A stretch of 64,000 nucleotides of DNA, from assembly GCF_036365525.1 (NCBI RefSeq), contig NC_090399.1, positions 46,284,430-46,348,429 of the forward strand, written 5' to 3'. How positions within the stretch are numbered: position 1 is the stretch's first letter; the number at the start of each line of letters is the position of its first letter. The stretch is from Heterodontus francisci. Its lineage: Eukaryota. The position numbers and the translations under genes are program-made. The notes under the pieces were generated by a model. That model made no database searches. It was not told where the DNA came from and saw only the letters and a list, made by a program, of their open reading frames with translations. Shown piece after piece: positions 1-64,000 of this stretch.

Positions 1-539
1 AGGGGAAAGAGAGAAACAGGGGAAAAAGAGAAACACAGGGGAAACAGATAGTTGCAGAGGAAACAGAGAGACACAGCGGAAAGAGAGAGAATCACAGGGG
101 AAAGAGAGAGAATCACTGGAAACAGAGAGACACAGGGGAAACAGAGAGACAGGGGAAACACAGAGACACTTGGGAAACAGAGAAAAACAGGGGAAACACA
201 GGGGAAACACAGAGACACAGGGGAAACAGAGAGTCACAGGGGAAACAGAGAGTCACAGGGGAAACAGACAGTCACAGAGGATGCAGAGAGACAGAGGGGA
301 AACAGAGAGACACAGCAGAAACACAGCGGAAACAGACAGACACAGGGATTACAGAGAAAAACAGGGGAAGCAGAGAGTCGCAGGGGAAACAGAGAAACAA
401 AAGGGAAACAAACAGTTTCAGGGGAAACAGACAGAGACAGGCGAATCGGAGCGACACAGGCGAAACAGAGACACACAGGCCAAACTGAGAGACACAGGGG
501 AAACAGAGAGACACAGGAGAAACACAGGGGAAACAGAGA

Positions 540-3500
540 GACACAGGGGAAACAGAGAGAAATAGGGGAAAGAGAGAGAAATCGGGGGAACAGAGTCACA
601 GGGGAAACAAAGAGACACAGGGGAAACAGAGAGACACTGGGGAAAGAGAGAGAAATAGGGGAAACAGACAGACACCGGGGAAACAGAGAGACACAGGGGA
701 AACAGAGAGAAATAGGGGAAAGAGATAGAAATCGGGGGAACAGAGTCACAGGGGAAACAGAGAAATAGGGGAAACAGAGAGACACATGGGAAACAGAGAA
801 ACACAGGGGAAACAGTGTCACAGGGGAAACAGAAAGAAACAGGGGAAACAGAGAGACACAGGGGAAACAAAGAAACACAGGGCAAAGAGAGAGACACAGG
901 GGAAAGGGAGAGATGCAGGGTAAAGAGAGAGACGCAGGGGAAAGAGAGAGACACAGGGGAAAGAGAGAGACACAGGTGAAACAGAGAGAAATGGGGGAAA
1001 GTGAGAGAAATAGGGGAAACAGAGTCACAGTAGAAACTGAGAGAAATAGGGGACAGAGAGAGACACAGGGGAAAGAGAGAGACGCAGGTGAAAGAGAGAG
1101 AAATAAGGGACAGAGAGAGAAATAGGGGAAACAGAGTCACAGTGGAAACAGAGAGAAATAGCGGTAAGATAGAGACACAGGAAAAAGAGAGAGAAATAGA
1201 GGACAGAGAGAGACACAGGGGAAAGAGAGAGACGCAGGTGAAACAGAGAGAAATAGGGGAAACAGAGTCACAGTGGAAACAGAGAGAAATAGCTGAAAGA
1301 TAGAGACACAGGGGCAAGAGAGAGAAATAGGGGAAAGAGAGAGACACAGGGGAAAGATAGAGACACAGGGGAAACAGAGAGAAATAGGGGAAAGAGAGGG
1401 ACACAGGGGTAAGAGAGAGAAATAGGGGACAGAGAGAGAAATAGGGGAAACAGAGTCACAGGGGAAACAGAGAGAAATAGCGGAAAGAGAGAGACACAGG
1501 GGATACAGTGAGAAATAGGGGAAACAGAGAGACACAGGGGAAACAGAGAGAAAAATAGGGGAAAGAGAGGGACACAGGGGATGCAGTGAGAAATAGTGGA
1601 AAGATAGAGACACAGGGGAAACAGAGAGAAATAGGGGAAAGAGAGAGACACAGGGGAAAGAGAGAAAAATAGGGGAAAGAGAGGGACACAGTGGAAACAG
1701 AGAGAAATTGCGGAAAGATAGAGACACAGGGGAAAGAGAGAGAAATAGGGGAAAGAGAGAGACACAGGGGAAAGATAGAGACACAGGTGAAACAGAGAGA
1801 CATAGGGGAAAGAGAGAGACACAGGGGAAAGAGAGAGACACAGGGGAAAGAGAGAGACACAGGGGAAAGAGAGAGAAATAGGGTATACAGAGAGTCACAG
1901 GGCAAACAGGGAGAAATAAGGGAAAGAGAGAAACACAGCGGAAAGAGAGATAAATAGCGGAAACGGAGAGTCACAGGGGAAAGAGAGAGAAATAGGGTAA
2001 ACAAAGAGTCACAGGGGAAACAGAGAGAAATACGGGAAACAGTGTCATAGGGGAAACAGAAAGAAATCGGGGAAACAGAGAGAAATAGGGGGAACAGAGT
2101 CACAGGGGAAACAGAGATAAACAGGAGAAACAGAGAGACTCAGGGGAAACAGAGCGAAATAGGGGAAACAGAGAGACACAGGGGAAAGAGAGAGAAATCG
2201 GGGAAACAGAGAGACACAGGGGAAAGAGAGAGAAATAGGGGTAACAGAGAGAAATAGAGGAAAGAGAGTAACAGGGGAAACAGAAAGAAACAGGGGAACC
2301 AGAGAGACACAGGGGAAACAGAGAGAAATAGGGGAAACAGAGAGACACAGGGGAAACAGAGAGAAATAGGGGAAACAGAGAGACACAGGGAAAACGCAGA
2401 GACACAGGGGAAACAGAGAGAAATAGGGGAAAGAGAGAGAAATCGGGGGAACAGAGTCACAGGGGAAACAAAGAGACACAGGGGAAACAGAGAGACACTG
2501 GGGAAAGAGAGAGAAATAGGGGAAACAGACAGACACCGGGGAAACAGATAGACACAGGGGAAACAGAGAGAAATAGGGGAAAGAGATAGAAATCGGGGGA
2601 ACAGAGTCACAGGGGAAACAGAGAAATAGGGGAAACAGAGAGACACATGGGAAACAGAGAAACACAGGGGAAACAGTGTCACAGGGGAAACAGAAAGAAA
2701 CAGGGGAAACAGAGAGACACAGGGGAAACAAAGAAACACAGGGCAAAGAGAGAGACACAGGGGAAAGGGAGAGATGCAGGGTAAAGAGAGAGACGCAGGG
2801 GAAAGAGAGAGACACAGGGGAAAGAGAGAGACACAGGTGAAACAGAGAGAAATGGGGGAAAGTGAGAGAAATAGGGGAAACAGAGTCACAGTAGAAACTG
2901 AGAGAAATAGGGGACAGAGAGAGACACAGGGGAAAGAGAGAGACGCAGGTGAAAGAGAGAGAAATAAGGGACAGAGAGAGAAATAGGGGAAACAGAGTCA
3001 CAGTGGAAACAGAGAGAAATAGCTGAAAGATAGAGACACAGGGGCAAGAGAGAGAAATAGGGGAAAGAGAGAGACACAGGGGAAAGATAGAGACACAGGG
3101 GAAACAGAGAGAAATAGGGGAAAGAGAGGGACACAGGGGAAAGAGAGAGAAATAGGGGACAGAGAGAGAAATAGGGGAAACAGAGTCACAGGGGAAACAG
3201 AGAGAAATAGCGGAAAGAGAGAGACACAGGGGATACAGTGAGAAATAGGGGAAAGAGAGAGACACAGGGGAAACAGAGAGAAAAATAGGGGAAAGAGAGG
3301 GACACAGGGGATGCAGTGAGAAATAGTGGAAAGATAGAGACACAGGGGAAAGAGAGAGAAATAGGGGAAAGAGAGAGACACAGGGGAAAGAGAGAGAAAT
3401 CGGGGTAACAGAGAGAAATAGAGGAAAGAGAGTAACAGGGGAAACAGAAAGAAACAGGGGAACCAGAGAGACACAGGGGAAACAGAGAGAAATAGGGGAA

Positions 3501-6500
3501 ACAGAGAGACACAGGGGAAACAGAGAGAAATAGGGGAAACAGAGAGAAATCAGGGAAACAGAGATATACAGGAGGAAAGAGAGAGAAATAGGGGAAACAG
3601 AGAGACACAAGGGAAAGAGAGAGAAATAGGGGAAACAGAGAGACACAGGGGAAACAGAGAAACACAGGGGAAACAGTGTCACAGGGGAAACAGAAAGAAA
3701 CAGCGGAAACAGAGAGACACAGGGGAAACAAAGAAACACAGGGCAAAGAGAGAGACACAGGGGAAAGGGAGAGATGCAGGGTAAAGAGAGAGACGCAGGG
3801 GAAAGAGAGAGACACAGGGGAAAGAGAAAGACACAGGTGAAACAGAGAGAAATGGGGGAAAGTGAGAGAAATAGGGGAAACAGAGTCACAGTAGAAACTG
3901 AGAGAAATAGGGGACAGAGAGAGACACAGGGGAAAGAGAGAGACGCAGGTGAAAGAGACAGAAATAAGGGACAGAGAGAGAAATAGGGGAAACAGAGTCA
4001 CAGTGGAAACAGAGAGAAATAGCGGAAAGATAGAGACACAGGAAAAAGAGAGAGAAATAGAGGACAGAGAGAGGCACAGGGGAAAGAGAGAGACGCAGGT
4101 GAAACAGAGAGAAATAGGGGAAACAGAGTCACAGTGGAAACAGAGAGAAATAGCTGAAAGATAGAGACACAGGGGCAAGAGAGAGAAATAGGGGAAAGAG
4201 AGAGACACAGGGGAAAGATAGAGACACAGGGGAAACAGAGAGAAATAGGGGAAAGAGAGGGACACAGGGGAAAGAGAGAGAAATAGGGGACAGAGAGAGA
4301 AATAGGGGAAACAGAGTCACAGGGGAAACAGAGAGAAATAGCGGAAAGAGAGAGACACAGGGGATACAGTGAGAAATAGGGGAAAGAGAGAGACACAGGG
4401 GAAACAGAGAGAAAAATAGGGGAAAGAGAGGGACACAGTGGAAACGGAGAGAAATTGCGGAAAGATAGAGACACAGGGGAAAGAGAGAGAAATAGGGGAA
4501 AGAGAGAGACACAGGGGAAACAGAGAGAAATAGGGGAAAGAGAGAGACACAGGGGAAAGAGAGAAAAATAGGGGAAAGAGAGAGACACAGGGGAAACAGA
4601 GAAACACAGGGGAAACAGTGTCACAGGGGAAACAGAAAGAAACAGCGGAAACAGAGAGACACAGGGGAAACAAAGAAACACAGGGCAAAGAGAGAGACAC
4701 AGGGGAAAATGGAGAGATGCAGGGTAAAGAGAGAGACGCAGGGGAAAGAGAGAGACACAGGGGAAAGAGAGAGACACAGGTGAAACAGAGAGAAATGGGG
4801 GAAAGTGAGAGAAATAGGGGAAACAGAGTCACAGTAGAAACTGAGAGAAATAGGGGACAGAGAGAGACACAGGGGAAAGAGAGAGACGCAGGTGAAAGAG
4901 AGAGAAATAAGGGACAGAGAGAGAAATAGGGGAAACAGAGTCACAGTGGAAACAGAGAGAAATAGCGGAAAGATAGAGACACAGGAAAAAGAGAGAGAAA
5001 TAGAGGACAGAGAGAGACACAGGGGAAAGAGAGAGACGCAGGTGAAACAGAGAGAAATAGGGGAAACAGAGTCACAGTGGAAACAGAGAGAAATAGCTGA
5101 AAGATAGAGACACAGGGGCAAGAGAGAGAAATAGGGGAAAGAGAGAGACACAGGGGAAAGATAGAGACACAGGGGAAACAGAGAGAAATAGGGGAAAGAG
5201 AGGGACACAGGGGAAAGAGAGAGAAATAGGGGACAGAGAGAGAAATAGGGGAAACAGAGTCACAGGGGAAACAGAGAGAAATAGCGGAAAGAGAGAGACA
5301 CAGGGGATACAGTGAGAAATAGGGGAAAGAGAGAGACACAGGGGAAACAGAGAGAAAAATAGGGGAAAGAGAGGGACACAGGGGATGCAGTGAGAAATAG
5401 TGGAAAGATAGAGACACAGGGGAAACAGAGAGAAATAGGGGAAAGAGAGAGACACAGGGGAAAGAGAGAAAAATAGGGGAAAGAGAGGGACACAGTGGAA
5501 ACAGAGAGAAATTGCGGAAAGATAGAGACACAGGGGAAAGAGAGAGAAATAGGGGAAAGAGAGAGACACAGGGGAAAGATAGAGACACAGGTGAAACAGA
5601 GAGACATAGGGGAAAGAGAGAGACACAGGGGAAAGAGAGAGACACAGGGGAAAGAGAGAGACACAGGGGAAAGAGAGAGAAATAGGGGATACAGAGAGTC
5701 ACAGGGCAAACAGGGAGAAATAAGGGAAAGAGAGAAACACAGCGGAAAGAGAGATAAATAGCGGAAACGGAGAGTCACAGGGGAAAGAGAGAGAAATAGG
5801 GTAAACAAAGAGTCACAGGGGAAACAGAGAGAAATAGGGGAAACAGAGAGACACAGGGGAAACAGAGAGAAATAGGGGAAACAGAGAGAAATCAGGGAAA
5901 CAGAGATATACAGGAGGAAAGAGAGAGAAATAGGGGAAACAGAGAGACACAAGGGAAAGAGAGAGAAATAGGGGAAACAGAGAGACACAGGGGAAACAGA
6001 GAAACACAGGGGAAACAGTGTCACAGGGGAAACAGAAAAGAAACAGGGGAAACAGAGAGACACAGGGGAAACAAAGAAACACAGGGCAAAGAGAGAGACA
6101 CAGGGGAAAGGGAGAGATGCAGGGTAAAGAGAGAGACGCAGGGGAAAGAGAGAGACACAGGGGAAAGAGAAAGACACAGGTGAAACAGAGAGAAATGGGG
6201 GAAAGTGAGAGAAATAGGGGAAACAGAGTCACAGTAGAAACTGAGAGAAATAGGGGACAGAGAGAGACACAGGGGAAAGAGAGAGACGCAGGTGAAAGAG
6301 AGAGAAATAAGGGACAGAGAGAGAAATAGGGGAAACAGAGTCACAGTGGAAACAGAGAGAAATAGCGGAAAGATAGAGACACAGGAAAAAGAGAGAGAAA
6401 TAGAGGAGAGAGAGAGGCACAGGGGAAAGAGATAGACGCAGGTGAAACAGAGAGAAATAGGGGAAACAGAGTCACAGTGGAAACAGAGAGAAATAGCTGA

Positions 6501-9500
6501 AAGATAGAGACACAGGGGCAAGAGAGAGAAATAGGGGAAAGAGAGAGACACAGGGGAAAGATAGAGACACAGGGGAAACAGAGAGAAATAGGGGAAAGAG
6601 AGGGACACAGGGGTAAGAGAGAGAAATAGGGGACAGAGAGAGAAATAGGGGTAACAGAGTCACAGGGGAAACAGAGAGAAATAGGGGAAAGAGAGAGACA
6701 CAGGGGATACAGTGAGAAATAGGGGAAAGAGAGAGACACAGGGGAAACAGAGAGAAAAATAGGGGAAAGAGAGGGACACAGGGGATGCAGTGAGAAATAG
6801 TGGAAAGATAGAGACACAGGGGAAACAGAGAGAAATAGGGGAAAGAGAGAGACACAGGGGAAAGAGAGAAAAATAGGGGAAAGAGAGGGACACAGTGGAA
6901 ACAGAGAGAAATTGCGGAAAGATAGAGACACAGGGGAAAGAGAGAGAAATAGGGGAAAGAGAGAGACACAGGGGAAAGAGAGAGACACAGGGGAAAGAGA
7001 GAGAAATAGGGGATACAGAGAGTCACAGGGCAAACAGGGAGAAATAAGGGAAAGAGAGAAACACAGCGGAAAGAGAGATAAATAGCGGAAACGGAGAGTC
7101 ACAGGGGAAAGAGAGAGAAATAGGGTAAACAAAGAGTCACAGGGGAAACAGAGAGAAATAGGGGAAACAGTGTCATAGGGGAAACAGAAAGAAATCGGGG
7201 AAACAGAGAGACACAGGGGAAAGAGAGAGAAATAGGGGTAACAGAGAGAAATAGAGGAAAGAGAGTAACAGGGGAAACAGAAAGAAACAGGGGAACCAGA
7301 GAGACACAGGGGAAACAGAGAGAAATAGGGGAAACAGAGAGACACAGGGGAAACAGAGAGAAATAGGGGAAACAGAGAGAAATCAGGGAAACAGAGATAT
7401 ACAGGAGGAAAGAGAGAGAAATAGGGGAAACAGAGAGACACAAGGGAAAGAGAGAGAAATAGGGGAAACAGAGAGACACAGGGGAAACAGAGAAACACAG
7501 GGGAAACAGTGTCACAGGGGAAACAGAAAGAAACAGGGGAAACAGAGAGACACAGGGGAAACAAAGAAACACAGGGCAAAGAGAGAGACACAGGGGAAAG
7601 GGAGAGATGCAGGGTAAAGAGAGAGACGCAGGGGAAAGAGAGAGACACAGGGGAAAGAGAAAGACACAGGTGAAACAGAGAGAAATGGGGGAAAGTGAGA
7701 GAAATAGGGGAAACAGAGTCACAGTAGAAACTGAGAGAAATAGGGGACAGAGAGAGACACAGGGGAAAGAGAGAGACGCAGGTGAAAGAGACAGAAATAA
7801 GGGACAGAGAGAGAAATAGGGGAAACAGAGTCACAGTGGAAACAGAGAGAAATAGCGGAAAGATAGAGACACAGGAAAAAGAGAGAGAAATAGAGGACAG
7901 AGAGAGGCACAGGGGAAAGAGAGAGACGCAGGTGAAACAGAGAGAAATAGGGGAAACAGAGTCACAGTGGAAACAGAGAGAAATAGCTGAAAGATAGAGA
8001 CACAGGGGCAAGAGAGAGAAATAGGGGAAAGAGAGAGACACAGGGGAAAGATAGAGACACAGGGGAAACAGAGAGAAATAGGGGAAAGAGAGGGACACAG
8101 GGGAAAGAGAGAGAAATAGGGGACAGAGAGAGAAATAGGGGAAACAGAGTCACAGGGGAAACAGAGAGAAATAGCGGAAAGAGAGAGACACAGGGGATAC
8201 AGTGAGAAATAGGGGAAAGAGAGAGACACAGGGGAAACAGAGAGAAAAATAGGGGAAAGAGAGGGACACAGTGGAAACGGAGAGAAATTGCGGAAAGATA
8301 GAGACACAGGGGAAAGAGAGAGAAATAGGGGAAAGAGAGAGACACAGGGGAAACAGAGAGAAATAGGGGAAAGAGAGAGACACAGGGGAAAGAGAGAAAA
8401 ATAGGGGAAAGAGAGAGACACAGGGGAAACAGAGAAACACAGGGGAAACAGTGTCACAGGGGAAACAGAAAGAAACAGCGGAAACAGAGAGACACAGGAA
8501 AAACAAAGAAACACAGGGCAAAGAGAGAGACACAGGGGAAAATGGAGAGATGCAGGGTAAAGAGAGAGACGCAGGGGAAAGAGAGAGACACAGGGGAAAG
8601 AGAGAGACACAGGTGAAACAGAGAGAAATGGGGGAAAGTGAGAGAAATAGGGGAAACAGAGTCACAGTAGAAACTGAGAGAAATAGGGGACAGAGAGAGA
8701 CACAGGGGAAAGAGAGAGACGCAGGTGAAAGAGAGAGAAATAAGGGACAGAGAGAGAAATAGGGGAAACAGAGTCACAGTGGAAACAGAGAGAAATAGCG
8801 GAAAGATAGAGACACAGGAAAAAGAGAGAGAAATAGAGGACAGAGAGAGACACAGGGGAAAGAGAGAGACGCAGGTGAAACAGAGAGAAATAGGGGAAAC
8901 AGAGTCACAGTGGAAACAGAGAGAAATAGCTGAAAGATAGAGACACAGGGGCAAGAGAGAGAAATAGGGGAAAGAGAGAGACACAGGGGAAAGATAGAGA
9001 CACAGGGGAAACAGAGAGAAATAGGGGAAAGAGAGGGACACAGGGGAAAGAGAGAGAAATAGGGGACAGAGAGAGAAATAGGGGAAACAGAGTCACAGGG
9101 GAAACAGAGAGAAATAGCGGAAAGAGAGAGACACAGGGGATACAGTGAGAAATAGGGGAAAGAGAGAGACACAGGGGAAACAGAGAGAAAAATAGGGGAA
9201 AGAGAGGGACACAGTGGAAACGGAGAGAAATTGCGGAAAGATAGAGACACAGGGGAAAGAGAGAGAAATAGGGGAAAGAGAGAGACACAGGGGAAACAGA
9301 GAGAAATAGGGGAAAGAGAGAGACACAGGGGAAAGAGAGAAAAATAGGGGAAAGAGAGAGACACAGGGGAAACAGAGAAACACAGGGGAAACAGTGTCAC
9401 AGGGGAAACAGAAAGAAACAGCGGAAACAGAGAGACACAGGAAAAACAAAGAAACACAGGGCAAAGAGAGAGACACAGGGGAAAATGGAGAGATGCAGGG

Positions 9501-12500
9501 TAAAGAGAGAGACGCAGGGGAAAGAGAGAGACACAGGGGAAAGAGAGAGACACAGGTGAAACAGAGAGAAATGGGGGAAAGTGAGAGAAATAGGGGAAAC
9601 AGAGTCACAGTAGAAACTGAGAGAAATAGGGGACAGAGAGAGACACAGGGGAAAGAGAGAGACGCAGGTGAAAGAGAGAGAAATAAGGGACAGAGAGAGA
9701 AATAGGGGAAACAGAGTCACAGTGGAAACAGAGAGAAATAGCGGAAAGATAGAGACACAGGAAAAAGAGAGAGAAATAGAGGACAGAGAGAGACACAGGG
9801 GAAAGAGAGAGACGCAGGTGAAACAGAGAGAAATAGGGGAAACAGAGTCACAGTGGAAACAGAGAGAAATAGCTGAAAGATAGAGACACAGGGGCAAGAG
9901 AGAGAAATAGGGGAAAGAGAGAGACACAGGGGAAAGATAGAGACACAGGGGAAACAGAGAGAAATAGGGGAAAGAGAGGGACACAGGGGAAAGAGAGAGA
10001 AATAGGGGACAGAGAGAGAAATAGGGGAAACAGAGTCACAGGGGAAACAGAGAGAAATAGCGGAAAGAGAGAGACACAGGGGATACAGTGAGAAATAGGG
10101 GAAAGAGAGAGACACAGGGGAAACAGAGAGAAAAATAGGGGAAAGAGAGGGACACAGGGGATGCAGTGAGAAATAGTGGAAAGATAGAGACACAGGGGAA
10201 ACAGAGAGAAATAGGGGAAAGAGAGAGACACAGGGGAAAGAGAGAAAAATAGGGGAAAGAGAGGGACACAGTGGAAACAGAGAGAAATTGCGGAAAGATA
10301 GAGACACAGGGGAAAGAGAGAGAAATAGGGGAAAGAGAGAGACACAGGGGAAAGATAGAGACACAGGTGAAACAGAGAGACATAGGGGAAAGAGAGAGAC
10401 ACAGGGGAAAGAGAGAGACACAGGGGAAAGAGAGAGACACAGGGGAAAGAGAGAGAAATAGGGGATACAGAGAGTCACAGGGCAAACAGGGAGAAATAAG
10501 GGAAAGAGAGAAACACAGCGGAAAGAGAGATAAATAGCGGAAACGGAGAGTCACAGGGGAAAGAGAGAGAAATAGGGTAAACAAAGAGTCACAGGGGAAA
10601 CAGAGAGAAATAGGGGAAACAGAGAGACACAGGGGAAACAGAGAGAAATAGGGGAAACAGAGAGAAATCAGGGAAACAGAGATATACAGGAGGAAAGAGA
10701 GAGAAATAGGGGAAACAGAGAGACACAAGGGAAAGAGAGAGAAATAGGGGAAACAGAGAGACACAGGGGAAACAGAGAAACACAGGGGAAACAGTGTCAC
10801 AGGGGAAACAGAAAAGAAACAGGGGAAACAGAGAGACACAGGGGAAACAAAGAAACACAGGGCAAAGAGAGAGACACAGGGGAAAGGGAGAGATGCAGGG
10901 TAAAGAGAGAGACGCAGGGGAAAGAGAGAGACACAGGGGAAAGAGAAAGACACAGGTGAAACAGAGAGAAATGGGGGAAAGTGAGAGAAATAGGGGAAAC
11001 AGAGTCACAGTAGAAACTGAGAGAAATAGGGGACAGAGAGAGACACAGGGGAAAGAGAGAGACGCAGGTGAAAGAGAGAGAAATAAGGGACAGAGAGAGA
11101 AATAGGGGAAACAGAGTCACAGTGGAAACAGAGAGAAATAGCGGAAAGATAGAGACACAGGAAAAAGAGAGAGAAATAGAGGAGAGAGAGAGGCACAGGG
11201 GAAAGAGATAGACGCAGGTGAAACAGAGAGAAATAGGGGAAACAGAGTCACAGTGGAAACAGAGAGAAATAGCTGAAAGATAGAGACACAGGGGCAAGAG
11301 AGAGAAATAGGGGAAAGAGAGAGACACAGGGGAAAGATAGAGACACAGGGGAAACAGAGAGAAATAGGGGAAAGAGAGGGACACAGGGGTAAGAGAGAGA
11401 AATAGGGGACAGAGAGAGAAATAGGGGTAACAGAGTCACAGGGGAAACAGAGAGAAATAGCGGAAAGAGAGAGACACAGGGGATACAGTGAGAAATAGGG
11501 GAAAGAGAGAGACACAGGGGAAACAGAGAGAAAAATAGGGGAAAGAGAGGGACACAGGGGATGCAGTGAGAAATAGTGGAAAGATAGAGACACAGGGGAA
11601 ACAGAGAGAAATAGGGGAAAGAGAGAGACACAGGGGAAAGAGAGAAAAATAGGGGAAAGAGAGGGACACAGTGGAAACAGAGAGAAATTGCGGAAAGATA
11701 GAGACACAGGGGAAAGAGAGAGAAATAGGGGAAAGAGAGAGATACAGGGGAAAGAGAGAGACACAGGGGAAAGAGAGAGAAATAGGGGATACAGAGAGTC
11801 ACAGGGCAAACAGGGAGAAATAAGGGAAAGAGAGAAACACAGCGGAAAGAGAGATAAATAGCGGAAACGGAGAGTCACAGGGGAAAGAGAGAGAAATAGG
11901 GTAAACAAAGAGTCACAGGGGAAACAGAGAGAAATAGGGGAAACAGTGTCATAGGGGAAACAGAAAGAAATCGGGGAAACAGAGAGACACAGGGGAAAGA
12001 GAGAGAAATAGGGGTAACAGAGAGAAATAGAGGAAAGAGAGTAACAGGGGAAAAAGAAAGAAACAGGGGAACCAGAGAGACACAGGGGAAACAGAGAGAA
12101 ATAGGGGAAACAGAGAGACACAGGGGAAACAGAGAGAAATAGGGGAAACAGAGAGAAATCAGGGAAACAGAGATATACAGGAGGAAAGAGAGAGAAATAG
12201 GGGAAACAGAGAGACACAAGGGAAAGAGAGAGAAATAGGGGAAACAGAGAGACACAGGGGAAACAGAGAAACACAGGGGAAACAGTGTCACAGGGGAAAC
12301 AGAAAGAAACAGGGGAAACAGAGAGACACAGGGGAAACAAAGAAACACAGGGCAAAGAGAGAGACACAGGGGAAAGGGAGAGATGCAGGGTAAAGAGAGA
12401 GACGCAGGGGAAAGAGAGAGACACAGGGGAAAGAGAAAGACACAGGTGAAACAGAGAGAAATGGGGGAAAGTGAGAGAAATAGGGGAAACAGAGTCACAG

Positions 12501-15500
12501 TAGAAACTGAGAGAAATAGGGGACAGAGAGAGACACAGGGGAAAGAGAGAGACGCAGGTGAAAGAGAGAGAAATAAGGGACAGAGAGAGAAATAGGGGAA
12601 ACAGAGTCACAGTGGAAACAGAGAGAAATAGCGGAAAGATAGAGACACAGGAAAAAGAGAGAGAAATAGAGGAGAGAGAGAGGCACAGGGGAAAGAGATA
12701 GACGCAGGTGAAACAGAGAGAAATAGGGGAAACAGAGTCACAGTGGAAACAGAGAGAAATAGCTGAAAGATAGAGACACAGGGGCAAGAGAGAGAAATAG
12801 GGGAAAGAGAGAGACACAGGGGAAAGATAGAGACACAGGGGAAACAGAGAGAAATAGGGGAAAGAGAGGGACACAGGGGTAAGAGAGAGAAATAGGGGAC
12901 AGAGAGAGAAATAGGGGTAACAGAGTCACAGGGGAAACAGAGAGAAATAGCGGAAAGAGAGAGACACAGGGGATACAGTGAGAAATAGGGGAAAGAGAGA
13001 GACACAGGGGAAACAGAGAGAAAAATAGGGGAAAGAGAGGGACACAGGGGATGCAGTGAGAAATAGTGGAAAGATAGAGACACAGGGGAAACAGAGAGAA
13101 ATAGGGGAAAGAGAGAGACACAGGGGAAAGAGAGAAAAATAGGGGAAAGAGAGGGACACAGTGGAAACAGAGAGAAATTGCGGAAAGATAGAGACACAGG
13201 GGAAAGAGAGAGAAATAGGGGAAAGAGAGAGATACAGGGGAAAGAGAGAGACACAGGGGAAAGAGAGAGAAATAGGGGATACAGAGAGTCACAGGGCAAA
13301 CAGGGAGAAATAAGGGAAAGAGAGAAACACAGCGGAAAGAGAGATAAATAGCGGAAACGGAGAGTCACAGGGGAAAGAGAGAGAAATAGGGTAAACAAAG
13401 AGTCACAGGGGAAACAGAGAGAAATAGGGGAAACAGTGTCATAGGGGAAACAGAAAGAAATCGGGGAAACAGAGAGACACAGGGGAAAGAGAGAGAAATA
13501 GGGGTAACAGAGAGAAATAGAGGAAAGAGAGTAACAGGGGAAAAAGAAAGAAACAGGGGAACCAGAGAGACACAGGGGAAACAGAGAGAAATAGGGGAAA
13601 CAGAGAGACACAGGGGAAACAGAGAGAAATAGGGGAAACAGAGAGAAATCAGGGAAACAGAGATATACAGGAGGAAAGAGAGAGAAATAGGGGAAACAGA
13701 GAGACACAAGGGAAAGAGAGAGAAATAGGGGAAACAGAGAGACACAGGGGAAACAGAGAAACACAGGGGAAACAGTGTCACAGGGGAAACAGAAAGAAAC
13801 AGGGGAAACAGAGAGACACAGGGGAAACAAAGAAACACAGGGCAAAGAGAGAGACACAGGGGAAAGGGAGAGATGCAGGGTAAAGAGAGAGACGCAGGGG
13901 AAAGAGAGAGACACAGGGGAAAGAGAAAGACACAGGTGAAACAGAGAGAAATGGGGGAAAGTGAGAGAAATAGGGGAAACAGAGTCACAGTAGAAACTGA
14001 GAGAAATAGGGGACAGAGAGAGACACAGGGGAAAGAGAGAGACGCAGGTGAAAGAGAGAGAAATAAGGGACAGAGAGAGAAATAGGGGAAACAGAGTCAC
14101 AGTGGAAACAGAGAGAAATAGCGGAAAGATAGAGACACAGGAAAAAGAGAGAGAAATAGAGGAGAGAGAGAGGCACAGGGGAAAGAGATAGACGCAGGTG
14201 AAACAGAGAGAAATAGGGGAAACAGAGTCACAGTGGAAACAGAGAGAAATAGCTGAAAGATAGAGACACAGGGGCAAGAGAGAGAAATAGGGGAAAGAGA
14301 GAGACACAGGGGAAAGATAGAGACACAGGGGAAACAGAGAGAAATAGGGGAAAGAGAGGGACACAGGGGTAAGAGAGAGAAATAGGGGACAGAGAGAGAA
14401 ATAGGGGAAACAGAGTCACAGGGGAAACAGAGAGAAATAGCGGAAAGAGAGAGACACAGGGGATACAGTGAGAAATAGGGGAAAGAGAGAGACACAGGGG
14501 AAACAGAGAGAAAAATAGGGGAAAGAGAGGGACACAGGGGATGCAGTGAGAAATAGTGGAAAGATAGAGACACAGGGGAAACAGAGAGAAATAGGGGAAA
14601 GAGAGAGACACAGGGGAAAGAGAGAAAAATAGGGGAAAGAGAGGGACACAGTGGAAACAGAGAGAAATTGCGGAAAGATAGAGACACAGGGGAAAGAGAG
14701 AGAAATAGGGGAAAGAGAGAGACACAGGGGAAAGATAGAGACACAGGTGAAACAGAGAGACATAGGGGAAAGAGAGAGACACAGGGGAAAGAGAGAGACA
14801 CAGGGGAAAGAGAGAGACACAGGGGAAAGAGAGAGAAATAGGGGATACAGAGAGTCACAGGGCAAACAGGGAGAAATAAGGGAAAGAGAGAAACACAGCG
14901 GAAAGAGAGATAAATAGCGGAAACAGCGAGTCACAGGGGAAAGAGAGAGAAATAGGGTAAACAAAGAGTCACAGGGGAAACAGAGAGAAATAGGGGAAAC
15001 AGTGTCATAGGGGAAACAGAAAGAAATCGGGGAAACAGAGAGACACAGGGGAAAGAGAGAGAAATAGGGGTAACAGAGAGAAATAGAGGAAAGAGAGTAA
15101 CAGGGGAAACAGAAAGAAACAGGGGAACCAGAGAGACACAGGGGAAACAGAGAGAAATAGGGGAAACAGAGAGACACAGGGGAAACAGAGAGAAATAGGG
15201 GAAACAGAGAGAAATCAGGGAAACAGAGATATACAGGAGGAAAGAGAGAGAAATAGGGGAAACAGAGAGACACAAGGGAAAGAGAGAGAAATAGGGGAAA
15301 CAGAGAGACACAGGGGAAACAGAGAAACACAGGGGAAACAGTGTCACAGGGGAAACAGAAAGAAACAGCGGAAACAGAGAGACACAGGGGAAACAAAGAA
15401 ACACAGGGCAAAGAGAGAGACACAGGGGAAAGGGAGAGATGCAGGGTAAAGAGAGAGATGCAGGGGAAAGAGAGAGACACAGGGGAAAGAGAGAGACACA

Positions 15501-18500
15501 GGTGAAACAGAGAGAAATGGGGGAAAGTGAGAGAAATAGAGGAAACAGAGTCACAGTAGAAACTGAGAGAAATAGGGGACAGAGAGAGTCACAGGGGAAA
15601 GAGAGAGACGCAGGTGAAAGAGAGAGAAATAAGGGACAGAGAGAGAAATAGGGGAAACAGAGTCACAGTGGAAACAGAGAGAAATAGCGGAAAGATAGAG
15701 ACACAGGAAAAAGAGAGAGAAATAGAGGACAGAGAGAGACACAGGGGAAAGAGAGAGACGCAGGTGAAACAGAGAGAAATAGGGGAAACAGAGTCACAGT
15801 GGAAACAGAGAGAAATAGCTGAAAGATAGAGACACAGGGGCAAGAGAGAGAAATAGGGGAAAGAGAGAGACACAGGGGAAAGATAGAGACACAGGGGAAA
15901 CAGAGAGAAATAGGGGAAAGAGAGGGACACAGGGGAAAGAGAGAGAAATAGGGGACAGAGAGAGAAATAGGGGAAACAGAGTCACAGGGGAAACAGAGAG
16001 AAATAGCGGAAAGAGAGAGACACAGGGGATACAGTGAGAAATAGGGGAAAGAGAGAGACACAGGGGAAACAGAGAGAAAAATAGGGGAAAGAGAGGGACA
16101 CAGGGGATGCAGTGAGAAATAGTGGAAAGATAGAGACACAGGGGAAACAGAGAGAAATAGGGGAAAGAGAGAGACACAGGGGAAAGAGAGAGACACAGGG
16201 GAAAGAGAGACAAATAGGGGAAAGAGAGGGACACAGTGGAAACAGAGAGAAATTGCGGAAAGATAGAGACACAGGGGAAAGAGAGAGAAATAGGGGAAAG
16301 AGAGAGACACAGGGGAAAGATAGAGACACAGGTGAAACAGAGAGACATAGGGGAAAGAGAGAGACACAGGGGAAAGAGAGAGACACAGGGGAAAGAGAGA
16401 GACACAGGGGAAAGAGAGAGAAATAGGGGATACAGAGAGTCACAGGGCAAACAGGGAGAAATAAGGGAAAGAGAGAAACACAGCGGAAAGAGAGATAAAT
16501 AGCGGAAACGGAGAGTCACAGGGGAAAGAGAGAGAAATAGGGTAAACAAAGAGTCACAGGGGAAACAGAGAGAAATAGGGGAAACAGTGTCATAGGGGAA
16601 ACAGAAAGAAATCGGGGAAACAGAGAGACACAGGGGAAAGAGAGAGAAATAGGGGTAACAGAGAGAAATAGAGGAAAGAGAGTAACAGGGGAAACAGAAA
16701 GAAACAGGGGAACCAGAGAGACACAGGGGAAACAGAGAGAAATAGGGGAAACAGAGAGACACAGGGGAAACAGAGAGAAATAGGGGAAACAGAGAGAAAT
16801 CAGGGAAACAGAGATATACAGGAGGAAAGAGAGAGAAATAGGGGAAACAGAGAGACACAAGGGAAAGAGAGAGAAATAGGGGAAACAGAGAGACACAGGG
16901 GAAACAGAGAAACACAGGGGAAACAGTGTCACAGGGGAAACAGAAAGAAACAGGGGAAACAGAGAGACACAGGGGAAACAAAGAAACACAGGGCAAAGAG
17001 AGAGACACAGGGGAAAGGGAGAGATGCAGGGTAAAGAGAAAGACACAGGTGAAACAGAGAGAAATGGGGGAAAGTGAGAGAAATAGGGGAAACAGAGTCA
17101 CAGTAGAAACTGAGAGAAATAGGGGACAGAGAGAGACACAGGGGAAAGAGAGAGACGCAGGTGAAAGAGAGAGAAATAAGGGACAGAGAGAGAAATAGGG
17201 GAAACAGAGTCACAGTGGAAACAGAGAGAAATAGCGGAAAGATAGAGACACAGGAAAAAGAGAGAGAAATAGAGGAGAGAGAGAGGCACAGGGGAAAGAG
17301 ATAGACGCAGGTGAAACAGAGAGAAATAGGGGAAACAGAGTCACAGTGGAAACAGAGAGAAATAGCTGAAAGATAGAGACACAGGGGCAAGAGAGAGAAA
17401 TAGGGGAAAGAGAGAGACACAGGGGAAAGATAGAGACACAGGGGAAACAGAGAGAAATAGGGGAAAGAGAGGGACACAGGGGTAAGAGAGAGAAATAGGG
17501 GACAGAGAGAGAAATAGGGGAAACAGAGTCACAGGGGAAACAGAGAGAAATAGCGGAAAGAGAGAGACACAGGGGATACAGTGAGAAATAGGGGAAAGAG
17601 AGAGACACAGGGGAAACAGAGAGAAAAATAGGGGAAAGAGAGGGACACAGGGGATGCAGTGAGAAATAGTGGAAAGATAGAGACACAGGGGAAACAGAGA
17701 GAAATAGGGGAAAGAGAGAGACACAGGGGAAAGAGAGAAAAATAGGGGAAAGAGAGGGACACAGTGGAAACAGAGAGAAATTGCGGAAAGATAGAGACAC
17801 AGGGGAAAGAGAGAGAAATAGGGGAAAGAGAGAGACACAGGGGAAAGATAGAGAAACAGGTGAAACAGAGAGACATAGGGGAAAGAGAGAGACACAGGGG
17901 AAAGAGAGAGACACAGGGGAAAGAGAGAGACACAGGGGAAAGAGAGAGAAATAGGGGATACAGAGAGTCACAGGGCAAACAGGGAGAAATAAGGGAAAGA
18001 GAGAAACACAGCGGAAAGAGAGATAAATAGCGGAAACGGAGAGTCACAGGGGAAAGAGAGAGAAATAGGGTAAACAAAGAGTCACAGGGGAAACAGAGAG
18101 AAATAGGGGAAACAGTGTCATAGGGGAAACAGAAAGAAATCGGGGAAACAGAGAGACACAGGGGAAAGAGAGAGAAATAGGGGTAACAGAGAGAAATAGA
18201 GGAAAGAGAGTAACAGGGGAAACAGAAAGAAACAGGGGAACCAGAGAGACACAGGGGAAACAGAGAGAAATAGGGGAAACAGAGAGACACAGGGGAAACA
18301 GAGAGAAATAGGGGAAACAGAGAGAAATCAGGGAAACAGAGATATACAGGAGGAAAGAGAGAGAAATAGGGGAAACAGAGAGACACAAGGGAAAGAGAGA
18401 GAAATAGGGGAAACAGAGAGACACAGGGGAAACAGAGAAACACAGGGGAAACAGTGTCACAGGGGAAACAGAAAGAAACAGCGGAAACAGAGAGACACAG

Positions 18501-21500
18501 GGGAAACAAAGAAACACAGGGCAAAGAGAGAGACACAGGGGAAAGGGAGAGATGCAGGGTAAAGAGAGAGATGCAGGGGAAAGAGAGAGACACAGGGGAA
18601 AGAGAGAGACACAGGTGAAACAGAGAGAAATGGGGGAAAGTGAGAGAAATAGGGGAAACAGAGTCACAGTAGAAACTGAGAGAAATAGGGGACAGAGAGA
18701 GTCACAGGGGAAAGAGAGAGACGCAGGTGAAAGAGAGAGAAATAAGGGACAGAGAGAGAAATAGGGGAAACAGAGTCACAGTGGAAACAGAGAGAAATAG
18801 CGGAAAGATAGAGACACAGGAAAAAGAGAGAGAAATAGAGGACAGAGAGAGACACAGGGGAAAGAGAGAGACGCAGGTGAAACAGAGAGAAATAGGGGAA
18901 ACAGAGTCACAGTGGAAACAGAGAGAAATAGCTGAAAGATAGAGACACAGGGGCAAGAGAGAGAAATAGGGGAAAGAGAGAGACACAGGGGAAAGATAGA
19001 GACACAGGGGAAACAGAGAGAAATAGGGGAAAGAGAGGGACACAGGGGAAAGAGAGAGAAATAGGGGACAGAGAGAGAAATAGGGGAAACAGAGTCACAG
19101 GGGAAACAGAGAGAAATAGCGGAAAGAGAGAGACACAGGGGATACAGTGAGAAATAGGGGAAAGAGAGAGACACAGGGGAAACAGAGAGAAAAATAGGGG
19201 AAAGAGAGGGACACAGGGGATGCAGTGAGAAATAGTGGAAAGATAGAGACACAGGGGAAAGAGAGAGAAATAGGGGAAAGAGAGAGACACAGGGGAAAGA
19301 GAGAGACACAGGGGAAAGAGAGACAAATAGGGGAAAGAGAGGGACACAGTGGAAACAGAGAGAAATTGCGGAAAGATAGAGACACAGGGGAAAGAGAGAG
19401 AAATAGGGGAAAGAGAGAGACACAGGGGAAAGATAGAGACACAGGTGAAACAGAGAGACATAGGGGAAAGAGAGAGACACAGGGGAAAGAGAGAGACACA
19501 GGGGAAAGAGAGAGACACAGGGGAAAGAGAGAGAAATAGGGGATACAGAGAGTCACAGGGCAAACAGGGAGAAATAAGGGAAAGAGAGAAACACAGCGGA
19601 AAGAGAGATAAATAGCGGAAACGGAGAGTCACAGGGGAAAGAGAGAGAAATAGGGTAAACAAAGAGTCACAGGGGAAACAGAGAGAAATAGGGGAAACAG
19701 TGTCATAGGGGAAACAGAAAGAAATCGGGGAAACAGAGAGAAATAGGGGGAACAGAGTCACAGGGGAAACAGAGATAAACAGGAGAAACAGAGAGACTCA
19801 GGGGAAACAGAGCGAAATAGGGGAAACAGAGAGACACAGGGGAAAGTGAGAGAAATCGGGGAAACAGAGAGACACAGGGGAAAGAGAGAGAAATAGGGGT
19901 AACAGAGAGAAATAGAGGAAAGAGAGTAACAGGGGAAACAGAAAGAAACAGGGGAACCAGAGAGACACAGGGGAAACAGAGAGAAATAGGGGAAACAGAG
20001 AGACACAGGGGAAACAGAGAGAAATAGGGGAAACAGAGAGAAATCAGGGAAACAGAGATATACAGGAGGAAAGAGAGAGAAATAGGGGAAACAGAGAGAC
20101 ACAAGGGAAAGAGAGAGAAATAGGGGAAACAGAGAGACACAGGGGAAACAGAGAAACACAGGGGAAACAGTGTCACAGGGGAAACAGAAAGAAACAGGGG
20201 AAACAGAGAGACACAGGGGAAACAAAGAAACACAGGGCAAAGAGAGAGACACAGGGGAAAGGGAGAGATGCAGGGTAAAGAGAGAGACGCATGGGAAAGA
20301 GAGAGACACAGGGGAAAGAGAAAGACACAGGTGAAACAGAGAGAAATGGGGGAAAGTGAGAGAAATAGGGGAAACAGAGTCACAGTAGAAACTGAGAGAA
20401 ATAGGGGACAGAGAGAGACACAGGGGAAAGAGAGAGACGCAGGTGAAAGAGAGAGAAATAAGGGACAGAGAGAGAAATAGGGGAAACAGAGTCACAGTGG
20501 AAACAGAGAGAAATAGCGGAAAGATAGAGACACAGGAAAAAGAGAGAGAAATAGAGGAGAGAGAGAGGCACAGGGGAAAGAGATAGACGCAGGTGAAACA
20601 GAGAGAAATAGGGGAAACAGAGTCACAGTGGAAACAGAGAGAAATAGCTGAAAGATAGAGACACAGGGGCAAGAGAGAGAAATAGGGGAAAGAGAGAGAC
20701 ACAGGGGAAAGATAGAGACACAGGGGAAACAGAGAGAAATAGGGGAAAGAGAGGGACACAGGGGTAAGAGAGAGAAATAGGGGACAGAGAGAGAAATAGG
20801 GGAAACAGAGTCACAGGGGAAACAGAGAGAAATAGCGGAAAGAGAGAGACACAGGGGATACAGTGAGAAATAGGGGAAAGAGAGAGACACAGGGGAAACA
20901 GAGAGAAAAATAGGGGAAAGAGAGGGACACAGTGGAAACAGAGAGAAATTGCGGAAAGATAGAGACACAGGGGAAAGAGAGAGAAATAGGGGAAAGAGAG
21001 AGACACAGGGGAAACAGAGAGAAATAGGGGAAAGAGAGAGACACAGGGGAAAGAGAGAAAAATAGGGGAAAGAGAGGGACACAGTGGAAACAGAGAGAAA
21101 TTGCGGAAAGATAGAGACACAGGGGAAAGAGAGAGAAATAGGGGAAAGAGAGAGACACAGGGGAAAGATAGAGACACAGGTGAAACAGAGAGACATAGGG
21201 GAAAGAGAGAGACACAGGGGAAAGAGAGAGACACAGGGGAAAGAGAGAGAAATAGGGGATACAGAGAGTCACAGGGCAAACAGGGAGAAATAAGGGAAAG
21301 AGAGAAACACAGCGGAAAGAGAGATAAATAGCGGAAACGGAGAGTCACAGGGGAAAGAGAGAGAAATAGGGTAAACAAAGAGTCACAGGGGAAACAGAGA
21401 GAAATAGGGGAAACAGTGTCATAGGGGAAACAGAAAGAAATCGGGGAAACAGAGAGACACAGGGGAAAGAGAGAGAAATAGGGGTAACAGAGAGAAATAG

Positions 21501-24500
21501 AGGAAAGAGAGTAACAGGGGAAACAAAAAGAAACAGGGGAACCAGAGAGACACAGGGGAAACAGAGAGAAATAGGGGAAACAGAGAGACACAGGGGAAAC
21601 AGAGAGAAATAGGGGAAACAGAGAGAAATCAGGGAAACAGAGATATACAGGAGGAAAGAGAGAGAAATAGGGGAAACAGAGAGACACAAGGGAAAGAGAG
21701 AGAAATAGGGGAAACAGAGAGACACAGGGGAAACAGAGAAACACAGGGGAAACAGTGTCACAGGGGAAACAGAAAGAAACAGCGGAAACAGAGAGACACA
21801 GGGGAAACAAAGAAACACAGGGCAAAGAGAGAGACACAGGGGAAAATGGAGAGATGCAGGGTAAAGAGAGAGACGCAGGGGAAAGAGAGAGACACAGGGG
21901 AAAGAGAGAGACACAGGTGAAACAGAGAGAAATGGGGGAAAGTGAGAGAAATAGGGGAAACAGAGTCACAGTAGAAACTGAGAGAAATAGGGGACAGAGA
22001 GAGACACAGGGGAAAGAGAGAGACGCAGGTGAAAGAGAGAGAAATAAGGGACAGAGAGAGAAATAGGGGAAACAGAGTCACAGTGGAAACAGAGAGAAAT
22101 AGCGGAAAGATAGAGACACAGGAAAAAGAGAGAGAAATAGAGGACAGAGAGAGACACAGGGGAAAGAGAGAGACGCAGGTGAAACAGAGAGAAATAGGGG
22201 AAAGAGAGGGACACAGGGGAAAGAGAGAGAAATAGGGGACAGAGAGAGAAATAGGGGAAACAGAGTCACAGGGGAAACAGAGAGAAATAGCGGAAAGAGA
22301 GAGACACAGGGGATACAGTGAGAAATAGGGGAAAGAGAGAGACACAGGGGAAACAGAGAGAAAAATAGGGGAAAGAGAGGGACACAGGGGATGCAGTGAG
22401 AAATAGTGGAAAGATAGAGACACAGGGGAAACAGAGAGAAATAGGGGAAAGAGAGAGACACAGGGGAAAGAGAGAAAAATAGGGGAAAGAGAGGGACACA
22501 GTGGAAACAGAGAGAAATTGCGGAAAGATAGAGACACAGGGGAAAGAGAGAGAAATAGGGGAAAGAGAGAGACACAGGGGAAAGATAGAGACACAGGTGA
22601 AACAGAGAGACATAGGGGAAAGAGAGAGACACAGGGGAAAGAGAGAGACACAGGGGAAAGAGAGAGAAATAGGGGATACAGAGAGTCACAGGGCAAACAG
22701 GGAGAAATAAGGGAAAGAGAGAAACACAGCGGAAAGAGAGATAAATAGCGGAAATGGAGAGTCACAGGGGAAAGAGAGAGAAATAGGGTAAACAAAGAGT
22801 CACAGGGGAAACAGAGAGAAATAGGGGAAACAGTGTCATAGGGGAAACAGAAAGAAATCGGGGAAACAGAGAGAAATAGGGGGAACAGAGTCACAGGGGA
22901 AACAGAGATAAACAGGAGAAACAGAGAGACTCAGGGGAAACAGAGCGAAATAGGGGAAACAGAGAGACACAGGGGAAAGAGAGAGAAATCGGGGAAACAG
23001 AGAGACACAGGGGAAAGAGAGAGAAATAGGGGTAACAGAGAGAACTAGAGGAAAGAGAGTAACAGGGGAAACAGAAAGAAACAGGGGAACCAGAGAGACA
23101 CAGGGGAAACAGAGAGAAATAGGGGAAACAGAGAGACACAGGGGAAACAGAGAGAAATAGGGGAAACAGAGAGAAATCAGGGAAACAGAGATATACAGGA
23201 GGAAAGAGAGAGAAATAGGGGAAACAGAGAGACACAAGGGAAAGAGAGAGAAATAGGGGAAACAGAGAGACACAGGGGAAACAGAGAAACAGAGGGGAAA
23301 CAGTGTCACAGGGGAAACAGAAAAGAAACAGGGGAAACAGAGAGACACAGGGGAAACAAAGAAACACAGGGCAAAGAGAGAGACACAGGGGAAAGGGAGA
23401 GATGCAGGGTAAAGAGAGAGACGCAGGGGAAAGAGAGAGACACAGGGGAAAGAGAAAGACACAGGTGAAACAGAGAGAAATGGGGGAAAGTGAGAGAAAT
23501 AGGGGAAACAGAGTCACAGTAGAAACTGAGAGAAATAGGGGACAGAGAGAGACACAGGGGAAAGAGAGAGACGCAGGTGAAAGAGAGAGAAATAAGGGAC
23601 AGAGAGAGAAATAGGGGAAACAGAGTCACAGTGGAAACAGAGAGAAATAGCGGAAAGATAGAGACACAGGAAAAAGAGAGAGAAATAGAGGAGAGAGAGA
23701 GGCACAGGGAAAAGAGATAGACGCAGGTGAAACAGAGAGAAATAGGGGAAACAGAGTCACAGTGGAAACAGAGAGAAATAGCTGAAAGATAGAGACACAG
23801 GGGCAAGAGAGAGAAATAGGGGAAAGAGAGAGACACAGGGGAAAGATAGAGACACAGGGGAAACAGAGAGAAATAGGGGAAAGAGAGGGACACAGGGGTA
23901 AGAGAGAGAAATAGGGGACAGAGAGAGAAATAGGGGAAACAGAGTCACAGGGGAAACAGAGAGAAATAGCGGAAAGAGAGAGACACAGGGGATACAGTGA
24001 GAAATAGGGGAAAGAGAGAGACACAGGGGAAACAGAGAGAAAAATAGGGGAAAGAGAGGGACACAGGGGATGCAGTGAGAAATAGTGGAAAGATAGAGAC
24101 ACAGGGGAAACAGAGAGAAATAGGGGAAAGAGAGAGACACAGGGGAAAGAGAGAAAAATAGGGGAAAGAGAGGGACACAGTGGAAACAGCGAGAAATTGC
24201 GGAAAGATAGAGACACAGGGGAAAGAGAGAGAAATAGGGGAAAGAGAGAGACACAGGGGAAAGATAGAGACACAGGTGAAACAGAGAGACATAGGGGAAA
24301 GAGAGAGACACAGGGGAAAGAGAGAGACACAGGGGAAAGAGAGAGACACAGGGGAAAGAGAGAGAAATAGGGGATACAGAGAGTCACAGGGCAAACAGGG
24401 AGAAATAAGGGAAAGAGAGAAACACAGCGGAAAGAGAGATAAATAGCGGAAACGGAGAGTCACAGGGGAAAGAGAGAGAAATAGGGTAAACAAAGAGTCA

Positions 24501-27500
24501 CAGGGGAAACAGAGAGAAATAGGGGAAACAGTGTCATAGGGGAAACAGAAAGAAATCGGGGAAACAGAGAGACACAGGGGAAAGAGAGAGAAATAGGGGT
24601 AACAGAGAGAAATAGAGGAAAGAGAGTAACAGGGGAAACAGAAAGAAACAGGGGAACCAGAGAGACACAGGGGAAACAGAGAGAAATAGGGGAAACAGAG
24701 AGACACAGGGGAAACAGAGAGAAATAGGGGAAACAGAGAGAAATCAGGGAAACAGAGATATACAGGAGGAAAGAGAGAGAAATAGGGGAAACAGAGAGAC
24801 ACAAGGGAAAGAGAGAGAAATAGGGGAAACAGAGAGACACAGGGGAAACAGAGAAACACAGGGGAAACAGTGTCACAGGGGAAACAGAAAGAAACAGCGG
24901 AAACAGAGAGACACAGGGGAAACAAAGAAACACAGGGCAAAGAGAGAGACACAGGGGAAAGGGAGAGATGCAGGGTAAAGAGAGAGATGCAGGGGAAAGA
25001 GAGAGACGCAGGTGAAACAGAGAGAAATAGGGGAAACAGAGTCACAGTGGAAACAGAGAGAAATAGCTGAAAGATAGAGACACAGGGGCAAGAGAGAGAA
25101 ATAGGGGAAAGAGAGAGACACAGGGGAAAGATAGAGACACAGGGGAAACAGAGAGAAATAGGGGAAAGAGAGGGACACAGGGGAAAGAGAGAGAAATAGG
25201 GGACAGAGAGAGAAATAGGGGAAACAGAGTCACAGGGGAAACAGAGAGAAATAGCGGAAAGAGAGAGACACAGGGGATACAGTGAGAAATAGGGGAAAGA
25301 GAGAGACACAGGGGAAACAGAGAGAAAAATAGGGGAAAGAGAGGGACACAGGGGATGCAGTGAGAAATAGTGGAAAGATAGAGACACAGGGGAAACAGAG
25401 AGAAATAGGGGAAAGAGAGAGACACAGGGGAAAGAGAGAAAAATAGGGGAAAGAGAGGGACACAGTGGAAACAGAGAGAAATTGCGGAAAGATAGAGACA
25501 CAGGGGAAAGAGAGAGAAATAGGGGAAAGAGAGAGACACAGGGGAAAGATAGAGACACAGGTGAAACAGAGAGACATAGGGGAAAGAGAGAGACACAGGG
25601 GAAAGAGAGAGACACAGGGGAAAGAGAGAGACACAGGGGAAAGAGAGAGAAATAGGGGATACAGAGAGTCACAGGGCAAACAGGGAGAAATAAGGGAAAG
25701 AGAGAAACACAGCGGAAAGAGAGATAAATAGCGGAAACGGAGAGTCACAGGGGAAAGAGAGAGAAATAGGGTAAACAAAGAGTCACAGGGGAAACAGAGA
25801 GAAATAGGGGAAACAGTGTCATAGGGGAAACAGAAAGAAATCGGGGAAACAGAGAGAAATAGGGGGAACAGAGTCACAGGGGAAACAGAGATAAACAGGA
25901 GAAACAGAGAGACTCAGGGGAAACAGAGCGAAATAGGGGAAACAGAGAGACACAGGGGAAAGAGAGAGAAATCGGGGAAACAGAGAGACACAGGGGAAAG
26001 AGAGAGAAATAGGGGTAACAGAGAGAAATAGAGGAAAGAGAGTAACAGGGGAAACAGAAAGAAACAGGGGAACCAGAGAGACACAGGGGAAACAGAGAGA
26101 AATAGGGGAAACAGAGAGACACAGGGGAAACAGAGAGAAATAGGGGAAACAGAGAGAAATCAGGGAAACAGAGATATACAGGAGGAAAGAGAGAGAAATA
26201 GGGGAAACAGAGAGACACAGGGGAAAGAGAGAGAAATAGGGGAAACAGAGAGACACAGGGGAAATAGAGAAACACAGGGGAAACAGTGTCACAGGGGAAA
26301 CAGAAAGAAACAGGGGAAACAGAGAGACACAGGGGAAACAAAGAAACACAGGGCAAAGAGAGAGACACAGGGGAAAGGGAGTGATGCAGGGTAAAGAGAG
26401 AGACGCAGGGGAAAGAGAGAGACACAGGGGAAAGAGAAAGACACAGGTGAAACAGAGAGAAATGGGGGAAAGTGAGAGAAATAGGGGAAACAGAGTCACA
26501 GTAGAAACTGAGAGAAATAGGGGACAGAGAGAGACACAGGGGAAAGAGAGAGACGCAGGTGAAAGAGAGAGAAATAAGGGACAGAGAGAGAAATAGGGGA
26601 AACAGAGTCACAGTGGAAACAGAGAGAAATAGCGGAAAGATAGAGACACAGGAAAAAGAGAGAGAAATAGAGGAGAGAGAGAGGCACAGGGGAAAGAGAT
26701 AGACGCAGGTGAAACAGAGAGAAATAGGGGAAACAGAGTCACAGTGGAAACAGAGAGAAATAGCTGAAAGATAGAGACACAGGGGCAAGAGAGAGAAATA
26801 GGGGAAAGAGAGAGACACAGGGGAAAGATAGAGACACAGGGGAAACAGAGAGAAATAGGGGAAAGAGAGGGACACAGGGGTAAGAGAGAGAAATAGGGGA
26901 CAGAGAGAGAAATAGGGGAAACAGAGTCACAGGGGAAACAGAGAGAAATAGCGGAAAGAGAGAGACACAGGGGATACAGTGAGAAATAGGGGAAAGAGAG
27001 AGACACAGGGGAAACAGAGAGAAAAATAGGGGAAAGAGAGGGACACAGGGGATGCAGTGAGAAATAGTGGAAAGATAGAGACACAGGGGAAACAGAGAGA
27101 AATAGGGGAAAGAGAGAGACACAGGGGAAAGAGAGAAAAATAGGGGAAAGAGAGGGACACAGTGGAAACAGAGAGAAATTGCGGAAAGATAGAGACACAG
27201 GGGAAAGAGAGAGAAATAGGGGAAAGAGAGAGACACAGGGGAAAGATAGAGACACAGGTGAAACAGAGAGACATAGGGGAAAGAGAGAGACACAGGGGAA
27301 AGAGAGAGACACAGGGGAAAGAGAGAGACACAGGGGAAAGAGAGAGAAATAGGGGATACAGAGAGTCACAGGGCAAACAGGGAGAAATAAGGGAAAGAGA
27401 GAAACACAGCGGAAAGAGAGATAAATAGCGGAAACGGAGAGTCACAGGGGAAAGAGAGAGAAATAGGGTAAACAAAGAGTCACAGGGGAAACAGAGAGAA

Positions 27501-29700
27501 ATAGGGGAAACAGTGTCATAGGGGAAACAGAAAGAAATCGGGGAAACAGAGAGACACAGGGGAAAGAGAGAGAAATAGGGGTAACAGAGAGAAATAGAGG
27601 AAAGAGAGTAACAGGGGAAACAGAAAGAAACAGGGGAACCAGAGAGACACAGGGGAAACAGAGAGAAATAGGGGAAACAGAGAGACACAGGGGAAACAGA
27701 GAGAAATAGGGGAAACAGAGAGAAATCAGGGAAACAGAGATATACAGGAGGAAAGAGAGAGAAATAGGGGAAACAGAGAGACACAAGGGAAAGAGAGAGA
27801 AATAGGGGAAACAGAGAGACACAGGGGAAACAGAGAAACACAGGGGAAACAGTGTCACAGGGGAAACAGAAAGAAACAGCGGAAACAGAGAGACACAGGG
27901 GAAACAAAGAAACACAGGGCAAAGAGAGAGACACAGGGGAAAGGGAGAGATGCAGGGTAAAGAGAGAGATGCAGGGGAAAGAGAGAGACACAGGGGAAAG
28001 AGAGAGACACAGGTGAAACAGAGAGAAATGGGGGAAAGTGAGAGAAATAGGGGAAACAGAGTCACAGTAGAAACTGAGAGAAATAGGGGACAGAGAGAGT
28101 CACAGGGGAAAGAGAGAGACGCAGGTGAAAGAGAGAGAAATAAGGGACAGAGAGAGAAATAGGGGAAACAGAGTCACAGTGGAAACAGAGAGAAATAGCG
28201 GAAAGATAGAGACACAGGAAAAAGAGAGAGAAATAGAGGACAGAGAGAGACACAGGGGAAAGAGAGAGACGCAGGTGAAACAGAGAGAAATAGGGGAAAC
28301 AGAGTCACAGTGGAAACAGAGAGAAATAGCTGAAAGATAGAGACACAGGGGCAAGAGAGAGAAATAGGGGAAAGAGAGAGACACAGGGGAAAGATAGAGA
28401 CACAGGGGAAACAGAGAGAAATAGGGGAAAGAGAGGGACACAGGGGAAAGAGAGAGAAATAGGGGACAGAGAGAGAAATAGGGGAAACAGAGTCACAGGG
28501 GAAACAGAGAGAAATAGCGGAAAGAGAGAGACACAGGGGATACAGTGAGAAATAGGGGAAAGAGAGAGACACAGGGGAAACAGAGAGAAAAATAGGGGAA
28601 AGAGAGGGACACAGGGGATGCAGTGAGAAATAGTGGAAAGATAGAGACACAGGGGAAACAGAGAGAAATAGGGGAAAGAGAGAGACACAGGGGAAAGAGA
28701 GAGACACAGGGGAAAGAGAGACAAATAGGGGAAAGAGAGGGACACAGTGGAAACAGAGAGAAATTGCGGAAAGATAGAGACACAGGGGAAAGAGAGAGAA
28801 ATAGGGGAAAGAGAGAGACACAGGGGAAAGATAGAGACACAGGTGAAACAGAGAGACATAGGGGAAAGAGAGAGACACAGGGGAAAGAGAGAGACACAGG
28901 GAAAGAGAGAGACACAGGGGAAAGAGAGAGAAATAGGGGATACAGAGATTCACAGGGCAAACAGGGAGAAATAAGGGAAAGAGAGAAACACAGCGGAAAG
29001 AGAGATAAATAGCGGAAACGGAGAGTCACAGGGGAAAGAGAGAGAAATAGGGTAAACAAAGAGTCACAGGGGAAACAGAGAGAAATAGGGGAAACAGTGT
29101 CATAGGGGAAACAGAAAGAAATCGGGGAAACAGAGAGAAATAGGGGGAACAGAGTCACAGGGGAAACAGAGATAAATAGGAGAAACAGAGAGACTCAGGG
29201 GAAACAGAGCGAAATAGGGGAAACAGAGAGACACAGGGGAAAGAGAGAGAAATCGGGGAAACAGAGAGACACAGGGGAAAGAGAGAGAAATAGGGGAAAC
29301 AGAGAGACTCAGGGGAAACAGAGCGAAATAGGGGAAACAGAGAGACACAGGGGAAAGAGAGAGAAATCGGGGAAACAGAGAGACACAGGGGAAAGAGAGA
29401 GAAATAGGGGTAACAGAGAGAAATAGAGGAAAGAGAGTAACAGGGGAAACAGAAAGAAACAGGGGAACCAGAGAGACACAGGGGAAACAGAGAGAAATAG
29501 GGGAAACAGAGAGACACAGGGGAAACAGAGAGAAATCGGGGAAACAGAGAGAAATCAGGGAAACAGATATACAGGAGGAAAGAGAGAGAAATAGGGGAAA
29601 CAGAGAGACACAGGGGAAACAGAGAGAAATAGGGGAAACAGAGAGAAATCGGGGAAACAGAGATATACAGGGGAAATACAGATAAACAGGGGAAACAGAG
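540..29700. repeat. Higher-order repeat domain, ~0.94-1.9 kb units (most ~1.5 kb), about 20 near-identical copies
   Basis: The diagnostic variant GAGATGCAGGGTAAAG and the matching ORF-track start 'MTLFPLFLSLSPISLCFTCV' recur at 1028, 2889, 3889, 4832, 6232, 7722, 8665, 9608, 11008, 12498, 13988, 15554, 17101, 18667, 20383, 21969, 23517, 26499 and 28065. The 585-aa pseudo-ORFs at 11117 and 12607 are identical (period 1490). Confidence 0.92.
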
Positions 29701-32700
29701 AGACACAGGGGAAACAGTGAGACTGAGGGGAAACAGAGAGAAAGAGGGGAAACAGAGAGAAATCGGGGAAACAGAGAGACACAGGGGAAACAGAGAGACA
29801 GAGGGGAAACAGAGAGACAGAGGGGAAACAGAGAGTCACAGGAGAAACAGGGAATCACAGGGGAAACAGACAGTCACAGGGGAAACAGAGAGACAAGGGG
29901 AAACAGAGAGACAGAGGGGAAACAGAGAGACACAGGAGAAACAGAGAATCACAGGGGAAACAGGGAGACACAGGGGAAACAGAAAGAAATTGGGGAAACA
30001 GAGAGTCACAGGGGAAACGGAGAGAAATAGGGAAACAGAGAGACACAGGGAAAACGGAGAGAAATTGGCAAAACAGAGAGACACAGGGGAAACGGAGAGA
30101 AATAGGGGAAACAGAAAGAAATCGGAGAAACAGAGAGACACAGGGGAAACACAGATAAACAGGGGAAACAGAGAGACACAAGGGAAAGAGAGAGAAATAG
30201 GGGAAACAGAGAGACACAGGGGAAACAGAGAAACACAGGGGAAACAGTGTCACAGGGGAAACAGAAAGAAACAGGGGAAACAGAGAGACACGGGGAAACA
30301 AAGAAACACAGGGCAAAGAGAGAGACACAGGGGAAAGGGAGAGATGCAGGGTAAAGAGAGAGACGCAGGGGAAAGAGAGAGACACAGGGGAAAGAGAGAG
30401 ACACAGATGAAACAGAGAGAAATGGTGGAAAGTGAGAGAAATAGGGGAAACAGAGTCACAGTAGAAACTGAGAGAAATAGGGGACAGAGAGAGACACAGG
30501 GGAAAGAGAGAGACGCAGTTGAAAGAGAGAGAAATAAGGGACAGAGAGAGAAATAGGGGAAACAGAGTCACAGTGGAAACAGAGAGAAATAGCGGAAAGA
30601 TAGAGGCACAGGAAAAAGAGAGAGAAATAGAGGACAGAGAGAGACACAGGGGAAAGAGAGAGACGCAGGTGAAACCGAGAGAAATAGGGGAAAGATAGAG
30701 ACACAGGGGAAAGATAGAGACACAGGGGAAACAGAGAGAAATAGGGGAATGAGAGGGACACAGGGGAAAGAGAGAGAAATAGGGGACAGAGAGAGAAATA
30801 GGGGAAACAGAGTCACAGGGGAAACAGAGAGAAATAGCGGAAAGAGAGAGACACAGGGGATACAGTGAGAAATAGGGGAAAGAGAGAGACACAGGGGAAA
30901 CAGAGAAAAATAGGGGAAAGAGAGGGACACAGGGGATGCAGTGAGAAATAGTGGAAAGATAGAGACACAGGGGAAACAGAGAGAAATAGGGGAAAGAGAG
31001 AGACACAGGGGAAAGAGAGAAAAATAGGGGAAAGAGAGGGACACAGTGGAAACAGAGAGAAATTGCGGAAAGATAGAGACACAGTGGAAAGATAGAGAAA
31101 TAGGGGAAAGAGAGAGACACAGGGGAAAGATAGAGACACAGGTGAAACAGAGAGACATAGGGGAAAGAGAGAGACACAGGGGAAAGAGAGAGACACAGGG
31201 GAAAAAGAGAGACACAGGGGAAAGAGAGAGAAATAGGAGAAACAGAGAGACTTGGGGGAAACAGAGCGAAATAGGGGAAACAGAGAGACACAGGGGAAAG
31301 AGAGAGAAATCGGGGAAACAGAGAGACACAGGGGAAAGAGAGAGAAATAGGGGTAACAGTGTCATAGGGGAAACAGAAAGAAATCGGGGAAACAGAGAGA
31401 AATAGGGGGAACAGAGTCACAGGGGAAACAGAGATAAACAGGAGAAACAGAGAGACACAGGGGAAAGAGAGAGAAATCGGGGAAACAGAGAGACACAGGG
31501 GAAAGAGAGAGAAATAGGGGTAACAGAGAGAAATAGAGGAAAGAGAGTAACAGGGGAAACAGAAAGAAACAGGGGAACCAGAGAGACACAGGGGAAACAG
31601 AGAGAAATAGGGGAAACAGAGAGACACAGGGGAAACAGAGAGAAATAGGGGAAACAGAGAGAAATCAGGGAAACAGAGATATACAGGAGGAAAGAGAGAG
31701 AAATAGGGGAAACAGAGAGACACAGGGGAAACAGAGAGAAATAGGGGAAACAGAGAGAAATCGGGGAAACAGAGATATACAGGGGAAATACAGATAAACA
31801 GGGGAAACAGAGAGACACAGGGGAAACAGTGAGACTGAGGGGAAACAGAGAGAAAGAGGGGAAACAGAGAGAAATCGGGGAAACAGAGAGACACAGGGGA
31901 AACAGAGAGACAGAGGGGAAACAGAGAGACAGAAGGGAAACAGAGAGACACAGGAGAAACAGGGAATCGCAGGGGAAACAGACAGTCACAGGGGAAACAG
32001 AGAGACAAGGGGAAACAGAGAGACAGAGGGGAAACAGAGAGACACAGGAGAAACAGAGAATCACAGGGGAAACAGGGAGACACAGGGGAAACAGAAAGAA
32101 ATTGGGGAAACAGAGAGTCACAGGGGAAACGGAGAGAAATAGGGAAACAGAGAGACACAGGGGAAACGGAGAGAAATTGGGGAAACAGAGAGACACAGGG
32201 GAAATGGAGAGAAATAGGGGAAACAGAGAGAAATCGGGGAAACAGAGAGACACAGGGGAAACACAGATAAACAGGGGAAACAGAGAGACACAAGGGAAAG
32301 AGAGAGAAATAGGGGAAACAGAGAGACACAGGGGACACAGAGAGACACCAGGAAAACACAGAGACACAGGGGAAAGAAAGAGACACAGGTGAAACAGAGA
32401 GAAATGGGGGAAAGAGAGGGACACAGGGGAAAGAGAGAGAAATAGGGGACAGAGAGAGAAATAGGGGAAACAGAGTCACAGGGGAAACAGTGAGAAATAG
32501 CGGAAATAGAGAGACACAGGGGATACAGTGAGAAATAGGGGAAAGAGAGAGACACAGGGGAAACAGAGAAAAATAGGGGAAAGAGAGGGACACAGGGGAT
32601 GCAGTGAGAAATAGTGGAAAGATAGAGACACAGGGGAAACAGAGAGAAATAGGGGAAAGAGAGAGACACAGGGGAAAGAGAGAAAAATAGGGGAAAGAGA

Positions 32701-34050
32701 GGGACACAGTGGAAACAGAGAGAAATTGCGGAAAGATAGAGACACAGTGGAAAGAGAGAGAAATAGGGGAAAGAGAGAGACACAGGGGAAAGATAGAGAC
32801 ACAGGTGAAACAGAGAGACATAGGGGAAAGAGAGAGACACAGGGGAAAGAGAGAGACACAGGGGAAAGAGAGAGACACAGGGGAAAGAGAGAGAAATAGG
32901 AGAAACAAAGAGACTCAGGGGAAACAGAGCGAAATAGGGGAAACAGAGAGACACAGGGGAAAGAGAGAGAAATCGGGGAAACAGAGAGACACAGGGGAAA
33001 GAGAGAGAAATAGGGGTAACAGTGTCATAGGGGAAACAGAAAGAAATCGGGGAAACAGAGAGAAATAGGGGGAACAGAGTCACAGGGGAAACAGAGATAA
33101 ACAGGAGAAACAGAGAGACACAGGGGAAAGAGAGAGAAATCGGGGAAACAGAGAGACACAGGGGAAAGAGAGAGAAATAGGGGTAACAGAGAGAAATAGA
33201 GGAAAGAGAGTAACAGGGGAAACAGAAAGAAACAGGGGAACCAGAGAGACACAGGGGAAACAGGGAGAAATAGGGGAAACAGAGAGACACAGGGGAAACA
33301 GAGAGAAATAGGGGAAACAGAGAGAAATCAGGGAAACAGAGATATACAGGAGGAAAGAGAGAGAAATAGGGGAAACAGAGAGACACAGGGGAAACAGAGA
33401 GAAATAGGGGAAACAGAGAGAAATCGGGGAAACAGAGATATACAGGGGAAATACAGATAAACAGGGGAAACAGAGAGACACAGGGAAAACAGTGAGACTG
33501 AGGGGAAACAGAGAGAAAGAGGGGAAACAGAGAGAAATCGGGGAAACAGAGAGACACAGGGGAAACAGAGAGACAGAGGGGAAACAGAGAGACAGAGGGG
33601 AAACAGAGAGACACAGGAGAAACAGGGAATCACAGGGGAAACAGACAGTCACAGGGGAAACAGAGAGACAAGGGGAAACAGAGAGACAGAGGGGAAACAG
33701 AGAGACACAGGAGAAACAGAGAATCACAGGGGAAACAGGGAGACACAGGGGAAATAGAAAGAAATTGGGGAAACAGAGAGTCACGGGGAAACGGAGAGAA
33801 ATAGGGAAACAGAGAGACACAGGGGAAACGGAGAGAAATTGGGGAAACAGAGAGACACAGGGGAAATGGAGAGAAATAGGGGAAACAGAGAGAAATCGGG
33901 GAAACAGAGAGACACAGGGGAAACACAGATAAACAGGGGAAACAGAGAGACACAAGGGAAAGAGAGAGAAATAGGGGAAACAGAGAGACACAGGGGACAC
34001 AGAGAGACACCAGGAAAACACAGAGACACAGGGGAAAGAGAGAGACACAG
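29700..34050. repeat. Higher-order repeat domain with ~2112 and 1663 bp periods
   Basis: Pseudo-ORF 'MRLRGNREKEGKQ' recurs at 29717, 31829 and 33492. Pairs 31046/32709 and 31362/33025 are offset by 1663. Boundaries are approximate. Confidence 0.85.
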
Positions 34051-35849
34051 GTGAAACAGAGAGAAATGGGGGAAACAAAATCACAGGGGAAACAGAGAGA
34101 AATAGGGGAAAGAGAGAGACAAAGGGGAAAGAGAGAGAAATCAGGGACAGAGAGAGAAATAGGGCAAACAGAGTCACAGGGGAAACAGAGAGAAATAGCG
34201 GAAAGAGAGGGACACAGGGGAAACAGAGAGAAATAGGGGAAGGAGAGAGACACAGGGGAAAGAGAGAAAATTAAGGGAAAGAGAGAAAATTAAGGGAAAG
34301 AGAGGGACACAGGGGAAAGAGAGAGAAATAGGGGTAACAGAGAGAAATAGGGGAAAGAGAGTCACAGGGGAAACAGAGAGAAATAGCGGAAAGTGAGGGA
34401 CACAGGGGAAACAGAGAGAAATAGGGGAAAGAGAGAGACACAGGGGAAAAAGAAAAAATTAAGGGAAAGAGAGAAAATTAAGGGAAAGAGAGGGACACAG
34501 GGGAAAGAGAGAGAAATAGGGGTGACAGAGAGAAATAGGGGAAAGAGAGTCACAGGGGAAACAGAAAGTAACTGGGGAAACAGAGAGACACAGGGGAAAC
34601 AGAGAGAAATAGGGGAAACAGAGAGACACAGGGGAAACAGAGAGAAATAGGGGAAACAGAGAGAAATCAGGGAAACAGAGACACACAGGGAAAACAGAGA
34701 AAAATAGGGGAAACAGAGTCACAGGGGAAACAGAAAGAAACAGGGGAAACAAAGAGACACGGGGAAACAGAGAGACACAGGGGAAAGGGAGAGACGCAGG
34801 GGAAAGGGAGAGACGCAGGGGAAAGAAAGAGACACAGGGGAAAGAGAGAGACACAGGTGAAACAGAGAGAAATGGTGGAAAGAGAGAGAAATAGGGGAAA
34901 CAGAGTCACAGTAGAAACTGAGAGAAATAGGGGAAAGAGAGTGACACAGGTGAAAGAGAAAGAAATAAGGGACAGAGAGAGAAATAGGGGAAACAGAGTC
35001 ACAGGGGAAACAGAGAGAAATCGGGGAAACAGAGATATACAGGGGAAACACGGATAAACATGGGAAATGGAGAGACACAGGGGAAACGGAGAGAAATAGG
35101 GGAAACAGAGAGACACAGGGGAAACAGAGAGAAATAGGGGAAACAGAGAGCAATAGGGAAAACAGAGAGACACAGGGGAAACAGAGAGACACAGGGGAAA
35201 CAGAGAGCCACAGGGGAAAGAGAGAGAAATCGGGGAAACAGAGAGACACAGGGGAAAGAGAGAAAATTAAGGGAAAGAGAGAAAATTAAGGGAACGAGAG
35301 GGACACAGGGGAAAGAGAGAGAAATAGGGGAGCGAGAGAGACACAGGGGAAAGAGAGAGAAATAGGCGAAACAGAGTCACAGGGGAAACAGAGAGAAATA
35401 GCAGAAAGAGAGAGACATGGGGAAACAAAGAGAAATAGGGGAAAGAGAGAGACACAGCGGAAAGAGAGAAAATTAAGGGAAAGAGAGAAAATTAAGGGAA
35501 AGTGTGGGACACAGGGGAAAGAGAGAGAAATAGGGGAACGAGAAAGACACAGGGGAAAGAGAGAGAAATAGGGGAAACAGAAAGTCACAAGGAATCAGAG
35601 AGAAGTCGGGGAAACAAAAAGACACAGGCGGAACACAGAGAAATAGGGGAAACAGAGAGACACAGGTGAAACACAGATAAACAGGGGAAACAAAGAGACA
35701 CAGGAGAAACGGAGAGAAATGGGGTAAACAGAGAGACACAGGGGAAACAGAGAGACACAGGGGTAACAGAGAGTTAAAGGGGAAACAGAGAGACACGGGA
35801 GAAACAGAGAGACACAGGGGAAAGAGAGAAAGGCAGGGGAAATACAGAA

Positions 35850-38800
35850 TCACAGGGGAAACAGAGTGTCCAAGAGGAAACAGCGAGTCATGGGGTTATG
35901 GAGAGAAACAGGGGAACAGAGAGGCACAGGGGAAACAGAGAGAATCACAGGGGAAACAGAGAGAATCACAGGGGAACAGAGAGAATCACAGGGGAAACAG
36001 AGAAGCACAGGGGAAACACAGAGAATCACAGGGGAAACAGAGAGAATCACAGGGGAAACAGAGAGAATCACAGGGGAACAGAGAGAATCACAGGGGAACA
36101 GAGAGACACAGGGGAAACAGACAGTCACAGGGGAAACACAGAGACACTTGGGAAACAGAGAAAAACAGGGGAAACAGAGAGACACAGGCGAGACGTGGAG
36201 ACACAGGGGAAACAGAGAGACACAGGGGAAACAGAGAGACACAGGGGAAACAGGGAGACACAGGAGAAACGCAGGGGAAACAGAGAGACACAGGGGAAAC
36301 AGAGAGTCACAGGGGAAACAGACAGTCACAGGGGATAAAGCGAGACAGAGAGATGGAGGGGAAACAGAGAGACACAGCGGAAACAGAGAGACACAGGGGA
36401 AAGAGAGAAACACTGGGGAAGGAGAGAGACCCTGGGGAAGGAGAGAGACACTGGGGAAAGAGAGAGTCACAAGGGAAACAGAGAGACACAGGTGAAATAG
36501 AGAGACACAGGAGAAACTCAGGGGAAACAGAGAAACACAGGGAAACAGAGAAACACAGGGCAACAGGGAGACACAGGGGAAACATAGAAAAACAGGGGAA
36601 ACAGAGAGTTGCAGGGGAAACAGAGAGTCGCAGGGGAAACAGAGAGTCGCAGGGGAAATTGGCAGATACAGGCGAAACAGAGAGACACAGGCAAAACCAA
36701 GAGACACCAACGAAACCGAGAGACACAGGGGAAGCAGAGAAAAACAGGGGAAACAGAGAGACACAGGCTAAACCGGGAGACACAGGCGAAACCAAGAGGC
36801 ACAAACGAAACCGAGAGACACAGGGGAAGCAGAGAAAAACAGGGGAAACAGAGAGACACATGTGAAGCAGAGAGACACAGGTGAAACAGAGTCATAGGGA
36901 AACAGAGAGACAAGGGGAAAGAGAGAAACACAGGGGAAGGAGAGAAACACAGGGGAAAGAGAGAGAAACAAGGGAAGCAGAGAGATACAGGGGAAGGATA
37001 GAGTCACAGCGGAAGGAGAGAAACACAGAGGAAGGAGAGAAACACAGGGGAAACAGAGAGACACAGGGGAAACAGAGAAACAAGCAGAAACGGAGAGACA
37101 CAGGGGAAAGAGAGAGACACAGGGGATACAGAGAGACACAGGGGAAACAGAGAGACACAGGGGAAAGCGAGAGAAATAGGGGAAACAGAGAGACACAGGG
37201 GAAACAGAGAGAAATGGGGGAAAGAGAGAGACACAGGGGAAAGAGAGGGACACAGGGGAAAGAGAGAGAAATCGGGGAACGAGAGAGACACAGGGGAAAG
37301 AGAGAGAAATAGGGGTAACAGAGAGAAATAGGGGAAAGAGAGTAACAGGGGAAACAGAAAGAAACAGGGGAAACAGAGAGACACAGGGGAAACAGAGAGA
37401 AATAGGGGAAACAGAGAGACACGGGGAAACAGAGAGAAATTGGGGAAACAGAGAGAAATAGGGGAAACAGAGAGACACAGGGGAAAGAGAGAGACACAGG
37501 GGAAACAGAGAGACACAGGGGAAAGAGAGAGAAATGGGGGAAACAGAGTCACAGGGGAAGCAGAGAGAAATAGGGGAAACAGAGTCACAGGGGAAACAGA
37601 GAGAAATAGGGAAAAGAGAGAGACACAGGGGAAAGAGGGAGAAATAAGGGAAACAGAGTCACAGGGGAAACAGGGGAAACGCAGAGACACAGGGGAAAGA
37701 GAGAGATATAGGTGAAACAGAGAGAAATGGGGGAAACAGAGTCACAGGGGAAACAGAGAGAAATAGGGGAAAAAGAGAGACACAGGGCAAAGAGAGAGAA
37801 ATAAGGGACAGAGAGAGAAATAGGGCAAACAGGGTCATGGGGAAACAGAGAGAAATAGTGGAAAGAGAGAGACACAGGGGAAAGAGAGAAAATTAAGGGA
37901 AAGAGAGAAAATTAGGGGAAAGAGAGGGACACAGGGGAAAGAGAGAGAAATCGGGGAACGAGAGAGACAGAGGGGAAAGAGAGAGAAATAGGGGTAACAG
38001 AGAGAAATAGGGGAAAGAGAGACACAGGGGAAACAGAGAGAAACAGGGGAAACGCAGAGACACAGGGGAAAGAGAGAGACACAGGTAAAACAGAGAGAAA
38101 TGGGGGAAAGAGAGAGAAATAAGGGAAACAGAGTCACAGTAGAAACTGAGAGAAATAGGGGAAAGAGAGAGACACAGGGGAAAGAGAGAGACACAGGTGA
38201 AACAGAGAGAAATGGGGGAAAGAGAGAGAAATAGGGGAAACAGAGTCACAGGGAAAACTGAGAGAAATAGCGAAAAGATAGAGACACAGGGGAAAGAGAG
38301 AGAAATTGGGGAAAGAGAGAGACACAGGGGAAAAAGAGAAAAATAGGGGAAAGAGAGGGACACAGGGGAAAGAGAGAAATAGGGGAAAGAGAGAGACACA
38401 GGGGATACAGAGAGTCACAGGGGAAACAGGGAGACACCGAAGAAACAGAGAGTCACAGGGGAAACAGAGAGACACAGGTGAAACAGAAAGAAATTGAGGA
38501 AACAGAGAAAATAGCGGAAACAGAGAGAAATCGGGGAAACAGAGACATACAGGGGAAAGAGAGAGAAATAGGGGAAACAGAGAGAAATCGGGGAAACAGA
38601 GATATACAGGGGAAAGAGAGAGAAATAGGGGAAACAGAGATATACAGGGGAAAGAGAGAGAAATAGGGGAAACAGAGAGACACAGGGGAAACGGAGAGAA
38701 ATAGGGGAAACAGAGAGACACAGAAGAAACGGAGAGAAATAGGGGAAACAGAGAGACACAGGGGAAAGAGAGAGAAATAGGGGAAATAGAGAGACACAGG

Positions 38801-41800
38801 GGAAACAGAGAGACACAGGGGAAAGCGAGAGAAATAGGGGAAACAGAGAGACACAGGGGAAACAGAGAGAAATGGGGGAAAGAGAGAGACACAGGGGAAA
38901 CAGAGAAACAAGCAGAAACGGAGAGACACAGGGGAAAGAGAGAGACACAGGGGATACAGAGAGACACAGGGGAAACAGAGAGACACAGGGGAAAGCGAGA
39001 GAAATAGGGGAAACAGAGAGACACAGGGGAAACAGAGAGAAATGGGGGAAAGAGAGAGACACAGGGGAAAGAGAGGGACACAGGGGAAAGAGAGAGAAAT
39101 CGGGGAACGAGAGAGACACAGGGGAAAGAGAGAGAAATAGGGGTAACAGAGAGAAATAGGGGAAAGAGAGTAACAGGGGAAACAGAAAGAAACAGGGGAA
39201 ACAGAGAGACACAGGGGAAACAGAGAGAAATAGGGGAAACAGAGAGACACGGGGAAACAGAGAGAAATTGGGGAAACAGAGAGAAATAGGGGAAACAGAG
39301 AGACACAGGGGAAAGAGAGAGACACAGGGGAAACAGAGAGACACAGGGGAAAGAGAGAGAAATGGGGGAAACAGAGTCACAGGGGAAGCAGAGAGAAATA
39401 GGGGAAACAGAGTCACAGGGGAAACAGAGAGAAATAGGGAAAAGAGAGAGACACAGGGGAAAGAGGGAGAAATAAGGGAAACAGAGTCACAGGGGAAACA
39501 GGGGAAACGCAGAGACACAGGGGAAAGAGAGAGATATAGGTGAAACAGAGAGAAATGGGGGAAACAGAGTCACAGGGGAAACAGAGAGAAATAGGGGAAA
39601 AAGAGAGACACAGGGCAAAGAGAGAGAAATAAGGGACAGAGAGAGAAATAGGGCAAACAGGGTCATGGGGAAACAGAGAGAAATAGTGGAAAGAGAGAGA
39701 CACAGGGGAAAGAGAGAAAATTAAGGGAAAGTGAGAAAATTAGGGGAAAGAGAGGGACACAGGGGAAAGAGAGAGAAATCGGGGAACGAGAGAGACAGAG
39801 GGGAAAGAGAGAGAAATAGGGGTAACAGAGAGAAATAGGGGAAAGAGAGACACAGGGGAAACAGAGAGAAACAGGGGAAACGCAGAGACACAGGGGAAAG
39901 AGAGAGACACAGGTAAAACAGAGAGAAATGGGGGAAAGAGAGAGAAATAAGGGAAACAGAGTCACAGTAGAAACTGAGAGAAATAGGGGAAAGAGAGAGA
40001 CACAGGGGAAAGAGAGAGACACAGGTGAAACAGAGAGAAATGGGGGAAAGAGAGAGAAATAGGGGAAACAGAGTCACAGGGAAAACTGAGAGAAATAGCG
40101 AAAAGATAGAGACACAGGGGAAAGAGAGAGAAATTGGGGAAAGAGAGAGACACAGGGGAAAAAGAGAAAAATAGGGGAAAGAGAGGGACACAGGGGAAAG
40201 AGAGAAATAGGGGAAAGAGAGAGACACAGGGGATACAGAGAGTCACAGGGGAAACAGGGAGACACCGAAGAAACAGAGAGTCACAGGGGAAACAGAGAGA
40301 CACAGGTGAAACAGAAAGAAATTGAGGAAACAGAGAAAATAGCGGAAACAGAGAGAAATCGGGGAAACAGAGACATACAGGGGAAAGAGAGAGAAATAGG
40401 GGAAACAGAGAGAAATCGGGGAAACAGAGATATACAGGGGAAAGAGAGAGAAATAGGGGAAACAGAGATATACAGGGGAAAGAGAGAGAAATAGGGGAAA
40501 CAGAGAGACACAGGGGAAACGGAGAGAAATAGGGGAAACAGAGAGACACAGAAGAAACGGAGAGAAATAGGGGAAACAGAGAGACACAGGGGAAAGAGAG
40601 AGAAATAGGGGAAATAGAGAGACACAGGGGACAGAGAGAGACACCGGGGAAATGCAGAGACACAGGGGAAGGAGAGAGACACAGGTGAAACAGAGAGAAA
40701 TGGGGGAAACAGAGACACGGGGGAAACAGAGACACAGGGGAAACAGAGAGAAATAGGGGAAAGAGAGAGACACAGGGGACAGAGAGAGAAATAGGGGAAA
40801 CAGAGTCACAGGGGAAACAGAGAGAAACAGGGGAAACGCAGAGATACAGGGGAAAGAGAGAGACACAGGTGAAACAGAGAGAAATGGGGGTAACAGAGAC
40901 ACAGGGGAAAGAGAGAGAAATAAGCGACAGAGAGAGAAATAGGGCAAACAGAGTCACAGGGGAAACAGAGAGAAATAGCAAAAAGAGAGAGACACAGGGG
41001 AAACAGTGAGAAATAGGGGAAAGAGAGTGACACAGCGGAAAGAGAGAAAATTAAGGGAAAGAGAGAAAATTAAGGGAAAGAGAGAAAATTAAGGGGAAAC
41101 ACAGATAAACAGGGGAAACAAAGAGACACAGGAGAAATGGGGGAAACAGAGAGACACAGGGGAAACACAGAGAAATAGGGGAAACAGAGAGAAAAGGGGA
41201 AACAGAGAGACACAGGGGTAACAGAGAGTTAAAGGGGAAACAGAGAGACACAGGGGAAAGAGAGAAAGGCAGGGGAAATAGAGAATCACAGGGGAAACAG
41301 AGTGTCTAAGAGGAAACAGCGAGTCATGGGGTAATCGAGAGAAACAGGGGAACAGAGAGGCACAGGGGAAACAGAGAAGCACAGGGGAAACACAGAGACA
41401 CTTGGGAAACAGATAGTCACAGGGGAAACACAGAGACACTTGGGAAACAGAGAAAAACAGGGGAAACAGAGAGACACAGGGGAAACAGGGAGACACAGGC
41501 GAGACGTGGAGACACAGGGGAAATAGAGAGACACAGGGGAAACAGAGAGACACGGGGGAAACAGGGAGACACAGGTGAAATGCAGGGGAAACAGAGAGAC
41601 ACAGGGGAAACAGAGAGTCACAAGGGAAACAGACAGTCTCAGGGGAAACAGACAGTCTCAGGGGAAAGAGAGAAACACTGGGGAAGGAGAGAGACACTGG
41701 GGAAGGAGGGAGACACTGGGGAAAGAGAGAGTCACAAGGGAAACAGACAGACACAGGGGAAATAGAGAGACACAGGAGAAACACAGGGGAAACAGAGAGA

Positions 41801-44800
41801 AATAGGGGAAAAAGAGAGACACAGGGCAAAGAGAGAGAAATAAGGGACAGAGAGAGAAATAGGGCAAACAGGGTCATGGGGAAACAGAGAGAAATAGTGG
41901 AAAGAGAGAGACACAGGGGAAAGAGAGAAAATTAAGGGAAAGAGAGAAAATTAGGGGAAAGAGAGGGACACAGGGGAAAGAGAGAGAAATCGGGGAACGA
42001 GAGAGACAGAGGGGAAAGAGAGAGAAATAGGGGTAACAGAGAGAAATAGGGGAAAGAGAGACACAGGGGAAACAGAGAGAAACAGGGGAAACGCAGAGAC
42101 ACAGGGGAAAGAGAGAGACACAGGTGAAACAGAGAGAAATGGGGGAAAGAGAGAGAAATAAGGGAAACAGAGTCACAGTAGAAACTGAGAGAAATAGGGG
42201 AAAGAGAGAGACACAGGGGAAAGAGAGAGACACAGGTGAAACAGAGAGAAATGGGGGAAAGAGAGAGAAATAGGGGAAACAGAGTCACAGGGAAAACTGA
42301 GAGAAATAGCGAAAAGATAGAGACACAGGGGAAAGAGAGAGAAATTGGGGAAAGAGAGAGACACAGGGGAAAAAGAGAAAAATAGGGGAAAGAGAGGGAC
42401 ACAGGGGAAAGAGAGAAATAGGGGAAAGAGAGAGACACAGGGGATACAGAGAGTCACAGGGGAAACAGGGAGACACCGAAGAAACAGAGAGTCACAGGGG
42501 AAACAGAGAGACACAGGTGAAACAGAAAGAAATTGAGGAAACAGAGAAAATAGCGGAAACAGAGAGAAATCGGGGAAACAGAGACATACAGGGGAAAGAG
42601 AGAGAAATAGGGGAAACAGAGAGAAATCGGGGAAACAGAGATATACAGGGGAAAGAGAGAGAAATAGGGGAAACAGAGATATACAGGGGAAAGAGAGAGA
42701 AATAGGGGAAACAGAGAGACACAGGGGAAACGGAGAGAAATAGGGGAAACAGAGAGACACAGAAGAAACGGAGAGAAATAGGGGAAACAGAGAGACACAG
42801 GGGAAAGAGAGAGAAATAGGGGAAATAGAGAGACACAGGGGACAGAGAGAGACACCGGGGAAATGCAGAGACACAGGGGAAGGAGAGAGACACAGGTGAA
42901 ACAGAGAGAAATGGGGGAAACAGAGACACGGGGGAAACAGAGACACAGGGGAAACAGAGAGAAATAGGGGAAAGAGAGAGACACAGGGGACAGAGAGAGA
43001 AATAGGGGAAACAGAGTCACAGGGGAAACAGAGAGAAACAGGGGAAACGCAGAGATACAGGGGAAAGAGAGAGACACAGGTGAAACAGAGAGAAATGGGG
43101 GTAACAGAGACACAGGGGAAAGAGAGAGAAATAAGCGACAGAGAGAGAAATAGGGCAAACAGAGTCACAGGGGAAACAGAGAGAAATAGCAAAAAGAGAG
43201 AGACACAGGGGAAACAGTGAGAAATAGGGGAAAGAGAGTGACACAGCGGAAAGAGAGAAAATTAAGGGAAAGAGAGAAAATTAAGGGAAAGAGAGAAAAT
43301 TAAGGGGAAACACAGATAAACAGGGGAAACAAAGAGACACAGGAGAAATGGGGGAAACAGAGAGACACAGGGGAAACACAGAGAAATAGGGGAAACAGAG
43401 AGAAAAGGGGAAACAGAGAGACACAGGGGTAACAGAGAGTTAAAGGGGAAACAGAGAGACACAGGGGAAAGAGAGAAAGGCAGGGGAAATAGAGAATCAC
43501 AGGGGAAACAGAGTGTCTAAGAGGAAACAGCGAGTCATGGGGTTATCGAGAGAAACAGGGGAACAGAGAGGCACAGGGGAAACAGAGAAGCACAGGGGAA
43601 ACACAGAGACACTTGGGAAACAGATAGTCACAGGGGAAACACAGAGACACTTGGGAAACAGAGAAAAACAGGGGAAACAGAGAGACACAGGGGAAACAGA
43701 GAGACACAGGCGAGACGTGGAGACACAGGGGAAATAGAGAGACACAGGGGAAACAGAGAGACACGGGGGAAACAGGGAGACACAGGTGAAATGCAGGGGA
43801 AACAGAGAGACACAGGGGAAACAGAGAGTCACAAGGGAAACAGACAGTCTCAGGGGAAACAGACAGTCTCAGGGGAAAGAGAGAAACACTGGGGAAGGAG
43901 AGAGACACTGGGGAAGGAGAGAGACACTGGGGAAAGAGAGAGTCACAAGGGAAACAGAGAGACACAGGGGAAATAGAGAGACACAGGAGAAACACAGGGG
44001 AAACAGAGAAACACAGGGCAACAGAGAGACACAGGGGAAACATAGAAAAACAGGGGAAACAGAGAGTCGCAGGGGAAACAGAGAGTCGCAGGGGAAACTG
44101 GCAGATACAGGCGAAACAGAGAGACACAGGCTAAACCGGGAGACACAGGCGAAACCAAGAGGCACAAACGAAACCGAGAGACACAGGGGAAGCAGAGAAA
44201 AACAGGGGAAACAGAGAGACACAGGTGAAGCAGAGAGACACAGGTGAAACAGAGTCACAGGGAAACAGAGAGACAAGGGGAAAGAGAGAAACACAGGGGA
44301 AGGAGAGATACACAGGGGAAAGAGAGAGAAACAAGGGAAACAGAGAGATACAGGTGAAACAGAAAGAAATTGAGGAAACAGAGATATACAGGGGAAACAC
44401 AGATAAACAGGGGAAACTGAGAGACACAGGGGAAAAAGAGAAAATAGGGGAAACAGAGAGAAATCGGGGAAACAGAGACATACAGGGGAAAGAGAGAGAA
44501 ATAGGGGAAACAGAGAGAAATCGGGGAAACAGAGATATACAGGGGAAAGAGAGAGAAATAGGGGAAACAGAGATATACAGGGGAAAGAGAGAGAAATAGG
44601 GGAAACAGAGAGACACAGGGGAAACGGAGAGAAATAGGGGAAACAGAGAGACACAGAGGAAACGGAGAGAAATAGGGGAAACAGAGACACGGGGGAAACA
44701 GAGACACAGGGGAAACAGAGAGAAATAGGGGAAAGAGAGAGACACAGGGGACAGAGAGAGAAATAGGGGAAACAGAGTCACAGGGGAAAGAGAGAGAAAC

Positions 44801-46100
44801 AGGGGAAACGCAGAGATACAGGGGAAAGAGAGAGACACAGGTGAAACAGAGAGAAATGGGGGAAAAAGAGACACAGGGGAAAGAGAGAGAAATAAGCGAC
44901 AGAGAGAGAAATAGGGCAAACAGAGTCACAGGGGAAACAGAGAGAAATAGCAAAAAGAGAGAGACACAGGGGAAACAGTGAGAAATAGGGGAAAGAGAGT
45001 GACACAGCGGAAAGAGAGAAAATTAAGGGAAAGAGAGAAAATTAAGGGAAAGAGAGAAAATTAAGGGGAAACACAGATAAACAGGGGAAACAAAGAGACA
45101 CAGGAGAAATGGGGGAAACAGAGAGACACAGGGGAAACACAGAGAAATAGGGGAAACAGAGAGAAAAGGGGAAACAGAGAGACACAGGGGTAACAGAGAG
45201 TTAAAGGGGAAACAGAGAGACACAGGGGAAAGAGAGAAAGGCAGGGGAAATAGAGAATCACAGGGGAAACAGAGTGTCTAAGAGGAAACAGCGAGTCATG
45301 GGGTTATCGAGAGAAACAGGGGAACAGAGAGGCACAGGGGAAACAGAGAAGCACAGGGGAAACACAGAGACACTTGGGAAACAGATAGTCACAGGGGAAA
45401 CACAGAGACACTTGGGAAACAGAGAAAAACAGGGGAAACAGAGAGACACAGGGGAAACAGAGAGACACAGGCGAGACGTGGAGACACAGGGGAAATAGAG
45501 AGACACAGGGGAAACAGAGAGACACGGGGGAAACAGGGAGACACAGGTGAAATGCAGGGGAAACAGAGAGACACAGGGGAAACAGAGAGTCACAAGGGAA
45601 ACAGACAGTCTCAGGGGAAACAGACAGTCTCAGGGGAAAGAGAGAAACACTGGGGAAGGAGAGAGACACTGGGGAAGGAGAGAGACACTGGGGAAAGAGA
45701 GAGTCACAAGGGAAACAGAGAGACACAGGGGAAATAGAGAGACACAGGAGAAACACAGGGGAAACAGAGAAACACAGGGCAACAGAGAGACACAGGGGAA
45801 ACATAGAAAAACAGGGGAAACAGAGAGTCGCAGGGGAAACAGAGAGTCGCAGGGGAAACTGGCAGATACAGGCGAAACAGAGAGACACAGGCTAAACCGG
45901 GAGACACAGGCGAAACCAAGAGTCACAAACGAAACCGAGAGACACAGGGGAAGCAGAGAAAAACAGGGGAAAAGGAGAGACACAGGTGAAGCAGAGAGAC
46001 ACAGGTGAAACAGAGTCACAGGGAAACAGAGAGACAAGGGGAAAGAGAGAAACACAGGGGAAGGAGAGAAACACAGGGGAAAGAGAGAGAAACAAGGGAA
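35850..46100. repeat. Higher-order repeat domain with 1828, 2211 and 1761 bp periods
   Basis: Identical pseudo-ORF pairs: 37440/39268 and 37835/39663 (1828); 39962/42173 and 41051/43262 (2211); 43262/45023 and 43513/45274 (1761). Boundaries are approximate. Confidence 0.85.
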
Positions 46101-46199
46101 GCAGAATGATACAGGGGAAGGAGAGAGTCACAGGGGAAGGAGAGAAACACAGGGGAAAGAGAGAAACACAGGGGAAAGAGAGAGACACAGGGGAAAGAG

Positions 46200-49100
46200 A
46201 GAGACACAGGGGAAACAGAGAGACACAGGGGAAACAGAGAAACAAGCAGAAACGGAGAGACACAGGGGAAATAGAGATTCACAGAGGATACAGAGAGACA
46301 CAGGGGAAACAGAGAGACACAGGGGAAACAGAGAGAAATAGGGGAAAGAGAGATAAATAGGGGAAACACAGAGACACAGGGGAAAGAGACAGAAATAGGG
46401 GAAACAGAGTGACACAGGGGAGAGAGAGAGAAAGAGGGGGATCAGACAGACACCGGGGAAACAGACAGAGACCGGGGAAACAGAAGGACACAGGGGAAAG
46501 AGAGAGAAATAGGGGAAAAAGACAGACACCGGCGAAACAGAGAGACACAGGGGAAACAGCGAGAAATAGGGGAGAGAGAAATCGGGGAAACAGAGTCACG
46601 GGGAAGCACAGAGAAATAGGGGAAATAGAGAGACACAGGGGAAACAGAGAGAAATAGGGGAAACAGAGTCACAGTAGAAACTGAGAGAAATAGGGGAAAG
46701 AGAGAGACACAGGTGAAAGAGAGAGAAATAAGGGACAGAGAGAGAAATAGGGGAAACAGAGTCACAGGGGAAACAGAGAGAAATAGCGGAAAGATAGAGA
46801 CACAGGGGAAAGAGAGAGAAATAGCAGAAAGATAGAGCCACAGGGGAAACAGAGAGAAATAGGGGAAAGCGAGAGACACAGGGGAAAGAGAGAAAAATAG
46901 GGGAAAGCGAGGGACACAGGGGAAAGAGAGAAAATTAAGGGAAAGAGAGAGACACAGGGGAAAGAGAGAGAAATAGGGGATACAGAGAGACACAGGGGAA
47001 AGAGAGAGAAATAGGGGAAACAAAGTGTCACAGGGGAAACAGAGAAATAGGGGAAACTGAGAGACACAGGGGAAACAGAGCGAAATAGGGGAAACAGAGA
47101 GAAATAGGGGATACAGAGAGAAATAGGGGATACAGAGATTCACAGGGGAAACAGGGAGAAATAGGGGAAAGCGAGGGACACAGGGGAAAGAGAGAAAATT
47201 AAGGGAAAGAGAGAGACACAGGGGAAAGAGAGAGACACAGAGGAAACAGAGAGAAATAGGAGAAACAGAGAGACACAGGGGAAACAGAGCGAAATAGGGG
47301 AAACAGAGAGAAATAGGGGAAACTGAGAGACACAGGGGAAACGGAGAGAAACAGGAGAAACAGAGAGACACAGGGGAAACAGAGCGAAATAGGGGAAACA
47401 GAGAGAAATAGGAGAAACAAAGTGTCACAGGGGAAACAGAGAAATAGGGGAAACTGAGAGACACAGGGGAAACAGAGCAAAATAGGGGAAACAGAGAGAA
47501 ATAGGGGAAACAGAGAGAAATAGTGGATACAGAGTGTCACAGGGGAAACAGGGAGAAATAGGGGAAAGAGAGAGACACAGCGGAAAGAGAGAGAAATAAG
47601 GGAAACAGAGAGACACAGGGGAAAGAGAGAGACACAGGGGAAACAAAGTGTCACAGGGGAAACAGAGAAATAGGGGAAACTGAGAGACACAGGGGAAACA
47701 GAGCAAAATAGGGGAAACAGAGAGAAATAGGAGAAACAGAGAGACACAGGGGAAACGGAGAGATATAGGGGAAACAGAGAGAAATAAGGGAAACAGAGAG
47801 ACACAGGGGAAAGAGAGAGAAATAGGGGAAACAAAGTGTCACAGGGGAAACAGAGAAATAGGGGAAACTGAGAGACACAGGGGAAACAGAGCGAAATAGG
47901 GGAAACAGAGAGAAATAGGGGATACAGAGAGAAATAGGGGATACAGAGAGTCACAGGGGAAACAGGGAGAAATAGGGGAAAGCGAGGGACACAGGGGAAA
48001 GAGAGAAAATTAAGGGAAAGAGAGAGACACAGGGGAAAGAGAGAGACACAGAGGAAACAGAGAGAAATAGGAGAAACAGAGAGACACAGGGGAAACAGAG
48101 CGAAATAGGGGAAACAGAGAGAAATAGGGGAAACTGAGAGACACAGGGGAAACGGAGAGAAACAGGAGAAACAGAGAGACACAGGGGAAACAGAGCGAAA
48201 TAGGGGAAACAGAGAGACACAGGGGAAAGAGAGAGAAATAGGGGAAACAAAGTGTCACAGGGGAAACAGAGAAATAGGGGAAACTGAGAGACACAGGGGA
48301 AACAGAGCGAAATAGGGGAAACAGAGAGAAATAGGAGAAACAGAGAGACACAGGGGAAACGGAGAGAAAGAGGGGAAACAGAGAGAAATAAGGGAAACAG
48401 AGAGACACAGGGGAAAGCGATAGAAATAGGGGAAACAGAGAGACACAGGGGACACAGAGAGACACCGGGAAAACGCAGAGACACAGGGGAAACAGAGATA
48501 AATAGGGGAAAGAGGGAGACACAGGGGAAAGAGAGAAAATTAAGGGAAAGAGAGGGACACGGGGAAAGAGAGAGAAATAAGGGACAGAGAAAGAAATAGG
48601 GCAAACAGAGTCACAGAGGAAACAGAGAGAAATAACGGAAAGAGAGAGACACAGGGGAAAGAGAGAAAATTAAGGGAAAGAGAGGGACACAGGGGAAAGA
48701 GAGAGAAATAGGGGTAACAGAGCGAAATAGGGGACAGAGAGAGACACGGGGGAAACAGAGAGACACAGGGGAAACAGAGAAACAAGCAGAAACGGAGAGA
48801 CACAGGGGAAATAGAGATTCACAGAAGATACAGAGAGACACAGGGGAAACAGAGAGACACAGGGGAAGGCGAGAGAAATGGGGGAAACAGTGTCACAGGG
48901 GAAACAGAGAGAAATAGGGGAAAGAGAGAGACACAGGGGAAACAGAGAGACACAGGGGACACAGTGAGACACCAGGAAAACGCAGAGACACAGGGGAAAG
49001 AGAGAGACACAGGTGAAACAGAGAGAAATGGGGGAAACAGTGTCACAGGGGAAACAGAGAGAAATAGGGGAAAGAGAGAGACACAGGGGAAACAGAGAGA

Positions 49101-52100
49101 AATAGGGGAAAGAGAGAGACACAGGGGAAAGAGAGAAAAGTAAGGGAAAGAGAGGGACACAGGGGAAAGAGAGAGAAATAGGGGAAAGAGAGAGACACAG
49201 GGGAAAGAGAGAGAAATAGGGGTAACAGAGCGAAATAGGGGATAGAGAGAGACACGGGGGAAACAGAGTGACACAGGGGAAAGAGAGAGAAATAGGGGAA
49301 AGAGAGAGACACAGGGGAAAGAGAGAGAAATAGGGGTAACAGAGCGAAATAGGGGATAGAGAGAGACACGGGGGAAACAGAGAGACACAGGGGAAACAGA
49401 GAGAAATAGGGGATAGAGAGAGACATGGGGGAAACAGAGAGACACAGGGCAAAGAGAGCGAAATAGGGGATAGAGAGAGACACGGGGGAAACAGAGAGAC
49501 ACAGGGGAAACAGAGAAACAAGCAGAAACGGAGAGACACAGGGGAAATAGAGATTCACAGAGGATACAGAGAGACACAGGGGAAACAGAGAGACACAGGG
49601 GAAACAGAGAGAAATAGGGGAAAGAGAGATAAATAGGGGAAACACAGAGACACAGGGGAAAGAGCCAGAAATAGGGGAAACAGAGTGACACCGGGGAGAG
49701 AGAGAGAAAGAGGGGGATCAGACAGACACCGGGGAAACAGACAGACACCGGGGAAACAGAAAGACACAGGGGAAACGGAGAGAAATAGGGGAAACAGAGA
49801 GACACAGGGGAAACAGAGTCACAGTGGAAACAGAGAGAAACAGGGGAAACAGAGAGACACAGGGGAAAGAGAGAGAAATAGGGGAAACAGACAGACACCG
49901 GCGAAACAGAGAGACACAGGGGAAACAGCGAGAAACAGGGGAAAGAGAGAGAAATCGGGGAAACAGAGTCACGGGGAAGCAGCGAGAAATAGGGGAAATA
50001 GAGAGACACGGGAAACAGAGAGAAATAGGGGAAACAGAGTCACAGTAGAAACTGAGAGAAATAGGGGAAAGAGAGTCACAGGGGAAACAGAGAAAAATAG
50101 CGGAAAGATAGAGACACAGGGGAAACAGAGAGAAATAGGGGAAAGAGAGAGACACAGGTGAAAGAGAAAGAAATAAGGGACAGAGAGAGAAATAGGGGAA
50201 ACGGAGTCACAGGGGAAACAGAGAGAAATAGCGGAAAGATAGAGACACAGGGGAAAGAGAGAAAAATAGGGGAAAGTGAGGGACACAGGGGAAAGAGAGA
50301 GACACAGAGGAAACAGAGAGAAATAGGGGATAGAGAGAGACACGGGGGAAACAGAGAGACACAGGGGAAACAGAGAAACAAGCAGAAACGGAGAGACACA
50401 GGGGAAATAGAGATTCACAGAGGATACAGAGAGACACAGGGGAAACAGAGAGACACAGGGGAAACAGAGAGAAATAGGGGAAAGAGAGATAAATAGGGGA
50501 AACACAGAGACACAGGGGAAAGAGCCAGAAATAGGGGAAACAGAGTGACACCGGGGAGAGAGAGAGAAAGAGGGGGATCAGACAGACACCGGGGAAACAG
50601 ACAGACACCGGGGAAACAGAAAGACACAGGGGAAACAGAGAGAAATAGGGGAAACAGAGAGACACAGGGGAAACAGAGTCACAGTGGAAACAGAGAGAAA
50701 CAGGGGAAACAGAGAGACACAGGGGAAAGAGAGAGAAATAGGGGAAACAGACAGACACCGGCGAAACAGAGAGACACAGGGGAAACAGCGAGAAACAGGG
50801 GAAAGAGAGAGAAATCGGGGAAACAGAGTCACGGGGAAGCAGCGAGAAATAGGGGAAATAGAGAGACACGGGAAACAGAGAGAAATAGGGGAAACAGAGT
50901 CACAGTAGAAACTGAGAGAAATAGGGGAAAGAGAGTCACAGGGGAAACAGAGAAAAATAGCGGAAAGATAGAGACACAGGGGAAACAGAGAGAAATAGGG
51001 GAAAGAGAGAGACACAGGTGAAAGAGAAAGAAATAAGGGACAGAGAGAGAAATAGGGGAAACGGAGTCACAGGGGAAACAGAGAGAAATAGCGGAAAGAT
51101 AGAGACACAGGGGAAAGAGAGAAAAATAGGGGAAAGTGAGGGACACAGGGGAAAGAGAGAGACACAGAGGAAACAGAGAGAAATAGGGGATACAGAGAGT
51201 CACAGGGGAAACAGGGAGAAATAGGGGAAAGAGAGAGAAATAGGGGAAACAGAGAGACACAGGGGAAACAGAGAGACACAGGGGAAACAGAGAGAAATAG
51301 GGGAAACTGAGAGACACAGGGGAAACAGAGCGAAATAGGGGAAACAGAGAGAAATAGGAGAAACAGAGAGACACAGGGGAAACAGAGAAAAATTGGGGAA
51401 ACAGAGAGAAATCGGGGAAACACAGATAAACAGGGGAAACAGAGAGACACAGGGGAAACGGAGAGATATAGGGGAAACAGAGAGAAATAGGGGAAACAGA
51501 GAGACACAGGGAAAACGCAGAGACACAGGGGAAAGAGAGAGACACAGGGGAAAGAGAGAGACACAGGGGACACAGAGAGACACGGGGGAAACAGAGAGAC
51601 ACAGAGGAAAGAGAGGAAGGCAGGGGAAATAGAGAAATACAGGTGAAACAGAGTGTCTAAGAGGAAACAGCGAGTCATGGGGTTATAGAGAGAAACAGGG
51701 GAACAAAGTGTCACAGGGGAAACAGAGCAAAATAGGGGAAACAGAGAGAAATAGGGGAAACAGAGAGAAATAGGGGATACAGAGTGTCACAGGGGAAACA
51801 GGGAGAAATAGGGGAAAGAGAGAGACACAGCGGAAAGAGAGAGAAATAGGGGAAACAGAGAGACACAGGGGAAAGAGAGAGAAATAGGGGAAACAAAGTG
51901 TCACAGGGGAAACAGAGAAATAGGGGAAACTGAGAGACACAGGGGAAACAGAGCGAAATAGGGGAAACAGAGAGAAATAGGAGAAACAGAGAGACACAGG
52001 GGAAACGGAGAGATATAGGGGAAACAGAGAGAAATAAGGGAAACAGAGAGACACAGGGGAAAGAGAGAGAAATAGGGGAAACAAAGTGTCACAGGGGAAA

Positions 52101-55100
52101 CAGAGAAATAGGGGAAACTGAGAGACACAGGGGAAACAGAGCGAAATAGGGGAAACAGAGAGAAATAGGGGATACAGAGAGAAATAGGGGATACAGAGAG
52201 TCACAGGGGAAACAGGGAGAAATAGGGGAAAGCGAGGGACACAGGGGAAAGAGAGAAAATTAAGGGAAAGAGAGAGACACAGGGGAAAGAGAGAGACACA
52301 GAGGAAACAGAGAGAAATAGGAGAAACAGAGAGACACAGGGGAAACAGAGCGAAATAGGGGAAACAGAGAGAAATAGGGGAAACTGAGAGACACAGGGGA
52401 AACGGAGAGAAACAGGAGAAACAGAGAGACACAGGGGAAACAGAGCGAAATAGGGGAAACAGAGAGAAATAAGAGAAACAAAGTGTCACAGGGGAAACAG
52501 AGAAATAGGGGAAACTGAGAGACACAGGGGAAACAGAGCAAAATAGGGGAAACAGAGAGAAATAGGGGATACAGAGTGTCACAGGGGAAACAGGGAGAAA
52601 TAGGGGAAAGAGAGAGACACAGCGGAAAGAGAGAGAAATAGGGGAAACAGAGAGACACAGGGGAAAGAGAGAGAAATAGGGGAAAGAGAGAGACACAGCG
52701 GAAAGAGAGAGACACAGGGGAAACAGAGCGAAATAGGGGAAACAGAGAGAAATAGGGGAAAGCGATAGAAATAGGGGAAACAGAGAGACACAGGGGACAC
52801 AGAGAGACACCGGGAAAACGCAGAGACACAGGGGAAAGAGAGAGACACAGGTGAAACAGAGAGAAATAGGGGAAAGAGGGAGACACAGGGGAAAGAGAGA
52901 AAATTAAGGGAAAGAGAGGGACACGGGGAAAGAGAGAGAAATAAGGGACAGAGAAAGAAATAGGGCAAACAGAGTCACAGAGGAAACAGAGAGAAATAAC
53001 GGAAAGAGAGAGACACAGGGGAAAGAGAGAAAATTAAGGGAAAGAGAGGGACACAGGGGAAAGAGAGAGAAATAGGGGTAACAGAGCGAAATAGGGGACA
53101 GAGAGAGACACGGGGGAAACAGAGAGACACAGGGGAAACAGAGAAACAAGCAGAAACGGAGAGACACAGGGGAAATAGAGATTCACAGAAGATACAGAGA
53201 GACACAGGGGAAACAGAGAGACACAGGGGAAGGCGAGAGAAATGGGGGAAACAGTGTCACAGGGGAAACAGAGAGAAATAGGGGAAAGAGAGAGACACAG
53301 GGGAAACAGAGAGACACAGGGGACACAGTGAGACACCAGGAAAACGCAGAGACACAGGGGAAAGAGAGAGACACAGGTGAAACAGAGAGAAATGGGGGAA
53401 ACAGTGTCACAGGGGAAACAGAGAGAAATAGGGGAAAGAGAGAGACACAGGGGAAACAGAGAGAAATAGGGGAAAGAGAGAGACACAGGGGAAAGAGAGA
53501 AAAGTAAGGGAAAGAGAGGGACACAGGGGAAAGAGAGAGAAATAGGGGAAAGAGAGAGACACAGGGGAAAGAGAGAGAAATAGGGGTAACAGAGCGAAAT
53601 AGGGGATAGAGAGAGACACGGGGGAAACAGAGTGACACAGGGGAAAGAGAGAGAAATAGGGGAAAGAGAGAGACACAGGGGAAAGAGAGAGAAATAGGGG
53701 TAACAGAGCGAAATAGGGGATAGAGAGAGACACGGGGGAAACAGAGAGACACAGGGGAAACAGAGAGAAATAGGGGATAGAGAGAGACACGGGGGAAACA
53801 GAGAGACACAGGGGAAACAGAGAAACAAGCAGAAACGGAGAGACACAGGGGAAATAGAGATTCACAGAGGATACAGAGAGACACAGGGGAAACAGAGAGA
53901 CACAGGGGAAACAGAGAGAAATAGGGGAAAGAGAGATAAATAGGGGAAACACAGAGACACAGGGGAAAGAGCCAGAAATAGGGGAAACAGAGTGACACCG
54001 GGGAGAGAGAGAGAAAGAGGGGGATCAGACAGACACCGGGGAAACAGACAGACACCGGGGAAACAGAAAGACACAGGGGAAACAGAGAGAAATAGGGGAA
54101 ACAGAGAGACACAGGGGAAACAGAGTCACAGTGGAAACAGAGAGAAACAGGGGAAACAGAGAGACACAGGGGAAAGAGAGAGAAATAGGGGAAACAGACA
54201 GACACCGGCGAAACAGAGAGACACAGGGGAAACAACGAGAAACAGGGGAAAGAGAGAGAAATCGGGGAAACAGAGTCACGGGGAAGCAGCGAGAAATAGG
54301 GGAAATAGAGAGACACGGGAAACAGAGAGAAATAGGGGAAACAGAGTCACAGTAGAAACTGAGAGAAATAGGGGAAAGAGAGTCACAGGGGAAACAGAGA
54401 AAAATAGCGGAAAGATAGAGACACAGGGGAAACAGAGAGAAATAGGGGAAAGAGAGAGACACAGGTGAAAGAGAAAGAAATAAGGGACAGAGAGAGAAAT
54501 AGGGGAAACGGAGTCACAGGGGAAACAGAGAGAAATAGCGGAAAGATAGAGACACAGGGGAAAGAGAGAAAAATAGGGGAAAGTGAGGGACACAGGGGAA
54601 AGAGAGAGACACAGAGGAAACAGAGAGAAATAGGGGATAGAGAGAGACACGGGGGAAACAGAGAGACACAGGGGAAACAGAGAAACAAGCAGAAACGGAG
54701 AGACACAGGGGAAATAGAGATTCACAGAGGATACAGAGAGACACAGGGGAAACAGAGAGACACAGGGGAAACAGAGAGAAATAGGGGAAAGAGAGATAAA
54801 TAGGGGAAACACAGAGACACAGGGGAAAGAGCCAGAAATAGGGGAAACAGAGTGACACCGGGGAGAGAGAGAGAAAGAGGGGGATCAGACAGACACCGGG
54901 GAAACAGACAGACACCGGGGAAACAGAAAGACACAGGGGAAACGGAGAGAAATAGGGGAAACAGAGAGACACAGGGGAAACAGAGTCACAGTGGAAACAG
55001 AGAGAAACAGGGGAAACAGAGAGACACAGGGGAAAGAGAGAGAAATAGGGGAAACAGACAGACACCGGCGAAACAGAGAGACACAGGGGAAACAGCGAGA

Positions 55101-56050
55101 AACAGGGGAAAGAGAGAGAAATCGGGGAAACAGAGTCACGGGGAAGCAGCGAGAAATAGGGGAAATAGAGAGACACGGGAAACAGAGAGAAATAGGGGAA
55201 ACAGAGTCACAGTAGAAACTGAGAGAAATAGGGGAAAGAGAGTCACAGGGGAAACAGAGAAAAATAGCGGAAAGATAGAGACACAGGGGAAACAGAGAGA
55301 AATAGGGGAAAGAGAGAGACACAGGTGAAAGAGAAAGAAATAAGGGACAGAGAGAGAAATAGGGGAAACGGAGTCACAGGGGAAACAGAGAGAAATAGCG
55401 GAAAGATAGAGACACGGGGAAAGAGAGAAAAATAGGGGAAAGTGAGGGACACAGGGGAAAGAGAGAGACACAGAGGAAACAGAGAGAAATAGGGGATACA
55501 GAGAGTCACAGGGGAAACAGGGAGAAATAGGGGAAAGAGAGAGACACAGCGGAAAGAGAGAGAAATAGGGGAAACAGAGAGACACAGGGGAAACAGAGAG
55601 ACACAGGGGAAACAGAGAGAAATAGGGGAAACTGAGAGACACAGGGGAAACAGAGCGAAATAGGGGAAACAGAGATAAATAGGAGAAACAGAGAGACACA
55701 GGGGAAACAGAGAAAAATTGGGGAAACAGAGAGAAATCGGGGAAACACAGATAAACAGGGGAAACAGAGAGACACAGGGGAAATGGAGAGAAATAGGGGA
55801 AACAGAGAGACACAGGGGAAACGGAGAGATATAGGGGAAACAGAGAGAAATAGGGGAAACAGAGAGACACAGGGAAAACGCAGAGACACAGGGGAAAGAG
55901 AGAGACACAGGGGAAAGAGAGAGACACAGGGGACACAGAGAGACACGGGGGAAACAGAGAGACACAGAGGAAAGAGAGGAAGGCAGGGTAAATAGAGAAA
56001 TACAGGTGAAACAGAGTGTCTAAGAGGAAACAGCGAGTCATGGGGTTATA
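46200..56050. repeat. Higher-order repeat domain: 860-bp duplication nested in a ~4.3-kb duplication
   Basis: Pseudo-ORF 'MTPGRERERGGSDRH' occurs at 49685, 50545, 53992 and 54852 (offsets 860 and 4307). Other offsets: 48540/52904 (4364) and 47651/51901 (4250). Confidence 0.85.
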
Positions 56051-56484
56051 GAGAGAAACAGGGGAACAGAGAGGCACAGGGGAAACAGAGAGGCACAGGG
56101 TTATAGAGAGACACGGGGGACATAGGGAGACACAGGGGAAACAGAAACACAGGGAAACAGAGAGTCATGGGGTTATAGAGAGAAACAGGGGAAACAGAGA
56201 GGCACAGAGGAAACAGAGAGAAATAGGGGATACAGAGAGTCACAGGGGAAACAGGGAGAAATAGGGGAAAGAGAGAGACACAGCGGAAAGAGAGAGAAAT
56301 AGGGGAAACAGAGAGACACAGGGGAAACAGAGAGGCACAGGGTTATAGAGAGACACGGGGGACATAGGGAGACACAGGGGAAACAGAAACACAGGGAAAC
56401 AGAGAGTCATGGGGTTATAGAGAGAAACAGGGGAAACAGAGAGGCACAGGGGAAACAAAATAAAAACAGGGGAAACAGGAGACA

Positions 56485-58497
56485 CATAGAAACACAGAAA
56501 ATAGGAGCAGGAGTAGGCCATTCGGCCCTTTGAGCCTGCTCCGCCATTCATTAGATCATGGCTGATCATTCAAATCATTGACCTGTTCCCGATTTCGCCC
56601 CATATCCTTTGATCCTTTTTAACCTAAGCGCTATATCTAACTCCTTCTTGAAAACATATGATATGTTGGCTTCAACTGCTTTCTGTGGTAACGAATTCCA
56701 TAGGCTCACCACTCTTTGGGTGAAGTAATTTCTCCTCGTCTCAGTCCTGAAAGGTTTAACCCATATCCGTGGACTATGACCCCTGGTTCTGGACTCCCCC
56801 ACCATCGGGAACATCCTTCCTGCATCTACCCTGTCAAGTCCTGTTAGAATTTTATAGGTTTCTATGAGATCCCCCTTCTTCTGAATTCCAGCGAATATAA
56901 ACCTAACCAACTCAATCTCTCCTCATATGTCAGTCCCGCCATCCCAGGAATCAGTCTGGCAAACCTTCATTGCACTCCCTTTATAGCAAGGTCATCCTCC
57001 CTCAGATAAGGAGACCAAAACTGCACAGAATAATACAGGTGTGGCCTCACCAAGGCCCTGTATAATTGCAGCAAGACATCCCTGCTTCTGTACTCGAATC
57101 CTCTCGCTATGAAGGCCAACATACCATTTGTCTTTTTTACCGCCTGTTGCACCTGCATGCTTACCTTCTGCGACTGTTGTACGAGAACACCTAGGTCTTG
57201 CTGCATATTCCCCTCTCTCAGTTTATAGCAGTTCAGATAATAATCTGCCTTCCTGTTTTTGCTACCAAAATGGATAACCTCACATTTATTCACATTATAC
57301 TGCATCTGCCATGCATTAGCCCACTCACTCAACTTGTCCAAATCACCCTGAAGCCTCTCTGCATCCTCTTCACAACTCACCATCCCAACCAGTTTTGTGT
57401 CATCTGCAAATTTGGAGTTATTACATTTAGTTCCCTCATGTAAATCATTCATATATATTGTGAATAGCTGGGGTCCTGGCCCAAATCCCTGCAGTACCCC
57501 ACTAGTCACTGCCTGCCATTTGGAAAAAGACCCATTGATCCCTACTCTTTGTTTCCTGTCTGCCAACCAATTTTCTATCCATCACAATACACTATCCCCA
57601 ATCCCATGTGCTTTAATTTTACATGTTAATCTCTTATGTGGGACTTTGTCGAAAGCCTTCTGAAAGTCCAAATAAACCATATCCACTGGCTCCCCCTCAT
57701 CAACTCTACTAGTTACATCCTCGAAGAAATCTGCTAGATTTGTCAAGCATGATTTCCCTTTCGTAAATCCATGCTGACACTGCCCGATTCTACCACTCTT
57801 CTCCAAATGTTCTGCTATAAAATCTTTGATAATGGACTCTAGAATTTTCCCCACTACTGATGTCAGGCTGACTGGTCTATAATTCCTTGCTTTCTCTCTA
57901 CCTCCCTGTTTAAATAGTGGGGTTACAGTAGCTACCCTCCAATCTGTAGGAACTGTTCCAGAGTCTATAGAATCTTGGAAGATGACCAACAATGCATCCA
58001 CTATTCCTAGGGCCACTTCCATAAGTTCTCTGGGATGCAGACCATCAGTCCCTGGGGATTTATCGGCCTTCAATCCCATCAATTTCCCCAACACTATTTC
58101 TCTACCAATACTGATTTCCTTCAAGTTCCTGTCTCTCACTAAACCCTGTGTTCCCCAACATTTCTCGTATTATATTTGTGTCCTCCTTTGTGAAGACAGA
58201 ACCAAAGTATGCATTTAGTTGGTCAGCCAATTTTAATTCCCCATAAGAAATTCCCCTGCTTCTGATTGTGAGGGACCTACATTTGTCTTCACCAATCTTT
58301 TTCTCTTCACCTACCTATAGAAATGTTTACAGTCAGTTTTTATGTACCCCGCAAGCTTGCTCTCCTACTCTATTTTACTCTTCTTAATCAATCCTTGGTC
58401 CTCCTTTGCTGAATTCTAAACTGCTCCCAATCCTCAGGTCTGTTGTTTTTTCTGGAAAATTTATATGCCTCTTCCTTGGATCTAATGCTATCTCTAA
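56485..58497 (-). mobile_element. 5'-truncated CR1-clade LINE (3' half of ORF2, 3'UTR and octamer tail), elasmobranch HER1-like
   Basis: Minus-strand frames carry RT motifs: KSPGTDGLHP, NYRPVSLTS, QHGF, YLDFQKAFDKVPH, GVLQG, LFTIYMNDL, KFADDTKL, plus the CR1 C-terminal motifs RPHLxY/WSP and FTQRVVSLWNSLP. The 3' end reads ...GGCCGAATGGCCTACTCCTGCTCCTAT followed by TTTCTGTG TTTCTATG (56500-56485), a CR1-type octamer tail. Confidence 0.95.
56575..58139 (-). pseudogene. Disrupted CR1 ORF2 reverse transcriptase
   Basis: Split into three consecutive ORF pieces (57582-58139, 56967-57566, 56575-56910) by stops or frameshifts. The endonuclease domain is absent. Confidence 0.92.
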
Positions 58498-59075
58498 AGA
58501 GACATGGGGAATAGACAGACAAGGTGGGCATAGAGAGATACAGGGGGAATAGAGAGACAAAGTGAAAATAGAGATATACAGGATTAGCGAGATAGGGGGA
58601 TTAGAGTGATACAGAGGTTCAGTGAGACACGTGGGGAATAGAGAAATACAGGGGAATAGAGAAACATAGGGAATAAGGGACAAGGGGGGCAATAGAGGGA
58701 AACGGGGGGCAGTAAAGAGACACAGGGAGAAGAGACATGGGGGATTAGAGGGACATGGAGGGCAATAGAGGGACACGGGAGGAATAGAGAGACTTGGGGA
58801 TTAGAGGGTCACGTTGGGAATAGAGTAACACAGGGTTCCAGAGAAACAAGGGCAAATAGAGAGTCATGGGTTCGGGGGGGGGGGGGGGGGGGGTGGGAAT
58901 AAAGCGACACAGTGGCATAGAGAGAGACGGGAGAGTAGAGAGACATGGGAAATAGAGAGACATGGGGAATTGAGAGACAAGAAGGAAGAGAGAGTCACGG
59001 GGAGAATAGACAGACACGGAGGGAATAGAGAGATACAGGAGGAAAAGCATGATGTGGTGGAGAATTGAGAGACAC
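58498..59075. repeat. Highly degenerate remnant of the AG-rich satellite (~18-19 bp unit, GAGACAYGGGGAATAGA-like)
   Basis: Units such as GAGACATGGGGAATAGA, GAAATACAGGGGAATAGA and GAGACACAGGGAGAA have the same strand polarity as the main array. It shares the GAGTCATGGG variant (58861) with the right-hand part of the array. Confidence 0.8.
58874..58893 (+). repeat. G20 homopolymer
   Basis: 20 consecutive G, read directly. Confidence 0.95.
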
Positions 59076-59432
59076 GAAGCTCTTAACGCCTGGGACACTG
59101 AGCTCCACCCCAGGACACCGAGATCTCTCCACCCCAGCTACACAGTGCTCCAACTCCAGGGAAGCTGAGATCTCTTTACCCAGGGGCATATAGCTTCACC
59201 CCAGGAACACAGAGCTACACGCCATGGACACAGAACTGCAACCCTCCCCCATCCCCCAGCCCCACTGTAGTGTACAGAACTCCACCACAGGCACACACAG
59301 ACCTCTAGCTGGGACAAGAGCTCCACCACCAGCACCCCCAGACCTCGAACTGGGACAGAGCTCTACCACAGATCACAGAGCTCCATACCAGGGACACAGA
59401 TCCTGCTCCAATGCTACCTGCACACACCTAGC
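59076..59432. repeat. Degenerate ~21-24 bp tandem repeat (consensus ~GGGACACAGAGCTCCACCCCA)
   Basis: Successive units include gggacactgagctccacccca, ggacaccgagatctctccacccca, ggggcatatagcttcacccca, ggaacacagagctacacgcca, gggacaagagctccaccacca and gggacagagctctaccaca. Confidence 0.8.
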
Positions 59433-59447
59433 TGGCCCTGCTCGCAA

Positions 59448-59453
59448 ACTCAC
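59448..59453 (-). promoter_or_regulatory. 5' splice donor GTGAGT of the MHC alpha-1 exon
   Basis: Plus-strand actcac is the reverse complement of the consensus GTGAGT, directly after the NQTS(G) codons. Confidence 0.85.
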
Positions 59454-59715
59454 CACTAGTCTGGTTGTTCAGGGACATAAGGTATGTAATGGCAAATTTC
59501 AGATCCTGCTCCACCTCTAGCATGAACTGTGTTTGCTGCTTAGTGTGTATGAGTTCCAAAATCTCTGTCAGCCATTGATCCCGGTGTGTAAACTTCTTCC
59601 GATCATTGTCGTACGTAGCAACATGCGCCTCATCAAGATAAGCAACCATCTGAAACTCCGGGAGATTGGGAATCTGAAGTTATGAATGTGAAGAAACCCT
59701 GGAGAGAGTGAGAGC
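59454..59715 (-). pseudogene. MHC class I heavy chain alpha-1 domain exon (exon 2), non-classical type, with an apparent +1 frameshift (pseudogene or consensus error)
   Basis: Minus strand: acceptor tctctctctctatctctgttttAG|GC TCT CAC TCT CTC = (G)SHSL; donor AAC CAG ACT AGT G|GTGAGT. Both introns are phase 1, as in class I exon 2. Removing one base near 59675-59678 gives (G)SHSLQGFFTFITxIPNLPEFQMVAYLDEAHVATYDNDRKKFTHRDQWLTEILELIHTKQQTQFMLEVEQDLKFAITYLMSLNNQTS(G). This matches the alpha-1 hallmarks GSHSL, LPEF, [G/A]YxD, YD, W51 and the N86 NQT sequon. The exon is 262 bp (87 codons + 1). Confidence 0.9.
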
Positions 59716-59745
59716 CTAAAACAGAGATAGAGAGAGAGAGACATC
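59716..59745 (-). promoter_or_regulatory. 3' splice acceptor and polypyrimidine tract of the MHC alpha-1 exon
   Basis: Minus strand reads ...gatgtctctctctctctatctctgttttag; the AG is at 59717-59716. Confidence 0.85.
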
Positions 59746-59814
59746 AGGACTTGAACCTCCAAATACCAAACCCACATAGTGAGACATCAAGGCACGAACT
59801 CCAAAACACCAGAG

Positions 59815-60353
59815 ACGTAGTCAGTATGGCACAGAAGGAGGCCATTCAGCCCATTGGTCCATGCCAGATCTCCCTGAGCAGTCCAGCCAATCCCACTCCC
59901 CCACTCTATCCCTGTCGCTCTGCAATTTATTTCCCTCGAGTGCCCATCCAATTTCCCTTTGAAATCTCCACTTACACCACACTTGTAGGAGCGAGTTCCA
60001 GGTCATTACCACTCGTTGCATATAAATTTCTTCCTCATAATCCCCCTGCGTCTCTTGCCCAAAGCCTTCAATCTGTGTTTCCCAATCTTTGTACCTTTAG
60101 TTAATAGCAACAGCTTTCCTCTGTCCACCTTTCCAAACCTGCCAAAATCTTGAAACCCTCTGTCAAATTTCCCCTCAATCTCCTTTACTCCAACAGCAAC
60201 CGAGCTTCTCCAACATAATCTTGCAGCAAAAATCCCTCATCCCTGGAACCATTCTACCTTCTCACAGAACCTTCCGAAAGTGTGGTGGCCGGAACTGAAC
60301 ACAATACACTCGTTGTAGACTAACAAGAGCTTGAGAAAGATTTAGCACAACTT
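59815..60353 (-). mobile_element. Old, degenerate CR1 3'-end fragment
   Basis: Minus frame QRVVMTWNSL (compare TQRVVSLWNSLP in the 56.5-kb copy). The 3'UTR GGCTGAATGGCCTCCTTCTGTGCC parallels GGCCGAATGGCCTACTCCTGCTCC. Many indels. Boundaries are approximate. Confidence 0.85.
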
Positions 60354-60489
60354 GAGGGTAATTAAGGGTTAATTTTATCTTAAGTCTGGTCTGTCTTTGA
60401 TTTAACAGATTAATTTAACAGTTGCTGTTCGGGTTGGAGAAGGTGAGTTTTCGACCAGCTTCAAACAGAGTTCACTCAGGCTCTGCTTG

Positions 60490-60560
60490 CAGCTGCACCT
60501 TGTTAATTAGAGAATTGGCTTAAACCAGCTTTCAGGGGCTCGAGTCAGTCAGTATAAAAG
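60490..60560 (+). promoter_or_regulatory. Possible Pol II promoter motifs upstream of CR1 ORF1 (E-box, inverted CCAAT, TATA)
   Basis: CAGCTG 60490-60495, ATTGG 60514-60518, TATAAAAG 60553-60560. Motif match only. Confidence 0.3.
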
Positions 60561-60829
60561 TGGGCCATCTTACAGTGCTGAGTTGGGTTACATTAGAGTA
60601 CTAAAGTGGAAGTTGATGAGGAGGGGTGTGAGGAGTGCCTTTCATCCCCTCCCTGTCCTCAGATTGAGGGGAGCTGAGATTTTCCAAAGTGCACAGCTGA
60701 CTGTGAGTAAGTCCTGGTGGGTATTTTTTCAAAGTGGATTGAATTGTAAGTCATTGTTTTAGCAAGACTTAGTTTTTTTTAAAAAATTTATAATAGTCTT
60801 CTAAAGTTTTAAACTTAAAGGGTTTAGTC

Positions 60830-61759
60830 ATGGCAGGAGAGCTTCAAGCTGTGGTTTGCTCCTCTTGCTGCATGTGGGAATCTGGGAACATTTCCAGTCC
60901 CCGGGACCAGCATGTGTGCAGGAAGTTTGTCCAGCTGCAGCTCCTGGAAACTTAGGTTTTTGAGCTGGAACAATGGCTGGAAACACTGGAGCATCCATGA
61001 GTCTGAGAGTGTTGTGGATAGTGTGTATAGAGAGGTGGTCACACCACAGCTGAAGGGACTTGAGGAAGAAAGGGAATGGGTGACCACCAGGCAGTCCAAG
61101 AGAATCAGGCAGGTAGTTCAGGAATCCCCTGGGATCTTGCTTGTAAATCGGTATTCCATTTTGGAGGCTGGTTCCTCCAGACAGGGTGGACAAAGCCAAG
61201 CTTCTGGCACCTCAAGCAGCCTGTCTGCACAGGAAGGGGGAAAGAGAGGAAGAGCAATAGTAATAGGGGATTCTATAATCAAGGGAACAGATAGGTGCTA
61301 CTGTCGCTGTCCATGTGACTCCAGGATGGTGTGTTGCCTCCCTGGTGCCAGGGTCTGGGATGTCACTGAACAGCTGCAGGGCATCTTGAATGGGGAGGGT
61401 GATGAGGCAGAGGTCATGGCACATGTTTGTACCAATGACATAGGTAGAAAGAGGGATGAGGTCTTGCATCAAGAATTCAGGGAGTTAGGCAGTTGACTAA
61501 AAAGCAGGACCTCTCTGGTTGTAATCTCTGGATTACTCCCAGTGCCACATGCTAGTGAGTATAGAAATAGGAGAATAGCACAGATGAATGTGTGGCTTAA
61601 GAGTTGGTGTAGGAGGGATGGTTTTAAATTCCTGGACCATTGGGACCATTCTAGGGAAGGCAGGACCTGTACAAGCGGGATGGTCTACATCTGAACCAGA
61701 AGGGGACTAACATCCTTGCTGGTGGGTTTGCTAGTGCTGTTGGGAGGAGTTTAAACTAA
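60830..61759 (+). pseudogene. Disrupted CR1 ORF1: zinc finger/leucine zipper plus SGNH-GDSL esterase domain
   Basis: ATG at 60830: MAGELQAVVCSSCCMWE...HVCRKFVQLQLLET*VFELEQWLETL. After a frameshift come NRYSIL, AIVIGDSIIKGTDR, VCCLPGARV, HVCTNDIG and DGLHLN (61679), ending LN* (TTAAACTAA, 61751-61759). Internal stops are present. Confidence 0.9.
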
Positions 61760-61811
61760 TTTGGCAGGGGGTGGGGATGCAGATTCCAAGCAGAATAGGG
61801 ACACAGGAAAG

Positions 61812-63480
61812 CAAACAAATCGTCATTAACAATGTGCTCAGTAGACTCCATGTGGGGCATTGCAGCACTTCAGGAGACACTCCTCCCTGCGAGTGGATCT
61901 CGAAGAGAGCAAGACTACACCACCTTCTGGCAGGGTAGGGATCCTGAAGAACCAAGACAGCATGGAGTGGGCTTCGCCATCAGAAACTCTTTGCTCAGCA
62001 TGATAGAGCCACCCTCAAATGGCTCAGAACGCATACTGTCCATCCGACTGTTCACCACCTCTGGTCCAGTACACCTACTCAGGATCTATGCTCCAACACT
62101 CTGCTCCCCACCTGAAGTTCTACGAGGAGCTCCATAATATTAGTCGCATCCCCAATACTGAACAACGGTTCCTGCTGGGCGACTTTAATGCCAGGGGTGG
62201 GGCTGACCATGACTCATGGCCCTCCTGTCTCGGGCACTATGCCATTGGAAGGATGAATGAGAATGGACAGAGACTGCTTGAGTTGAGTACCTATCTCAAT
62301 CTCTGCATCACGAACTTGTTCTTTCATACTAAACCCTGTCTCCAGGTTTCATGGAGACACCCAAGATCACCAGCTGGACCTCATCGTCATAAGGCGAGCT
62401 TCCGTAAACCGTGTTCAAGTCACACGCAGCTTTCACAGTGCGGACTGCGACACTGACCACTCCCTGGTGTGCAGCAAAGTTAGACTCAAACCAAAGAGGC
62501 TATATCCAAGCAGAAGGGTTGCCTGTGCATCAACACTAACAGAATTTCTTAAGCGCAGCTGTCACATAAGTTTCTAAATTCACTTGAAAAATCCCTTCAA
62601 AACACTCCTACAGGGGATGCAGAGACCAAGTGGGCCCACATCGGACGCCATCTATGATTCAGCAATGACCACCTTTGGTAAACGTGAGAAGCCGAATGCA
62701 GACTGGCTTCAATCTCCGCTTGAAGAGCTGGAACCAGTCATAGCCGCTAAGCGCATTGCACTGCTGAACTACAAGAAAGCCGCCAGAAGCACCGTGCAAA
62801 GAACAGCCAGGCGCTGCGCAAATGACTACTGGCAACACCTATGCAATCGTATTCAGCTGGCCTCCAACACCGGAAACATCAGAGGAATGTATGATGGCAT
62901 TAAGAGAGCTTTTGGGCCAACCATCAGGAAGGTCGCCCCCCCCCCACCTTCAAATCTAAATCGGGGGACACAATCACTGACCAATGCAAGCAAATGGACC
63001 GCTGGGTGGAGCACTACCTAGAACTGTACTCCAGGGGAAATGCTGTCACTGTTACTGCCCTCAATGCAGCCCAGTCTCTGCCAGTCATGGATGAGCTGGA
63101 CGTACAGCCAACAAAATTGGAATTCAGTGATGCCATCGATTCTCTAGACACTGGAAAAACCCCTGGGAAGGATGGCATTACCCCTGAAATAATCAACAGT
63201 GCCAAGCCTGCTATACTTTCAGCACTCCATGAACTGCTTTGCCTGTGCTGGGATGAGGGAGCAGTACCTCAGGACATGCGCGATGCCAATATCATCACCC
63301 TCTATAAATACAAAGGTGACTGTGTTGACTGCAACAACTACTGTGGAATCTCCCTGCTCAGCACAGTGGGGAAATTCTTCGCTTGAGTCACTTTTAAACA
63401 GGCTCCAGAAGCTGGCTGAGCGTGTCTACCCTGAGGCAGTGTGGCTTTCGTGCAGAGATCCACCATTGACATGCTGTTCT
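61812..63480 (+). mobile_element. RTE-clade LINE ORF2 fragment (APE endonuclease and start of RT), frameshifted, cut by the gap
   Basis: APE motifs IAALQET, HGVGFAI, IYAPT, KFYEEL, LLGDFNAR, NENGQRLL, SWRHPRS and DCDTDHSLV. RT motifs GKTPGKDGITPE, VPQDMRDANIITLYK-KGD, NYCGISLLS and RSTIDMLF. These are typical of RTE/BovB-like elements. Confidence 0.92.
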
Positions 63481-63680
63481 NNNNNNNNNNNNNNNNNNNN
63501 NNNNNNNNNNNNNNNNNNNNNNNNNNNNNNNNNNNNNNNNNNNNNNNNNNNNNNNNNNNNNNNNNNNNNNNNNNNNNNNNNNNNNNNNNNNNNNNNNNNN
63601 NNNNNNNNNNNNNNNNNNNNNNNNNNNNNNNNNNNNNNNNNNNNNNNNNNNNNNNNNNNNNNNNNNNNNNNNNNNNNNNN
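63481..63680. other. Assembly gap (200 N)
   Basis: Run of 200 N. The round length suggests a placeholder of unknown true size. Confidence 0.99.
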
Positions 63681-64000
63681 TGTGTTGTAGCTTCACCAGG
63701 TTGACAGCTCATTTTGCAGTATGCCTGGTGATGCTCCTGGCATGCCCTCCTCCACTCTTCTTTGAACCAGGGTTGGTCTCCTGGCTTGATGGTAATGGTA
63801 GAGTGGGGGATATGCCTGGCCATGAGGTGAGATTATGGTTGAGTACAATTCTGCTGATGGCCCACAGCGCCTCATGGATGCCCAGTTTTGCATTGCGAGA
63901 TCTGTTAGAAATCTATCCCATTTAGCACGGTGGTAGTGCCACACAACACGATGGATGGTATCCTCAATGTGAAGGTGGGACTTCATCTCCAAGGACTGTG
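63681..64000 (-). mobile_element. Non-LTR retrotransposon ORF2 fragment (endonuclease-RT linker; CR1/L2/Crack-like group)
   Basis: Minus frames RVVWHYHRAKWDRFLTDLAMQNW and RHIPHSTITIKPGDQPWFKEEWRRAC resemble the YxxAxW...IP...PW linker of CR1-group ORF2. The clade cannot be resolved from 320 bp. Confidence 0.7.

What the first reader, a model, noticed from the sequence alone, without database searches (positions are those of the whole stretch)
1..59453. MHC class I intron 2 apparently inflated to >59 kb by a satellite (or alpha-1 exon orphaned)
Seen: the gene reads leftward from the donor at 59453 through a 21-bp repeat, the decayed satellite, a CR1 and >56 kb of pure minisatellite. I found no alpha-2 exon there. 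Established: alpha-2 is the next exon, and in mammals this intron is only a few hundred bp. Inference: either this is a satellite-filled giant intron separating the two halves of the ligand-binding groove, reminiscent of Drosophila Y-loop gene intron gigantism, or the gene was broken by the expansion. A repeat shared between paralogues here could promote alpha-1/alpha-2 exon shuffling by unequal exchange.
Basis: partly seen in the sequence, partly recalled or inferred. Interest (0 to 1): 0.8.

Follow-up and report, generated by a model that had tools for sequence, protein, structure and literature searches.

The report
Expressed shark MHC exon, satellite-filled intron
A lone but transcribed and spliced exon of a divergent shark MHC class I gene sits next to at least 56 kb of a 19-base tandem repeat, so the intron that splits the ligand-binding groove is probably a giant, satellite-filled one, although its far end lies outside the stretch examined.

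Summary
A 19-bp satellite runs without interruption over 8-56486. Then come a 5'-truncated LINE, a decayed relative of the satellite, a loose ~21/41-bp repeat, and a minus-strand MHC class I alpha-1 exon (59715-59454) with strong splice sites. The window holds no alpha-2, alpha-3 or leader exon.

New here: in four runs of one sample, a single contig per run covers exactly the exon, with 0 mismatches. Each contig carries 43-139 unmatched letters on the alpha-2 side and 49 on the leader side. The neighbouring intron has zero depth. So the exon is transcribed and spliced at both borders.

The assembled exon has one extra base (59675) that shifts the frame and gives stops after 26 codons. All four contigs lack that base and read in frame.

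In the transcribed sense the array is 85% pyrimidine and nearly free of splice-site-like motifs. It is built of recently duplicated kb-scale blocks.

Best reading (0.6): exon 2 of a live non-classical class I gene whose intron 2 is at least 59.4 kb, mostly satellite. Not shown: where the next exon lies, and whether the RNA comes from this copy, its allele or a twin paralogue. The scan already reported satellite-filled introns in another class I gene of this genome. Exon shuffling is untested.

The parts
8..56486 (-). 19-bp satellite array of about 3000 units. It continues beyond the left edge of the window. Read in the sense of the gene it is pyrimidine-rich (unit is the reverse complement of AGAGAGACACAGGGGAAAC).
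   Evidence: TRF. No interruption. Minus-strand composition T 0.479, C 0.370, G 0.102, A 0.049; AG 119 against 282 expected; 15 Y8NYAG; 0 GTRAG. Identity at lag 19 is 0.75. 31 of 56 1-kb chunks have a copy >=99% identical elsewhere in the array.
56487..58497 (-). 5'-truncated LINE fragment with reverse-transcriptase ORFs, inserted between the homogeneous array and its decayed margin. Same orientation as the gene.
   Evidence: ORFs. RVT_1 E 1.1e-12 and 1.3e-9. High-copy contigs run on unlike the window after 58497, table 7. The CR1 clade was not tested.
58498..59044 (-). Decayed relative of the same satellite (unit AGACACAGGGGGAATAGAG). It includes a G24 run at 58874-58897.
   Evidence: TRF (period 19-20, 61-65% matches). 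Zero depth in all four runs (table 2).
59060..59420 (-). Loosely periodic ~21/41-bp repeat in the first 400 nt of the intron.
   Evidence: TRF: 21 bp x2.0 at 59192-59234; 41 bp x2.4 at 59274-59370. Zero depth over 58500-59299.
59452..59453 (-). GT of the splice donor (G|GTGAGT). Intron 2 starts here and runs leftward.
   Evidence: Sequence. In all four runs the part of the contig that fits the window stops at 59453 (table 8); the single base past the exon end (59454) is taken as a chance match.
59454..59715 (-). MHC class I alpha-1 exon (exon 2, phase 1 at both ends). It is 262 nt as assembled and 261 nt in the RNA-like contigs.
   Evidence: One contig per run lies on 59453-59716 with 0 other letters and 1 gap (table 8).
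59675..59675 (-). Extra base in the assembly that shifts the frame between ...FITS and IPNLPEF.... It is absent from all four contigs.
   Evidence: table 4 ('59675 left out 1', depth_with equals depth in X1-X4). Frames. Stops after 26 codons as assembled.
59716..59717 (-). AG of the splice acceptor, behind a long pyrimidine tract (CTCTCTCTCTATCTCTGTTTTAG). Intron 1 extends rightward for at least 3.7 kb.
   Evidence: Sequence. In all four runs the part of the contig that fits stops at 59716, and its 49 further letters lie nowhere in 59717-63490.
59717..63480 (.). Intron 1 as far as it can be seen: a high-copy element (about 59790-60300) and a plus-strand LINE-like element (about 60900-63480). 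It ends at an assembly gap of 200 N (63481-63680).
   Evidence: ORFs. Five ORFs between 56575 and 63992 without a Pfam family at E<=0.01. Depths in the thousands, table 2. N run.

Best explanation
59715-59454 (minus strand) is exon 2, the alpha-1 domain, of an expressed and strongly divergent non-classical MHC class I gene of a cartilaginous fish.

Shown: the exon has strong splice sites in the canonical class I phase (1-1). Contigs that behave as RNA carry it joined at both borders to sequence absent from the neighbourhood. The window holds no other class I exon. Left of the donor there are 59,453 nt, of which 56,479 are one 19-bp satellite.

Inferred: the primary transcript runs through the array in its pyrimidine-rich sense, and the whole array is removed as part of one giant intron 2 of at least 59.4 kb. 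If the class I-like gene noted 38.8 kb left of the window supplies the remaining exons, the intron is about 98 kb.

Splicing across the array is plausible. The array offers almost nothing that looks like a splice site: its consensus unit has no A in the RNA sense, there are 119 AG in 56.5 kb, and there is no GTRAG. So the strong donor has no nearby competitor, and vertebrate exon definition does the rest.

The array grew, and probably still changes length, by unequal exchange of kb-scale blocks. Neighbouring units are only about 75% alike, yet more than half of the 1-kb chunks have a copy at least 99% identical elsewhere in the array. A LINE inserted into the array's older margin.

The assembled copy carries one extra base (59675) that breaks the frame. 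The RNA lacks it. So the reference is either a null allele, a rare consensus error, or a dead twin of the expressed copy.
For: Exon identity.

Splice sites, phase and length.

Use in RNA. One contig per run (355, 355, 451 and 451 nt; word depth 136, 110, 74 and 33) lies on 59453-59716 with 0 other letters. Each has 43 or 139 unlaid letters on the left and 49 on the right. Depth is zero over 58500-59299 in 4 of 4 runs, which a DNA run of this locus would not show. The one-base overlaps at each border fit a leader ending in G and a next exon starting with G, giving Gly codons as in class I genes (recalled).

No other class I exon in the window.

Array continuity and composition.

Block duplications.

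No assembly gap between array and exon: the only N run is 63481-63680.

An unchecked note of this scan reports the same architecture, expressed and annotated, in another class I gene of this genome (s1-872915).
Against: The acceptor-side partner was never seen. The unlaid letters of the contigs were not printed, and the scaffold left of the window could not be read.

All four runs are one sample of one study. Their RNA nature is the tool's guess plus my inference.

The assembled exon is frameshifted while the contigs are not, so the RNA may come from the other allele or from a near-identical paralogue (table 4).

No protein among the 252 retrieved carries this alpha-1. The best identity is 41.7%, although four Heterodontus francisci class I products were among them. 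So no listed annotated product joins this exon to an alpha-2. Only the best 120 rows of each search are listed, so this is suggestive only.

A 56-kb array holding many 100%-identical kb blocks is hard to assemble, so its length is uncertain.

Pfam MHC_I is below its gathering score (22.6 against 28.3 bits), as expected for half a domain.
Confidence: 0.6

Rival explanations
1. Dead duplicate. The copy in the window is a pseudo-exon, or part of a pseudogene, with a real and fixed frameshift, possibly cut off from the rest of its gene by the array. The RNA comes from a very recent paralogue elsewhere that has the same exon without the extra base.
For: As assembled the exon stops after 26 codons, and every contig lacks base 59675 (table 4). 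The base is not in a homopolymer, so a consensus error is not the obvious explanation. First-stage notes list other lone or divergent class I alpha-1 exons on the same piece, for example s1-872936 with 261 letters (unchecked). Elasmobranch non-classical lineages UEA and UBA are multicopy (PMC10751288, passages).
Against: Apart from that base the contigs match the window at 261 of 261 positions, and both splice sites are intact. A copy that recent would probably share the flanking architecture, so the giant intron would still hold for the live copy. A heterozygous null allele explains the same data.
Confidence: 0.2
2. Assembly artefact. The array is misplaced, over-expanded or collapsed, and the real intron 2 is much shorter or differently composed.
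For: 31 of 56 1-kb chunks have a copy >=99% identical elsewhere in the array, at many different offsets. Such structure defeats read-length-limited assembly. The exon itself differs from the RNA by one base. A scaffold gap lies 3.8 kb to the right.
Against: There is no N between array and exon. The transition is gradual and biologically sensible: a homogeneous array, a LINE insertion, a decayed array of the same family, then unique intron. Notes of the scan report similar satellite-filled class I and class II introns at several other places in this genome (unchecked).
Confidence: 0.12
3. The exon is transcribed but spliced into something other than a class I mRNA: a chimeric, non-coding or decay-targeted transcript. 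In that case there is no alpha-1/alpha-2 giant intron.
For: The letters joined to the exon were not seen. No listed annotated product holds this alpha-1.
Against: The RNA form is in frame. The exon is used at the canonical class I borders and phase, with one-base overlaps that fit Gly codons at both junctions. Word depth of 33-136 is not trace level.
Confidence: 0.08

Closest known systems
Satellite-DNA-containing gigantic introns of Drosophila Y-linked fertility genes kl-3 and kl-5 (PMC6508621, abstract seen in the listing)
   Same: Small exons separated by an intron made mostly of simple tandem repeats. The repeats must be transcribed and removed for the gene to be expressed.
   Different: The Drosophila introns are megabase-sized, in testis-specific genes on a heterochromatic Y, with a dedicated expression programme. 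Here the seen length is at least 59 kb (perhaps about 100 kb), in a vertebrate immune-gene family. The far splice site was not seen, and nothing is known of tissue or programme.
Enlarged intron 2 of salmonid classical class I UBA, with recombination in it (PMC1971071, passages)
   Different: The passages read give no content for the salmonid intron. From recall only it is on the order of 10-20 kb and is not described as a satellite. That gene is classical and polymorphic. No recombination evidence exists here.
Elasmobranch non-classical class I lineages UBA, UDA, UEA, UFA (PMC10751288, passages)
   Same: A divergent class I alpha-1 in a cartilaginous fish. The residues that hold peptide ends in classical molecules are replaced.
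   Different: Lineage could not be assigned. The best identity to any of 252 retrieved class I proteins is 41.7%, and no labelled UDA, UEA or UFA reference was available. The main text of that paper has no occurrence of 'intron' or 'satellite'. Its supplements were not seen.
Another class I gene of the same genome with satellite-filled introns (scan note s1-872915 with follow-up; unchecked here)
   Same: Small class I exons as islands in more than 60 kb of tandem repeats, reported as expressed.
   Different: That gene is reported as already annotated, and one of its repeat families as derived from an exon and splice site. Here the 19-mer shows no exon origin, and no listed annotated product contains the exon.

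Membership tests
MHC class I heavy chain, alpha-1 domain (Pfam PF00129) | Significant sequence match to the class I alpha-1/alpha-2 profile | tested here: inconclusive
   MHC_I E 8.8e-5 but 22.6 bits, below the 28.3 cut-off. Only half the profile (19-88 of 179) can match a single exon. Supporting: best PDB hit 6lup_A, titled 'MHC class I protein', E 2.6e-4. 11 library hits, best 5.4e-10; of the 5 looked up, 3 carry an MHC class I or class I-like name and 2 are 'uncharacterized protein'. 229 of 252 class I proteins hit the exon by tblastn.
MHC class I heavy chain, alpha-1 domain (Pfam PF00129) | Exon 2 of about 260-270 nt with phase 1 at both ends, starting (G)SHS and ending near the N-glycosylation motif | tested here: met
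   Acceptor ...TTTTAG|GC TCT CAC TCT gives (G)SHSL. Donor AGT G|GTGAGT. NQT is kept four codons before the end. The exon is 261 nt in the contigs and 262 nt in the assembly.
MHC class I heavy chain, alpha-1 domain (Pfam PF00129) | Alpha-2, alpha-3 and transmembrane exons downstream on the same strand | tested here: not met
   None is present in the 59,453 nt downstream that the window holds. Whether they lie beyond the window could not be tested.
Classical (peptide-presenting) class I | Conserved alpha-1 residues that hold the peptide ends (Tyr7, Tyr59, Arg/Tyr84; positions recalled, numbered on the 6LUP chain) | tested here: not met
   Alignment A3: position 7 is Gly, 59 is His (60 is Thr instead of Trp) and 84 is Leu. 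The four shark class I sequences aligned as classical-type (P0181, P0145, P0166, P0175) keep Tyr7 and Tyr59. Hence non-classical. Alpha-2 residues are unknown.
Satellite-filled gigantic intron (Drosophila kl-3/kl-5 type) | Intron body made mostly of tandem satellite | tested here: met
   56,479 of the 59,453 intron bases seen are one 19-bp array, and a further 547 are its decayed relative.
Satellite-filled gigantic intron (Drosophila kl-3/kl-5 type) | The exons on both sides of the array are joined in one mature RNA | tested here: inconclusive
   The donor-side exon is spliced to something 43-139+ nt long that is not in 57500-59452. The partner's position was not seen.
Satellite-filled gigantic intron (Drosophila kl-3/kl-5 type) | Hundreds of kb to Mb in size, with a dedicated expression programme | not testable with these tools
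   Only a lower bound of 59.4 kb is available. Tissue and timing are unknown.
Orphan or silent pseudo-exon | No spliced transcripts contain it | tested here: not met
   4 of 4 runs (one sample) hold a contig with the exon joined at both borders to other sequence.
Orphan or silent pseudo-exon | Reading frame disrupted | tested here: met
   The assembled copy has one extra base at 59675 and stops after 26 codons. The RNA form does not.

The most novel reading that the evidence does not exclude
Giant introns filled with fast-turning-over satellite are a recurrent and tolerated, perhaps exploited, feature of MHC genes in this shark. The arrays are oriented or composed so that the RNA is pyrimidine-rich and nearly free of AG and GTRAG, and therefore invisible to the splicing machinery. 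[quoted passage not shown] It would uncouple the two halves of the binding groove, allowing alpha-1/alpha-2 reshuffling between alleles or paralogues. The roughly 3000 UCUCU-type tracts per transcript could also bind pyrimidine-tract proteins and delay expression.
Probability: 0.15. Interest if true: 0.8.

Novelty: new variant of a known kind. Interest (0 to 1): 0.5.

Why it matters
Class I genes are usually compact. From recall, intron 2 is a few hundred bp in mammals. [quoted passage not shown]

An expressed class I gene whose intron 2 is tens of kb of satellite would be a vertebrate, immune-gene counterpart of the Drosophila satellite introns. It would show that exon definition copes with about 3000 tandem pyrimidine-rich units. 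It would also give a concrete locus at which to test whether such arrays promote exon shuffling, length polymorphism or null alleles.

It has a practical side as well. No listed annotated product contains this exon, so gene counts for shark non-classical class I may be too low wherever exons are stranded between satellites.

Tried and rejected
Finding the partner exon or an annotated product:
- The 73-aa piece alone found no candidate of 40-128 aa.
- A profile with a carp-family class I protein as first row returned 1671 hits, but the 120 listed were almost all cyprinid.
- A profile with a skate class I fragment as first row returned 532 hits from 831 candidates. The 120 listed included four Heterodontus francisci class I products, none with this alpha-1.
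- Only the best 120 rows are shown, so a product holding the exon could have been scored but not listed.
- The whole-library HMMER search found only distant relatives, 25-38% identity.
So neither the horn-shark class I loci nor their introns could be fetched, and the test 'is the 19-mer in intron 2 of paralogues' could not be run.

Earlier findings by sequence, with the array and with the exon, were blank.

A leader exon was sought with the N-termini of four horn-shark class I proteins and not found (best E 1.6). Rfam found nothing in 56400-64000. My first self-comparison of the array returned nothing because of its settings and was replaced.

Rejected readings:
- Satellite derived from the exon: no similarity was seen between the unit and the exon.
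- The runs are DNA: zero depth on unique intron, and contigs end at the splice sites.
- AG depletion as proof of selection: the consensus unit simply has no A in that sense.

Literature: eight searches turned up no paper describing satellite-filled introns in shark MHC genes. Most subscription papers on shark class I are not in the library. The main text of PMC10751288 has no occurrence of 'intron' or 'satellite'. Its supplements, which may hold gene coordinates, were not requested because supplements are closed.

The joined step was left out. The pieces 59713-59675 and 59673-59455 were searched and aligned apart.
Full report
WHAT IS THERE

The window is dominated by one tandem array. TRF reports a 19-bp unit (AGAGAGACACAGGGGAAAC) from 8 to 56486, 2999.6 copies, 77% matches. 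GC skew and AT skew are flat and extreme up to 56000 and collapse after it. In 250-bp bins no stretch of the array drops below 0.768 purine, so nothing such as an exon or a transposon interrupts it. The array starts within 8 bases of the window edge, so it continues to the left.

To the right of the array, in order:
- A LINE fragment on the minus strand. Two ORFs match RVT_1 at E 1.1e-12 and 1.3e-9. Contigs of other copies diverge after 58497, so it is 5'-truncated there. I did not test whether it is a CR1.
- A decayed 19-20-bp relative of the same satellite at 58498-59044, 61-65% matches.
- About 400 nt with only weak 21/41-bp periodicity.
- The exon.

THE EXON

On the minus strand the sequence reads ...CTCTCTCTCTATCTCTGTTTTAG|GCTCTCACTCTCTC... 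at 59717/59715, and ...ACTAGTG|GTGAGT at 59454/59453. This is a strong acceptor and donor in the phase-1/phase-1 arrangement of class I exon 2 (arrangement recalled).

The 73-residue piece 59673-59455 matches class I as follows:
- Pfam MHC_I at E 8.8e-5. The 22.6 bits are under the 28.3 cut-off, as half a domain must be.
- The structure 6lup_A, titled 'MHC class I protein', at E 2.6e-4. The copy of that chain (P0181) is labelled Ginglymostoma cirratum.
- 11 representatives of 1.84 billion at E<=1e-3, best 5.4e-10. Of the five I looked up, three carry an MHC class I or class I-like name (a skate, a plaice and a carp-family fish) and two are named 'uncharacterized protein' (a manta and a rabbitfish).

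The exon is very divergent. The best identity is 41.7%, to a Mustelus protein, and 41.1% to a Heterodontus francisci class I. Aligned with shark class I sequences, position 7 is Gly, 59 is His, 60 is Thr and 84 is Leu, where the classical-type rows keep Tyr7 and Tyr59 (positions 60 and 84 are not uniform among them). The NQT glycosylation motif is kept. The roles of these positions are recalled, not tested. So this is a non-classical alpha-1. I could not assign it to a named elasmobranch lineage.

As assembled the exon is 262 nt. The frame set by the acceptor gives SHSLQGFFTFITS and then runs into two stops after 26 codons. The rest of the domain, IPNLPEF...NNQTS, is in another frame. One base too many lies between the two pieces.

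EXPRESSION

The exon alone was used to find runs. Four runs of one sample and one study hold it. The tool labels them 'RNA?' as a guess.

Laid on 57500-63490, each run has exactly one contig on the exon: 355, 355, 451 and 451 nt, at word depth 136, 110, 74 and 33. Each contig fits 59453-59716 with 0 other letters and one gap. Table 4 places the gap at 59675, 'left out 1', with depth_with equal to depth in all four runs. Removing that base reads ...ACT TCG ATT CCC..., that is ...T S I P..., which is in frame.

Each contig has 43 or 139 further letters on the left and 49 on the right that lie nowhere in the laid stretch. Depth is zero over 58500-59299 in all four runs. A DNA run of this locus would cover the unique intron flank and would not stop at the splice sites. 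So the runs behave as RNA, and the exon is spliced at both borders.

The one-base overlaps (59453 and 59716, both G in the gene's sense) fit a leader exon ending in G and a next exon beginning with G. These are the Gly codons usual at both class I junctions (recalled).

This counts as one sample, not four. Contigs drop rare variants, so a minor frameshifted RNA is not excluded.

WHAT IS NOT THERE

tblastn of 13 and then of 252 class I proteins found no alpha-2, alpha-3 or transmembrane match on either strand. 280 of 281 HSPs at E<=0.01 lie on the exon. The remaining one is the LINE-derived N-terminus of an annotated horn-shark protein hitting the LINE. No leader was found with four horn-shark signal peptides, and the contigs' 49 leader-side letters do not lie in 59717-63490.

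So within the window intron 2 is at least 59,453 nt. Intron 1 is at least 3.7 kb and runs into a 200-N gap at 63481-63680, which I left alone. There is no gap between the array and the exon.

THE ARRAY AS AN INTRON

In the sense of the gene the array is 47.9% T, 37.0% C, 10.2% G and 4.9% A. It has:
- 119 AG dinucleotides in 56,479 nt, against 282 expected from base composition;
- 15 matches to Y8NYAG;
- no GTRAG.

The consensus unit has no A in that sense, so the poverty in acceptors is a property of the unit. I do not claim selection for it. It does explain how a strong donor could skip about 3000 units: there is almost nothing to splice to.

Neighbouring units are only about 75% identical (lag 19). 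Yet 31 of 56 1-kb chunks have a copy at least 99% identical elsewhere in the array, at offsets from 0.9 to 12.5 kb, while 15 of 56 have none above 92%. The array is therefore old in its units and young in its blocks. This is the signature of repeated unequal exchange, and its length is likely to vary between haplotypes. The same property makes its assembled length uncertain.

The decayed array on the exon side of the LINE shows that the LINE inserted into an array that already existed and that began about 400 nt from the donor.

WHAT I COULD NOT REACH

The unlaid letters of the contigs were not printed, and read laying has one call.

Three protein searches found no product carrying this alpha-1, although Heterodontus francisci class I products are in the collection. 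So the exon is probably missing from the annotation. Only 120 rows per search are visible, so this is not certain.

First-stage notes of the scan, which are unchecked titles only, place an 'apparently intact non-classical class I-like gene' of 10,721 letters 38,832 letters left of the window. They place its 'alpha2-alpha3 intron' (736 letters) 39,101 letters left.

The 269 letters between the two right ends are about one exon. This fits either a minus-strand gene whose rightmost exon is alpha-2, which would make our exon its alpha-1 across about 98 kb. Or it fits a plus-strand gene ending in alpha-3, which would then be a neighbour. I cannot tell which.

A follow-up note (s1-872915) says that another expressed, annotated class I gene of this genome has exons as islands in more than 60 kb of tandem repeats. 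Other notes report similar cases for class I and class II. So the scan has met this architecture before on other DNA. I did not check those notes.

READING

Most likely (0.6): a live non-classical class I gene whose intron 2 is a giant satellite-filled intron. The reference copy carries a one-base frameshift that is a null allele, an error or the mark of a dead twin.

Rivals:
- A dead duplicate, with the RNA coming from a twin paralogue (0.2).
- Mis-assembly of the array (0.12).
- Splicing into something that is not a class I mRNA (0.08).

COMPARISON WITH WHAT IS KNOWN

The Drosophila kl-3 and kl-5 satellite introns are the closest in kind (PMC6508621, abstract). They are megabase-sized and testis-specific.

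The salmonid UBA gene has an enlarged intron 2 in which recombination places exon 2 onto different downstream exons (PMC1971071, passages).

The main text of the 2023 survey of cartilaginous-fish MHC has no occurrence of 'intron' or 'satellite' (PMC10751288; supplements not seen). Eight literature searches found no description of satellite-filled introns in shark MHC genes.

I rate it a new variant of a known kind, of moderate interest, because the decisive link, the far end of the intron, is still missing.

Noticed in passing
window 58874-58897: A run of 24 G (91% matches) inside the decayed satellite. Read laying noted that reads seem cut around 58865-58904.
   Followed up: no
window 57819-57959 and protein P0189: An annotated Heterodontus francisci class I product (402 aa) starts with about 43 residues that match the reverse-transcriptase LINE family present in this intron (tblastn E 9.8e-9, 55% identity). 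This looks like a transposon-derived or mis-annotated first exon in a paralogue.
   Followed up: partly
window 56440-56500: Read on the minus strand, the 3' end of the LINE (…CCTATTTTCTGTGTTTCTATGTGTCTCC) resembles the satellite unit it abuts (…TGTTTCCCCTGTGTCTCTCT). The LINE tail may have primed on the satellite, or the exact border may be blurred. This comes from reading only.
   Followed up: no
window 59790-60300: A high-copy element starts about 75 nt upstream of the exon's acceptor. Contig depth is in the thousands and there are many short-sided joints (tables 2 and 5). It was not classified.
   Followed up: no
window 60900-63480 and 63681-64000: A plus-strand LINE-like element with long ORFs and no Pfam family at E<=0.01. 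It is cut by the 200-N assembly gap at 63481-63680. A different minus-strand ORF follows the gap. The gap was left untouched.
   Followed up: no
window 58392 and 60724: Contigs in all four runs show a one-base insertion behind 58392 and a one-base omission at 60724 (table 4). Both sites lie in repeated elements, so these probably reflect other copies and not this locus.
   Followed up: no

What the first reader, a model, noticed from the sequence alone, without database searches (positions are those of the whole stretch)
59454..59715. Hidden, divergent non-classical MHC class I alpha-1 exon
Seen: a 262-bp minus-strand exon with consensus phase-1 splice sites, starting GSHSL and ending NQTS(G). 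Established: classical class I alpha-1 domains keep Y7, Y59 and Y84 (R84 in non-mammals) to anchor peptide termini. By eye alignment these positions here are G7, H59 (with W60 to T) and L84, and the helix is hydrophobic (FMLEVEQDLKFAITYLM). Inference: this belongs to a non-classical class I lineage, possibly binding hydrophobic or non-peptide ligands. It could be a known cartilaginous-fish lineage (UBA/UCA/UDA/UEA/UFA) or an undescribed one. Automated annotation could easily miss it among repeats.
Basis: partly seen in the sequence, partly recalled or inferred. Interest (0 to 1): 0.85.

Follow-up and report, generated by a model that had tools for sequence, protein, structure and literature searches.

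The report
Expressed divergent shark class Ib exon
This is a real, transcribed and correctly spliced alpha-1 exon of an apparently unannotated non-classical MHC class I gene of a shark; it belongs to a fast-evolving offshoot of the known UBA-type family, not to a new lineage, and its apparent frameshift is an assembly error.

Summary
The exon at 59454-59715 (minus strand) is real. RNA-like contigs from the same animal cover exactly the exon. At both predicted splice sites they run on into a class I leader (…LVLLCGGVSA) and an alpha-2 start (GIHMLQVRTG).

The window copy is 262 bp and frameshifted. Every DNA and RNA contig that spans the site lacks base 59675, so the exon is 261 bp and open (87 codons).

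It is not a new lineage. Its nearest relatives (49% in alpha-1) are two annotated horn-shark genes, XP_067865829.1 and XP_067865827.1. The three form a 100/100 clade nested inside the multicopy clade that holds the 1997 horn-shark and nurse-shark class Ib cDNAs, which I take to be UBA.

No protein in the public collections searched carries this alpha-1, so the gene seems unannotated. Neither the alpha-2 start nor the leader end lies in the window, so intron 2 exceeds 59 kb, mostly a 19-bp satellite.

The scan has already followed up another expressed UBA-type gene 3.9 Mb away and noted satellite-filled MHC introns elsewhere in this genome.

The parts
59454..59715 (-). Alpha-1 exon of a non-classical (UBA-type) MHC class I gene. 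The window copy is 262 bp; the read-supported form is 261 bp, or 87 codons: GSHSLQGFFTFITSIPNLPEF...YLMSLNNQTS.
   Evidence: Sequence and translations. Pfam MHC_I E=8.4e-5. 6LUP is the best PDB match. RNA-like contigs X5 record 17 and X7 record 25 cover 59453-59716 with 0 other letters.
59675..59675 (-). Extra base in the assembly that causes the apparent frameshift. It is absent from all DNA and RNA contigs that span it.
   Evidence: table 4: 'left out 1' at 59675 in X1, X3, X5 and X7. Sequence context.
59716..59745 (-). 3' splice site of intron 1: a polypyrimidine tract followed by AG.
   Evidence: ctctctctctctatctctgttttag|GC. The RNA contig leaves the genome at 59716 and continues as leader-coding sequence ...LVLLCGGVSA.
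59448..59453 (-). 5' splice site of intron 2 (G|gtgagt).
   Evidence: The RNA contigs leave the genome at 59453 and continue as G IHMLQVRTG, an alpha-2 start.
8..56486 (-). A 19-bp satellite of about 3,000 copies that fills most of the visible part of intron 2. On the gene strand it is 85% pyrimidine, with only 2.1 AG per kb.
   Evidence: TRF, period 19, 77% matches. Composition. No alpha-2 or alpha-3 anywhere in the window by tblastn or pattern search.
58498..59044 (-). Degenerate copies of the same 19-20-bp satellite, proximal in intron 2.
   Evidence: TRF; sequence.
56578..58230 (-). Reverse-transcriptase fragment of a LINE, inserted in the satellite within intron 2.
   Evidence: Pfam RVT_1, E=1.1e-12 and 1.3e-9 on two ORFs; ORF list.
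59790..60330 (-). 3' tail of a high-copy LINE/SINE-type repeat in intron 1, just upstream of the exon.
   Evidence: Contig word depth reaches 3.2e5 at 59824-59847 in the DNA runs. An ORF carries an RVVMTWNSLLQ motif like the LINE 3' ORF at 56575-56910. Identified by eye, not by a repeat library.

Best explanation
The stretch is the alpha-1 exon of an intact, transcribed, membrane-type non-classical MHC class I gene. The animal is most likely the horn shark, Heterodontus francisci. The gene is a third and apparently unannotated member of a small subfamily. The other two members are annotated as XP_067865829.1 and XP_067865827.1, and the subfamily branches inside the multicopy UBA-type class Ib family.

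Shown here:
- The exon is spliced at the predicted sites to a typical class I leader and to an alpha-2 exon that lies outside the window. Intron 2 therefore exceeds 59 kb and is mostly a pyrimidine-rich satellite.
- The one-base frameshift in the window is an assembly error.
- The domain lacks all three alpha-1 residues that clamp peptide ends in classical molecules (G7, H59, L84 in human numbering) and also W60.

Inferred:
- The protein folds like class I, pairs with beta-2-microglobulin and sits in the membrane, as its full-length paralogs would.
- It cannot hold peptides by their termini in the classical way.
- It either binds another kind of ligand in a somewhat more hydrophobic, low-charge groove, or acts mainly as a surface ligand for lymphocyte receptors.
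- In this subfamily alpha-1 is the fastest-evolving domain, which fits divergence driven by ligand or receptor.
For: Exon, frame and splicing.

Class I identity.

Loss of anchors and departure from conserved positions: the domain differs at 9 of 25 positions that are at least 90% conserved in 49 elasmobranch alpha-1 domains, more than any reference (highest 7).

Subfamily:
- 43/87 identities to P0209 and 42/87 to P0168. Shared derived residues are LQGF, IPNLPEF, YLD, RD-W and YLMSLN-Q. The alpha-2 start is 9/10 identical to that of P0209.
- Alpha-1 tree: window+P0209 99/83, the trio 100/99, inside a 29-row clade at 100/88.
- Full-length tree: the trio 100/100, inside an 18-row clade at 100/99 that holds O19480_HETFR and O19479_GINCI.

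Leader: the last 10 residues are identical to those of horn-shark proteins P0081, P0102 and P0055.

Domain rates: P0209 against P0168 is 94% identical in the leader, 49% in alpha-1, 70% in alpha-2, 88% in alpha-3 and 85% in the TM/tail.

Paralog alpha-2 domains: by my motif mapping onto alignment A4, they have also lost T143, K146 and Y171 but keep W147 and Y159.

Not annotated: no closer protein among 1.84 billion representatives or in three word-index searches.

Species and family name: an earlier follow-up note and reviews PMC12562908 and PMC10751288.
Against: - The alpha-2, alpha-3 and TM exons of this gene were not seen. Only 10 residues of alpha-2 came from an RNA loose end. Intactness of the whole gene is therefore inferred from a spliced transcript of good depth, not shown.
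- The runs called RNA are only guessed to be RNA by the tool. I take them as RNA because the contigs are spliced and 25-45 times deeper than the DNA contigs, in runs about 16-20 times smaller.
- On alpha-1 alone the AU test does not formally reject placing the window row (p=0.26) or the trio (p=0.061) outside all the elasmobranch reference sequences. The nesting rests mainly on the full-length paralogs.
- I could not check by label that the clade is the one the literature calls UBA.
- No ligand or receptor evidence exists.
- A heterozygous frameshift allele cannot be strictly excluded from contigs alone.
Confidence: 0.75

Rival explanations
1. It is a dead relic: an orphaned, frameshifted alpha-1 pseudo-exon stranded next to a giant satellite, with no partner exons.
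For: The window copy is 262 bp and out of frame. No alpha-2 or alpha-3 exon and no leader end is found anywhere in the 64 kb. 56 kb of satellite follows the exon.
Against: All DNA and RNA contigs lack the extra base. RNA-like contigs at word depth 136 and 74 join the exon in frame to a leader and to an alpha-2 start.
Confidence: 0.04
2. It represents an old, undescribed class I lineage, separate from UAA and UBA. The apparent nesting in the UBA-type clade would then be an artefact of fast evolution and gene conversion of the leader and alpha-3.
For: Only 35-45% identity to any alpha-1 outside its two paralogs. The trio sits on a long stem (0.52-0.6 changes per column). AU tests on alpha-1 alone do not reject an outside position (p=0.26 and 0.061). 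No orthologue was found in other species.
Against: Full-length paralogs sit inside the UBA-type clade with 100/99 and 99/88 support. The alpha-1 alignment with UAA/UBA is gapless. The leader is identical. The RE/DQW motif and the Thr before Gly-Cys at the alpha-2 start are shared with UBA-type genes.
Confidence: 0.08
3. It belongs to one of the hydrophobic-groove shark lineages already described: UEA or UCA, or the CD1-like UFA or UGA.
For: It has lost the invariant anchors and has a relatively hydrophobic helix, as I recall the UEA/UCA abstracts reporting. UFA and UGA are described as CD1-like lipid binders (PMC10751288 and PMC12562908).
Against: The closest sequences are UBA-type. A search of 1.84 billion representatives with the C-terminal 75 residues found nothing closer than 37%, and the elasmobranch hits among them were UAA-like. 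Two PDB class I-like chains of unstated origin (8gm8, 9ch4) match worse than classical 6LUP.
Confidence: 0.06

Closest known systems
XP_067865829.1 (P0209), Heterodontus francisci 'MHC class I-related gene protein-like isoform X1', 354 aa
   Same: Nearest relative. 43/87 identities in alpha-1 with no gaps. Shares Q6-G7, IPNLPEF, YLD, RD-W and YLMSLN-QT. The alpha-2 start GIHTLQVRTG compares with GIHMLQVRTG here. Sister in both trees, at 99/83 and 99/82.
   Different: Half of the alpha-1 residues differ, especially in the helix (15/39 identical). It keeps P55 and G25, where the window gene has L and A. It is a different gene, because the alpha-2 start differs by one residue.
XP_067865827.1 (P0168), Heterodontus francisci, 332 aa
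   Same: 42/87 identities in alpha-1. Shares YLDE, DRKK, RDQW, MSLN and loss of Y7, Y59 and R84. It is the third member of the 100/100 clade.
   Different: It has I7 rather than G7, keeps W60, and has a different helix. Its accession number is adjacent to the other paralog's, which suggests neighbouring genes.
Shark UBA-type class Ib family (clade holding O19480_HETFR, O19479_GINCI, P0081, P0102 and members from six shark orders)
   Same: The trio nests inside this clade (100/99). Same leader, same domain lengths, the RE/DQW motif, Thr at the alpha-2 position where UAA has Tyr, and near-identical alpha-3 in the paralogs.
   Different: Ordinary members keep Y7, W60 and R84 and lose only Y59. 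The window gene loses all four. It differs at 9 of 25 highly conserved alpha-1 positions, against 3 or fewer for most members.
Nurse-shark classical class I UAA (PDB 6LUP)
   Same: Best solved-structure match. Gapless over 86 residues at 37% identity. The N-glycosylation sequon is conserved at the end of alpha-1.
   Different: 6LUP has Y7, Y59, W60 and R84 and binds peptides. The window gene has G, H, T and L at those positions.
UEA/UCA and the CD1-like UFA/UGA shark lineages
   Same: A functional resemblance only: loss of the peptide-terminus anchors and a more hydrophobic binding region. UFA and UGA are reported as lipid binders (PMC12562908).
   Different: No sequence evidence of membership. 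These are described as older lineages separate from UAA/UBA, whereas this gene nests in the UBA-type clade.

Membership tests
MHC class I heavy chain, alpha-1 domain (Pfam PF00129 MHC_I) | Significant sequence match to class I alpha-1 | tested here: met
   Pfam E=8.4e-5, 22.7 bits. This is below the whole-protein cut-off of 28.3, but only 70 of 179 profile positions were offered. phmmer to 6LUP E=2.6e-4. blastp of the 87-aa domain E=4e-24 to P0168, gapless.
MHC class I heavy chain, alpha-1 domain (Pfam PF00129 MHC_I) | One-domain exon in phase 1 at both ends, spliced between the leader and alpha-2 exons | tested here: met
   RNA-like contigs cover 59453-59716 and run on into ...LVLLCGGVSA upstream and GIHMLQVRTG downstream, in frame.
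MHC class I heavy chain, alpha-1 domain (Pfam PF00129 MHC_I) | N-glycosylation sequon at the end of alpha-1 (human N86) | tested here: met
   N84-Q-T in shark numbering is retained.
Classical class I (UAA) | Alpha-1 residues that bind peptide termini: Y7, Y59, Y/R84 | tested here: not met
   G7, H59 and L84, and also W60 to T, under the HMM alignment to 6LUP and the gapless alignment to 49 elasmobranch sequences.
Classical class I (UAA) | Alpha-2 residues T143, K146, W147, Y159, Y171 | not testable with these tools
   The alpha-2 exon is outside the window. By my motif mapping onto the alignment, the two paralogs have A/V, N, W, Y and C at these positions.
Classical class I (UAA) | High polymorphism and ubiquitous expression | not tested
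   Only one animal was seen. A second near-identical copy or allele (F9L) appears in the DNA contigs.
Shark UBA class Ib lineage | Phylogenetic nesting with the founding horn-shark and nurse-shark class Ib cDNAs | tested here: met
   The trio lies inside the clade with O19480_HETFR and O19479_GINCI: 100/88 on alpha-1 and 100/99 on full length. The AU test on alpha-1 alone is borderline (p=0.061).
Shark UBA class Ib lineage | That this clade is the one named UBA in the literature | tested here: inconclusive
   Inferred from three things. PMC12562908 calls UBA expanded, derived from UAA, and cites Bartl 1997. The clade is multicopy and nested in UAA. An earlier follow-up note uses the same name. 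The primary papers were not held.
Shark UBA class Ib lineage | Location in the UBA gene cluster of the MHC chromosome (flanked by c4 and rxrb, PMC10751288) | not testable with these tools
   No flanking genes lie in the window. [quoted passage not shown]
UDA lineage | Eight of nine invariant peptide-terminus residues conserved (recalled from the 2020 abstract, not verified here) | tested here: not met
   0 of 3 alpha-1 anchors are kept.
UEA/UCA and UFA/UGA lineages | Clustering with labelled members of these lineages | not testable with these tools
   No labelled sequences could be fetched. Indirect evidence is against membership.

The most novel reading that the evidence does not exclude
The window gene, XP_067865829 and XP_067865827 form a distinct, rapidly diversifying sublineage of shark class Ib molecules. 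It split from ordinary UBA before the galeomorph orders diverged. It has given up binding peptides by their termini altogether. Each paralog would present a different non-peptide or hydrophobic ligand, or engage a different lymphocyte receptor. Its genes would tolerate satellite-filled introns of tens of kilobases.
Probability: 0.2. Interest if true: 0.6.

Novelty: new member of a known kind. Interest (0 to 1): 0.35.

Why it matters
Three points matter.

1. It adds an expressed gene that seems missing from the annotation of a reference shark genome. The likely reasons are a one-base assembly error in the exon and an intron 2 of more than 59 kb made of satellite. The fault can be fixed.

2. It shows that a class I gene is spliced correctly across about 3,000 copies of a pyrimidine-rich 19-bp repeat. 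Other notes of this scan point to the same habit in other MHC genes of this genome.

3. It defines, with two annotated paralogs, a UBA-derived subfamily. Alpha-1 identity between the two annotated paralogs has fallen to 49% while alpha-3 stays at 88%, and the classical peptide clamps are gone from alpha-1. For those who study the early diversification of class Ib molecules, this is a compact set of genes for testing what drives groove divergence.

It does not reveal a new lineage.

Tried and rejected
- A leader exon or alpha-2/alpha-3 exons in the window: none by tblastn with 12 class I proteins. The 30-letter RNA loose ends (tool output) are absent from the window even with 3 mismatches.
- A closer relative in the public protein universe using the C-terminal piece alone: best 37%.
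- Earlier findings by sequence: blank.
- The primary UDA and UEA papers were not held. Searching for PDB codes 8GM8 and 9CH4 in papers gave only noise. A search for horn-shark UBA/UAA papers gave none.
The loci of the two paralogs, their introns and their distance from this window could therefore not be read.
- The joined leader/alpha-1/alpha-2 model was not sent to any search. In the database tools the exon was searched as two pieces by reference. Only local scripts used the read-supported 261-bp form with base 59675 omitted.
- The pseudogene reading was rejected.
- The claim of a strongly hydrophobic groove was toned down.

Full report
**What is in the sequence.** On the minus strand, 59715 to 59454 reads ...ctctgttttag|GC TCT CAC TCT CTC ... 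ACT AGT G|gtgagt. That is a polypyrimidine tract and AG, then an open stretch beginning (G)SHSL and ending NQTS(G), then a consensus donor.

The window copy is 262 bp, which is not a multiple of three. It reads in two frames. SHSLQGFFTFITS... runs into a stop. ...IPNLPEFQMVAYLDEAHVATYDNDRKKFTHRDQWLTEILELIHTKQQTQFMLEVEQDLKFAITYLMSLNNQTS is preceded by a stop.

The second piece matches Pfam MHC_I with E=8.4e-5 over profile positions 18-88. Its best solved structure is nurse-shark class I 6LUP, E=2.6e-4.

**The frameshift is not real.** Contigs of four public runs from one sample were laid on 59200-59900. Two runs are DNA-like and hold 92% of the sampled words. Two are small runs that the tool guesses to be RNA.

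- Every contig that spans 59675 lacks that base: X1 18.9 of 24.6 depth, X3 20.6 of 23.4, X5 135.9 of 135.9, X7 73.9 of 73.9.
- The same DNA contigs differ from the window by three further single-base indels (59225, 59316, 59370) and by no substitution. That pattern fits consensus error in a long-read assembly, not allelic variation (contexts).
- Without base 59675 the exon is 261 bp and gives one open 87-codon domain, GSHSLQGFFTFITSIPNLPEFQMVAY...NNQTS.
- I made this read-through only in local scripts. In the database tools the exon was searched as two pieces by reference.

**It is expressed and spliced.**

- Contigs X5 record 17 (355 nt, word depth 136) and X7 record 25 (451 nt, depth 74) match 59453-59716 with no substitution. 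Beyond both ends they continue with sequence unlike the genome.
- Read on the gene strand, the upstream loose end encodes ...LVLLCGGVSA followed by the G that completes Gly1. The downstream one encodes G-IHMLQVRTG. These are a class I signal-peptide end and an alpha-2 start, both in frame.
- I take these runs as RNA for two reasons: the contigs are spliced, and their depth is 25-45 times that of the DNA contigs in runs about 16-20 times smaller.
- Neither loose end occurs in the window. tblastn with class I proteins finds only the alpha-1 exon.
- Intron 1 therefore exceeds 4.2 kb. It contains a 200-base N run that I left alone.
- Intron 2 exceeds 59.4 kb. Of this, 8-56486 is one array of about 3,000 copies of a 19-bp unit. 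A LINE reverse-transcriptase fragment interrupts it at 56578-58230.
- On the gene strand the array is 85% pyrimidine and has 2.1 AG per kb, against 74 per kb in intron 1. Few decoy acceptors might help explain why splicing across it works. That is an inference.

**Non-classical status.**

In human numbering they are Y7 to G, Y59 to H, W60 to T and R84 to L. In shark numbering these are positions 7, 57, 58 and 82.
- The domain differs at 9 of the 25 positions that are at least 90% conserved in the references. That is more than any reference; the highest is 7 and most have 3 or fewer.
- Residues 50-85 have a Kyte-Doolittle mean of -0.17, against -1.94 to -0.48 in the references.
- At 23 positions that face the groove in human class I, the mean is 1.08 with 2 charged residues. 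Classical shark molecules give 0.47-0.93, and ordinary UBA-type molecules 0.50-0.57 with 5-6 charged residues. 'Hydrophobic groove' is therefore true only in moderation.
- The glycosylation sequon at the end of alpha-1 is kept.

**Which lineage.**

- A scan of 1.84 billion representative proteins with the 75-residue piece gave 12 hits, none above 37% identity. The elasmobranch hits among them, from a skate and a manta ray, have classical-looking alpha-1 domains.
- With profile searches that included the two exon pieces I collected about 200 class I proteins.
- An earlier follow-up note of this scan, on a gene 3.9 Mb away, names the genome as horn shark. In agreement, the leader end is identical to that of the Heterodontus francisci proteins P0081, P0102 and P0055.
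- The closest alpha-1 domains are two annotated horn-shark proteins: P0168 = XP_067865827.1 (42/87) and P0209 = XP_067865829.1 (43/87).
- They share derived features with the window gene: Q6-G7 (P0209), IPNLPEF, YLD, RD-W, and YLMSLN-Q with Leu in place of R84. The alpha-2 start of P0209 is 9/10 identical.
- In an alpha-1 tree of 64 rows the window row is sister to P0209 (99/83). The trio has 100/99 support and lies inside a 29-row clade (100/88).
- In a full-length tree the trio (100/100) lies inside an 18-row clade (100/99). That clade contains O19480_HETFR and O19479_GINCI. I take these to be the 1997 horn-shark and nurse-shark class Ib cDNAs. It also contains multicopy members from Pristiophorus, Mustelus, Scyliorhinus, Carcharodon, Hemiscyllium and Stegostoma.
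- This matches what reviews say of UBA: expanded and derived from UAA (PMC12562908; PMC10751288). I could not verify the label from the primary papers, which were not held.
- On alpha-1 alone, AU tests do not formally reject a position outside all the elasmobranch references (p=0.26 for the window row; p=0.061 for the trio). The nesting therefore leans on the full-length paralogs.
- A search with residues 1-200 of P0209 found no closer relative in any other species. Either the subfamily is confined to Heterodontus among annotated genomes, or its members elsewhere are unannotated too.

**How it probably works.**

- The two full-length paralogs have alpha-3, a transmembrane segment and a tail. 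They are 88% identical to each other in alpha-3 but only 49% in alpha-1 and 70% in alpha-2. By my motif mapping onto the alignment, they have also lost T143, K146 and Y171.
- I therefore infer a membrane class I-like molecule, paired with beta-2-microglobulin, that cannot clamp peptide termini. Its ligand-binding or receptor-facing surface is diverging fast between paralogs.
- Whether it carries a non-peptide ligand, an unconventionally bound peptide or nothing at all cannot be told from this evidence.

**Limits.**

- The rest of the gene was not seen.
- No groove model was made.
- The joined leader/alpha-1/alpha-2 model was not searched.

**Verdict.** Non-classical status is confirmed for alpha-1. 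The suggestion of a new lineage is not supported. This is a new and apparently unannotated member of a known family, with a notable giant satellite intron.

Noticed in passing
window 8-56486: A single array of about 3,000 copies of a 19-bp unit (AGAGAGACACAGGGGAAAC on the + strand, 77% matches). On the gene strand it is 85% pyrimidine, with only 2.1 AG per kb but 84 GT per kb. It lies inside intron 2 of an expressed gene.
   Followed up: partly
window 59661-59846: The DNA contigs show a second copy of the exon start and the end of intron 1. It differs by 8 substitutions and 9 gap positions, only one of them in the exon (59692, F9 to L). It has about 2.5 times the word depth of the window's own version and also lacks base 59675. 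It could be an allele or a recent duplicate. The RNA contigs carry only the window's version.
   Followed up: partly
window 59225, 59316, 59370, 59675: Four single-base indels between the assembly and short-read contigs of the same sample within about 450 bp, with no substitutions. This suggests the assembly is under-polished here, so other apparent frameshifts in this genome may be artefacts.
   Followed up: partly
window 60912-63480 (+ strand): A run of ORFs with motifs that look, by eye, like LINE endonuclease and reverse transcriptase (FLLGDFNARGG..., LYKYKGD...NYCGISLLS). It is antisense to the class I gene, in intron 1. Pfam gave no hit at E<=0.01.
   Followed up: partly
window 63481-63680: A 200-base run of N in intron 1. 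It was left as it is. The leader exon could in principle lie in or beyond it.
   Followed up: no
window 59192-59370: Short 21-bp and 41-bp tandem repeats (ggagctctgtgtcc-type) just downstream of the donor site, between the exon and the satellite.
   Followed up: no
proteins P0209 and P0168 (not in the window): By my motif mapping, both annotated paralogs carry a Cys where classical class I has Y171 (RSCLQ and KFCLQ). Their cytoplasmic tail differs from that of ordinary UBA-type genes.
   Followed up: no
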